Below, piece by piece: positions 1 to 64,000 of a stretch of DNA of 64,000 nucleotides. This DNA is from Mobula hypostoma (Eukaryota). A model generated the notes under the pieces. That model made no database searches and had not been told where the DNA came from. It saw nothing but the letters and a program-made list of their open reading frames with translations. The stretch is from assembly GCF_963921235.1 (NCBI RefSeq), contig NC_086117.1, forward strand, positions 16,616,001-16,680,000, in the 5' to 3' direction. Each line of letters opens with the position of its first letter. The first letter of the stretch is position 1. The position numbers and the translations under genes are program-made.

Positions 1-1966
1 GCCAAGGACCCTTACCATTAAATGAGGGGTCCCTGGACCTGTGATTGGGAACCCCTGGTTTAGAGGGATAGAGCACAAAAACGATTAGTTTATGCACATA
101 TCTTGGTCGGAGTGGATGAATTAAGCTGAAGGGCTTGTTTCTATGCTGCATGACTTTATGACCTTTTGTTCCTGGTGATCTCGGCAGTTTCTTGAATCAA
201 CTTGGCTAAATACTGACTTCTACCAATGGTAAAGGTCTCAGGAAGTCACCAGCGCAGACCAGTTCCACCAGAATGCTATCGTGGAATCTTCAGACTTGTT
301 CTTAGCACTCTCTTGCAGGGACTTACTGTCAGTGAGGATGTGAATTTCTTTTTTCAAAGATCTTCCCTCCCATTAGCTGTTCACCAACAATCATGGCTCA
401 ATAGGGCAGGATGGCGAGGTTTGATCTAATTATTTAGTTGTAAGGTCACTTAGTCCTGTTTAGTGCATGGAGCCAGAAGTACACAGAAAGGTGCCGGAAA
501 GAGCCAGCAACATCATGAAGGATCCCACCCACCCTGCTCATGAGCTGCGTCACCCACTCCCATCAGGCAGTGACTTGAGATTTGGGAGGTTGACAACTCA
601 TGACTTGGCCGGTGCTACTCCTGCCTCTCAAAGTTCAGCCCTACGTCCCCAGCATGGGAGGTGGAAATGGGTAAGGCCAGCCATCAGGGCTCTGGTGAAG
701 CTGTGTAGGTCAATCCCCCGTACAGGGGATACAATGGATTACAGAAACATTGATGAACTCCAACCAGACCAACGTCTTTGGACAATGGAGATGGGAGGTC
801 ATCAATGGCCTATGCTCCACTGGGAGGCAAGGACCCGGGAAGTGCCACTCCTAATGTGCCATTCCGCACTCGTCATCGTACTAGTGTTGACAACCACCCA
901 GATTGATCATAATGGCATAGCAAAGAATAGTCCTGGCAATGAGGTTACATATTTCAACGGTCAGCAGGTCTGAGTAACTAGGCCTGTGTGTTCAGAATCT
1001 ATTCCATGTGCCACACAATCCCCATGGAGGCTGCCTCATTGGGAAAACAGGAGGAGGAAAACCTCAGAGAATAGCTAATCTGTGTTTTCAAATTTAGCAT
1101 AAAAATATAAAAGAAGATGAGAACTTTTGCAGTATACTATGAGAAAGTTAAAGAGTGACTATACTGAATACAGTAACTGAACTTGGTAAGATTTAATTTT
1201 TAATTTTACTCTTGATTTATCCATATTACCATTTGTTCCCTCAATTTTGTTCAAGCTTAGTTTTTAAAAGGCAGTCGGTGAGCATGAAGTTTTCTTCATC
1301 TGCTCATTTAAGTGCATTTATTCTGGAGATACTCAAAAGCATTGACTGCATTTATACTGCCTGTATTTAGTTCAATAATGGCAACGTTCTTCGAGTGTAT
1401 TTCAGTTCCCCTCCCAAAACAAATGCTTGCCCACAAGTCTGCACAGAGCATCATTCATGGTTTGTGAAACAAAAAGTAAATGCTTTAGAGTTGGGGTTTC
1501 AGTGAGACCCCGTCCACTAACCGAAGTTTAGACCCCTGCTTTAGAGAATAATGGAGTGGGTCCTCCAACATTTCACAAACCCACATTATTGCAATGTCTG
1601 AGAATGGCTCCTTCAGAGAGCTTATGTAACCACCAAGCAACCGAGTTGTAATTTTCAGAGAAAAGTAAGCACTAATATCAATGCCAGTAATCTAAAATGT
1701 TATTATTGACTGATTGTCCCTTTAGGAGGTCTTATTTTATTAGGAATACTATATGTAAACTTGCATCATTTTGAGATATCTGGTCAAATTTGGCTTTAGG
1801 TTTTAATTAGCAACAAGTCATATATTAGATTCTGTTGGATTGGGTATCCTTTACCCTTATTTCCTCCTCAAGGTGCAGAAAAGACAAACACAACTATTGT
1901 AACATACAAAGGTTAACAAGAAAGCCACTGAAAATTATGCCTTCCAAACATATAATGTAGAATAAT

Positions 1967-1972
1967 TTTATT
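1967..1972 (-). promoter_or_regulatory. Candidate polyadenylation signal (AATAAA) of the LRRC8D-like gene
   Basis: AATAAA on the minus strand about 130 nt after the stop codon. Another lies at 1317-1322. Usage is unverified. Confidence 0.35.
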
Positions 1973-2101
1973 CTTTAGCTTGCTTACATGCCAAAGCATT
2001 GGCAGAATGTTTAGCTGCAAAGTTGGTTTGAAGTTTAGAACTTTTTCCATTTTTGGGATCGGAAGTCAAAAATATTCTTTGCTTTGATCACATACCTTAC
2101 T

Positions 2102-4594
2102 TTATACAAGGTTGTCCAGTTTGGGATATGATGCCTTGTTGGGGATTATTAGTCTGACATCCAGAGGAGCCTCCTGGTTGGACATCAGATTTGCTTTGAC
2201 CGGCATAGGAAGTGTCTCGGATAAGAATTCATCTATTATCAGACCACTATGTTTCAGTTTGCTACACTGTCCAATTTCCACGGGAAGTTCTTCCAAAGGA
2301 TTCCCTTTGAGTTCCAGTTTTGAAAGTAGGGAGCATTGTTGAATCTTTCCACTAAGGGAGGTAAGTAAATTATTGTTCAGCTTTAGAGTCTTGAGCTTCC
2401 TACATTGGAACAACTCATCTGGTAAAGTTTCCAACTTATTGGAGCTCAGATCTAGAAATGTAAGGTACTTGAGGTTTTTAATAGATGTGGGAATGGCCAT
2501 TAGACGGTTGTTACTCAAGTACAGATGATGTAGCTTCTGAATAGCAAATAAACTATTTGGTAGGGTCTCAATCTGATTGTCTGATGCATTAAATTGTTCA
2601 AGGTTGCCGATGAAAAGAAAGGAATCTGGAAGGGAAGTAATTTTGTTGTTACTGAGATTGAGGGAGGACAGTCTTGGTAGTTGCCGGAAAGCTTCAAGTT
2701 CATCCACTTGTCTGAGTTCATTTCCCTGGAGGTTCAATTCTTGCAGATTGGTGAGGCTAAAAATGCCGTGGGGTATATTGTCCAGCTGACAGTTTTGAAG
2801 GTCAAGTCGAGCTAAGTTGAACATGCCCCCCAAATTGTGGAGCACTTCAAGCTTGTTCTTATTATTAAAAATTGACAGCCCTATCAAATGGGGAGCCACA
2901 TACAACACGTTGAAGGGTATCTTTGTGAGGTTGCTATTGATTCGAAGGATTTTCAAATAACGAAGTTCTTTTAAGAATTCTAGTTCCAATGTTTTAGTTT
3001 CTAAATTAATGTTTCCAATCAAGAAAAGCTCTCTGAGTCGGGTCAGTTTATTGATCCATTCAGGCACCTCCTCATGAACCGAAAAAGTGACCAGAAGCGA
3101 ATGCAATTTGTTGCCTAGAAAGAATAAAGCAGTTGGTTTAACGACGACTTTGCAGTTTACAATCGAAAGTTCTTCCAAGTGGATAAGGTGAGTTACCTTG
3201 GAACTTATCTTAATATCAGTGCACAGTTCCATCCTTAAGGCCTGTAACTCAGTCACGTCGTAGACCGCCTGAGGAATTCCTGTTAACATGAAGAGTTGAA
3301 GTTCCAGCTGCTCCTTGTTATTTTGGATTAATTGCTGTCTTACCTTGTCCACAGTCCAGTCGTTATTCAAATTTAACATCTTCAACTTTTTCTCACTTGC
3401 CTCGGACAGGAAGATGCAGAAGCGTGTGCAGTACAGGGGGTCATACTGATCGATCAGATGTAACAAGAAAGCAAAATCGTTCTTTACATTAGGAATGTCG
3501 CTGAACTGGGTTTCACGTTTCTCGAATGAATATTGTTTCAGGGGTGACCTCAAGATCCAGATGAGGGTGCGAAGACAAAGCCCCACATAAATGGTTACCA
3601 AAATCAGATAGAGCAGGATGAGCCTCTGCAACAGAAGGGCGATGCTAAATGTGCAAATAAAAATCTCGTAACCAATCACATTCTCCATGCCGGGGCGACA
3701 TATAATGTCAAAGTTGACATCTTTAATGAATACCATAAAATAACAAAGGATCGCTAAGCACTGCAGGGATTTAAAAACCATTTGTCCAACATAGAGTTTA
3801 TATATGGTGTCCTCTTGCTCTACATGAAACCTGAACTTTCTCACTTTCTCAAACAGGGATTTGGCTTGTTCTCCATCCTTCTTGTCCAGTAATTGGAACT
3901 GCTTCTTTATAACAGACTGCGTCCGTGTTGAGCTTTTAGCAGATTCGCTGATACCTTGGCCTGCCACTGTGCTTTTACGTTTCTCTTGCGCCCGGGTGTT
4001 CATTTCGCTGCTGTTCTCTGTGACGGCCAGAGAGAGGACTTCGGTTGTCCAGGGGGAATCGAAGCACTTCTCCAAGATGAAGACCAGATGCTCTATTTTG
4101 GAGCTTGTTTTGGGATACTTGAACCAGAAATTGCTGCAAATCATCAACGCAACAGTATGGATAAGTATGAAAGAGGAAAAGTGCTTAGAAAACCAGGGAA
4201 CAGCGTGGAAATAACATGCCTGGTTGACATAGCGATACTGTTGATAATCCAAATTTGCCTTGGTGTGTTCAACAGCAAAGATGGCATTTACCCGTGATAT
4301 TTTAATGGATTTTTGATTAATTATTGTATGATGTAAATCGGTTATATTAAAATCAACATGTTTATCTGCCCAGCTTATGTTAGCATCAATAGGTGATGGA
4401 GCACTGTGAGTGGAATTAGCTTTAATTGGTAAACAAATTGTCCTATCCTTGTATATTTGCATGGTGCCCCCAAACACAGCGATCATCAACATGGTCATTG
4501 CCAAATAATCCATGAAGGTATCCCACCATGGTTTGAAGATCCGGAAGGATGGAGGAGATCTAGTTACTGAAGATATTTCTTCCAAGCTGAACAT
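2102..4594 (-). CDS. Divergent LRRC8D-like volume-regulated anion channel subunit (830 aa, single coding exon)
   Basis: Uninterrupted ORF with pannexin-like TM region (KPWWD, SNFWFKYP, SPWTT, LDKKDGEQAK, DIPNVKNDFAFLLHLIDQYDPLY) and a C-terminal LRR domain. D-like traits: N-terminus MFSLEEISS (D: MFTLAEVAS), FMDYL, NLDxQQY, no C57/C65 pair, no coding intron. Splice acceptor (ctctgtgtttag|AA ATG) lies 2 nt before the ATG. Confidence 0.93.
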   Translation of the reverse strand: MFSLEEISSVTRSPPSFRIFKPWWDTFMDYLAMTMLMIAVFGGTMQIYKDRTICLPIKANSTHSAPSPIDANISWADKHVDFNITDLHHTIINQKSIKISRVNAIFAVEHTKANLDYQQYRYVNQACYFHAVPWFSKHFSSFILIHTVALMICSNFWFKYPKTSSKIEHLVFILEKCFDSPWTTEVLSLAVTENSSEMNTRAQEKRKSTVAGQGISESAKSSTRTQSVIKKQFQLLDKKDGEQAKSLFEKVRKFRFHVEQEDTIYKLYVGQMVFKSLQCLAILCYFMVFIKDVNFDIICRPGMENVIGYEIFICTFSIALLLQRLILLYLILVTIYVGLCLRTLIWILRSPLKQYSFEKRETQFSDIPNVKNDFAFLLHLIDQYDPLYCTRFCIFLSEASEKKLKMLNLNNDWTVDKVRQQLIQNNKEQLELQLFMLTGIPQAVYDVTELQALRMELCTDIKISSKVTHLIHLEELSIVNCKVVVKPTALFFLGNKLHSLLVTFSVHEEVPEWINKLTRLRELFLIGNINLETKTLELEFLKELRYLKILRINSNLTKIPFNVLYVAPHLIGLSIFNNKNKLEVLHNLGGMFNLARLDLQNCQLDNIPHGIFSLTNLQELNLQGNELRQVDELEAFRQLPRLSSLNLSNNKITSLPDSFLFIGNLEQFNASDNQIETLPNSLFAIQKLHHLYLSNNRLMAIPTSIKNLKYLTFLDLSSNKLETLPDELFQCRKLKTLKLNNNLLTSLSGKIQQCSLLSKLELKGNPLEELPVEIGQCSKLKHSGLIIDEFLSETLPMPVKANLMSNQEAPLDVRLIIPNKASYPKLDNLV

Positions 4595-5212
4595 TTCTAA
4601 ACACAGAGGATAAATAACATTATTTATTAGAATTGATTCTCAAAGTAAAGCCTGTATCAGTAGCCAAATTTTGAATAGGGTGGTTAAAAAAAAAATCAAG
4701 AACATCATTGAAATGGAGAAATTTGATACTTGCGACACCTTTATCTGAAATACTGTCAGGTTCTGCAAGGTACTGATTGACAGACTTCTGTAAAGACCAT
4801 TACAGCCACGAATACCATTTTATACAGGGCTTTAAACTAATAAAACATCTATTGTTTGAAGTCCCAATGAAGTAACAAAATACAACATCTCAAGCCACAA
4901 ATACTTCAAGGACTGGTTGATGAAAGTCTTGCTGAAAATATATAAGCTGTTGTTGTTGCTTTCTTTTCATGCCTTGTGGCGCATCGGGTGGCATTTTTGC
5001 TGTTTCTGTAGCACTGGAGTTGCTAGCTCAATGCTCAACCCTCAATCCAGCATGGATGGAAAGCTGCATCCAGATTTGATCTCAGGACCTTTTACTTCAA
5101 AGTCTGGTGCTGATGCCACTACACCATCAGCTGGCTATGTAAGCTGTTAGTAAGACCACAATTGGAGTACAGTTTTGACCTTGTTAAAATGAAATGGAAG
5201 GTTCATTAGACT

Positions 5213-6206
5213 CGCAAACATGAGGAAATCTGCAAATGCTGGAATTTCAATCAACACACATAAAAGTTGCTGGTGAACGCAGCAGGCCAGGCAGCATCTA
5301 TAGGAAGAGGTACAGTCGACATTTTGGGCCGAGACCCTTCGTCAGGTACAGTCGATGTTTCGGGCCGAGACTCTTCGTCAGGACTAACTGAAAGAAGGGC
5401 TAGTAAGAGATTTGAAAGTGGGAGGGGGAGGGGGAGATCCGAAATGATAGGAGAAAACAGGAGGGGGAGGGATGGAGTTAATAGCTGTACAGTTGATTGG
5501 CAAAAGGGATATGAGAGGATCATGGGACAGGAGGCCCAAGGAGAAAGAAAGAGGGAGGGGGAAGCCCAGAGGATGGGCAAGGGGTATAGTGAGAGGGACA
5601 GAGGGAGAAAAAGGAGAGAGAGAAAAAGAATGTGTGTGTATATAAATAAATAATGGATGGGGAACAAGGGGGAGGTGGGGCATTAGCGGAAGTTTGAGAA
5701 GTCAATGTTCATGCCATCAGGTTGGAGGCTACCCAGACGGAATATAAGGTGTTGTTCCTCCAACCTGAGTGTGGCTTCATCTTTACAGTAGAGGAGGCCG
5801 TGGATAGACATATAAGAATGGGAATGAGACGTGGAATTAAAATGTGTGGCCACTGGGAGATCATGCTTTCTCTGGCGGACAGAGCGTAGGTGTTTAGCGA
5901 AATGATCTCCCTGTCTGCGTCGGGTCTCGCCAATATATAGAAGGCCGCATCGGGAGCACCGGACGCAGTATATCACCCCAGCCGACTCACAGGTGAAGTG
6001 TCGCCTCACCTGGAAGGACTGTCTGGGGCCCTGAATGGTCGTGAGAGAGGAAGTGTAAGGGCATGTGTAGCACCTGTTCCGCTTACAAGGATAAGTGCCA
6101 GGAGGGAGATTGGTGGGGAGGGTTGGGGGGGACATCTTTCTCTCCCCCCCTTTGCTTTCCGCAGGGATTACTCTCTACGCGACTCTCTTGTCCATTTGTA
6201 CCCCCC
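5213..6206 (-). mobile_element. Penelope-like retroelement (PLE), 3' part with GIY-YIG endonuclease and pseudo-LTR; inverted 5' segment at about 6133-6206
   Basis: ORF 5683-6135 contains CxxxxCxxC...FTCESAGVIYCVRCSRCGLLYIGET...HF (PLE GIY-YIG). The terminus is shared with copies at 6.7, 10.6, 23.1, 28.9, 33.7 and 61.8 kb. Confidence 0.85.
5308..5385 (-). ncRNA. Tandem pair of minimal type I hammerhead ribozyme motifs (36-bp duplication) in the PLE terminus
   Basis: Minus strand reads AGUC-CUGACGA-AGAGUCUCGGCCC-GAAA-CA-UC-GACU, then GUAC-CUGACGA-AGGGUCUCGGCCC-AAAA-UG-UC-GACU. Stem I is AGUC/GACU. The second core has G12->A. Confidence 0.65.
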
Positions 6207-6736
6207 AATATGTCAATATGTCTATGTCTACAAGAAGTGGGAAGAATTTACCTGAACCTAGTGATAAAGGTAATGGGAAAGGAAAGGTGCAAAAGGAAAG
6301 ATCTGATGAAATGCCATCGTGGGCTGAAGATATCGTTCGGACACTGAATTCAATTAAGGATCAGAATGGATCAATTAAAGACCAACTGGAAAAGAATAGT
6401 AATGAAATGAAGTCATTTCTGGGAAAACTTAAAGACCTGGAAACTCAAGTTATTTCACACGAAGAGGAATTGAAGATAACTAAGCAAAAGTTGTCTGAAG
6501 CTATAACTCGTTTGGAAAGATATCAAAATAAGATTATAGACCTGGAAACTAAGTCTCGACAAAGGAATATAAGAATTGTTGGGCTGCAGGAAGGAGCTGA
6601 AGATGGAGATTTAACGGCTTACTTTGGTAAGCTTTTCCACACTTTATTTCCTACCATTCTATCAAAGCCGCCTGCTATAGAAAGGGCACACAGGGCGTTT
6701 ATCTCCAAATTGAAGGATTCTAGTAAACCAAGATCT

Positions 6737-6770
6737 GTCCTGACGAAGGGTCTCGGCCTGAAACGTCGAC
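6737..6770 (+). ncRNA. Minimal type I hammerhead ribozyme motif with intact core
   Basis: GUC-CUGACGA-AGG(GUCUCGG)CCU-GAAA-CG-UC-GAC. Stem I is GUC/GAC, stem II is AGG/CCU, and stem III is palindromic ACGU. Predicted cleavage follows GUC at 6767. Confidence 0.75.
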
Positions 6771-6867
6771 TGCACCTCTTCCTATAGATGCTGCTTGGCC
6801 TGCTGCGTTCACCAGCAACTTTGATGTATGTTGCTTGAATTTCCAGCATCTGCAGAATTCCTGTTGT
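6737..6867 (+). mobile_element. Short PLE terminus inserted in L1 ORF1
   Basis: Reverse-complement match to 5213-5345. It splits L1 ORF1 SKPRSV|LVCFHHF, with CTG repeated at both junctions. Confidence 0.85.
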
Positions 6868-9800
6868 CTGGTTTGCTTTCATCACTTTAAAATTAAAGAT
6901 CAAATAATACGACAGGCAAGAAAACAGAGAGTTTTTAGATTTATGGAGTCTGAGCTCCGCTTCTACGAAGATTATCCAAGAGAGATAATGGAACAAAGAT
7001 CAAAATTTGCCCTGGTAATGAAACAAGCATATGATAGGAATCTTTTCCCATCTTTGAGGTATCCAACAAGATTTAAAATTCCCCCCCCAATTCTCCTCCT
7101 CGTACTTTTTTTTGATCCAAAAGCTGCACTGGATTTTGTTCAGGTTTTACCTGCCGCTGTCACAGACACCACTGTTGAATGATCCATCTGAAAGGCTGTT
7201 TGGCTATTTGTATATTATTCACATTTTGGAAAGAATATTTATGAAGGTCACTTGTATATTTCATCGAGAGACTAATTAAAGAACACAGGGAGTTGTTCTT
7301 TATTGCATATTATTGGTTTTCCTTTGGAAAGATTTATGGTTTAAGTATCTCTGCTCAAATGATCTCTGGACATTTTATGACTGAGGGAAGAAGATAAAGC
7401 GACTTGTTCCTTTAATTTAATACTTCATAGCTAATTGGTAGTTTTTCCTACTAATAGGGCTTTTTATATATTTTTCTGTTTTATTATAACATTTTATAAT
7501 TGAATTTAAAGCTTTTTTAGGGAATTAATATTAAACTTAAACATGGCGCTGGTTTTTCTCTCTAAGAGATGACATTATCTTGGTTCTTTCTTGTTTATCA
7601 GTCGATGGAATGTAAATTCCTTTTTTTGCTGAGACTTTATTGTCTTTTTCACAAGGTTACTCTACTTTTTTACTAACTGGGGGGAGGGAAAGAAAACACA
7701 GACAGAGCAGTCAGTAGCTTTGAATTCTATCGTAGATCGCTTGCCCTTTTCGGGTTTCCGGGTGTGGGTGGGTGGGTTTAGAGTTAGTTTTTTCCCATTG
7801 GGTGGTTCCGGAGCATGCGTGTTTTTTATTTGGTTGTATTCTTCATCACTGCCATCTTTGATCATCCTGCATTGGTATGTGCTTTGTGCATGCATAAAGT
7901 AGAATGAAATTATAGTATGCTGTTCAAACGGATTAATATAGTAAGTTGGAATGTACGTGGTTGGAATCATCCTATTAAACGAAAGAAGACTTTTAAAATT
8001 TTTAACCGATTCCAACCTGATATAATTTTTGCTCAAGAGACACATATCAGGGCGGGAGATCAAAATAGATTTTTTAGATGGTGGGATGGTTTGCAATTCC
8101 ACTCTACTTCTCAGAGTAAAACAAAAGGCGTGTCTATTTTCATTAAACCTAATATATTTATTCAAGAGGATATTGAATCAGATTCTAATGGTAAATTTTT
8201 AATTGTTAAAGGAACAATCTGTAACAGAAAAGTTGTTTTGGTTAATTTGTATGGTCCTAACTTAGATGATCCTTCTTTTTTTAAAAAGGTATTTGCTTTA
8301 CTGCCTGACTTAAATGAATATATTCTCATAATGGGTGGAGATTTTAATTGTTGTTTAAATCCTATGATTGATAAGAGCTCAACCAATCAGCGACTTCCAA
8401 ATCGATCTGCGTCATTTATTAACTCCTTTTTGATTGATTTTGGGTTGATTGATTTGTGGAGGTATCTTCATCCTGACTATAGAGAATATTCTTTCTTCTC
8501 ACACGTTTATAAAAAATATTCGAGGATCGATTATATTATAAGCGATCCCCGCTTCTTGTCTAGTGTTAAAACTTGCGAATATGACGCTATTGCTATATCT
8601 GATCATGCGCCTCTGAGTTTGTCTTTTGAATTTGATAATGTCACTCTTGTCCACCCACCTTGGCGCATGTCTCAGACATTATTGCAAAACTCTGACTGTC
8701 ACTTTCATTGAAACCCAGATAAAAGAATTTTTTTCTTTTTAATGATATAGGGGGTATGTCTAAATTAGTTATATGGGATACATTTAAAGCATTTTTACGT
8801 GGTCAGATTATTTCTTATTCAGCTAAGCTTAAAAAACAAACTAAAGCAGAATTATATAGAATTTCAAAACAAATTAAAGACTTAGATAATATTTATGCAA
8901 TTTCCCCCAATACTGATTTATTTAAACAAAGGGTGGAACTTCAATCACAATATAACCTGTTATTAACTCATCCCATTGAAGGTTATTTGCTTAAGTTAAA
9001 GAGTCAATTTTGTATGTCTGGAGATAAAAATAATAAACTGCTTGCATCTCAATTAAAAATGGCAGCAGCCAAAAGGCAAATCATGAAAATTCGTAGGAAA
9101 GATGGTACCTTAGCTCAGGAATATGAGGAAATTAATAAGATTTTTCAAGACTTTTATGCTCAGCAATATAAATCTCAATGTCCATTAGATTCCTCTAAAA
9201 TGAATGCTTTTTTATGAAAGATTGTTTTTCCTAAAATCTTGGCTGAGGATCAAAAGGTTCTCGATGCTCAAATTACTGAAGCCGAAATTCATAAAGCTAT
9301 TTTTTCAATGCAATCTGGTAAGTCCCCAGGACTTGATGGCTACCCCGTAGAATTTTATTAAAAATTTGGAAAGTTGCTCTCTCTGTATATGTTGGAAATG
9401 TTTAAGGATTCTTTTGTGAAAGGTGACTTACTCTCTACTTTTTATGAGGCCTCTATTTCTTTAATTTTAAGATAAAGATCCTACTGACTGTGCTTCATAT
9501 AGACCTATTTCATTACTGAATGTTGACGCTAAGATTTTGTCAAAGATAATGACCAATCGGTTGGAGAATATTTTGGGTAAAATTATTTGTAAAGATCAAA
9601 CAGGCTTTATAAAGGGTCGCTATTCGGAGACTACTTAACATTATATATTCATCCTCTTCTAAAATTCCACAATGTGTTGTATCTTTGGATGCTGAAATAG
9701 CGTTCTGCTCCTATATCTTATGGTCTTAATAGTGTGAAAATGGGTGCTCGATATATCCGCAGTGTGCTGAAGGAGCAATTTCTGCTCTGTATCTCTTTCT

Positions 9801-10445
9801 AACTACGATACTACAAACACAAATTTAGGAATTAATTCTTGTATTTTGAGACATAATTTACCTTCTGGAGTTTATCCCTTCTTCTTGCCTTTCCACTCAT
9901 GTGTTCTAGCTCTTGTGTTCCTATGGGTGCCTGCAGCCTTCAGATACCTCAACTGCAAGAAAATTCTCATCAGTGAATGTCCACAAACTTTAGCTTTAGT
10001 GACAATTCACTCAAACCAGTTACTAGCTTTTCAACACTAAACCTGCTCTCATTGTCTCTGCTCAGGAAAAATAAAAGCTGAAAGCTGATTTATGTCCAAA
10101 CTTCACTCTAACAATTGTAAGAGGCTTCTTAATGTTTATATACGTACAGCTTGGTGTACCCTTGTTCCTGCTTCCCGCCTCAGAGAAGTGCCTTGAAGGA
10201 TACAGTGGATTGTACTTGTTTCTGTTATTCATTACAGTATGTCACAGAACAGATTGGAACCTACAGCTCTGTCCATTTATGAGGGAACTCACAGTAGGTT
10301 CCAAGACTTGCTATGTATAAGAATGTCTTTTGTGATGTTTATGGAATATCCATTTTTTTTTTTAGCATTTTGAGAAAGAACTAGTGTCATTATGATCTGT
10401 CTTAGACAAGGCATGATTATGTCACTATATTAATGGAATTAATGA

Positions 10446-10573
10446 GTGTGTCACCAGCCGGGAGAGCCTGAAATGCAGATCATCTTCTTCTTCTTCTTCT
10501 TCTTCTTTTATGGGTGCCAATCACCAAAGAAGAAGAAGATCTGCATTTCAGGCTGTCCTGGCTGGTGACACAC
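10446..10573. repeat. Inverted repeat / hairpin with a (TTC)n-(GAA)n inner stem
   Basis: 36-bp arms GTGTGTCACCAGCC...AAATGCAGATC with 2 differences enclose (TTC)n and (GAA)n tracts. Confidence 0.85.
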
Positions 10574-11088
10574 ACAGAGTGCTGGAGGAACTCAGCAGGC
10601 CAGGCAGTCTCTATGGAAAAGAGTACAGCTGATGTTTCAGGCCGAGACCCCTCAGCAGGACTGGAGAAAAAAAGATGAGGAGTAGAGTTAAAAGGAGAGG
10701 GGAAGGGAGGGATAAACACAAGGGGATGGGTGAAACCGGGGGAGGGGGAGGGGTGCAGTAAGGAGCTGGGAAATTGATTGGTGAAAGAGTTACAGGGCTG
10801 GAGAAGGGGAAATCTAATAGGAGAGGAGAGAAGGAAGAAAGAAAAGAGGGGAGGAGCACTGGAGGGAGGTGATGGACAGGCAAGAAGATGAGAGAGGGAA
10901 AAGGGGATGGGGAATGGTGAAGGGTGGGGTGGGGGAGCATTACCAGAGGTTTGAGAAATTGATGTTCATGTCATCAGCTTGGAGGCTACCCTGACAGAGT
11001 ATATAGTGTTGTTCCTCCAACTTGAGTGTGGCTTCATCATGACGGTAGATGAGGCCATGCATAGGCATATTGGAGTGGGAATGGGAAG
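10570..11088 (-). mobile_element. PLE 3' fragment (GIY-YIG tail plus terminus, degenerate hammerhead at 10626-10663)
   Basis: Homologous to 5255-5830. The hammerhead core is mutated to CUGCUGA. Confidence 0.8.
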
Positions 11089-11199
11089 GTACTTACAAGA
11101 TAGGTAGCTTCTCATCGTCTCATGTTATATTTGAACTTGGGTCTCCAAAGTAACTCCTCAGGGTCTCAGTTTTAATTACTAGCTTTTTTCGTCTACATC

Positions 11200-11460
11200 A
11201 AAACATACAAAGGAAACATAGTTTGTGTCAACGACACAACACAGTCTGAGGAGTCCTGCCCTGCACCAGCAGCAACATAATACACCCCCAATTTACTAAT
11301 CCTTACTTGTATGTCTTTGGAATGTGGGAGGAAACAGGAGCACCCGGAGAAAACTCACACAGTCTCGACAAGAATTTACAAACACCTTACAGATAGCAGC
11401 ATAAATTGAACCCCGATCTTGCAGCTGGTAAAGAGTCACACTAACCTCTACACTACCGTA
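11200..11460 (-). mobile_element. tRNA-derived SINE (V-SINE/HE1-like)
   Basis: Minus-strand A/B boxes (GGTAGTGTAGAGG, GGTTCAATT) and the conserved central TTTCTCCGGGTGCTCCTGTTTCCTCCCAC motif. Confidence 0.65.
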
Positions 11461-11566
11461 TTATCTAGTAACTTCACCATTTCACCAGCATTATGCCCTC
11501 TGCAACGTTTTCTTTTCATGCCTTTGACACTACCTGTTCTGAATTAACAGATCCATTTTGAGAATT

Positions 11567-14500
11567 CCATATCCATAAGACCATAAGACAAAGGAGCAGA
11601 AGTCAGCCATTCGGCCCATCGAGTCTGCTCTGCCATTTTATCATGAGCTGATCCATTCTCCCATTTACTCCCACTCCCCCACCTTCTCACCATAATCTTT
11701 GATACCCTGGCTACTCAGACACCTATCAATCTCTGCCTTAAATGCACCCAATGACTTGGCCTCCACTGCTGCCCGTGGCAACAAATTCCATAGATTCACC
11801 ACCCTCTGACTAAAAAAATTTCTTTGCATTTCTGTTCTGAATGGGCGCCCTTCAATCCTGAAGTCATGCCCTCTCGTACTAGACTCCCCCATCATGGGAA
11901 ACAACTTTGCCACATCCACTCTGTCCATGCCTTTTAACATTCGAAATGTTTCTATGAGGTCCCCCCTCATTCTTCTAAACTCCAAGGAATACAGTCCAAG
12001 AGCGGACAAACGTTCCTCATATGTTAACCCTCTCATTCCCGGAATCATTCTAGTGAATCTTCTCTGTACCCTCTCCAACGTCAGCACATCCTTTCTTAAG
12101 TAAGGAGACCAAAACTGCCCACAGTACTCCAAGTGAGGTCTCACCAACACCTTATAGAGCCTCAACATCACATCCCTGTTCCTATACTCTATTCCTCTAG
12201 AAATGAATGCCAACATTGCATTCGCCTTCTTCATTACCGACTCAACCTGGAGGTTAACCTTAAGGGTATCCTGTACGAGGACTCCCAAGTCCCGTTGCGT
12301 CTCAGAACTTTGAATTCTTTCCCCATTTAAATAATAGTCTGCCCGTTTATTTCTTCTGCCAAAGTGCAAGCCATACACTTTCCAACATTGTATTTCATTT
12401 GCCACTTCTTTGCCCATTCTTCCAATCTATCCAAGTCTCTCTGCAGACTCTCCGTTTCCTCAGCACTACTGGCCCCTCCACCTATCTTTGTATCGTCAGC
12501 AAACTTAGCCACAAAGCCATCTATTCCATAATCCAAATCGTTGATGTACAATGTAAAAAGAAGCGGCCCCAATACGGACCCCTGTGGAACACCACTGGTA
12601 ACCGGCAGCCAACCAGAATAGGATCCCTTTATTCCCACTCTCTGTTTCCTGCCAATCAGCCAACGCTCTATCCACGTTTGTAACTTTCCCAAAATTCCAT
12701 GGGCTCTTATCTTGTTAAGGAGCCTCATGTGTGGCACCTTGTCAAAGGTCTTCTGAAAATCCAAATATACAACATCCACTACATCTCCCTTGCCTAGCCT
12801 ACTGGTAATTTCCTCAAAAAATTGTAATAGGTTTGCCAGGCAGGATTTTCCTTTAAGGAATCCATGCTGAGTTCTGCCTATCTTGTCATATGCCTCCAGG
12901 TACTCTGTAACCTCATCCTTAACAATCGACTCCAACAACTTCCCAACCACCGATGTCAAGCTAACAGGTCTGTAATTTCCTTTTTGTTTCCTTGCCCTCT
13001 TCTTAAATAGCGGAGTGACATTTGCAATCTTCCAGTCCTCCGGAATCATGCCAGACTCTATCGACTTTTGAAAGATCATCGCTAATGCCTCCGCAATCTC
13101 CACAGCTACTTCCTTCAGAACACGCGGGTGCATTCCATCTGGTCCAGGAGATTTATCTACCTTTAGACTATTCAGCTTTCTGAGTACTTTTTCTGTCGTA
13201 ATTGTGACTGCTCACACTTCTCTTCCCTGCCACCCTTGAGTGTCCGGTATACTGCTGATGCTTTCCTCAGTGAAGACTGATGCAAAATACTCGTTCAGTT
13301 CCTCTGCCATCTCCTTATCTCCCATTACAATTTCTCCAGCATCATTTTCTATCGATCCTATATCTATTCTCACCTGTCTTTTACTCTTTGTATACTTGAA
13401 AAAGCTTTTAGTATCCTCTTTGATATTATTTGCTAGCTTCCTTTCATAGTTAATCTTTTCCCTCTTAATGATCTTCTTAGTTTCTTTTTGTAAGGTTTTA
13501 AAAACTTCCCAGTCCTCTGTCTTCCCACTAATTTTTGCTTCCTTGTATGCCCTCTCCTTTGCTTTAACTTTGGCTTTGACTTCTCTTGTCAACCACGGTT
13601 GCATCCTTTTTCCATTCGAAAATTTCTTCTTTTTTGGAATATACCTGTCTTGCACATTCCTCATTTCTCGCATAAACTCCAGCCACTGCTGCTCTGCCGT
13701 CCTTCCCGCCAGTGTCTCTTTCCAGTCAACTTTGGCCAGTTCCTCTCTCATTCCACTGTAATTTCTTTTACTCCACTGAAATACCGACAGATCAGATTTC
13801 GGCTTCTCTTTTTCAAATTTCACAGTGAACTCAATCATGTTATGATCACTGTCTCCTAAGGGTTCCTTCACCTCATTCTCTCTAATCACCTCCGGTTCAT
13901 TACACAATACCCAATCCAGTACAGCTGATCCCCTCGTGGGCTCAACAACAAGCTGTTCTAAAAAGCCATCTTGCAGATATTCTACAAATTCTCTCTTGAG
14001 ATCCAGTGCCGACCTGATTTTCCCAATCCACTCGCATGTTAAAATCCCCCACAATTATCATAACACTGCCCTTCTGACAAGCCTTTTCTATTTCCTGTTG
14101 TAATTTGTAGTCCACATCACTGCAGCTGTTTGGAGGCCTATAAATAACTGCCATCAGGGTCCCTTTACCCCTGCGATTTCTTAGCTCAACCCATACAGAT
14201 TCTGCACCTTCCATAGTCATAGTCATACTTTATTGATCCCAGGGGGAAATTGGTTTTCGTTACAGTTGCACCATAAATAATAAATAGTAATAGAACCATA
14301 AATAGTTAAATAGTCATATGTAAATTATGCCAGTAAATTATGAAATAAGTCCAGGACCAGCCTATTGGTTCAGGGTGTCTGACCCTCCAAGGGAGGAGTT
14401 GTAAAGTTTGATGGCCACAGGCAGGAATGACTTCCTATGATGCTCTGTGTTGCATCCTGGTGGAATGAGTCTCTGGCTGAATGTACTCCTGTGCCCACCC

Positions 14501-15230
14501 AGTACATTATGTAGTGGATGGGAGTCATTGACCAAGATGACATGCAACTTAGACGGCATCCTCTTTTCAGACACCGCCGTGAGAGAGTCCAGTTCCACCC
14601 CCACAACATCACTGGCCTTTCAAATAAGTTTGTTGATTCTGTTGGTGTCTGCCACTCTCAGCCTGCTGCCCCAGCACACAACAGCAAACATGATAGCACT
14701 GGCCACCACAGACTCGTAGAACATCCTCAGCATCATCTGGCAGATGTTAAAGGACCTCAGTCTCCTCAGGAAATAGAGACGGTTCTGACCCTTCTTGTAG
14801 ACAGCCTCAGTGTTCTTTGACCAGTCCAGTTTATTGTCAATACGTATCCCCAGGTATTTGTAATCCTCCACCATGTCCACACTGACCCCGATCCTATATC
14901 ACCTCTTTCTAATGATTTAATATCATTTCTTACCAATAAATCCACACCTCCCCCTCTGCCTACCTTCCTATCCTTCCATACACCGTGTATCCTTGGGCGT
15001 TCAGCTCCCAGAGACATGCATCCTTTAGCCACGTCTCAGTGACGGCCACAATATCATACGTGCCAATCGGTAGCTGTACGACAAGATCATCCACCTTATT
15101 CCTTATGCTGCGTGCATTTGAGTATAACACCTTAAGACCAGTATTTGGTACTTTTCATTTTGATTTCACTGCAACTTTATTGCACTGCAACTCATCCCAA
15201 TGGCTACAAATTTGCCCCATCACCTGCCTA
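11567..15230 (-). mobile_element. CR1-clade LINE (ORF2 endonuclease and RT, frameshifted), interrupted by a Rex-type insertion
   Basis: ORFs 13942-14226, 13212-14054, 12327-13133 ([22 protein letters not shown]) and 11665-12417, with a 3' (TCTTATGG)-type tail. Confidence 0.92.
14213..14887 (-). mobile_element. Rex1/Babar-type LINE 3' fragment nested in CR1
   Basis: YKYLGIRIDNKLDW...RLYFLRRLRSF RT C-terminus and a (TATGAC)n tail. The CR1 sequence resumes seamlessly on both sides (gcaccttc|cgatcc). Confidence 0.85.
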
Positions 15231-15921
15231 AATATCTTTTTGGCTTTGAAGATAATAGATTTCTTAGATCTGTACCACTAATACCTTTCAAAGAAATTCA
15301 GCCAAAAAAGACTATTGGTTGATTAATTTACACTGTGCCTTTTGATACTCCAAACCAAACTTGTGATGTGATTGATAGGATATTATGAAATAGGCTCACT
15401 GGTAAATCTACGCTACCTCCAGAACCTATGTCCCTCCTTGCTCCTCTGTTCAAGGAAAGTTTAATTTACTGTTACCTGTTCTGGGTAACTTCAAATCAGA
15501 TTCCATTGGGCTAGTAACCAATATTTACTTCAGCACTACTGACAAAGTTACTGAGATTGGCAAGAACTCTTGTTGTGGGAGATAGGAAATTTGTGATTTT
15601 AATTGATTGTAAAATTGTTGCAAAGTAGACAGAAATTTGCACATGACTATAGGGTAATGTTCTATTTATCAAAACCTGCATGACTGTATAATAAAATGAT
15701 ACCTACAAACTTGGAAGTAAAGTCCAAGGAAGAGTAAACATTTATTCTAAAATTTTTTAAATGTTGCAAATACATTCCAATGAAGGGTCCTTGACCTGAA
15801 TGGGTTCATGGTAATGTAGCACGGAAACAGGCACTTTGGCTAGGTAGCCCACACTGACCAAAATGTCTGTCCAAGCTAATTCCCTTTGCCAATGTTTATC
15901 CATAACTGTCTAACCCTTTCC

Positions 15922-17705
15922 TATAAGACCGTAAGACAGAGGAGCAGAATTAGGCTATTCAGCCCATCAAGTCTTCTTTGTCATTCTTTTCATGGCTGAT
16001 CCCAGATTCCACTCAACCCCATACACCTGTCTTCTCACCATATCCTTTGATGCCCTGATCAATCAGGAAACGATCAGCTTCTGCCTTAAATAAATGCACA
16101 GACTTGGCCTCCACTGCAGTGTGTGGCAGAGCATTCCACAGATTTACTACTCTAAAAAACAAAATTCCTCACCTCTGTTCTATAGGGTCATTCCCCAATT
16201 TTGAGGCTGTGCCCTCTAGTTCTGGATACCCCCACCATAGGAAACATCCTCTCTACGTCACCTTATCTAGCCCTTCAACATTTGGTAGGTTTCAGTGAGA
16301 TCCACCCACATTCTTCTAAATTCCGGTGGGTACAGGCCCAAAACCGCCAAACACTCTTCATATGTTATCCCCTTCATTCCTAGAATCATCCTCATGAACC
16401 TCCTCTCAACTCTCTCCAATGACAACACATCCTTTCTGAGATGTGGGACCCAAAACTGTTGACAATACTCCAAGTGCAGTGTGACTAGTGTCTTATAAAA
16501 GCTCAGCATTATCTCCCTTGTTTTTATATTCTGTTCCCCTTGAAATAAATGCCAACATTGCATTTGCCTTCTTTACCACAGACTCAACCTGTAAGTTAAC
16601 GTTCTGGGAGTCTTGCATGAGGACTCCTATGTCCGTCTGTACCTCTGATGTTTGAATCTTCTCCCCATTCAGATAAGTCCACACTATCGTTCCTTTAACC
16701 AAAATGCATTTTCATACATTTCTGAACACTGTATTCCATCTGCCATGTTTTTGCCCATTCTTCCAATACATCTAAGTCCTGCTGCAATTGCATTGCTTCC
16801 TCAGCACTACCTACCCCTCCACCTATCTTTGTATCATCTGCAGATTTTGCCACAAAGATATCAATTCCATTATCTAAATCACTGACAAACAATGTGAAAA
16901 GCAGCGGTCCCAATACTGACCCCAGAGGAACACCACTAGTAACTGGCAGCCAACCAGAAAAAGCCTGTTTTATTCCCACTCGCTGCCTCCTGCCTGCCAG
17001 CCATTCTGTTATCCATGCCAGTGTCTTTCCTGTAATGCCATAGAATTTTATCTTGTTAAGCAGCCACGTGTGGCACCTTATCGAATGCCTTCTGAAAATT
17101 CAGGTAAATGACACCCACTGTCTCTTTGTCCACCCTGCTTGTCACTTCCTCGAAGAACTCTAATAGATTTGTCAGGCAAGATTTCCCTTTACAGAAACCA
17201 TGCTGATTTTGATTTATTTTATCATTAGTCTCCAAGTATCCCAAAAACTTATCCTTAATAAGACTCCAACACTTTCCCAACCAATGAGGTTAGGCTAACT
17301 GGCCTATAATTTCCTATCTTTTGTCTTCCTCCCTTCTTCAGGAGTGGAGTGACATTTGCAATCTTCCAGTCCTCCAGGACCATGCCAGAATCAAGTGATT
17401 CTTGAAAGATCATTACCATTGCATCCATTATCTCTTCAGCAACCTCTCTCAGGACCCTGGGATGCAGTCCATCTGGCCCAGGTGACTTATCCACCTTAAG
17501 ACCTTTGAGTTTGCCTCGCACTTTTTCCTTTGTAATAGTAATTGCACTTACAACTGCTCCCTCACACTCACAGACCTCTGGCACACTACTGGTATCTTCC
17601 ACAGTGAAGACAGATGCAAAGTACCCATTGAGTTCATCTGACTGCTAGCTCACTGGCATCATTCTCCAGTGGTCTAATATCAACTCTCACTTCCCACTTA
17701 CTCTT
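15922..17705 (-). mobile_element. CR1-clade LINE, 5'-truncated and degenerate
   Basis: RT fragments 17255-17602 (KSPGPDGLHPRVL), 17056-17280, 16695-16979 and 16267-16702, plus a CR1 tail. Confidence 0.9.
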
Positions 17706-19598
17706 ATTCACATACCTATGCAAATTGATTTTAAAAGTTCTTATTGTACATACCTCAACTACCTTCTCTGGCAGTTCATTCTATATACACAACATAGTTT
17801 GTTCCATGCACCTTAAAACTATGCCTTGTGGTTCTTGATTTCCCAAACCCGGAGGAAAAAGACTGAGTGCATTCATCCAATATATTACCCTCATGAATAA
17901 GCTCATCTCTGTCTTCTTTGCTCCATGGAATAAAGTCCAAGCCTTTCCAACCTCTCCTTATAGCTCTGTCCCTAAAAAGTTGCTAGTAAATCTATCATCT
18001 TTCCTACGGCAGGGGACTAAAACTGAACATAATAGTCCAAGCACGGCCTCATCAGTCATTTTATTCAACTACACCTTAACCTTCCACTTTTATACTCAAT
18101 GCCCTAACTAATGTAGACTAGTGTACCAAAAAGTTCCCTTTGTCCCATGTACCTCAACTTCAATTTTCAGATAAATTGGTCCCCTTAAACGGAAAAGAAC
18201 AGTATAGCTGAAAGTGAAATATCAACTCTGTTCCTCTCCACATGAAAATCTGCATGACCTGCAGCATAATTACAGTACTTTTTGCTATCATTCACAAATG
18301 CATTAATTTTGCAGGATTTGAAACTGTGCTTACGAGATTTAATAAAATAACACTAAAATAAATTGCAAAAGTCAAAGTAAACTTTTTAATGTATTTATTT
18401 ATTATTAAAATGTGCACACAGTTAAAATTTCAAATGATATACATTCTGATAGTTTAATACATTTAAGACTACCAAATAAAATGAATAATCTTTAATCTGG
18501 TTGGGTATCAGAATACTCTTAAAGGCAGGAAATTCACCTAAATATGCACAAGAGTGTTAGTTGCTGGTCGAATGAGTATCAGCACGAATTCCAGTAATCA
18601 GCCTATATGAGATTAAGTTAATGCTGGAAATCTTGAACTTTTATTCCTTCTTTGACAATCCTCTCTATGAGGTTGGAAAATGAGGCAACAATATTCCTAC
18701 ACAATAGTGTGTACTGTGTATTTTATCCAGTGAAGGGCTGAACCTGGCAACATCCTAATTAACTTGGTTCCCCTGTAAACAGGATATTAATGACTATACC
18801 TAATTTTACATAATCAAAAGTATTGTTTATGTCCTATGATTTATTAAACTCTAGACAGCGCAACAGTATGTTTTCAATTTTTACAGTTTAATCCAAGTTT
18901 CCCATATCCATTTTTACAAACTTTTGAACCATTGGCTTTTTTTTGATCATTTGAAGAGAATGGTAAATGCAGCGTGGTGCATTAAATTTCCAGAAATGCT
19001 CTCTAAAACTAGACTATGAGAAGTTATTTTGTAGATTACTATAAGGGACTTGTAGTAATTTATAGACCATTAAATGTAATATAATGGACTTATAGACCAT
19101 TATATGTTAGAGGAAACAGTCATCTTAAAAGTGGAATGTGTGAACTGGGAATAAGAAAGGTGTCAGACAACAATGTAGTGAGGCTGTGAAGGCATTTGTA
19201 GATAATATTTAAAATTTGAAGTAAATGTGTTGGATTACAAAAAGTCAGCATAATTATAAAAATGTTTGGGAAGGGTTTACACATCAAAGCTGTGCTTGAT
19301 TTCAGAGGTTATGACTGGATCCAAGAGACAATTATACAAAGCATAGTAAAATTGACTGGAATGGTTATTCACTGAAATGGGGTCAGTGGTGGAGTATTTA
19401 GTTGGGGAAGGCAATTACATTCACAAATAATACATCAATATACACTTTTTAAGACTTTGGATAAATTTGGAAGACCGGTATTCTTAGTGTGCACCATCAC
19501 ATAAAGAGCTTTGTCCATGATTTCAATATTTTCACAAAAGTTAAAATGACAATAGCATTGTTTTGCCTTTAGAATTTACAGCTAGGTTAATCTGTAAT

Positions 19599-19955
19599 TT
19601 GGGTGTCTCTACTCAAGGAGGTGTTAGGTGCCCATTTCCTCCGCCAGCCTTCAGGCAAGGTATAGCACCTGCTTATCCCTCCGATCAGGGTCACGTGAAG
19701 CCATGGGAGTCAGTGGTGGATGGTCATATGAGCAGCAGGTGCATATCACAAGTCCTGGTTATGCAACCACTGATGCCAGGCAGACAATGTTTGAAAAGTA
19801 TTGATAAATGGTTGGGATCGCATATCTTGTAAAGACACTGTCCAGAAGAAGGCAGTGGCAAACTACTTCTGAAGAAAAATTTGCCAAGAACAATCACGGT
19901 CATCGAAAGACCACGATCGCCTACGTCATACAACACAGTACATAACGAACAAACA
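19599..19955 (+). mobile_element. Non-autonomous retroposon (RTE-related SINE-like) with 10-bp TSD
   Basis: TSD AATCTGTAAT at 19589-19598 and 19956-19965. It has an (RAAC)n tail and an RTE-like 3' motif GAAGGCAGTGGCAAACTAC...TTGCCAAGAAC. Confidence 0.65.
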
Positions 19956-20181
19956 AATCTGTAATGTTAGGACCACACTGTGTAAGCAACAGAAAATTTG
20001 AAACATTACAACAATTCTTGATAGGGACCTTAATATGAAACATTGCCTGGTTCACATTAAATCTAAGAAACAGGACCGAGCACTTATTACCAATTATGGT
20101 CTGAAAGCTTTGGGAGAACTTTGAAATAAAATGATGGAGTTAAACAGCATGTCTACCAAGATATGGAAAATAATATGCATT

Positions 20182-20545
20182 TGGTGGCCACTTTATTAGT
20201 TAAATCTGCTTGTTAATGCAAATATCTAATCAGCCTATCATGTGGCAGCAACTCAATGCATAAGTGGTCAAGAGGCTCAGACCAACATCACAAGGGGGAA
20301 GATGTGATCTAAGTGACTTTGACTGCGAAATGGTTGTTGATGCCAGATGAGTTGGTTTTAGTATCTCAGGAACTGCTGATCTCCTGGAATTATCATGCAC
20401 AACCATCTCTAGAGTTTACAGAGAATGGTGTGAAAAACAATTTAAAAAAAGTGAGCAGCTATTTCTGTGGGTGAAAACACCATGTGAATGAGGGAGGTCA
20501 GAAAGGAATGGCCAGGCTGGTTCAAGCTAATAGGAAGGTGACAAT
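20182..20545 (+). mobile_element. Tc1-like DNA transposon relic (5' end and paired-like HTH)
   Basis: Translates to CDLSDFDCEMVVDAR*VGFSISGTADLLELSCTTISRVYREWCEK, typical of vertebrate Tc1 transposase N-termini. Confidence 0.7.
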
Positions 20546-22198
20546 GAACTCATTTGCTAGGGGCAGCCTGCAAGTGTTGACATGCTTTGGCACCAATATA
20601 GCATCTCCACAACTTACTAACCCTAACTTATATGTCTTTGGAATGTGGGAGGAAACCAGAGCAGCTGACGGAAACCCCTCTGGTCATGGGAAGAATGCAT
20701 AAACTCCTTACAGAGAGCAGTGGGAATTGAACCCCGGTTGCTATTGACTGGTGCTGTAAAGTGTGGCACTAACCACTGCTCCACTTGGCCTACTATATGC
20801 TAAGTAGCTATGGGAGTTTGGGCTTTAATAGATGGTGGCTAGTGTATCCACTGAGATGAGGACAGAAGCCCAGAAAGGAAAGAGTCAGAGTTGGACATTA
20901 TGAAGATGACAACAGGATGGAAATTTCCAGAAAAAGTTATTAAGTTTTCTAGCTCTGCATGAAGTGTAGGAAGCAGACCAGTCATTTGGAAGATCCCACT
21001 CTCCCATCTCACTATCCACTACATTGATGGATAATGATTTGGGAGAGTGGGATCAAAACAAAATCTGTTTCACAGATCCCACAAAGATAGGCATAGCATG
21101 GGTCCATGCAAGTGACTATAGCTCTAACTTTGATCTGGTGAAAGTGAATTGAGATGAATAAATTGTTTAATGTGAGGACAGATTCAACCAGAAGAACGAG
21201 TACAGTGGTGGAGAGAAATCCCTTATGACTTCGTTCAATGAAAAATTGGAGAGCTTCTTTGTTCTGTTCACCTCCCTCCCACCTTTTTCTGCAACTTTAA
21301 ACTTGTCTCATACTGATTTTTTCCAATACTAATATGTCTATTGAACTGAAAAATCAATTCCACTTATGCTGCCCAACCTATTGAGCATCATTGGCATTTT
21401 TAACAATTTATTTCAGATTGCCTACATTTACTTTTGGATTAAAAAAACAAATGGGTACATAGACATTCAAATGGTTCATTTTGATATCAGAGAATGCATA
21501 CAGTATTCAACTTGAAATTCATACTCTTTGCAGAGGCATCCATGAAACAAGAACCCCCATAGAATGAATCATAGTAACATAGAACCCCGAAGCCCCCTCT
21601 TCTCCCCTTACACGCACAAGCAGCAGCATTGACCCTTTCCCTCGCCCCCACTTGCACCAACAGAAGCACTACCCCACCCTGCAAGCAATAGCAGAAGCCC
21701 ACAAAGAGACCTTGATCTAGAGTCCATCAAAAAACTGCATTGTACCAGAGAATAGCTACATTGTTATACTATCAAAAAGATTTGGCTGCATGCCCCTAAC
21801 ATGATTTAGTAACAGTCATTGGTTGAAGAAACATGAACTCTGTTCTAATCTGGAAACCAGCTACACTTCACTGAGGACCTTGAACTGCAAGTGCCTGGGA
21901 GTTACCAACCTACAGGGCAATGGTAATGTGCCAAATCAAATCTCACCTACACTTAATATGTGTTGGAACCTGGAGCTTTTGGTTGTCTGTCTCTCTACCA
22001 CCCTCTATGGGATTGTATTCTAATGTATCCCAATTGGTTAATCTCTACTATCTCTGCACATTCAGGAATAAAAAAAATTAATTGAATTTAAAAAGTCCAC
22101 CATTTTAATTTTAATTAGTGTTTCTGCTGGCACAGTTAGGAATAAAAATCAAGATGAATTTTAGAAAATTACATTAGTAACATGCACTTTTCAGAATA

Positions 22199-22472
22199 GG
22201 GTGGCATGGTAGTGTAGTGGTTAGCAGAATGCTTAACTGTACAAGCGACCCGGGTTCAATTTTCGTTGCTATAAGGAGTTTGTATGTTCTCCCTGTGACC
22301 GCGTGGGTTTTCTCTGGATGCTCTGGTTTCCTCCCAAAGACTACCAGTGGTAGGTTAATTGGTCATTGTAAGTTGTCTTGTAATTAGGCTAGGATTAAAT
22401 CAGGGGATTGCTGGGTGGCAAGGCTTGAAGAGCCAGAAGGGCCAATTCCGTGCTGTATCTCAATAAATAAAA
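22199..22472 (+). mobile_element. tRNA-derived SINE (V-SINE/HE1-like)
   Basis: A box TGGTAGTGTAGTGG, B box GGTTCAATT, the V-domain-like core, and an (AATA)n tail. Confidence 0.75.
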
Positions 22473-23079
22473 GTTGCCATGTTAGAACTGAGAAATTATA
22501 GTATTTTAATACAATAGCTAAATAACTATAATAACTGAAGCAAGAGAGACACTACACCTTCATATCACCTATGTACCATTTTCAAGTGTTTATCAATTTC
22601 CTTCTCACTCAGCTGATCAACTCTATCACTCACTAAAGAATATCTAAAGAGCAGAGTCTGATTGGAGTCATGGTATCCTGTAACATGGATCCCCACAATG
22701 GTACCTTTTTTATTTTTGAGATTTCTATTTTTATTTTTAATTCCCATTCCCCTCGACCATCATTACTATTAAAAAAAAATGACTTTCTCCACAGTGCTCC
22801 TTACACTTAAGTACTAGAATGCTTATACAATTCAACCTAGTACCAGTTCTCTTTTGGATCTTGATTACACCCATCAATCAAAAATATCTTGCTCCGGCAG
22901 TCAATTGCAAGTCAGACTGGAGCAGACACTAAAAAAAATGCTAAAAGGATCAAACAGTAACAGAGAACAAAGTAATGGCTTGATTTAGTTGGCAGCACTC
23001 TGACATCTAATACATAATCTTCCAGTTCCAATGCTGGATTTAATCATATGGATAAAAAAATGGATGACATTGAAAGGTT

Positions 23080-23176
23080 AACACATACAAAATGCTGGAG
23101 GAACTCAGCAGGTCAGGCAGCATCTATGGTAAGAGTTAAACACTCAACATTTCAGGCTGAGACCCTTCATCAGGAC
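23080..23176 (-). mobile_element. Solo PLE terminus truncated at a hammerhead motif (23143-23176)
   Basis: Minus strand GUC-CUGAUGA-AGG(GUCUCAG)CCU-GAAA-UG-UU-GAG. The core is intact but stem I is weak. Confidence 0.7.
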
Positions 23177-26100
23177 AATTAAAGGTTCATGGTACTGTAT
23201 CTTTAAGGGAGTTATCCTTCATTTGGCCAACAGTTCTCCCTTGAAAACAGATTTGGTACATTTGGAAACAATATGCAGCATACTCATTAAATATTTGAGG
23301 TAAATGAAGAGTTTATATGCACTGCAGATTAGATGACAGAAACATTTAGAGAAAGCCAATTTACATGCAACTTAATATATTTAATTTTACTTTGTATAAC
23401 TTGAAATTAACAGAAAGAAAAGTAATATGAGGTGCTGAATGGAAGGCTTATTGTCTGTGCTTCCAAAGTTGGACCCCATGGCTCAGGCATTCACTCTTTT
23501 ACTGTTTGTACATTCTTGCTCTGCAAAAATCAGCCTTGGAATTTACCTCGTTTGAATTAGAAATTAATACTAGTGTTTTAGCCTAATATGGTGCTAAATA
23601 AATGCAAGGTTTTATATAGAGTATTCTAATATCTGTAATAATAAAATATTAAATATAGTCAATAAATTATTCTCCCCCATCTTTTTTGGATATCGACGGA
23701 TGGGATGGAGAGAGGAGGATAAACACTTTAATCATCTCAGTTGTTAACAGAGCAGCAGCAACATGCAGTAATACATATCAAACACCAAGGTAAAAGATGA
23801 GTTTACATATAAAGCGACAGTCATGGTGTTATATGATTTTCAGTGAAGATCACATTAACTGACAATTATTTTATGTAGTAATTTACAACATTAAATACTT
23901 TGAGACCTAGGTTTTCATATAGTTGACATGGAGGACTTACATGTTCTGATCCTGCATATGTTATAAGATAGTGACTTGTTCACTGTACTTCAGTAGCAAC
24001 AGATAAATGGACAATAAAGCTGCACAAAAGACGTGATAAAGCAGAAATTTCTTTGTAATTAATAATTGTAATTTTGTGACCAAAGATAAAAACATTTTAA
24101 AAATCTCAAGGACAATTTTTTTTTATTGTGATTTTGCTTGGGAACCATTCTGGTTAGTGTAAGATTTGTTTTTCCTTTCACTATCCCTTTAAGTTCAGTT
24201 TTTGTGCACAATTTTCCTTATGGAGCACTGTCCCAATATGACTTTTTCCATGTAAATTTGTACAACATCATTTTGTTTTCGTACCAACAGAAGTGATTAG
24301 ACAATTCTGACTTTTGAATATTTGATTGCTAACAAAATTGTCATTAGAGAAACCTAAGGCTCTTAGAATCTGAGACAGAAGGTGAAGGAAGAAGAGCACC
24401 ATTAAGGCATGTGTAAGTAATCACTTTAGTATTTGAAAAAAAATCTGTGGTGCAAATAAAAACACACTAATTACAACAATTTAGAATATGAATAAGTTTG
24501 CAATTTATTCCTAACAATTTATTTAGATAAAAATGCCAGATTTTACTATTCTGACAGGAGGTAAATTTAAAAAGATAGATTTATTATTGAGATATCTCAT
24601 GATATCCCACTGAGATGCTGCAGCTTTAAAATACAGCAGTTAAGACAAATTAACATTTCTGGTTACATTTTAAAGAGAAACAAAATGAAATGTAGTTTTC
24701 AACAAAGACTGTGAATAAAGCTTATTTCACAGCATTGGATAATACTTTCTACTGCTTTGATTAAATGTGTAAGCAAACCAATGGAATTATAGTCACTTAG
24801 ACATTTAATAATTCAAACAGTCAAAATAATGAACCTGAGAAAAGTGTTGCTACTAGATTGAGACATATTTACCCTTGAGGGTACAGAAGTGAAGACTGAA
24901 CATCAAATACAATTTTAAAAAATGAAATTTTACACAGCATCCAACTTGTGCGTGAGGCCAGTTCCATTAAAAGCTTACTGCAATAACTACTTTGACTTTG
25001 TTGAGTAAATGATCATTCCAACACAAACAGTTCTTTGAATATTAACAGATTAGAAGCTTACCACATCCATTTTCTTGGGTGAATGTAAGACAGGGACAAA
25101 AATGGCTTTGAACAATGCCCCTTTTCCCCTATGTTAAATTAGTGATGGGGGCCAGGACATTTCATGTCTCTAATATCACTTTCGAGATCTCCCGTATCAG
25201 GCATGTCTTATTGCATAATGTAACATTTGGTCCAACTCCAACCACGCACAGTAGAACACCATCACCATGACAGTTTCCCAGCCCATATTTCTCTTTGTGA
25301 TACTGCCAAATGGTACCCAACTAAAAGTGGTTTGGTGTACCATGAGTGTAACACCACACAAAAATAGCCAAAGTGCGAATATATTGTAGCCCTTTTTATT
25401 TCATTCGTCTGGACTGGACTTGGGTATCAATATTAACAAGACTGCATGGACTCTTTCCATATCTGCCCCAACACCCATGAACTCTGCTACACTCACTCAC
25501 CACATGACATTTGAAATTCTGTGCGCAATCAATGGTTGAAGTGCCAACCAGCATTTTAAGCATGATAGACTGGCAAATAAAAGCAACTGTCTGTAATAGA
25601 ATCATCAGAAAATACTGAAAGCAATCAAAAGTGAGAATGAGATCTATGGGACTCTACCCAAACTGTTAAACTATCTTTCTCTCAGGGGCCAACTGCTTTA
25701 ATACATATTCTTTGTTCCCCACATACTGCTTGCTTCCACTCTCATCTCACTACCAGTTGCTGTTGTTTCATTACTGCCTAACCAATCTTTCTCACCTTTA
25801 TTTTTCCATTTATTGTGGGATGTTGGTGTCATATGAATAGCAAGAGAAAAGAGGAAAATAAAACATTAAGCACCAGTCAGATGCTAAAGCACAAGATATA
25901 CAGAGCAGTTAGTTCCACACACTTAAAACACAGAGGATGTCTTAGGAGATGAGTGGTAAAGAAGTTACAGTTTTAGCCTTGGGTTAAGCAATGAAACTGG
26001 GAATAAATTAGGCATTAGGAGCAACACTCACTGACAACAGTGCAGCATGCAAGTTCATTACCAACAGACCAAGTCGAAAAGGATAATTAACTAAAGTACA

Positions 26101-26399
26101 AATATTGAAGGTATAGTATACAGTAGTGAAGGATATATTTAAAAACATTAAAATATTTAATCCACAATATTTTAAGTGATTTTCCCCATTCTCTCCATGT
26201 GGAATTTGGAAAGTTTTTAATAAGCTCCCATATGGCAGCCTGATCAAACACAAAAACTTAGAGGAGCAACAAACAGAAAGCAGTGAATTGAATCCAAAAT
26301 TACCAGAATGCAAGAGCAATGACTGATGTGTATTTCTGTGAGTGAAGGCTGTTACCCATGAAATTTCACTTGGCCCCTTGCCTTCTGTAATATATATTA

Positions 26400-27190
26400 A
26401 TAGTTCAAATTTAACTGCAGGGGAAAAGACAGCGTCTACGGATGATACAAAAATAGGCCATGTTGTTGAATATGGATAGCCTTAAAGAGTGCAGAAAGAT
26501 ATAGTTGGTCTGTCAGTTGTGCGGAAAATTAGCAATTTTTATCTAGGGGAATGTGAGCTAATGCATTTGCAGACAATGGGAAGGTATTGGGACTGTGGAG
26601 AAACAAAGTCACTGATCAAAAGATAGGAGGACAGGTCAATAATATGTTTTAAAAAGGTTTACTGGATGTTTTCTCTTATTAGCTGAGACCACAGGAACCC
26701 CTGGTTTAGCAGAACTACATATAACACTATTTAAACCACATCTTGTGTAGTACATATAGTTCTGGTCACCACGTTGGAGGAAAGACTTGCTGGAGAAAGT
26801 GCAGAGAAAGTTTGAGGATGTTGCCAGAACTGTAAAATTTGAGCTGTGATGAATGCTTATATAATGGAAGCAGCTGAGGTATATGAAAATCTGTGAGACT
26901 TCAGTAACTAGGAAGGACCCATTTCCCATGGCATAGGGGTTAAAATGGGAAGCAATAACGTCAAAGTAGGAAAGACACAGGATTTTCTTTTCACCAAGCT
27001 ATTAGAGGGAGACCTGGAACTTTCTGTGTGGAAGTGTGATTGAGGCTGAAAACCTCATCACATTCAAAAAGCACTTGCACATTTGTTCAATGAGCTGTGA
27101 CATAGTGCTGGAAGATAGGATTGCAGCCTTTTTGCTGGTAAAAATACAATGGGTAAACTGGTCTTTTGTGACTTAAGTGTCCAATGATCT
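26400..27190 (+). mobile_element. Old, highly decayed CR1 3' fragment
   Basis: Residual GATGATACAAAAATAGG (DDTKIG) and TTCTGGTCACCAC (FWSP) motifs; no open frame. Confidence 0.5.
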
Positions 27191-28301
27191 GAAGTGCTGG
27201 TTAGAAAGTTCTGGGCATCATAACCAAATACCAATCTTCACCAATAATAGGTTACTTAACCAAGGCCCGTAAATTTCCAACTAGACTTCAAACAAGAGGA
27301 AGATTTCTAAACCCTTTAACTGATTTTCTACGTTTCTTGCCAAAAACACTAATTCATTTAACCCAACACCAACCTGGAAGCATGTGATACCATATACTGC
27401 ATTTAACTCTCTGAGTTAAATGTCAATTGAGTTATGGTAACTTCTCCCCCCAAACCAAGTAGAGAAACATTTCTCACGTTATCTTCAATCCTACAAGTCG
27501 AATTATCTTTAATATTGTATCTGTCATGGGAAATAGTTTTTCATCAGATTAGGATCTTTTATTTTGAATGAAAGATGTGACTTGAAAACTATAATAAACC
27601 GAAACGTTAACTCTCCAGTTTTTTTTAAAACCATCTTAATAAAAAAAACTATACAAATGGTACCCAAAACTCAATCCTCAATCTTCTCATAATAATGCCT
27701 AGCTCTGAAAAACGTGTGCATGTGAAACATTCCCCTTCTCTTCTAAATGTTTTGACAGGAAATTAGTGTCGTGTTTTCAATCAGACTGAAAGATAATGGC
27801 AGAAAGTTAATGAAAACCTGGAGCTCAGTTCAATCAGCTTGATGTGAAGAAAACATTTTTTTAATAAAATGACCAAGGGACTTAAAAAAAATCACCAACT
27901 ATTTCATGCAGAGGTTGTACTGCCTGCTCAGGCATATAACAGCACTGGCCCCTAATACAGTAATAGTTAATAAATAACAAAGACATTGGCAATATCAGTC
28001 CCTTGATACGTCATGGCTATAAACGTATTAGCTTTCTTGTGATTCATTAAAGCAGAAGTATTAATTAAGATAGTTAATCCAGCTATTTAAGTGTTCTCTC
28101 TTAATTACTGGCAGCTTTCTATTCCTTCTATCGCTCTGATCCCTCTGGACAGCACCAGGTCTGCCGAACAGGTAATTGGACTCATTTCCACTAGGCAAAA
28201 CCAGAGCAGCGAACCTGCTCATCATTCCGGCTGCTGCAGGCTGCAAATTCAGCTGAAAACTTGGCAAGGTAAGAGTTTTCCCTCTGCGGTAGAAATAAAA
28301 T

Positions 28302-28577
28302 TCAGGCTTGTTCCTTTTCTGCTCGGCACAGCTGCTCTTTGACGTCTGATGGGAGTGTGTTGAAGAGATCGTCCTCCACCACAAGGGCACTTCTTTTGAG
28401 TAGCCTGCACTCTCCAAGCTCCACAGGGAGGCATTCTAGTCGGTTCCCGCGAAGTTCCAGTTGCGTCAAACTGGTCAACTCTCCAACCCGTGACTGTAGT
28501 GATAGCAAGCAGTTATTCCCCAGATTTAGAGTCCGGAGTTTGCGACACTGGAAGAGTTCGGGTGGCAGGGTTTCAAT
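28302..28577 (-). CDS. LRRC8A: LRRC8A coding exon 2, residues 720-810 plus stop
   Basis: Acceptor cccattttacag|ATT GAA ACC CTG CCA CCC gives IETLPPELFQCRKLRTLNLGNN...LCRAEKEQA*. The exon is 276 nt, and the spliced total of 810 aa equals human LRRC8A length. Confidence 0.96.
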   Translation of the reverse strand: METLPPELFQCRKLRTLNLGNNCLLSLQSRVGELTSLTQLELRGNRLECLPVELGECRLLKRSALVVEDDLFNTLPSDVKEQLCRAEKEQA

Positions 28578-28893
28578 CTGTAAAATGGGAGGAGGATCAA
28601 AGGAAAAGGGAAGAAAAATTTTAGCTGCAGCAATTGTTGGACTGAGCTAGCATTTAAGAAGCACTTTCAAAATAAAGCTTTACATTCACAGAGTATTGAA
28701 AATTTATTGTTAACTCTGTAGGTTTAACATTTATTTGATGTTCGAAATTTAAACACAATTGCAACACCGGTTAATGTCACATAATGGCTTAATGTTTTAA
28801 CAACAAAAGATTAACCTTTAATCTGAAGGCAAACTTAAAAGAATTCTACAGTCATAAGGACAGATAACACTATAAAACATAGGAGTAGAATTA

Positions 28894-29083
28894 CAAACAA
28901 GAGAAAATCTGCAGATGCTGTAAATCCAAGCAACACACACTAAATGCTGGAGGAACTCAGCAGGCCAGCAGCATCTACGGAAGAGAGTACAGTCAACGTC
29001 TCCGCCCAAAACGTTGGCTGTACTCTTTTCCATAGATGCTGCCTGGCCTGCTGAGTTCCTTCAGCATTCTGTGTATGTGTTGC
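28894..29083. mobile_element. Palindromic PLE-terminus insertion with 13-14 bp TSD, inside a CR1 tail
   Basis: Arms at about 28929-28999 and 29011-29084. TSD TAGGAGTAGAATTA at 28880-28893 and 29084-29097. Confidence 0.85.
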
Positions 29084-30043
29084 TAGGAGTAGAATTAGGC
29101 CATTTGGCCCAGAGTCTGCTCTGATATTTCATCATAACTGATTTATTTCCCTTCTCAAATATATTCTTCTGCCTTTTCCCCGTAACTTTAGATGCCCTGA
29201 CTAATCTAGAACCTAACAATATCTGCTTTAAAAATACCCGATGATTTAGCTTCCACAGCCATCTGTGGCAACGAATTCCACAGATTCACCACCCTCTTGG
29301 CTGAAGAAGTTTCTCCCCATCTCTGTTCTAGAGGGACGTCCTTGTATTCTGAGGCTGTGCTCTCTGATCATAGACCCCCCCCCCACCCCACCACCACCAC
29401 AGGAAATGTCCTCTCCATGCCCACTCTATCTGGGCTTTCAAATTTGGATGTTTTCCTTGTAGCACTGGAGTCTGAGTGGTGACCTTAGAGAGGTTTATAA
29501 AATCATGAGTGGCACAGGTAAGGTGATGGTCACAGTGCTTTTCCCCAGGGTAGGGGAGTCTAAAACTAGAGGACATAGGTTGAAGCTGCGAGGGAAAGGT
29601 TTATAAGGCTCAAGCAAGGGTGGTAGATACAACAAACTAGAGCAAGCGTTGAAGGCTGGTACAATTACGTTTTAAAAAGATTTGGACAGCATCATGCATA
29701 AGAAAGGTTTAGAAGGATATGGACCAAATGCAGGCAAACACTTCGGCTTTGATCAGTAGGGATGTGTTGGGCCGAAGGGCTAGTTGCTGTGTTATAATGA
29801 CTATGAGTCACACGGCAGTAAGTGTGCCTTGAGCCCTGGAGTTTTGGGTTCAGTCCTGACCTTAGGTACATGGATTCCGAAGACGCTCTTTGTAAGTGGT
29901 AGGCTTCAATTTTCCCACCCATTCTACCTTTGCATAATTAAGTTACTGCAGATTGCCCCTACTGTAGGCAAAAGGTACCAATGGAGAGTTAATGAGTACG
30001 TGAGAAAAAGGGCTGGAGAGGGAATGAAACAGTTGAGACTGTC

Positions 30044-33000
30044 CATAGAAACCATAGAAACTACAGCACAGAAACAGGCCCTTCGGCCCTTCTTGGCTGT
30101 GCCGAACCATTTTCTGCCTAGTCCCACTGACCTGCACATGGACCATATCCCTCCATACACCTCCCATCCATGTATCTGTCCAATTTATTCTTAAATGTTA
30201 AAAAAGAACCCGCATTTACCACCTCATCTGGCAGCTCATTCCATACTCCCACCACTCTCTGTGTGAAGAAGCCCCCACTAATGTTCCCTTTAAACTTTTC
30301 CCCCCCCTCACCCTTAACCCATGTCCTCTGGTTTTTTTCTCCCCTTGCCTCAGTGGAAAAAGCCTGCTTGCATTCACTCTATCTATACCCATCATAATTT
30401 TATATACCCCTATCAAATCTCCCCTCATTCTTCTACGCTCCAGGGAATAAAGTCCTAACCTATTCAACCTTTCTCTGTAACTGAGTTTCTCAAGTCCCGG
30501 CAACATCCTTGTAAACCTTCTCTGCACTCTTTCAACCTTATTTATATCCTTCCTGTAATTTGGTGACCAAAACTGAACACGATACTCCAGATTCGGCCTC
30601 ACCAATGCCTTATACAACCTCATCATAACATTCCAGCTCTTATACTCAATACTTCGATTAATAAAGGCCAATGTACCAAAAGCTCTCTTTACGACCCTAT
30701 TTACCTGTGACGACACTTTTAGGGAATTTTGTATCTGTATTCCCAGATCCCTCTGTTCCACTGCACTCCTCAGTGCCTTACCATTAACCCTGTATGTTCT
30801 ACGTTGGTTTGTCCTTCCAACGTGCAATACCTCACACTTGTCAGTATTAAACTCCATCTGCTATTTTTCAGCCCATTTTTCCAGCTGGTCCAAGTCCCTC
30901 TGCAGGCTCTGAAAACCTTCCTCACTGTCTACTACACCTCCAATCTTTGTATCATCAGCAAACTTGCTGATCCAATTTACCACATTATCATCCAGATCAT
31001 TGATATAGATGACAAATAACAATGGACCCAGCACTGATCCCTGTGGCACACCACTAGTCACAGGCCTCCACTCAGAGAAGCAATTCTCTACCACCACTCT
31101 CTGGCTTCTTCCATCGAGACAATGTCTAATCCAATTTACCACCTCTCCATGTATACCTAGCGACTGAATTTTCCTAACTAACCTCCCAAGCGGGACCTTG
31201 TCAAAGGCCTTACTGAAGTCCATGTAGACAATATCCACTGCCTTCCCTTCATCCACTTTCCTGGTAACCTCCTCGAAAAACTCCAACAGATTGGTCAAAC
31301 ATGACCTACCACGCACAAAGCCATGTTGACTCTCCCTAATAAGCCCCTGTCTATCCAAATGCTTGTAGATTCTGTCTCTTAGTACTCCCTCCAATAATTT
31401 ACCTACTACTGACGTTAAACTCACCGGCCTATAATTTCCTGGATTACTTTTCGATCCTTTTTTAAACAACGGAACAACATGAGCCACTCTCCAATCCTCC
31501 GGTACTTCACCCGTAGACAGCGACATTTTAAATATTTCTGCCAGGGCCCCCGCAATTTCAATACTAGTCTCCTTCAAGGTCCGAGGGAACACTCTGTCAG
31601 GTCCCGGGGATTTATCCACTTTAATTTTCCTCAAGACAGCAAGCACCTCCTCCTTTTCAATCTGTACAGTTTCCATGGTCTCACTACTTGTTTTCCTCAA
31701 TTCCATAGATTTCATGCCAGCTTCCTTAGTAAATACAGACGCAAAAAACCTATTTAAGATCTCCCCCATTTCCTTTGGTTCCGCACAAAGCCGACCACTC
31801 TGATCTTCAAGAGGACCAATTTTATCCCTTACAATCCTTTTGCTCTTAATATACTTGTAAAAGCTCTTTGGATTATCCTTCACTTTGACTGCCAAGGCAA
31901 CCTCATGTCTTCTTTTAGCCCTCCTGATTTCTTTAAGTATTTTCTTGCACTTCTTATACTCCTCAAGCACCTGATTTACCCCCTGTTTCCTATACATTTC
32001 ATACAACTCCCTCTTCTTCTTTATCAGAGTTGCAATATCCCTCGAGAACCAAGGTTCCTTATTCCTATTCAATTTGCCTTTAATCCTGACAGGAACATAC
32101 AAACTCTGCACTCTCAAAATTTCCCTTTTGAAGGGTTCCCACCTACCAATCACATCTTTGCCAGAGAACAACCTGTCCCAATCCACACTTTTTAGATCCT
32201 TTCTCATTTCTTCAAATTTGGCCTTCTTCCAGTTCAGAACCCCAACCAGATCTATCCTTGTCCATGAACAAATTGAAACTAATGGTGTTATGATCACTGG
32301 AACCAAAGTGCTCCCCTACACAGACTTCTGTCACTTGCCCTAATTCGTTTCCTAACAGGAGATCCAATATTGCATCCCCTCTAGTTGGTCCCTCTATATA
32401 TTGATTTAGAAAACTTTCCTGAACACATTTTACAAACTCTAAACCATCTAGACCCCTAACAGTATGGGAGTCCCAATCAATGTATGGAAAATTAAAATCC
32501 CCTACCACCACAACTTTATGTTTCCTGCAGTTGCCTGCTATCTCTCTGCAGATTTGCTCTTCAAAGTCTCGTTGACTATTGGGTGGTCTGTAATACAATC
32601 CCACTAACGTGGCCGTACCTTTCCTGTTTCTCAGCTCCACCCATAAGGACTTAGTAGACAAGCCCTCTAATCTGTCCTGCCTGAGCACTGCTGTAATATT
32701 TTCCCTAACAAGCAATGCTACTCCCCCACCTTTCATTCCTCTGCCTCGATCACACCTGAAACATCTGAACCCCGGAATATTAAGCTGCCAGTCCTGCCCC
32801 TCCTGTAGCCAAGTTTCACTAATTGCTACAACATCATAATTCCACGTGTCAATCCACGCCCTCAACTCATCCGCCTTCCCCGCACTACTCCTAGCATTGA
32901 AATATATACACCTCAGAAGATTTTTACCACCACTCACAACCTTTCTATCAGCGGATTTGCTTAAACTTTCAACATCATTTATTTTCACCCCAGCCACACT

Positions 33001-33537
33001 GTCAGCTCTGGCACTCTGGTTCCCATCCCCCTGCAAATCTAGTTTAAAGCCTCCCCAATAGCACTAACAAATCTCCCTGAAAGGATATTGGTCCCCCTGT
33101 GGTTCAAGTGTAGCCCGTCTCTCTTGTACAGGTCCCACCTGCCCCAGAAGAGGTCCCAATGATCCTGAAATCTGAAACCCTGCCCCCTACACCAGTTCCT
33201 CAGCCACTTGTTCCTCCTCCAGAGCATCCTATTCCTACCCTCACTGGCACCTAGCACAGGTAGCAATCCTGAGATTACCACCCTTGAGGTCCTGCTTTTC
33301 AACTTTCTACCAAGCTCTCTATACTCACTGTCCAGGACCTCTTCACTCTTCCTTGCTATGTCATTGGTACCGATGTGCACCACGACATCTGGCTGGTCAC
33401 CCTCCCACTTCAGAATGTCATGCAATCGATCAGAGACATCCTTGACCCTGGCACCTGGGAGGCAACAAACCATCCTGGATTCTCTGTCACGACCACAGAA
33501 CCTTCTATCTGCACCTCTAACTATCGAGTCCCCTATC
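30044..33537 (-). mobile_element. Young CR1-clade LINE with SGNH-esterase ORF1 fragment and nearly complete ORF2, in the LRRC8A coding intron
   Basis: ORF1 33039-33539 (IGDSIVRG, HIGTND, DGLHLN). ORF2 pieces 32212-33036 (endonuclease), 30861-32306 (RT) and 30216-30857. Candidate TSD ACTGTC at 30038-30043 and 33538-33543. Confidence 0.93.
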
Positions 33538-33662
33538 ACTGTCTGCCAGAAGCTGGTAATAGACTCAATGTCACAATCTGCATAAGAACATGGAAATAAT
33601 GAACTGACTTAATCATAGCTCTGGCTACCATCTGCAGTAATCAAATCAAACATAGATCAGGG

Positions 33663-33828
33663 AAACACAGAAAATACTGCAGGAACTCAGCAGGTCAGGC
33701 TAAACGTTTCAGGCTGAGACCCTTCATCCTTTTATTATTCCCCTCCATAGGTGCTACCTAGCTTGCTGAGTTCCTCCAGCATTTCCTGTGTTGCTCTGAA
33801 TTTCCAGCATCTGCAGAATCACGTGTTT
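33663..33828. mobile_element. Palindromic PLE-terminus element (degenerate)
   Basis: GGAACTCAGCAGG...GCTGAGTTCC inverted arms, with a truncated hammerhead remnant at the turn (33703-33728). Confidence 0.7.
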
Positions 33829-34214
33829 AAAAATATACCAGGTCTGAGTGAAGCGCAGAGTAACTGTAAGGCAGAACAGCTACTGGAAGCCTGAGAGGAA
33901 ACATCCATAATGTCTTTGAGTTCTTAACGTAAACTAATGTTGCTTCAAGGCAAACAACAGCAGGCCTTAACAGTAATTGCATATTGAAACTTGAACTCAA
34001 GGTATCAGACGTCAACTCTCAATAATTAACTTTGTGTATCAATTTAATGACAGAAAATCTGTATAGCAAATATATTTATGAGACAAATATTATGAATACC
34101 CACAAAGATGTTTACACTGACTCATAGGGCAATTTGAAAAACAATGTTAATAACAGGCAGAGGAGAGCAAATGGATAAAAATGTAAAAGAGAAAAATTGA
34201 ATATGCATACTCAC

Positions 34215-36371
34215 TCTGTTCGCAGTGACCGCAAAATATTGCAGATTCTGTAGGTAACCAATGTCCTGTGGAATGGAGGTTAGGTTGTTATGACTCAAAT
34301 CTAAATACCGTAATTTGCGGCAGTAGAAGAACTGTGTGGGAATCTTTTCAATCTTGTTTCGGTTCAAGTAGAGCCTTTCCATGTTGTTCAAAGTGCCAAT
34401 CTGAATAGGGATGTAGGCAATGTGGTTATACCACAGCTTAAGGCAGACCAGGTGCCGCAAGTGCTGGAAACTGATTATTTCCTCGATTGTCTTCAAATTG
34501 TTGTCTTTGAGATCGATCTCCTGCAAGTTATGGAGACTGAAGATTGAGTGCGGGATTCGTTCTAAATCACAGCGAATCAACTCCAATTCTGTCAGATTAA
34601 CCATTTTCTTCAGACTATTGAGGACCATCAGCTTGGTACCCTCGTTATTGATCGACAATTTCTGTAGATGAACACCAACATCTGTAACAACCTGCGGCAG
34701 CTTAGTCAAGTTGCTCTTTAGCCTCAGAACTTTGAGACATTTGAGATCCCGCAAGCCATCAATTACAATGTAGCGGTTATTTTCTGCACTCAGATTCCCA
34801 GTTAGATGAAGCTCTTCAAGGTTCTTCAGGCTGTAGATCCACAGGGGAATCTCTTTGATGTCTGTAAACTTGATGTGCAACGACTTCAGGTGCTCACGCA
34901 AGAAGGCTAGAGCTGGTGCCTCAATCTTTGCCGGTGTGTGGTACAACCAGAGTTCTTTGAGGTTGGCAAGCTGGGCAATGATTGGGGGAATGGTGACGTC
35001 CAGGATCATCTCTAGTTTGAGCACTTCCAATTCAGTCAAGTCAAAGATGGTGTCTGGAATTCCACTCAGCATGAAGAGGTGGAGTTCCAGTTTATCTTGG
35101 GAGTTTTTCATGATCCTCTGCCGGAGTTTTTCCAGGGTCCACTCATTATTCAGATTGAGCTGACGCAACTTGTTCTCACTGACCTCAGACAAAAAGACAG
35201 CAAAACGTTTCGAGTACAGTGGATCATACTGATCAATCAGGTGCAGCATGAAAGCAAAGTCATTCTTAACATCAGGAATATCACTATAGCTACTCTCCTC
35301 CCTGATGGACTCAAATGAATATTTCTTCAATGAACGCCGGAGCATCCACCAAAGTGTGTACATGCAAATGAGTCCATAAACAATCACTAAACTAATATAA
35401 AATGATGCCAGGATTTTGAACAAGGTGGCTAATGGATGAGCACACTGATACACGCGGTATCCTGTGAGGTTCTGAATATCCACAATACAAGGCACATCAA
35501 ATTTTATATCATCAACATAATAAAGTGAGTAACTAATAATAAGTGCGAATTTGATTACTTTGATAATAGTCTGTCTCATGTAGAGTTGGTAAACTATATC
35601 TCCTTCCTCTACATGAGTGCGGAATTTCTTTACTTTTTCAAAAAGGGCCTTAGCTTGCTCTCCTTCCTTTTTATCCAGTACTCCTGTCTCTGAGCGATCA
35701 ACTATCCCCTGTTCAATGCGTGATTTTGTTCTCTGCAACATGGGTACGCTGGCCTCCACGTCCTCACTTGCGGAAGAAGATTTCTTTGCCATTGAGCCAT
35801 TCATTTTAACAAATGACTGTTTTGGGTCACTTTCCTCAACCACAGTTTCGGATAGTGCTCGTGTTGTCCATGGTGAGTCAAAGCATTTAAGGAGGATAGA
35901 TACAAAATGTTCTAGCTTTGAGCTCGTCCGAGGATACTTGAACCAGAAATTACTACACACCAAGAATACTAGTGTGTGCAGAAGTACAAGGTATGGGAAG
36001 TATTTTGCAAACCAGTGAAGTTTAGTCTCATAGCACACTGCATCCACATAATTGTACTGGTGCCGATCCAAGTCATATTGGATGCCCGTGGGCTCGTCAG
36101 AAAACGGGGGAAAGACTGAAGGCCGAGGGAGGGATCCATTTGGATAATCTATTATTGGCGGTTGTGCAGGTTCTCGACATGTATTGTTTGAAACCCATTT
36201 GCAGGGTAAACAGATCATTTTGTCTTGTGTGACCTGCAATGTGCCCCCAAACACTGCTATCATAAGCATTACAATGGAGATGTAGTCCGTAAACACGTCC
36301 CACCATGGCTTCAAGATTCGGTAAGCAGGCTGGGTGTCGGCAAAATATCGCAGTTCTGTTACTGGAATCAT
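34215..36371 (-). CDS. LRRC8A: LRRC8A (SWELL1) coding exon 1, residues 1-719
   Basis: MIPVTELRYFADTQPAYRILKPWWDVF...YDLDR103HQY...VTANR is very similar to mammalian LRRC8A. Acceptor ttttcag|GTGCGTG ATG (exon starts 36378). Phase-0 donor AGA|GTGAGT at 34215/34214. CDS portion is 2157 nt. Confidence 0.97.
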
Positions 36372-37314
36372 CACGCACCTGAAAATTAACAGAAATAAAT
36401 TATGGTAGGTATTCTTATTACTAACTAGAAAATTAATTATGGACATTGTATAGCTTATGTTACTCTTAAAACTTAGATATTTTGGCCACCATATAGCAGC
36501 TCATTGGCCAATCAGATTCCCCACTAACTGGATCACCTGGGTAAGACCTATCTGGCTATAATGAGAATGCACAAACTCCACACAATTAACACTGGTAATC
36601 GGGTTTCAACCTGGAGCTGTGAAGTTGCAACTGTTCTAGTTGTGCTACTGAACACCCATACTGTACACCCACACACCCAGCGAAAACTAGAAAGACTACT
36701 TTTGATTGTATACAGGGCAGCAATAATGATAAAGGCCTGTTCCTTGTGCTACTGGAAGCAAGTTGAGGAATATTAGAACATAATAAACTGGAACAGTAAT
36801 CAATGGTCCCTCTAGCCCACTCTTCAACCTAAAAAAAACCCTTACTTGATATTCTTGGTGTAATCTCACTAAGATTCCTTTATACGATTGCAACGAGACA
36901 GCCCTACCCTTTTACTCACATTCTCTAATAATAAAGGCCAATATATTTTTCCATATCGTACTTCATCCACCATGTTGTCCACATCTGCAATTTATCTACA
37001 TCTCCTTCAATTCTCTTTGCATCTTCAACACTACTCGCCAAGTTACAATCCATGCAGTAGCCTACTACTGAGTTCTTGCTAACCCAAGAAGGGCTTATTT
37101 ATTCCTACTTTGTGTTTTCCATTTGCTCAGCAACTCTCATTTAACGTAGCAAAATACCCCTAATCAATGTCCAGCATCTTCTGGGTGGGACCTTATCAAA
37201 AACCTTCTGAAGATCCAAATACACCACATCCAACAATCCCTCCAAACACACCACATCCCTTTTGTTTACTTTACCAAAAATACTTTCAAAGAACTCTAAC
37301 AGATTTATCAAATA

Positions 37315-38878
37315 TAGGTTTCCCCCACCATCCGAAGGTAGAGCGTTCCTATGAAACGGTTCGTAAGCTGGAATGTCGTAAAGCGAAGAAGCAATTACCA
37401 TTTATTCATATGGGAAAAATTTGTGAGTGTTCGCAGACCCAAAAATAACCTACCAAATCATGCCAAATAACACATAAACCTAAAATAACAGTAACATATA
37501 GTAAAAGCAGGAATGATATGATAAATACACAGCCAATATAAAGTAGAAATACTTTTCCACAATCATTGCCTGCGCTGTTCTCCGTAGTGAAAATCTCACG
37601 CAAGCGCTCTCGGCAAAAACACTCTCTCCAGTAACCTTTAAACTATGAAGCTGCCGAATCATACCAAATAAACACGTAAAAATACACAGCCAATATAAAG
37701 TAGAAATAATGTATGTACAGTGTAGTATCACTTACCGGAATTGGGACAGCGCCGAGCACACTGATGATGGTGTGTTAGGCTGAGTTGTCAGAGGTTGGGG
37801 TGGTGCAGTGGCCCCCGGGCCGCCGACCGATACCGATTCACGGAGAATGCAGGGGTACAGCGGTAGCCAGGACACACCCAGCACATCTTTAAGAAAAAAG
37901 CTGAAATAAACATGCTAATTAATTAGGTGCCACCCGGCATGTAATTGTCGGCCCAGATCAGAGGCGATTGCCGATTGCATCGCCTCTGATCTGGGCCAAC
38001 AATTACGTGCCGGGCGGCACCTAATTAATTAGCATGTTTATTTCGGCTTTTTTCTTAATGATATGCTGTGTGCCTCCCGGCTACTGCTGCATTCTCCGCG
38101 AATTGGTATCTGTCCGCGGCCCGGGGTTTGGGGTGGTGGGACACTGGGGTGTCATCTCGTCATCGTCTGTTTCCATTAGGGCAGGCAGGTCATCTTCTCC
38201 TATGTCTGCCCGCCTCGATGTCAAAGGTCAAGGTTCGTCGTCTGCTGTGGCTGATGTAGAAGGCTTGAAAAACGACAGTATGCTTGACTGCTGAGTGTCA
38301 CGCATTTTTCTATCATACAGTTCTTTGCAAGCACTCAAACCATCTTGCAAATATGCCCTAAACCGACGTACCCTTTCAAAATTAAAGTCATACTTTATCA
38401 TTGCAGCGAAATTCTCACGCAGTTGCTTCACATTCAGTTCCTGGACAACTTCACTTTCGCTACTGCATTCGGTTTCGATTGTTATCCTTTCCTCTTCCAA
38501 TGGCATCAGCTCTTCACCTATCAGTTCTTGGTCATGGGATGTCAAAACCTCTTCAACATCATCTTCGCCAACTTCCACAAGCCAAACTTACTTTGTCCTT
38601 ACTTCGTTCACCACGATCGAAACGCTTAATTATGTCTAGTTTTACGCTAAGTGTAACACCCTTACGAGCTCTTTTAGGCTTTTCTGATACCTTAGAACTC
38701 ATCTTGCTAACGGCTGCTCACAAGCACTTGCTTCAGCGATGCCAGCGAGAATGCAGTTCCGAATCCAGGGGAGAGCGGCTGCTCGGGGCATGCGGCGCGC
38801 TGCTTTTTATCACGCACTGCCTTTTTTCGTAACAGTGAGGTTTTGTAAAGTGAACGTTCGAAAAGCAGGGGACACCCG
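37315..38878 (-). mobile_element. Tigger/pogo-like DNA transposon, internally deleted (non-autonomous)
   Basis: TA flanks at 37313-14 and 38879-80, with imperfect TIRs (CAGGTKTCCCC-like). ATG 38702 gives MSSKVSEKPKRARKGVTLSVKLDIIKRFDRGER (CENP-B/psq HTH), joined out of frame to a TIGD-like C-terminus (EDDVEEVLTSHDQEL). The DDE domain is absent. Confidence 0.85.
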
Positions 38879-41029
38879 TATACCTTAAATTTAACAAATC
38901 TACTTGTTTATTTGATTTTCTAAATGTCTTGATGTCAGATTTGTTATTAAAGATTCTGAGAGTTTATCAACTGGCACTATCAAGTTAACAGATTGGTAGT
39001 CCCTTGATTTCTCTCTTCCTTTATTAAAAATATGGTTACATTTTCTATTCTCTAATCTTTAAGAATCATTTCAGAATCTATAGTATTTTGGATAACATCT
39101 ACTATCTCAACGATGTGGATAATCTTGCCGTTATCAGTTTTCAAGCTCGTTAAGTTCTCTAGCAGTACATCTTTACTGATGTTAATCTTTTTGCTCCTTA
39201 ATTGCACTGAAACCGTGTGGTTCAGTGTTTCTGGGAGACTTGGTTGCAGCTTACTTTAGTCTATGCCACTACTCCCTCAGTCACTTGCCAAACTCCAAAA
39301 CCAAGAGATCAAGATGTTGCAGCTAAATGTTTCCAGTACATGGGTGTCTATGTCACAGGAAGAACCCATTTGCCATTGACTGAGTTGCTCAGCTATGCCT
39401 CACCTTTACAGATATCAATAACATTAGGGAGATAAGTTAAGAGCAAGAATACAAGTGTGATTATTTATTGTGATTCTAACTGGTAACTGTGCCTCACAGC
39501 TGAGTCTAGCTTTGGTGGTTCTATCTTTTAGAATGGAGGCTTGACTATAATTATATGTTGTAAAAGAAAGAACCACATGACTAAATTGTTTTCACGATCA
39601 AATAACAGGTTCAATACAAAAACATTTTATTATTAAATGATTAACGAATACTAATTAAAGTGCTAACCAATGATTACAATTCCTATTAGTTTTGGGCAAT
39701 TTTTTTAAATAGTTTATTGAAGTGTCCAAAAATTATAGGATATATAATTGGTTGGCACTCCATTTGATACTCATTAAGCAAATTCAAATGCACAAGAAAT
39801 TACCTATTCAATGGAAAAAAAAGTGTTAAACATGAATTCTATGAAATTACCTAGATCATGTTTCTTTATTAGCTGTTTGGGTCTCATTGCTCTCTACACT
39901 TTAGCTTCAAATTCCAATCTCTACTTCCCAGCAATAGGCCATTCTCCTCTATGACTGTTGTGAATAATGTGATTAATTTACTCTGTAGCCTCCCTGTCTA
40001 GAGAAACATTGATGAAAATCTTCAAATCAAGCTCAGGCAATTGATGCATGATGAGTTAAATCTACCAATCAAGAAATAGATATTTCCAAAATGCCATGGT
40101 CAAGAGCTCAAAAAGTTGATATTAGCAACAAAGATATTTATGAGCCTGTGTGAACACAGAAATTATCCTTTAATCTCTTTACCAGTTGGACATTTGGATA
40201 TCCTGTGACGTGCATTTGGATGCACCAGCTTTAGCAGACTCTTTATAATTCCATTTAAAAAACGCAGAAAAGTTTCCAATGGAAATGGTAAAGACAGACA
40301 CTATCCGTTTAAAATTATGACATTTGCACACTCTACTTGGCATCCTCTAATCCAGTTTCACTTGTATATGACAGCCTGAGGCACAACACCATATGAGAAT
40401 GACAGGCAGTGTATTACCGACATAGCACATACATCCTTCAATAACCCTTAGTTTGGTTACAGTAATAGATTTTATATATGTAACACGATAACAGTATATA
40501 GCTTATTTCATATCTACCACATTTAACTATCATTCTTCCAATAGTGGGACACAGATCAGTACAGCACAGCAACAGCCCCTTTGGCCCACAATGTTTTGCT
40601 GAACTATGCTAATTAGTAATCAAATACTCAATCAAACTAATCCCCTTTTCCTAAGTAAAGTTCATATCCTTCTATTCTGACAACTTATGTGACATGTAAA
40701 AAGCTTCATAAACATCTCAACTACTACTGAAATCAAATTATCTGCAACCCATGACTGACCACAATAATTACGTTGTTTTAAAGGAATAGAATGATCTTGA
40801 GCTGAAAGTGCAATGAAACTCTTGGCTGTTGAGTGCTCTGACTACATTAAAAGCTTTGTGACAAAACCTGGTATGTCCCATTTAATCCAATGGTAAAGTA
40901 CCATTATCATCAAGATTATATGATAGAAAAGATATGAATTTTTCAAATCAATCTACACTACAATTCTGCTACACTAGAGTTCATTTGGAATAACATTACT
41001 TATTGTGTAAATTGCATGAAAGAGTGGAA

Positions 41030-41615
41030 TGGCATGATAGCGTAGCAGCTGGCGTAACACTTTACAGCACCAACAATCAAGTCAAGTCTATTGTTACTTA
41101 ACTATATACAGTACATATATACCGTCAAACGAGACAACGTTTCTCCGGACCAGGGTGTAAAGCACAGTAGTACACATAACACACAATAACTTAGGAAACT
41201 AAGGATAAAATCTACAAATGGATTACACATAAATAAATTAAAGTGAATAAATTAAATATTGTCAGATACAGAACAGATTAATCAGTCACACCCTATATGT
41301 GATGTAGTAGGGAGTTCAGAAACCTTTTGGCTTGAGGGAAGGAACTGTTTCCCATCATGACAAGTCTTGTATTTATGCTTTGGAGTCTCCTGCCTGTTGA
41401 CAGAAAGTCAAAGAGGATCAGGGTTCAATTCCCACAGTTGTCTGTACGTTCTCTCCTTGACTGCGCCAGTTTCCTCCCACATTCCAGAAATGTACAAGTC
41501 AGGTTTATTGAATTGTGAGCATGCTATGTGGGCAGTGGAAGCGTGGCAACACTTGTAAACAGTCTCCAGTTCATCCTTACAAACAACACATTTCTCTGTA
41601 TGTTTTGATCTTTAT
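41030..41615 (+). mobile_element. tRNA-derived SINE split by an antisense LINE 3' fragment (about 41080-41410)
   Basis: A-box half at 41030-41075; B box GGGTTCAATTCCC and the core resume at about 41420. Confidence 0.55.
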
Positions 41616-42699
41616 TGAATGAAAGGATTTTTTTCACTGCAGTAAACCTCAATTTACAAAATGGATAGCATTCCCTCCTCCTAAAGTCATTGGAAAATAG
41701 AAATTAAACTACAGATTTGTAAGAAGCTTGTTACAAACTATTGGAGTTGAACAATTGCATTCCCGCAACCTTTTAATAGAACAAGATGACCACAAGACAT
41801 AGCAGGAGGTTAGGCCATTCAGCCAATCAAGTTTACTCCAGCATTCCATTACCTCTGATTTATTATCCCTCTCAACTCCATCCTTTTAGCTTCTCCCCAT
41901 AATTTGACACAGTGACTAATTCAAGAACCTATCAACCTCTGCTTTAAATATACCCAGTGACTTTACCTCCACAGCCATCGGTGGCAATGAATTCCACAGA
42001 TTCACCACTCTCTGGCTAAAGAAATCCCTCCTTATCTCTGTTCTAAAGATATAATTTCTGAACTATTACTTAGTCTTACCAAGTTTTATCAAAATCGTAC
42101 AAGTATCAGTTGTACATTATAGAATAAATCTGAACCAAAAAGGACACCTAGAGTTAAAAAGAAGCAATTAGGATATACTGCTTGGAATCTGCCTTAATCT
42201 GCTGAGTTTGACATGTAAACATCATTACATTCAAGCTGGTCCATTAGTGAAGAAAAACACGGCTGATGCAGACATAATGAGGCAGGAGATGATTATTTTC
42301 AAATGAATTCTCAGGTAACCCAGGGAACTTTTAAAAGTGAAGGACATGATTAATGAAGAGGCATGCCTTTAAAACTGTTACAAAACAGAGTTAGCAATAC
42401 CGTTAGTCAAATACTGCTTGAAATGTCGAGGACCTCCCTTTTTTGCAACAGGTGAATTTCAAAGCAAGCTAAAAGCCAGTTGATATTTCTCCCATAGAAA
42501 ACTATGAAACTGAAGATCTATCATGGTTATGCTTTATCAACAGCATTCCTTCCATTACAGGATGGGGAAGTCCTCAGTTATGACTGCACAATGCTGAACT
42601 CCAGTCACAAATCCTAAATAGGACTTAGATATGCCCTGGCCTCCTATTGATCAGTAAGTGAACTTTGTGCTATAAAGACAAACAGGTCAGAATTACATC

Positions 42700-43105
42700 T
42701 TGAAGTTTCGGGACTCTAAGGAAAGATAGAACAGGTTAGGACTTCATTCCTTGGAACGTAGAAGATAGAGGTATACAAAATTATGAGGGGTATAGATAGG
42801 GTAAATTCTCCACTGAGGTTGAGTGGGACTACAACTAGTGGGCATGGTTAAGAGTGAAAGGTGAAAAGTTTAAGGGGAACATGAGAGGAATCTTCTTTAC
42901 TCAGAGGATTGTGAAGGTGTGGAATGAGGTACGTGTGAGCTCAATTTCAACATCTAAGAGAAATTTGGATAGGGACATAGATGGCAGGGGTATGGAGGGC
43001 TATGGTCCGGATGCAGGTCAATAGGATTAGGCAGCTTAATTTTGGCATGGACTAGATGAACTGAAGGGCCTGTTCCTGTCCTGTACTTTTCTATGACTGT
43101 ATGAC
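42700..43105 (+). mobile_element. CR1 3' fragment
   Basis: Reverse-complement similarity to the 3' ends of the CR1 copies at 30.0-30.5 and 45.4-45.8 kb. Confidence 0.7.
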
Positions 43106-44877
43106 TAACATTTTGTTGCTGATAATGAGAAACATTGGGTACATTAATATAACATCTTGAGTGTGGCATTACTTCATTGGTAATCTGGAACTTGGCAAAG
43201 TAACAACTAGACTTTGTAGTATGTGAGTTGCACAAATAGAACTGCTACCTCACAACTTCAGTGTCATCTTGTGGTGTCTGCACATTTTCCCTGTGAGTCT
43301 CGAAGCACCGGCTTGATGGGCCACAAGGCTCGGGACAGACTTTAACTTTAATGCGGATGCCCTCCTACATCCCAAAATGAGTTGATCATGTAATTTCCCA
43401 CTGTAAAGTGCCTCCAGTGAACAGTTTAAAAGTAGAATATTGGGGGAGATGTCTGGGGTGGTGAACTTGATGAAACTGTTGCAAGAGTTATAAATGGGAT
43501 TCGTGTATATCAGTGCTGACGATCAGTATGGAGTCAGTGAGCCAAAGGATGGGTGCTGAATGATCACCAAAATTGTAAGATGCTTTTTGGGTGATGTTGT
43601 GGGGGTGGAAGAAATCTGCTCCACTTTCTTGGGACGAACCTACATGGCTCCATTTGCTTGACTTTTAAATGCTCTCCAAAATGGCCAAGAAAGCCACTTG
43701 GTTGTAGGTATGTTACCCAATCTTCCAATCTTCCCAAAGAGCAGAAATGGGTAGTGAATAAATAAAGATTTTGGGAATCCAAAAAATGAATAAACAAACT
43801 ACTTCACTATGTAGGTCTGGGTAAAGTTTTTTTTTTTGGTTCCAGTGTTACATAATTACCTCACAATGAATATAAAAAAGCCTATGTTCTTTGCTCCTGC
43901 CAAATATATCAGCGCTGGTTGTGAACAGTAATGGTGAAACAGAGGCAGAGTTTCAGATTCATGTCAAAACTTTGTCACTGAAATTCTTCTATTGCCTTTA
44001 CTCAGATGAAAGAGATTCCATTTGACATATAGATACTTAGTTTTTAACTGAAGTTCAGTTTGGTTTGTGTCATGCTATCTTGCACAAGAAAATTAACACT
44101 AGTATGGCTCAAAAGAAAATCATGCAGATGCCTGAAATCTGAAATTAGGAAAATGCAGGAAATATGTGTGGGAATAGAGCTATTTCTTTCAGGAAATTGA
44201 TATTTGCTCAAGCGCAGAGTAAAGGGAAAAGGGGCCAGAGAACAAAAAGGAGTGTCAGTAAGAGGATGAAGATCAGGAGAGATTTGTAATAGCAGCCTGA
44301 TGACTGAAAAAGGGTTTAAAATGAGGAAATATTACTTCATTCAGTGGATGGTGAACCTTGAAATTCTCTGCATGGGAAGAGAATCAATGCTCAGTCACGG
44401 ACTGCTTTCAAAACAGAAATTAATCATTTTCTGAACATTGAAGGAATCAAGGTTTAGAGAGATAGAGCAGGCAAATGGAGTTTGAAGTAGCACACCTGAC
44501 TGGGAAAAAGGGCTTACATTATTGTTTGTTAGGGGAAAGAAAAGGTACACCATGAGAGAAATGAAATCTGAAATTACAAGAGGAACAAGTAAAAGCAAAT
44601 GCAGTACATTTTAGATACAGGACAGAATTTCTTTTATTTGAAATTGTTGAATTCAATGTTTAGTTTTGGAAGCTGTAATTAGTAGTATTGACATACGAAA
44701 TGCTGTTCCTCATAAGCTTCATGTAAGCAGTGTAGGAGCCTAAAGACAGAGGACTGTGTATGGATAGAATGAAGGATTGAATTGATAGGCAACTGGAAGC
44801 GCAGTGTTACATAAGCCGCCAAAATGAGGCATTCTGAAGAGCTGTCACTCAATCCATACGTAGCCTCTCCAATTTAC

Positions 44878-45123
44878 GGGGCACTATGGTAGCATAGTGG
44901 TTAACGTGATGCTATTACAACCTGGGGCATCGGAGCTTGGAGTTCAATTCCAATGCCCTCTGAAAGAAGTTTGTACATCCTTCCTGTGAGATTCGGTTTC
45001 CTCCCCCAGTCCAAAGACGTACCAATCTGTAGGTGATTGGTCATTGTAAATTATGGGTGGGTTGCTGCGCATTTGGCTTGTTGGGCCGGAACGGCCTGTT
45101 CCGCGTTATACCAATAAATAAAA
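44878..45123 (+). mobile_element. tRNA-derived SINE
   Basis: TGGTAGCATAGTGG A box, GAGTTCAATTCC B box, and an (AATA)n tail. Confidence 0.7.
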
Positions 45124-45390
45124 TGAAGAAGAGATCACTTTATAAGTAATGAATGTATACACTGAATTGGATGTACAAGTGGATCATTGCTTAATGTACA
45201 AAGAGTGTATGGAATCCCAAGTGCAGGCAGCAAAAGGGCAATTACAGAGAAAGGAGCCACAAGAAAGAGACTGGGGTGCTGCAGGTAGATAGGTGAACAG
45301 CACAATCAAAAGTGTGCTGATCCACAATAGAAACTGTGCAACTTGCATAAGGTTGCCTCTTCATTTCAATACAATTAGAATTTCACAGAG

Positions 45391-48350
45391 CCATAGAACA
45401 CTACAGCACAGAAAACAGGCCATTCAGCCCTTCTAGTCTGTGCCGAAACTTTATTCCGCTAGTCCCATTGACCTGCACCCAGTCCATAACCCTCCAGACC
45501 TCTCCCATCCATGTATCCTAGCCAATTTATTCTTAAAACTTAAGAGTGAGCCCGCATTTACCATGTCAGATGGCAGCTCGTTCCACACTCCTACCACTCT
45601 CTGAGTGAAGAAGTTCCCCCTAATTTCCCCCTAAACCTTTCCCCTTTCACCCTAAAGCCATGTCTTCTCGTATTTATCTCTCCTAATCTAAGTGGAAAGA
45701 GCCTACTCGCAGTTACTCTATCTATACCCCTCATAATTTTGTAAACCTCTATAAAATCCCCTCTCATTCATCTACTCTCCAAGGAATAAAGTCCTAACCT
45801 GTTCAATCTTTTCCTGTAACTCAACTGCTGAAGGCCAACATCCTAGTAAATCTTCTCTGCACTCTTTCAATTTTACTGATATCCTTCCTATTGTTAGGAG
45901 ACCAGAACTGCACATAATACTCCATATTTGGCCTCACCAATGTCTTATACAACCTCACTATAACATCCCAACTCCTATACTCCATACTTTAATTTATGAA
46001 TGCCAGGATGCCAGAAGCCTTCTTTACAACCCTGTCTACCTGTGATGCCACTTCCAGGGAATTAAGTATCTGAACTCCCAGATCCCTTTGTTCCTCCGCA
46101 CTCCTCAGTGCCCTACCCTTTACTGTTCATGTCCTTCCTTGATTTGTCCTTCCAAAATGCAACACCTCACACTTGTCTGCATTAAATTCCATCTGCCATT
46201 TTCTGACCCATTTTTCCAGTTGGTCCAGATCCCTCTGCAAGCTTTGAAAGCCTTTCTCGCTGTCCACAACGCCTCCAATCTTAGTGTCATCAGCAAACTT
46301 GATGATCCAATTTACCACATTTTCATCTAGATCACTGATATAGACCAGGGGTCCCCAACCCTTTTCGCACTGCAGACCAGGGTTTATCTAACGGATTTAA
46401 TATTAAAACACAGCGCATATTTTCCTCGCACGAATATAGCGATAAGTCAATTATCAGGGGAGCTTGAAGTAAGTGTTGAACGAACTTCCAGTAGAAGTGG
46501 TAGAGGCAGGTTCGATATTATCACTTAATGAAAAATTGGATAGCTATATGGACAGGAAAGGAATGGAGGGTTATGGGCTGAGTGCAGCTCGGTGGGACGA
46601 GGTGAGAGTAGTGTTCGGCACGGACTAGAAGGGCAGAGATGGCCTGTTTCCATGCCGTAATTGTTATATGGTTATATAAGTCACTTATAATAGCATCATA
46701 ACATTTTAAGTAATGTTTGGATATTAAACACACAGCGCATATTTTCCTCGTTTGAACATATAAAATCATTGCAACGCACCAATATCGCTGAATCAGTGGG
46801 AGCCCTGGGCTGAATACTTGTTTCCCTGCAACAAGACGGTCCTATCGAGGGGTGATGGGAGACAGCGATACTCGAAGGGGGTTCCTTATGTCGTCTATCC
46901 ACAATTTAGTTTTTGTTGCATTCATCGCAGAGATATGTTGGAAATGGAAGCAATGTTTTCAGTGCTTCCGTAGCTATCTCAGGATAGTCAGCCTTGACTT
47001 TGATCCGGAATGCCGGCAGAGATGTTATGTCAAACATACTTTTCAGCCCGCTGTCATTTGCAAGCTCGAGGAGTTGATCTCCTTCCCGCGCTGACACGGA
47101 TGACGCGCGGGTAATGAGCTCGTGTGTGTTCAAGCTCAACAGTGGGCGTGACAGGGAATGAAGAAAGGTGCAGCTGGCTCATATCACCAAATCATATCGT
47201 TTCCTCGCGGCCCAGTGGTTGGGGACCGCTGATATAGACAACAAACAACAATGGTCCCAGCACAGATCCCTGAGGCACACTACTAGTCACAGGCCTCCAG
47301 TCTGAGAAGCAATCATCCACTACCACTCTCTGCCTTCTCCCACACAGCCAGTTTCAAATCCAGTTTACAACCACTCCATGGATACCTAGTGTCTGAACCT
47401 TCAGAACTAACCTCCCACATGGGACCTTGTCAAAGACCTTACTAAAGTCCATGTAGACAACATCCACAGCCTTTCTTTCATCTATTTTCTTGGTAACCTC
47501 CTCGAAAAACTTTACAAGATTCGTTAGACACCATCTACCATGCACAAAGCCATGCTGACTATCCTTGATCAGACCTTGTCTGTCCAAATACTTGTATATC
47601 TTATCTCTCAGAACACCTTCCAATAATTTACCTACTACTGATGTCAGGCTCACCGGCCTGTAACTACCTGGTTTACTTTTGGAGCCTTTTTTAAACAACG
47701 GAACAACATGAGCTACCCTCCAATCCTCCGCCACCGCACCTGTGGCTAAGGACATTTAAAATATTTCTGCCAGGGCCCCCGCAATTTCTACACTAGTCTC
47801 TCTCAAGGTCCAAGGAAATATCATGTCAGGCCCAGGGGATTTATTCGCTGTAGGGCAGCAAACACCTCCTCTTTAATCTCTATATGTTCCATGACACTAC
47901 TGCTTGTTTCCCTTCCTTCCATATACGTTATGTCAGTTTCCTGAGTAAATACTGATGCAAAAAAAACTGTTTAAGATCTCCCCCATCTCGTGAGGCTCCA
48001 CACATAGACGGCCACTCTGACCTTCTAGGGGACCAATTTTGTCCCTTACTATCCTTTTACTCTTAATATACTTGTAGAAATCCTTCGGGTTTACCTTCAC
48101 ATTATCTGCCAAAGCAACCTCATGTGTTCTTTTTGCCTTCCTAATTTCCTTCTTTAGTATTTTCTTACATTTTCTATACTCTTCAAGTACCTCATTTGTT
48201 CTTTGTTGCCTATACCTGCTATATACCTCTCTCCTTTTGTTAACCAGATCGCCAAGATCACTTGAAAACCAAGGTTCCCTATGCCTGTTAACTTTGCCTT
48301 TAATCCTGGCAGGAACATGCAAACTCTGCACTCTCAAAATTTCGCCTTTG
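45391..48350 (-). mobile_element. CR1-clade LINE (ORF2 fragments), interrupted by a hAT element
   Basis: ORFs 47933-48337, 47354-47755 and 46127-46318 (FADDTK); close relative of the 30-33.5 kb copy. Confidence 0.9.
46346..47231 (-). mobile_element. hAT (Charlie/Buster-like) non-autonomous DNA transposon carrying a CR1 tail fragment (about 46528-46680)
   Basis: TIRs CAGGGGTCCCCAACC / CAGCGGTCCCCAACC. 8-bp TSD ATATAGAC at 46338-46345 and 47232-47239. Dimerisation-domain remnant DYPEIATEALKTLLPFPTYLC. Confidence 0.9.
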
Positions 48351-49281
48351 ATTGGTTTTAGAATCTATACAAAACAGTGCTTTCTCTCAGGATGTTATTT
48401 TTATTCCCAAGGGAGCTGAAATGGATCTAGATAGGAGATCTGAGGTCAGCAAAACCGACAACACGAGGATAGTTTGACCAGCCTATTCCATGCTGTATGT
48501 CAATAGATAAATAAAAAAGATTAGCCCCAGATTTTGCCATTTCTGCGATTATTTGGTGCTCAATGCTTTCAATTGGATACCTTCAATCAAGGCACACTCT
48601 GAAAAAAATCTCAAATGTCATTACGTAGAGATACTTGATTTGGTAGTACTATAGGTCTGCCACAAGATGGCATACAAGCTTAATCAATGGTTCTCCATCA
48701 CACTCAATCTCAGTGCAGATAAATGTCAAGCAAGGCTATCTCATTGAGAGAAAAAGGGCAATCTTTCCTTCCACTTGCTGTACCTCACTAATGCCATGTT
48801 TCTTGCTGGAGTGGAATGAATGTACAAAAGGGAAACCATTTAACTCATTTCCCCTGTACTGCAGAACCAATGTCAAACCATTTCCATTATGGAAATGATG
48901 CTTGTATACATTCGTTGAGACCCAGCACCAAGCCATCAACATCTTGATCACTGGAATGTCTGAGAGAATGGGTTTTACTTTTAAAACAAAACTGTTCCCA
49001 TTATACAATAGAGCAGCAAGGTAAATAGCGGTTAGTGCGATGCTTTACAGAGCCAACTGTATGATCAAGGTTCAATTTGTACGTAGAATGATCTATGCTT
49101 TTTACTTAAGTTTTTGTACATTGTCCCTATGATCACTTGGGATTTGGCTTGCTTCCATATTCCAAAGATGTATAGTAAGGATTAGTGAGTTATGGGCATG
49201 TTTTGTTAGTGCCAGAGGTGTGGTGACACTTGTGGGCTGCCCCCAGCATGATCCTCAGACTGCGTTGGTCATTGAAGTATG

Positions 49282-49403
49282 CTACACATTTCACTGTATG
49301 TATATTTCGATGTTTTGATGCACAATGTGACAAATAAAGACACTATACATTTCACTGTATGTATATTTCGATGTTTTGATGCACAATGTGACAAATAAAG
49401 ACA
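49282..49403. repeat. 61-bp tandem duplication in a SINE 3' end (SINE about 49020-49415)
   Basis: CTAYACATTTCACTGTATGTATATTTCGATG...AAATAAAGACA x2, with 1 mismatch. Confidence 0.9.
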
Positions 49404-50069
49404 GTCTCTCTTTAATCCTTAAATATTTTCGCTCCCAAAAAGACTACTCTATGATTAGAACCTGGGATAAGTAGACTATTTGCCATATTTTGAGAGTTAC
49501 TTTTTAAGGAAGGGAGACCCCAATGACGATCTCACCAACTACTTCAGTGCACTAACACAGACTCTTGGGCTGTCTGAGAAAAAGAGTGCTTGACGAGCAA
49601 GACACCAAAACTGGCTATTAGGTGTCAATGATCATTGCTCTCCTGGGCACTTCTGATACCTGCACCATCTATAGCGGGAACCTTAAGGTACTGGAGAGCT
49701 GCATCCAAAGCCGGCTCTGCAAAATCCTCCAAGCTCACCATCAAGATAAGTGAATCAGTATAGGTATCCTTTTCCAAGCCAAGATCCCAAGATCGGACAC
49801 CTAACTACACTCAGTTGGCTCAAACAGGAAGGCCATGTCCTTTGCATGTCTGACAGCTGGCTTTCAAAGGGGAGGGGGGTCAGATAGAGGAAGAAACTAC
49901 CAAGTGGACAGAAGAATACTCAAAATCTCCTTGAAAAAGTGTAACATTCCCAGTGACTCTAGGGAATCCTACAATGACTCATAGGAAGAAGGATTCTTGA
50001 TAGCACTTTACACTTCATGTCCATTGGTCAGGAACAAAGATCCCCAATAACAAGGTGGCCTACAGTCAT

Positions 50070-51275
50070 CTCTCTGACACAGTGGTGTCAAGAAAACAAC
50101 CCTTCCTCAATGTCGCAAAAACAAAGGAGCTGGTTGCGGATTACAGGAGGAATGGAGACCGGCTAACCCCTATTGACATCAATGGATCTGGAGTTGAGAA
50201 GGTAAACAGCTTCAAGTTCCGCGGCATCCACATCACCGAGGACCTCACGTGGTCTGTACACACTAGCTGTGTGATGAAAAAGGCACAACAGCGCCTTTTT
50301 CACCTCAGACAGTTGAGAAAGTTTGGTATGGGCCCCCCAATCCTAAGAACTTTCTTCAGGGGCACAATTGAGAGCATCCTGACTGGCTGCATCACTGCCT
50401 GGTATGGGAATTGTATCTCCCTTAATCGCAGGGCTCTGCGGAGAGTGGTGCAGACAGCCCAGTGCATCTGTAGTTGTGAACTTCCCATGATTCAGGACAT
50501 TTACAAGGACATCTGGGTAGTGGGTAGTGGCTCCATATGTCACTACTACAGGGTGTGACGACCCTGCCTTACATGAGTCCGGGGCCAAGCTGGCTCTAGC
50601 TGACAGTACCTGGTATGGGCCCCTATCCAGGGTTACAGATCCCATTGCCTTGTGGGTATCTTCAGGAGAAGAGAAGGCTAAGGAGTAAATACTATACAAA
50701 TCAGGAGTGGAGCCCCTAAGGCGGATGGATGACGTATCACGTCACCTCCTGGCAGCTCCTGCAGCCAGGCTGATGCCAAATGTACTACTTCACATTCCTT
50801 TGGACCACATCCGTGAGGCCGAGAGGGGGATCTTGTTGTCTGGGCAGCCCAGGATCTCCATATTCATCGCCCAGGTCTGCGCCCCCAACTGGGGGCATTC
50901 ATTGTCTACTTAGACAGACGGAGCCATTATTATTATTATTATTATTATTACTACAAGGACAGGTGTGTAAAAAGGGCCCGAAGGATCATTGGGGACCCAA
51001 GTCACCCAACCACAATCTATTCCAGCTGCTACCACCCAGGAAGCGGTACCTCAGTATAAAAGCCAGGACCAACAGGCTCCGGGACAGCTTCTTCCACCAG
51101 GCCATCAGATGATGAACTCACACTGACTTGAGTGTACTCTATAATTACATTGACTGTTCTATTTATTATAAATTATTATAAATTACTATGATTGTACATT
51201 GCACATTTAGATGGAGATGTAACATAAAGATTTTTACTCCTCATGTATGTGAAGGATGTAAGAAATAAAGTCAAT
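50070..51275 (+). mobile_element. Rex/Babar-type LINE 3' portion, interrupted by a nested retroposon
   Basis: LNVAKTKELVADYRR...FKFRGIHITEDLTW...KKAQQRLFHLRQLRKF...IESILT; the sequence continues after 50961. Confidence 0.85.
50512..50951 (+). mobile_element. Non-coding retroposon with (TTA)n tail and 10-bp TSD
   Basis: TSD TACAAGGACA at 50502-50511 and 50952-50961; (TTA)n tail at about 50926-50950. Confidence 0.8.
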
Positions 51276-52179
51276 TTAATCTCCCATCCTATCCAACCAC
51301 TGACTTCTGTTCAACAGGATCCCACTGAGTTTAGTAAAACTCACGGACAGAATGACGAAGATGGATGAAGGGTCTACCCTGGCAGAGAGTGCAGAGTTGA
51401 AAAAGTACAGGTTATAATTGGAGAAAATTATATACAGTATACATCTGCAAGCTATAACATGGTACAGTTGGTTCAAAATTACATTTTGCTCTTCAAACAA
51501 ATGCTTACAAATCTGCAACATTCTAGTAAATCTAAAATCCTTTAAAGGTTGAACATATCTGAGCAGCACTGAAGAAGCAAAGGTCAATCACCTCACTCAG
51601 ACTACTGGTGCATTTGCAGTATCAGCTGAATCTCAAATCTTCCCAACTCCAAGAAACAGCTTCCAATGTAATTACAGAACAAGAAATACAAAGGTTATCA
51701 GTTAAGATATCCCATTCAAGTATGTTGCTCAGCTGGTTTTTCTTATGTTAAATGTTGTGAAAGAACAAACAAAAGTTCAAAGTTCACTGCTTTAAAAACA
51801 AGTATGCAAGCTATTGACTTCCAGGATCTTGATAATGCTGCTCTAAACATTTTACAAGGGTAGAGAACGATAAATCAAATTCCTTCTTGTGACCAAGTAA
51901 TTTAAGATATCTGGGTCTCACTGTGTACCATATGGTTGAGTAATGATGCGTTTGTTTTGAGTACATTTTGGCATCAGGCCTCCAAAGAACTAATTATTCT
52001 AATCACTTCGCAGGATTTCTAAATAGATAAATTTCACCTGTACCTAAAAGAAAGCACATTTTAGAAGAAACCTTTTCATACACCAAACACCTTAAAGATT
52101 AACTAACAACAATTCTCGAAGCTAAAACACATTTTATAAAGTTATTCTCTGAAGAGATAAATTCAGTGTAAGCATTTAG

Positions 52180-55100
52180 AAACATAGAAAATAGGTGCAG
52201 GAGTAGGCCATTTGGCCCTTCGAGCCTGCACCGCCATTCAGTATGATCATGGCTGATCATCCAACTCAGAACCCTGTACTTGCCTTCTCTCCATACCCCC
52301 GATCCCTTTAGCCACAAGGGCCATATCTAACTCCCTCTTAAATATAGCCAATGAATTGGCCTCAACTGTTTCCTGTGGCAGAGAATTCCACAGATTCACC
52401 ACTCTCTGTGTGAAGAAGTTTTTCCTCATCTCGGTCCTAAAAGGCTTCCCCTTTATCCTTAAACTGTGACCCCTCGTTCTGGACTTCCCCAACAACGGGA
52501 ACAATCTTAAACATAGAATATAGAATAGTATAGCACAGTACAGGCCCTTCGGCCCACAATGTTGTGCTGACCCCTCAAACTCTGCCTCCCATATAAGCCC
52601 CCACCCTAAATTCCTCCATCTTCCTGCATCTAGCCTGTCCAATCCCTTTAGGATTTTATACGTTTCAATAAGATCCCCCCTCAATCTTCTAAATTCCAGC
52701 GAGTATAAGCCTAGTCGATCCAGTCGTTCATCATATGAAAGTCCTGCCATCCCAGGAATTAATCTGGTGAACCTTCTTTGTACTCCCTCTATGGCAAGAA
52801 TGTCTTTCCTCAAATTAGGGGACAAAACTGCACACAATACTCCAGGTGTGGTCTCACCAAGCTCCTTGTACAACTGCAGTAGTACCTCCCTGCTCCTGTA
52901 CTCGAATCCTCTTGCTATGAATGCCAGCATTCCATTCGCCTTTTTCACCGCCTGCTGTACCTGCATGCCCACTTTCAACGACCGGTGTATAATGACACCC
53001 AGGTCTCATTGCACCTCCCCTTTTCCCAATCGGCCACCATTCAGATAATAATCTGTTTTCCTGTTTTTGCCTCCAAAGTGGATAACCTCACATTTACCCA
53101 CATTAAATTGCATCTGCCATGAATTTGCCCACTCACCTAACCTATCCAAGTCACCCTGCACCCTCTTAGCATCCTCCTCACAGCTAAGACTGCCGCCCAG
53201 CTTCGTGTCATCCACAAACTTGGAGATGCTGCATTTAATTCCCTCGTCTAAGTCATTAATATATATTGTAAACAACTGGGGTCCCAGCACTGAGCCTTGC
53301 AGTACCCCACTAGTCACTGCCTGCCATTCTGGAAAGGTCCCGTTTATTCCCACTCCTTGCTTCCTGTCTGCCAACCAATTCTCTATCCATATCAATACCA
53401 TACCCCCAATACCGTGTGCTTTAAGTTTGCACACTAATCTCCTGTGTGGAACCTTGTCAAAAGCCTTTTGAAAATCCAAATATACCACATCCACTGGTTC
53501 TCCCCTATCCACTCTACTAGTTACATCCTCAAAAAATTCTATGAGATTCGTCAGACATGATTTTCCTTTCACAAATCCATGCTGACTTTGTCCGATCATT
53601 TCACCGCTTTCCAAATGTGCTGTTATCACATCTTTGATAACTGACTCTAGCATTTTCCCCACCACCGATGTTAGGCTAGCCGGTCTATAATTCCCCAGTT
53701 TCTCTCTCCCTCCTTTTTTAAAAAGTGGGGTTACATTAGCCACCCTCCAATCTTCAGGAACTAGTCCAGAATCTAAAGAGTTTTGAAAAATTATCACTAA
53801 TGCATCCACTATTTCTTGGGCTACTTCCTTAAGCACTCTGGGATGCAGACCATCTGGCTCTGGGGATTTATCAGCTTTTAATCCCTTCAATTTACCTAAC
53901 ACCACTTCCCTACTAACATGTATTTCCCTCAGTTCCTCCATCTCACTAGACCCTCAGTCCCCTATTACTTCCGGAAGATTAATTATGCCTCCTTAGTGAA
54001 GACAGAACCAAAGTAGTTATTCAATTGGTCTGCCATGTCCTTGTTCCCCATGATCAATTCACCTGTTTCTGACTGTAAGGGACCTACATTTGTCTTAACC
54101 AATCTTTTTCTTTTCACATATCTATAAAAGCTTTTACAGTCAGTTTTTATGTTCCCTGCCAGTTTTCTCTCATAATCTTTTTTCCCTTTCCTAATTAAGC
54201 CCTTTGTCCTCCTCTGCTGGACTCTAAATTTTTGCCAGTCCTCAGGTGAGCCGCTTTTTCTGGCTAATTCGTATGTTTCTTCTTTGGAATCGATACTATC
54301 CCTAATTTCCCTTGTCAGCCACGGGTGCACTATCTTCCCTGGTTTATTCTTTTGCCAAACTGGGACAAACAATTGTTGTAGTTCATCCATGCGATCTTTA
54401 AATGCTTGCCATTGCATATCCACCATCAACCCTTTAAGTATCATTTGCCAGTCTATCTTAGCTAATTCACGTCTCATACCTTCAAAGTTACCCTTCTTTA
54501 AGTTCAGAACCTTTGTTTCTGAATTAACTATGTCACTCTCCATCTTAATGAAGAATTCCACCATATTATGGTCACTCTTACCCAAGGGGCCTCTCACGAC
54601 AAGATTGCTAATTAACCCTTCCTCATTGCTCAATACCCAGTCTAGTTGGTTCAGAAAACCATCCCCCATACATTCCAAGAAATCCTCTTCCTCACCACCC
54701 TTACCAATTTGGTTCACCCAATCTATATGTAGATTGAAGTCACCCATTATAACTGCTGTTCCTCTATTGCACGCATTTCTAATTTCCTGTTTAATGCCAT
54801 CCCCAATCTCACTACTACTGTTAGGTGGCCTGTACACAACTCCCACCAGCGTTTTCTACCCCTTAGTGTTATGCAACTCTACCCATATCGATTCCACATC
54901 CTCCCAGCTAATGTTCTTCCTTTCTATTGCGTTAATCTCCTCTCTAACCAGCAATGCTACCCCACCTCCTTTTCTTTCATGTCTATCCCTCCTGAATATT
55001 GAGTATCCCTGAACGTTGAGCTCCCATCCTTGGTCACCCTGGAGCCATATCTCTGTGATCCCAACTATATCATATTCATTAATAAAAATCTGCACTTTTA

Positions 55101-55234
55101 ATTCATCCACCTTGTTACGAATGCTCCTTGCATTGACACACAAAGCCTTCAGGCTTGCTTTCACAACACTCTTAGCCCTTATACAACTATGTTGAAAAGT
55201 GGCCCTTTTTGATTTTTGCCCTGGATTTGCCTAA
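52180..55234 (-). mobile_element. CR1-clade LINE, near-complete ORF2 (frameshifted), with a small CR1-tail insertion at about 52509-52617
   Basis: ORFs 54856-55164 (NARSIRNK, GITE), 53983-54846, 53006-53941 (RT) and 52247-52978. Candidate TSD ATTTAG. Confidence 0.92.
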
Positions 55235-56696
55235 ATTTAGCACATCTTGCATCTTGCATTCCACAACATTAATATTATAAGGCATCTCTTCAAAGGCACC
55301 GTTTGAAAGTTAGTAAAAGATAATCGTTTCAGTTTAAACAAATTATGAAGGTATCAAGAAAGTATTTCATCTTTAGTTTTACATTTGACAAAAAAATGAT
55401 TATATTTTGTTCCATCTGTTTTTTCTAATTTTTAAATCAAGTTTATGACTAACAAACACAAAATTATCACCACGCTATCTTCTTACTTATTAAATACCAA
55501 ATACACACTTCTCCTGGCTTACACTTCGTGAACAAGCCCTCAGATGAGTACAGATGTACTGCTGGACACTAAAAGGGTAGAATTTTCCTGGTTAGGTAAC
55601 CGATTGGAGACTTGACTGTGCTCTGTCCAAGTAAGCTGCAATTTTTCCAACTTGCAAAACTTTGCAACCTGCATGTTTGGAACAATATAAACTTTCCTAA
55701 TATTTGTCCAGTCAGAAGACAGATCACAGTCTTTCACAAATAATTGTACTGGTATATGCTTCTAGCATCTACGAATAAGGCAGGTTGATGCCACTGAAGT
55801 ATTGAGATACTTAATTGTCCATTATGTCATTTGTAGTTCAAATGGAGGTTAAATATTCCACAGTGATATCTGAAATAAATATCCTGAATTCCTCTGTACA
55901 ACCGTCCACTATGTCATTCTAATGCAACATTATTTAAAATCAATTTGCTGATCAGTTACCCATGGCTCTGGGAAGCTTACTATGCAAACCGACTGCAGCA
56001 TCTAACTCCATAACAGTAACTCCAATTAAACAGTCAAGCATTGAATGCAAAATAATGTCAGAACATGACAAAATACAAGTCTATGAATTTGCATGCCTTT
56101 TCTAGGTCAGAGAAATTGTTGACTTATCGTATTACCATTCACCTATTGAAAAATGTGAGATAATAAAGGGGGAATTAATTACAAGGTTTAGCAACAGCAT
56201 TTAATATAAAGACTAGATTTTAATTTCATCTGAATATTTAAGTACAATCTAGTAGTGATTGACGACTGAGTTTCACAAGTTAGAATCCACAATAGAACAT
56301 TACAACTTGAATACCAAAGGCATCTTAGTTAGCCTAAAGTTCCCAACATAGACCTTTCACTTTTGTATGTATGCATAGATGTAGTCTTCCAAGAACCTTG
56401 TAAAATGCACTGGTGATTGTTGGGAGGAGAACTTTATGTTGACTTGGTGTAATGATTCCTTGTGAAGAAGGTTTAGGCACACTTTCTCTATGGTGATGAG
56501 TCCAATTCAGTTTTAAGTAGCAATGTTATTCCTAAAGGACACAACTTATATAAGAAAGAGGCAGAAATCAATTTAAACATCTAGTAATTAAAAATGTTTT
56601 AAAAATTAATTTGAAGCCTTTATAAAACAAAACCAGGAAAGATGTTTCCTTTTCAGTAATGGCAGCCTTGCAAAATGCTGGCATGTTAGAAGTGGG

Positions 56697-57083
56697 CTCA
56701 AAACACACCCATTCTCTAAAGGAATAAAAATAGGTAAAGGTTTCTTCTTATCCAGCGGATTCTGATCCCCTGGAGTCTGGAATAAGTTCAAGTGCAAGCT
56801 ATTTTTAACAACAATTTTCTTGTACATGGCTTACTAGGTTTTATGCTTTCACAACACATGCCAGTCGGTGATAATAATCTCGATTCTGATTCTCAAAGCA
56901 CATCCATTCTCTTAAAAGAATAGAAATAGGTAAAAGTTTCTTCTTATCCAGAGGATTCTGAACCCCTGGAGTCTGGAATAAGTTCAAGTGCAAGCTATTT
57001 ACAACAATTTTCTTGTACATGGCTTACTAGGTTTTATTATTTCAAAACACATGCTGGTCGGTGATTATAAACCCGATTCTGAT
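56697..57083. repeat. Diverged tandem duplication of about 195 bp
   Basis: Units 56697-56891 and 56892-57083 are colinear, each ending in a GATTCTGAT LINE-like tail. Confidence 0.9.
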
Positions 57084-58167
57084 ACTGAAAACAAAGTGAA
57101 AGTCAATCTGAGCCAAAACATTTTCCAAAGATTGAAGACAAGTATGGTGTTATTTTTACAACTGTCAATAATTTGAAGAAAATCACCTGCTCCATGTAGA
57201 TGATGTAATGATTTAATTCTGACCATAAATGTAAAGAAATTCAATATCTCATTGGCAGATTTGTATCACAAAACTAGATTAGTATAAATAGCTGACAGAC
57301 ATTTTACACCTTTGAAAACAATTGAGATTAAACTGTCACTTTACCTGGGATATTAAAAGGAGAACAATAGCATTTTAAAGTGCTCCCTTTCCCGCCCCCA
57401 CCATGCATGCATGATATTATTTCCTGGGTGATATATAAAGCAGCACAATTCAACAAAGAAAAACTGACATATTCAAAATATTTAAATCTTCAAAAATTTG
57501 CTATTGGTTTAAACTCTACTCAGCAGCTTTCTAATGCCAGCAATCAAGCTTCTGTGAAGACCAGCCTGACAAACAACCACACATTGTATATAACCAGATG
57601 AAATAAAATTATTATTTTTGATGGTTCTTCAAAATGATCTGCAATTCATGTCATTTGAGAGATCTTAAGACTAAACAACATCGAAAAACTAAAGAGAAAA
57701 ATATGCATTGCCATGAGACAGTACACAAAATAGATATTAAGAGCTAAAAACTAATGATTAAATAAGTTTGATTACACCCTGAACTACTATACTATGATAA
57801 AATGCACCTTTAAATGTATCAATACAAAGAAGCCATGTACTGTTGTTGAGGTGGAGAAGCTTGTTTATGGGTGAGGTTTGAAGTTCTATCAGATCTTCTG
57901 CTAATTCACTTCAAAAAACCCAGCCAGATTTTCCCACACAGAACGTTCAATGTGACCAGTAAAGACTCAGTTTCCAATCAACAAGAAGTTATTGTACAGT
58001 GTTGCAAAGCTCTTGACTCGTCACTTGAAATAGATACACTAAACACTCTCACCCCAAACTGGCCTCTCACCACAGTGGTACAAGTAATCAATGACAGAAG
58101 AGGTGAAGGCTTAATTTCAAGGCATGCAATACAGTTAGGATAGAACAATAAACATAAATAAATATTC

Positions 58168-58258
58168 ATATATTCAAACATTTTCCCTCCAAAATATTTC
58201 ATGGTAATTATTTATTTATTACCATGAAATGTTTTGGAGGGAAATTGTTTGAATGTAT
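58168..58258. repeat. AT-rich inverted repeat (41-bp arms, 9-nt loop)
   Basis: ATATATTCAAACATTTTCCCTCCAAAATATTTCATGGTAAT versus its reverse complement at 58218-58258, with 3 differences. Confidence 0.9.
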
Positions 58259-58345
58259 TCAAATTATAATGACAGTCTTCTATCTCAAGCAGAATCATAT
58301 GCAGCTTTGCTTCAAAAGGTAGCAAAATTTGCTTAAAGAAAGCAA

Positions 58346-58985
58346 CTCAGAATCAGAATCAGGTTTAACATCACCGGCATACGTCATGAAATATGTTGTT
58401 TTGCAGCAGCTGTACACTGCAATAGTTCAACGTCCAATCAGAAATCTGATGGCAGAGGGGAGGAAGCTATTCCTGAATTGTTGAGTGTGTGCCTTCAGGT
58501 TCCTGCACCTCCTCTCTGATGGTAGCAATGAGAAGAAGAGGGCATGTCCAGGGTGAAGGGGGCCCTTAATGATAAATGTCGCCTTTTTGAGGCAATGCTC
58601 CTTGAAAATGTTCTGGGGTTGCTGGGGAGGCTAGTGGCCATGATGGAACTGACTGAATTCACAATTTTCTGCAGCTTATTTCAATCCTGTGCAGTGCCCG
58701 CCTCCCCGCAACACATAGTGATACAGCCAGTTAGAATGCTCTGCACAGTATATCTGTAGAAATTTGCGAGTGTCTTTGGTGTCATGCCAAATCTTCTCAA
58801 ACTCCTAATGAAATACAGTTGCTGTCGTGCCTTCTTTGCAACTACATTTGATAAGCTGGACCCAGGATAGATCCTCAGAGATATTGATACCCAGGAACTT
58901 GAAATTGCTCACCCTTTTCACTACTGATCCCTCAATGAGGACTGGTGTGTGGGCCGTCGTCTTACCCTTTCTGAAATCCACAATA
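58346..58985 (-). mobile_element. Rex/Babar-type LINE 3' fragment
   Basis: (TCAGAA)n tail at the left end and degenerate RT C-terminal motifs on the minus strand. Confidence 0.65.
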
Positions 58986-60005
58986 AATTATTTCCTATTC
59001 AAAAATTTAAAAAGTGAACAAGAAGGAAAAGACCTGAAACTGCTGGAAACTGTTGGCATTGAAGCTTGAAGTACCTGGCAACCCCACCAATATTGTCTGT
59101 GGAGATGTTGTGAACATTATTCCTAATGACTGCTGATTTCTTTCTGCTTACCTCAAGTTATCTATTAAAAAACAGCAAGCATATATTTAAATATGATAAA
59201 TATTTTTGTCTTCAATGTCATGAAATTTGTTGTTTTGTGGCAGCAATATAGTGCAAAGATATAAAATTATGATAGATTATAAAATAAATGAAGGAATAAC
59301 AAGCTGGTGTTCATGGATTGATGGACCCTCAGAAATCCATTTAAGGAGGGGAAGAAGCTGTTCCTGGATTGTTGAGTGTAGATCTTCAGGTTCCTCCTCC
59401 CAGGTACCACTGCAGATACCTCCTCCCTGATGGTATTATTGAGAAGAGGGCATGTCATGGATTGTGAGGGTACTTAACTATGACTGCCATCTTCTTGAGG
59501 CATTGCCCCTTGAAGATGTTCTCAATGGTGGAGAGAGTTGTGCCTATGATGGAACTGGTTGAGTCTACAACCCTCTGTAGTTTCCTTCGAACCTGTACAT
59601 TGGAGCCTCTATAATGGGCTGTGATCCAACTGACCAAAATGTTCTCCACTATACAGTACATATAGAAATTTGCAAGAGTCTGTAGTGACATACTAAATCT
59701 TCTCAAACTCCTAACGAAGTAGAGCCACTCACATGATTGCATCAGTGTTTTGGGACCTGGAAAGATCCTCTGAGATGTTAATATGCATGAGCTTAAAGCT
59801 GCACATCCTTTCCGCCACTGAGCTCTCAATGAGAATTGGTGTGCATTCTCCCAAATTTCCCTTCCTGAAGATCGCAATCAATTCCTTGATTTTGCTGACA
59901 GTGGGTGGGAGGTTGTTGTTGCAACACAACGCAACCAGCCAATGAACCTTATTCCTGTATGCCTCCTCATTGCCATCTGAGATTTTTACCAACAACACTG
60001 GTGTC

Positions 60006-61036
60006 GAATACACTCTTTTCGGGCTTCCAGCTGGGTACAGGTATCGATTTTAACCGACATTTCAACAACAAAATCTGCCATCTTCATCAGGGATGATGCC
60101 TAGGCATGTCTAGTGTAGTGGTGTATATATAACCGCGTCATCCATCCCACTTGATTGGTTAGTCCTCATCCAATCAGGTTTCTGTTGTCTCACTTTGTAA
60201 CCAATCGAATTCCAGTTCTTCATTAGAGTGAGACCTTCGTCTTTGGATTCTTTTTCTCTAGTTTTATTTCAATGGCTTCCTTCACCAGGCAGTCCCAAAA
60301 GTCACTGATACAGCACAGTAGTTTTGTGCTGTAGAAGTCAATCCTATGGCCATTGCAAATACATTGTTCTGCTACTGCCAATTTCTCTGGATACACCTCC
60401 CATGCTCCTTGATGTGGGTTTCCACTGTGTACCTCAATTGGCCGATATGCGTTGCTCTGCATTCAGAGGAATCCTGTAACCACCAGCTGTCCTGAGTCCC
60501 AGGTCACCCTTGTCCTGCATAAGCTGTGATTTGAGTTTCCTTAAGGGTTTGTGGACGTTATTAATCTCGTATTTCCCACATCAAGGAGCACAGGAGGTGT
60601 ATCTGTTTGGGTTACCCGGAGAAATCAGCGGTAGCAAAACACTGTATTCCCAAGGACCACAGGATTGACTTCAACAGCACAAAACTACTGTGCCATACAA
60701 ATGGCTTTTGTGACCAACTGGTGAAGGAAGCCATAGAAATAAAACTAGAGAGAAAGAATTTTAACAAAGATGAGGGTCTCGCTCTAAGTAAGAACAGGAA
60801 TTTGATTGTAATCAAGGTGGAACAGCGGAAACCTGATTGGATGAGGACTAGCCAATTAGATGGGATGGACTATGGGAGTATATATGCCACTGGACTAGTC
60901 ATGCCTAGATAACATCCCTGATGAAGATGGCAGAGTTTGTCATTGAAGTGTCAGCTAAAACTAATACCTGCGCCTAACAGGAAGCCCAAGAAGAGTTTAT
61001 TCATCATATATGCTAGGAAAGCACTAGATTCTTTTT
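60006..61036. mobile_element. Second PLE family: two inverted 3' fragments (tails outward) with 13-bp TSD
   Basis: ORFs 60223-60462 (-) and 60607-60912 (+) encode the same GIY-YIG C-terminus (AVAxHC...LVKEAIEIK...NKDEG). TSD CAAYACTGGTGTC at 59993-60005 and 61037-61049. Confidence 0.8.
60052..60094 (-). ncRNA. Hammerhead ribozyme motif, second family (partner copy at 60914-60956 +)
   Basis: CC-CUGAUGA-A-GAUGGCA(GAUUU)UGUUGUU-GAAA-UG-UC-GG. The core is intact, stem II is wobble-rich and stem I is weak. The plus-strand copy has GAAG in place of GAAA. Confidence 0.55.
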
Positions 61037-61807
61037 CAATACTGGTGTCATCTGTGATTTTATAATGGTGTTTGAGCTGTGCCTAGCCAAACAGTTATAA
61101 ACGTAGAGAGAGTAGAGTAGTGGACTAAGCACATATCCTTCAGGTGCATCTATATTGATCGGCAGCAAAGAAGAGATGTTATCACCAATCTGTATTGACT
61201 GTGGTCCGATGAGGCAGTCAAGAATCCAGTTGTAGAATAGTAAAAGTTATTTTTAAAAGCAAAAAACTACGTGAATGCAACTGCAAGACTTTTCAGCAAA
61301 AGCATAGCACCTGGTGTGTCATACACAACTACAGCGAAAGGTTAAAAATCAAGGGTAATCCACGGTAGCTCTAATCTAAACCAGATGTCCGTGTCTCAAT
61401 ATACGCCATGCAAAAGTTTAAGTTGCTATACAAACAGATGATCTTCCATTAAACAAGAGGAAATGTAGTCACCTCTTCGAGAATGCAAGAGTTTATATGA
61501 TGCTGGAATAGTTAAACAAATATTGGAGGGTAAAGAAAACAAATTAAAGATTTTTTAAATTGCTCTCCCCTCCCTCATCTCTCCACAGACATACTTTCCA
61601 CATGTTGTCTCAGAACCACACATTACCTGCAAATAACATCTTTCAAATCCCATATGACTGGAAAAACTTCATCGTGATCCACACTTAAAATATTTTTCTT
61701 TCTCTTCTGCCACCTGGCTTTCATTCAATGCCTCCCACACTACAGCTCCCGACGGCTGAAATTCAGCAAGGCAACTTACTAATAAACAAGCTATAGCAAC
61801 ACTTTAG

Positions 61808-61965
61808 CAACACTCATAAAATGCTGGTGGAATTCTTGCTCTTCAAGACCTTTCATCAGGACCCAAAATGTTGACAGTTTATTCCCTTCCATAGATTCTC
61901 CTGATCCGCTGAGTTTCTCTAGCATTTTGTATGTTACCCTGGATTTGCAGAATCTCCTGTGTTTT
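61808..61965. mobile_element. Palindromic PLE-terminus element (degenerate)
   Basis: AAAATGCTGG...AGCATTTT inverted arms, with hammerhead halves (TTCATCAGGAC / CCCAAAATGTTGAC) at the turn. Confidence 0.6.
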
Positions 61966-62110
61966 TCAATCCAGAGTTTCAGTTATGTGGCTCAGTTTCA
62001 GTTATTTGTCATACTTTGGTTGGTACTCACACTGCAGTATTGGATGGTTATTAACCTAAAATGATAACTTTATTTGTTTCTCTACAGTTACTCCCTCAAC
62101 TTTTCCAGTA

Positions 62111-63679
62111 CAGGTTTCCCCCGCCATCCGAAGGTACAGCGTTCTTATGAAACGGTTCGTAAGCCGAAATGTCGTAAAGCGAAGAAGCAATTACCATTTA
62201 TTTATATGGGAAAATTTTGTGAGCATTCGCAGACCCAAAAATAACCTACCAAATCATGCCAAATAACAGTAACATATAGTAAAAGCAGGAATGATATGAT
62301 AAATACACAGCCTATATAAAGTAGAAATACTTTTCCACTATCATTACCGAACTGTTCTCCGTAGCGAAAATCTCACACAAGCGCCGTCAGCAGAAAATCT
62401 CACGCAAGCGCTGTTGGCAAAAACACGGCGCAAGCACTCTCCAGTAACCTTTAAGCTATGAAGCTGCCAAATCATACCAAATAACACGTAAAAATACACA
62501 GCCAATATAAAGTAGAAATAATGTATGTACAGTGTAGTATCACTTACCGGAATCGGGAAGACAGCGCCGAGCACACGGATGATGGTGCGTTAGACTGAGT
62601 CGTCGCAGGTTGGATGGTGCAGTGACCCCCACCCTCCAGGCCGCCGAGCAAAACATTGCCATGAAGCATGCAGGGGTGCAGCGGTAGCCAGGAGGCACAC
62701 AGCACATCTTTAAGAAAAAAGCCGAAACAAACATGCTGATTAATTAGGTGCCGCCCAGCACGTAATTGACGGCCCAGATCAGTGCCGATTTCCAATTGCG
62801 TTGTCTCTGATCTGGGCCGACAATTACGTGTCAGCGGCACCTAATTAATTAGCATGTTTATTTCGGCTTTCTTCTTAAAGATGTGCTGTGTGCCTCCCGG
62901 CTACCGTTGCATTCTCCGCGAATTGGTATCTGTCCGTGGCCTGGAGGTTGGAGTGGTGGGACACTGGGGTGTCATCTCGTCATCTGTTTCCATTAGAGCA
63001 GGCAGCTCATCTTCTCCTATGCCTCGATGTCGAAGGTTGAGGTTCGTCGTCTGCTGTGGCTGATGTGTAAGGCTTGCATGACTGCTGAGCCTCGTGCAAT
63101 TTTCTATCACACAGTTCTTTGTAAGGACTCAAACCATCATGCAAATATTCCCTAAACCAACGTACTCTTTCAAAATTAAAGTCGTACTTTATCATTACTC
63201 ATTCGGCTTCGATTGTTATCCTTTTTTCTTCCAATTGCATCAGCTCTTCATCTGTCAGTTCTTGGTCATGGGATGCCAAAACCTCTTCAACATCATGTTC
63301 GTCAGCTTCCATAAGCCAAGCTCACTTTGTCCTTACTTCGTTCACCACGAGTGAAACGCTTAATTATGTCTAGTTTTACGCTAAGTATAACACCCTTACG
63401 AGCTCTTTTAGGCTTTTCCGATACCATAGAACTCATCTTGCAAATGGCTGCTCATAGGCACGTGTTAAAGCAATGTCGTTCCGAATCCGGGGAGAGTGGC
63501 TGCTCAGGGCACACGCTGCCTTTTATTGCGCGCTGATTTTTTTGCGTGATTTTTTTTTCACGCGCTTTCTTTTCGTAACAGTGAAAACACCTTCTGAAAG
63601 CGAAAACAGGGTACTAATGTAGGTCTTTTCTAACAGTGAGGTTTTGTAAAGCGAATGTTCGAAAAGCAGGGGACACTTG
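62111..63679 (-). mobile_element. Second copy of the Tigger/pogo-like deletion derivative
   Basis: TA flanks at 62109-10 and 63680-81. Colinear with 37315-38878, including the same internal deletion and hairpin. Confidence 0.88.
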
Positions 63680-64000
63680 TACCATTTATTTATATGGGAA
63701 AATTTTGTGAGCGTTCGCAGACCCAAAAATAACCTACCAAATCATGCCAAATAACAGATAAAACCTAAAATAACAGTAACAGAGAGTAAAAGCAGGAATG
63801 ATATGATAAATACACAGCTTATATAAAGTAGAAATACTTTTCCACAATCATTGCCTGAACTGTCCTCCGTAGCGAAAATCTCATGCAAGTGCCATCGGCA
63901 AAAACACAGCACAAGCTCTCTCCAGTAACCTTTAAGTTATGAAGCTGCCAAATCATACCAAATAACACCTAAAAATACACAGCCGATATAAAGTAGAAGT
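63680..64000 (-). mobile_element. Third, end-truncated copy of the same Tigger-like element (runs off the window)
   Basis: Begins at the internal TA of ...AATTACCATTTATT... and lacks about 80 terminal bp. Confidence 0.8.

What the first reader, a model, noticed from the sequence alone, without database searches (positions are those of the whole stretch)
2102..36378. LRRC8A followed by an extra, divergent LRRC8D-like subunit: candidate non-mammalian VRAC paralogue
Seen: an intact 830-aa LRRC8 ORF lies downstream of and co-oriented with a bona fide LRRC8A. It has D-type architecture (single coding exon, acceptor 2 nt before the ATG, no C57/C65 pair) but looks far more diverged from mammalian LRRC8D than the neighbouring LRRC8A is from its orthologue. 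Known: in human, LRRC8B-C-D are a tandem on 1p22, while LRRC8A (9q34) and LRRC8E (19p13) have no LRRC8 neighbour. LRRC8A is the obligatory subunit, and LRRC8D widens permeability to organic osmolytes such as taurine. Inference: A->D-like here is the whole-genome-duplication counterpart of the C->D tandem, retained in this lineage and lost next to human LRRC8A. It could give elasmobranchs, which rely on urea, TMAO and amino-acid osmolytes, an additional VRAC heteromer. An extra non-mammalian paralogue may already be named in the literature, which I cannot check.
Basis: partly seen in the sequence, partly recalled or inferred. Interest (0 to 1): 0.8.

Follow-up and report, generated by a model that had tools for sequence, protein, structure and literature searches.

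The report
Unnamed ancient LRRC8 paralogue beside LRRC8A
Just downstream of the essential volume-regulated anion-channel gene LRRC8A, this manta/devil-ray genome carries an intact, apparently transcribed, fast-evolving D-type LRRC8 gene from an old paralogue lineage found in every cartilaginous fish sampled and in no bony-vertebrate protein found, so the textbook "five LRRC8 subunits" does not hold for all vertebrates.

Summary
Window 2102-4594 (-) is an intact 830-aa, single-coding-exon LRRC8 gene, called G1 here. It lies 23.7 kb downstream of a complete LRRC8A (810 aa, 88% identical to dog) and in the same orientation.

G1 is not an LRRC8D orthologue. In an ML tree it pairs with a second chondrichthyan-only group (G2), outside canonical LRRC8D, which Mobula also has on another chromosome. 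An AU test rejects a chondrichthyan-specific origin from LRRC8D (p=0.002).

The order LRRC8A -> G1 -> G2 -> PHYHD1-like gene is seen whole in elephant shark, and its parts in Mobula and a sevengill shark. No bony-vertebrate orthologue appeared in two large protein searches. Cod LRRC8A has no LRRC8 neighbour.

G1 looks functional. The ORF is intact in all ten chondrichthyan proteins found, pairwise dN/dS is 0.12-0.40, and contigs in three related species end exactly at the acceptor. It evolves about seven times faster than LRRC8A, and its pore-constriction residue is not fixed.

A role as a VRAC subunit partnering LRRC8A is inferred, not shown. Databases call it "LRRC8D-like", and I found no paper describing it.

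The parts
2102..4594 (-). G1: complete single-exon coding sequence (830 aa plus stop) of a D-type LRRC8 paralogue
   Evidence: ORF and translation. Pfam PF12534 E 4e-111 plus LRR families. 99% identical to M. birostris 'LRRC8D-like'. Best solved relatives are LRRC8D chains (792 bits), ahead of LRRC8A (706) and LRRC8C (697).
4595..4612 (-). G1 3' splice site: polypyrimidine tract and AG acceptor 2 nt upstream of the ATG. The 5'UTR exon or exons lie further upstream and were not located.
   Evidence: Sequence. Contigs of runs X1, X3 and X4 stop aligning at 4595/4598/4594 and carry 31, 92 and 413 further letters that do not match the intron. The WGS-like run X6 reads through the boundary.
1953..2101 (-). 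G1 3'UTR (about 150 nt), with a poly(A) signal hexamer starting at 1972
   Evidence: A poly(A) signal motif is at 1972. The deepest transcript-like contig (X3) ends at 1953.
34215..36371 (-). LRRC8A main coding exon (Met1 to Arg719), ending at a GTGAGT donor
   Evidence: Pfam PF12534 E 5e-146.
28578..34214 (-). LRRC8A intron containing a LINE. The endonuclease, reverse-transcriptase and GDSL-esterase ORFs span 30216-33539.
   Evidence: Exon ends. Pfam RVT_1, Exo_endo_phos and Lipase_GDSL_2 hits. Strong GC skew.
28302..28577 (-). LRRC8A last coding exon (91 aa plus stop), preceded by a ...TTTTACAG acceptor
   Evidence: The joined protein is 810 aa and 96% identical to catshark LRRC8A.
23800..28301 (-). 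Probable long LRRC8A 3'UTR (inferred from conservation only)
   Evidence: Window 25553-23800 aligns at 69% over 1.9 kb with the skate region upstream of G1. Short matches to the Callorhinchus LRRC8A-G1 spacer fall at 28059-28014 and 24808-24709.
4613..23799 (.). G1 upstream region: first intron, undetected 5' exon(s) and promoter, largely filled with retrotransposon debris
   Evidence: LINE ORFs at 6095-9217 (+) and 11665-14054 (-). Very high read depth at 5200-6000. Conserved blocks shared with skate at 19369-18341 and 10173-9767 are candidate exon or regulatory sequence but remain unresolved.

Best explanation
The 830-aa ORF is a working gene for a D-type member of the LRRC8 (volume-regulated anion channel, VRAC) family. 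It is one of two tandem paralogues lying between LRRC8A and a PHYHD1-like gene in cartilaginous fishes. G1 is in this window. G2 is about 800 aa and starts about 9.5 kb beyond the window's left edge.

Shown here: the G1+G2 lineage separated from the lineage leading to LRRC8D before cartilaginous and bony fishes diverged. It duplicated in tandem before chimaeras split from sharks and rays. It was absent from the bony-vertebrate proteins searched.

Inferred: the lineage is the copy of an ancestral LRRC8 gene cluster that the early vertebrate genome duplications left in the 9q34-type paralogon. In that scheme LRRC8A corresponds to LRRC8B, and G1/G2 correspond to LRRC8D.

Inferred from family membership only: the protein is a pore-forming subunit that joins LRRC8A in swelling-activated channels. 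It would give them a D-like pore, because it has a non-arginine residue at the outer constriction, a long first extracellular loop and an MF(S/T) N-terminus. Its fast evolution and its unfixed constriction residue suggest a specialised or tissue-restricted role.
For: Identity
- Pfam finds the LRRC8 pore domain plus LRRs.
- The four structural cysteines (LRRC8A C54, C113, C295, C310) are kept.
- The conservation profile follows the channel's architecture. Mobula vs Callorhinchus identity is 0.80 in the IL2/linker, 0.72 in the N-terminus+TM1 and in TM2, and lowest in EL1 at 0.35.

Not LRRC8D
- The careful ML tree (55 rows, LG+C20 PMSF) gives G1+G2 100/100. A 100/98 branch separates canonical D plus a third D-type group ('Dx') from G1+G2 and all other LRRC8s. 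The quick 84-row tree has the same topology.
- AU tests reject G1+G2+chondrichthyan D as one clade (p=0.002) and marginally reject G1+G2+Dx (p=0.022).
- Mobula has its own canonical D, P0065, which is 80% identical to bat LRRC8D.

Synteny
- Callorhinchus has LRRC8A -> G1 -> G2 -> PhyH gene within 19 kb.
- M. birostris has G1 -> G2. M. hypostoma has G2 -> PhyH gene. Heptranchias has G1 -> G2.
- A sheep gene model fuses LRRC8A with a PhyH domain. Cod LRRC8A is followed by cyclophilin and SDR genes.

Distribution
- Hits above about 55% identity to G1 or G2 are all chondrichthyan. They cover ten species for G1 and about eleven for G2.

Constraint
- The ORFs are intact.
- dN/dS is 0.12/0.20 (NG86/YN00) for Mobula vs skate and 0.21/0.40 for Mobula vs sevengill shark.
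- pN/pS is about 0.25 against a closer relative's contig.
- Indels in a relative are 15 and 45 nt, in frame, and fall in the variable EL1 loop.

Expression
- Three small runs from three related species have contigs covering only the ORF plus about 150 nt of 3'UTR. These contigs stop at the acceptor with unmatched overhangs.
- A WGS-like run covers the intron and the intergenic DNA.
- A poly(A) signal at 1972 fits the contig end at 1953.
Against: - The tree is unrooted, because no invertebrate-chordate LRRC8 or pannexin outgroup was available. D-type monophyly of G1+G2 with D rests on the assumed root and on shared features.
- G1+G2 sit on a long stem (0.89 substitutions per site), so some long-branch pull toward the non-D groups cannot be excluded.
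- The three 'RNA' runs are only guessed to be RNA, and their tissues are unknown.
- The residue aligned with LRRC8A R103 / LRRC8D F143 varies among G1 orthologues (F, H, I, I, F, Y, Y). This is unlike every characterised subfamily.
- No functional, trafficking or co-assembly data exist.
- Bony-vertebrate absence rests on annotated proteins, not on genome searches for pseudogenes.
Confidence: 0.75

Rival explanations
1. The timing differs. The D-type gene had already multiplied by tandem duplication in the pre-duplication vertebrate or chordate ancestor. G1/G2, Dx and D would then be survivors of differential loss, not products of the genome duplications themselves.
For: The tree gives three deep D-type lineages but no dates. 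In Callorhinchus, canonical D is followed by another LRRC8 gene of A/B type, so cluster order has been fluid. G1 and G2 themselves show that tandem duplication occurs in this family.
Against: The three lineages lie on different chromosomes, each with different neighbours: PHYHD1-like for G1/G2, ZNF326-like AKAP95-family for D, and a DDX39-like helicase for Dx. From memory, the human counterparts of these neighbours lie in the 1p22 / 9q34 / 19p13-6p21 paralogy group. The topology ((G1,G2),(Dx,D)) mirrors A versus B and C versus E.
Confidence: 0.15
2. G1/G2 are a chondrichthyan-specific duplicate of LRRC8D that landed beside LRRC8A and then evolved fast. Their deep position in the tree would be a long-branch artefact.
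For: The stem is long (0.89) and both groups evolve quickly. G1, G2 and canonical D are almost equidistant at 47-48% identity.
Against: The AU test rejects G1+G2+chondrichthyan D as one clade under a site-heterogeneous model (p=0.002). The copy would have had to insert, co-oriented, exactly where a cluster-duplication model predicts a D-type gene. G1 and G2 each contain chimaera and elasmobranch members, so any such event predates the chondrichthyan crown in any case.
Confidence: 0.05
3. G1 is not a conventional LRRC8A partner. It could be a specialised channel or non-channel protein in a restricted tissue. The model is the sperm-specific, fast-evolving LRRC8C2 of herrings, which appears to work without LRRC8A.
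For: Nonsynonymous divergence is about 7-fold higher than in LRRC8A (dN 0.32 vs 0.046). The constriction residue is variable, and elasmobranch G1 has an extra acidic residue at N-terminal position 5. Herring LRRC8C2 shows that lineage-specific, rapidly evolving LRRC8 copies can be tissue-specific homomers (PMC13187792).
Against: No tissue data are available. The regions that mediate subunit packing and gating in known LRRC8 channels (N-terminus/TM1, TM2, IL2/linker) are the best conserved parts of G1.
Confidence: 0.15
4. G1 is a decaying or functionless copy, i.e. a transcribed pseudogene.
For: It evolves fast and its pore constriction is variable. Two database gene models (sevengill shark, white shark) start at an internal Met.
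Against: Full-length ORFs exist in ten species spanning the chimaera-elasmobranch split. dN/dS is 0.12-0.40. Indels are in frame. The sevengill N-terminus is intact in frame upstream of the annotated start, so that truncation is an annotation choice.
Confidence: 0.02

Closest known systems
LRRC8D (human/mouse VRAC subunit; solved structures e.g. 6m04, 9t5m)
   Same: It is the best-scoring solved relative (792 bits). It shares the pannexin-like pore domain plus LRR domain, the MF(T/S) N-terminus, a single coding exon with the acceptor just before the ATG, an EL1 loop longer than in LRRC8A (63 vs 49 residues), and an aromatic residue (Tyr in Mobula) where LRRC8A has R103.
   Different: G1 is only 47-48% identical to LRRC8D, whereas the ray's true LRRC8D is 80% identical to bat LRRC8D. 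It falls outside the LRRC8D clade. It lies beside LRRC8A/PHYHD1, not in the canonical LRRC8D locus (ZNF326-like gene downstream in a cichlid, lrrc8c adjacent in zebrafish). Its constriction residue is not conserved among orthologues. It evolves several times faster.
G2, the second chondrichthyan-only 'LRRC8D-like' gene (e.g. P0027 Mobula hypostoma, P0081 Callorhinchus)
   Same: It is the sister group of G1 (100/100) and its immediate downstream neighbour. It shares derived residues with G1 (Tyr at LRRC8A T48, Phe at L20) and has a similar evolutionary rate.
   Different: It is only 48% identical to G1 and shorter (about 800 aa). Otherwise invariant motifs are altered, for example NFWFK becomes NFCFT or NFYFT, and its constriction residue is Asn, Val or Tyr.
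Teleost lrrc8da / lrrc8db
   Same: These are extra D-type genes in non-mammals.
   Different: Both nest inside canonical LRRC8D. Both sit in canonical-type loci: zebrafish lrrc8db is next to lrrc8c (PMC6994961), and a cichlid D gene is followed by a ZNF326-like gene. They appear to be teleost-duplication copies of LRRC8D, not orthologues of G1/G2.
Herring LRRC8C2 (PMC13187792)
   Same: It is a lineage-restricted, rapidly evolving but constrained extra LRRC8 gene.
   Different: It is a recent C-type duplicate confined to Clupeiformes with demonstrated sperm specificity. G1 is an ancient D-type lineage with unknown tissue distribution.
'Dx' D-type lineage (sevengill shark P0118, lungfish P0148, gar P0182, bowfin P0163, perch P0155)
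   Same: It is another unnamed, deep D-type LRRC8 lineage annotated 'LRRC8D(-like)'.
   Different: It is sister to canonical D, not to G1/G2. It is present in bony fishes and lies beside a DDX39-like helicase gene.

Membership tests
LRRC8 / VRAC subunit family | N-terminal pannexin-like four-helix pore domain (Pfam PF12534) | tested here: met
   PF12534 covers residues 1-344 at full profile length, E 4.1e-111.
LRRC8 / VRAC subunit family | C-terminal cytoplasmic leucine-rich-repeat domain | tested here: met
   LRR_8, LRR_4, LRR_14 and LRR_1 hits span about 448-725. The sequence aligns end to end with solved LRRC8A/C/D chains.
LRRC8 / VRAC subunit family | Conserved extracellular cysteines that form the C54-C310 and C113-C295 disulfides of LRRC8A | tested here: met
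   All four are aligned and present in every G1 orthologue examined.
LRRC8 / VRAC subunit family | Assembles with LRRC8A into swelling-activated anion/osmolyte channels | not testable with these tools
   The one complex prediction gave 'no answer' and is not evidence either way. Expression in LRRC8-null cells is needed.
LRRC8D orthologue group | Nests within the clade of LRRC8D from cartilaginous and bony vertebrates | tested here: not met
   It lies outside canonical D+Dx (branch support 100/98). AU p=0.002 against grouping with chondrichthyan LRRC8D.
LRRC8D orthologue group | Conserved locus (LRRC8C/LRRC8D cluster, ZNF326-like gene downstream) | tested here: not met
   G1 lies between LRRC8A and G2/PHYHD1-like gene.
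LRRC8D orthologue group | Aromatic residue at the outer constriction (human F143) and an expanded EL1 loop | tested here: inconclusive
   Mobula has Tyr and an EL1 of 63 residues. Orthologues have F, H, I, I, F or Y at this position.
D-type LRRC8 in the broad sense (D, Dx, G1, G2) | MF(T/S) N-terminus, whole coding sequence in one exon with the acceptor just before the ATG, closest solved relative LRRC8D | tested here: met
   Monophyly with D depends on where the unrooted tree is rooted.

The most novel reading that the evidence does not exclude
G1 and G2 are two unrecognised LRRC8 subfamilies, in effect 'LRRC8F/G'. In this reading, cartilaginous fishes kept them because they build channels with permeation properties not found in the five mammalian subunits. 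Examples would be conduits for the urea/TMAO/amino-acid osmolyte system or a tissue-specific (gill, rectal gland, red cell, germ cell) channel, possibly independent of LRRC8A. The G1/G2, Dx and D loci together would show that the ancestral vertebrate LRRC8 cluster carried a D-type gene into at least three of the four post-duplication paralogons.
Probability: 0.2. Interest if true: 0.75.

Novelty: new member of a known kind. Interest (0 to 1): 0.5.

Why it matters
VRAC biology is built on five subunits, LRRC8A-E. Reviews and recent papers state that "vertebrates express five isoforms" (for example PMC13187792).

This locus shows that the jawed-vertebrate ancestor had more. A D-type lineage linked to LRRC8A survives as a tandem pair in all cartilaginous fishes sampled. 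A further D-type lineage (Dx) survives in some sharks, lungfish and ray-finned fishes.

This gives a concrete, testable model for how the family arose: a gene cluster copied by the genome duplications, followed by different losses in different lineages.

It also offers natural variants of the pore-determining D-type subunit. They come from animals whose cell-volume regulation depends on organic osmolytes. The outer-constriction residue ranges over Tyr, Phe, His and Ile in G1 and over Asn, Val and Tyr in G2. Such variants are useful material for structure-function work on substrate selectivity.

The finding is incremental. It does not overturn the known mechanism: the genes are already in databases as "LRRC8D-like", and no function has been shown.

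Tried and rejected
- **Complex prediction.** LRRC8A pore domain (1-412) was tested against G1 (1-418). The verdict was 'no answer', score 0.02, and controls were not run. This is not evidence for or against binding.
- **RNA runs.** A search for runs on record as RNA-Seq listed none. The first run search gave only runs guessed to be RNA, so no tissue can be named.
- **Saturated dS.** dS is saturated in every comparison with Callorhinchus that involves G1 or LRRC8A. Only elasmobranch pairs gave usable dN/dS for G1.
- **5'UTR exon not found.** I tried to locate the G1 5'UTR exon and promoter by conservation with skate, sevengill shark and chimaera upstream DNA. This gave collinear blocks but no clear exon.
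- **Representative search mostly noise.** Beyond the first ~25 rows (down to P0170), the 50%-representative search returned mostly giant LRR proteins, with only scattered LRRC8 fragments further down. It was still useful for finding the Dx members and the E, B and cyclostome sequences.
- **High-scoring long hits explained.** P0009 (Mugilogobius, 1386 aa) carries an ordinary Da-type LRRC8D in residues 557-1386, and P0012 (Crotalus, 1209 aa) an E-type LRRC8 in residues 1-790; both are over-long gene models. Neither is a bony-vertebrate G1/G2 orthologue.
- **Key paper unavailable.** Abascal & Zardoya 2012, the original LRRC8 phylogeny, is not held. I could not check whether it noted extra chondrichthyan copies.
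- **Other look-ups.** The search of earlier findings by words found nothing on LRRC8. The other long ORFs in the window are retrotransposon fragments, not genes.


Full report
**What is in the window**

The minus strand carries two LRRC8 genes in the same orientation.

The upstream gene is a textbook LRRC8A.
- Its ATG is at 36371. The main coding exon runs to 34215 and ends at a GTGAGT donor.
- A 5.6-kb intron follows and holds a LINE. The LINE's endonuclease, reverse-transcriptase and GDSL-esterase ORFs lie at 30216-33539.
- The last coding exon is 28577-28302.
- The joined product is 810 aa, 96% identical to catshark LRRC8A and 88% to dog LRRC8A.

The downstream gene, called G1 here, is the 830-aa ORF at 2102-4594.
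- Pfam finds a full-length LRRC8 pannexin-like pore domain (E 4e-111) and an LRR domain.
- A polypyrimidine tract and an AG acceptor sit 2 nt before the ATG.
- The 23.7 kb between the LRRC8A stop and the G1 ATG holds a probable long LRRC8A 3'UTR and much LINE debris.
- The window is from a Mobula ray, because the G1 protein is 99% identical to the M. birostris entry 'LRRC8D-like'.

One feature it listed, the missing C57/C65 cysteine pair, is real. It is also missing in LRRC8C and LRRC8E, so it is not diagnostic of the D type.

**There are two such genes, and the arrangement is old**

Homology searches with G1 and with its neighbour show that cartilaginous fishes have three main sets of 'LRRC8D-like' proteins.
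- G1: orthologues 56-99% identical, in ten species from Callorhinchus to rays.
- G2: about 800 aa, 61-92% identical among themselves, on the same chromosome as G1.
- G3: 825-856 aa, on another chromosome.

The locus look-ups give the gene order.
- In M. birostris the 802-aa G2 gene starts 9.5 kb downstream of G1 on the same strand.
- In M. hypostoma, G2 is followed by a PhyH-domain gene.
- In the compact Callorhinchus genome the whole array LRRC8A (812 aa) -> G1 (847 aa) -> G2 (795 aa) -> PhyH gene fits in 19 kb.
- The sevengill shark has G1 -> G2.

The adjacency is therefore not an assembly artefact. It predates the split between chimaeras and elasmobranchs.

Outside cartilaginous fishes the slot looks empty.
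- A sheep gene model fuses LRRC8A with a PhyH domain, which implies direct adjacency. This fits my recollection that PHYHD1 follows LRRC8A on human 9q34.
- Cod LRRC8A is followed by cyclophilin and short-chain-dehydrogenase genes.

**Phylogenetic position**

I built trees from G1, G2, G3, canonical LRRC8D of bony vertebrates, LRRC8A, B, C and E, hagfish sequences and several odd 'D-like' proteins found by the representative search.

The quick 84-row tree and the careful 55-row tree (LG+C20 PMSF, ultrafast bootstrap/SH-aLRT) agree.
- A+B (with hagfish) and C+E form the non-D half (100/100).
- G3 groups with LRRC8D of coelacanth, tetrapods and ray-finned fishes (98/98), so it is the true LRRC8D. 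Teleost Da and Db are inside this group.
- A further group, 'Dx', contains sevengill shark, lungfish, gar, bowfin and perch (100/100). It is sister to canonical D.
- G1 and G2 are sisters (100/100). Each contains Callorhinchus plus elasmobranchs. They lie outside D+Dx, on the far side of a 100/98 branch.

AU tests gave two results.
- Forcing all chondrichthyan D-types (G1+G2+G3) into one clade costs 26.7 log-likelihood units (p=0.002).
- Forcing G1+G2 with Dx is marginally rejected (p=0.022).

There are caveats. The tree is unrooted, and G1+G2 sit on a long stem. Placing them with the D-type half therefore also relies on shared characters:
- the MF(S/T) N-terminus;
- the single coding exon;
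- the lengthened EL1 loop;
- the best solved relatives, which are LRRC8D chains at 792 bits, against 706 for LRRC8A and 697 for LRRC8C.

**Origin**

Three deep D-type lineages sit on three chromosomes with different neighbours.
- G1/G2 lie with LRRC8A and a PHYHD1-like gene.
- Canonical D lies with lrrc8c in zebrafish (PMC6994961) and with a ZNF326-like AKAP95-family gene in a cichlid.
- Dx lies beside a 427-aa DDX39-like helicase gene in perch and bowfin.

From memory, the human counterparts of these neighbours lie at 9q34, 1p22 and 19p13/6p21, a classical four-fold paralogy group.

The D-type topology ((G1,G2),(Dx,D)) parallels A versus B and C versus E. The simplest reading is that an ancestral LRRC8 cluster was copied by the early vertebrate genome duplications. 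Under this reading:
- the 9q34-type copy kept A and a D-type gene, which duplicated in tandem in the chondrichthyan stem or earlier;
- that D-type gene was lost in bony vertebrates.

In Callorhinchus, canonical D is itself followed by an A/B-type LRRC8 gene, so cluster order has changed over time.

**Is G1 functional?**

The ORF is full length in all ten species.
- Two database models start at an internal Met.
- In the sevengill shark the N-terminal 28 or so codons and the acceptor are intact in frame upstream of the annotated start.

Pairwise dN/dS was computed by two methods.

| Comparison | NG86 | YN00 |
|---|---|---|
| G1, Mobula vs skate | 0.12 | 0.20 |
| G1, Mobula vs sevengill shark | 0.21 | 0.40 |
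| G1, skate vs sevengill shark | 0.15 | 0.31 |
| G2, sevengill shark vs Callorhinchus | 0.17 | 0.29 |

Differences between the window and a closer relative's contig give pN/pS of about 0.25 over codons 611-829.

The gene is fast-evolving.
- dN between Mobula and Callorhinchus is 0.32 for G1 and 0.046 for LRRC8A.
- Mobula-Callorhinchus protein identity is 58% for G1, 62% for G2, 86% for D and 92% for A.

Conservation along the protein follows the channel's architecture. The IL2/linker, the N-terminus+TM1 and TM2 are best kept, and EL1 is least kept.

There is transcript evidence.
- In three small runs from three related species (about 5% nucleotide divergence), contigs cover only about 1953-4598.
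- These contigs stop at the acceptor and carry 31, 92 and 413 further letters that do not match the intron.
- They leave the flanking unique DNA uncovered, whereas a WGS-like run covers it continuously.
- One species has 15- and 45-nt in-frame deletions in the EL1 loop.
- A poly(A) signal at 1972 matches a contig end at 1953.
- The runs are only guessed to be RNA, and tissues are unknown.

**Likely mechanism**

By family membership, G1 should be a pore-forming subunit that joins LRRC8A in swelling-activated channels. This was not tested.

Several features bear on the pore.
- At the outer constriction, LRRC8A has Arg103, C/E have Leu, and D has Phe or Tyr. Mobula G1 has Tyr, but G1 orthologues have Phe, His, Ile, Ile, Phe and Tyr, and G2 has Tyr, Asn or Val.
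- Elasmobranch G1 has Glu at N-terminal position 5, where LRRC8A has the pore-lining Thr5.
- G1 and G2 share Tyr at the position of LRRC8A Thr48.

These features point to a D-like, non-arginine and probably wide pore whose selectivity filter is under weak or shifting constraint. Such a pattern would fit a specialised or tissue-restricted role. Herring LRRC8C2, a fast-evolving sperm-specific LRRC8, is a precedent (PMC13187792). A link to urea/TMAO/amino-acid osmolytes is speculation.

A complex prediction returned 'no answer'.

**Novelty**

Full-text searches returned no paper naming an LRRC8F or LRRC8G. In the search that paired LRRC8 with shark, elasmobranch or chondrichthyan terms, none of the 25 listed papers mentioned LRRC8. 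The 2012 founding phylogeny could not be read. NCBI and UniRef carry these genes as 'LRRC8D-like'.

I class the finding as a new member (subfamily) of a known kind. It is of moderate interest to VRAC and vertebrate-genome evolution specialists.

Noticed in passing
just beyond window position 1 (M. birostris locus; Callorhinchus L002:15931-18318; Heptranchias L007:19153-21567): A second chondrichthyan-only D-type LRRC8 gene (G2, about 800 aa) follows G1 on the same strand and is itself followed by a PHYHD1-like gene. Its otherwise invariant motifs are altered (NFWFK becomes NFCFT or NFYFT) and its constriction residue is Asn, Val or Tyr.
   Followed up: partly
L006 (Heptranchias), L004 (Perca), L005 (Amia); proteins P0118, P0148, P0155, P0163, P0182: A third deep D-type lineage ('Dx') occurs in sevengill shark, lungfish, gar, bowfin and perch. 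It is sister to canonical LRRC8D and is annotated merely as LRRC8D(-like). In perch and bowfin it is followed by a 427-aa DDX39-like DEAD-box helicase gene.
   Followed up: partly
L009:20191-22517 (Callorhinchus): Canonical LRRC8D of Callorhinchus is followed 7.7 kb downstream by an 818-aa LRRC8 gene. Its short first coding exon looks A/B-type (N-terminus MFSVVELKYF...). This does not match the B-C-D order I remember for human 1p22. The rest of the gene lies outside the locus.
   Followed up: partly
proteins P0157 (newt 'LRRC8C-like'), P0159 (Discoglossus 'LRRC8A-like'), P0162 (Lampetra planeri): Three very long-branched LRRC8 proteins cluster together at the base of the quick tree. This is probably long-branch attraction. 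They may be further lineage-specific divergent paralogues in salamanders, a frog and lamprey.
   Followed up: no
window 5200-6000: Contig depth is enormous in all four runs, above 10^6 in the WGS-like run, with many internal joints. This stretch of the G1 first intron is a very abundant short repeat. It overlaps earlier notes about a hammerhead/PLE repeat at 5308-5385.
   Followed up: no
window 30216-33539 (-), 11665-14054 (-), 52247-54846 (-), 6095-9217 (+): There are four LINE-type retrotransposon remnants. The minus-strand copies show strong GC skew. The copy inside the LRRC8A intron has an ORF with a GDSL-esterase domain ahead of the endonuclease and reverse transcriptase. A separate ORF at 50055-50558 (+) hits the ALKBH8_N model.
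   Followed up: partly
L007:9850-10000 (Heptranchias): The database G1 model of the sevengill shark starts at an internal Met (MLMIAVFGG...), and so does the white-shark protein. In the sevengill shark the missing N-terminal codons and the splice acceptor are present in frame directly upstream, so that protein is under-annotated, not truncated. The white-shark DNA was not examined.
   Followed up: yes
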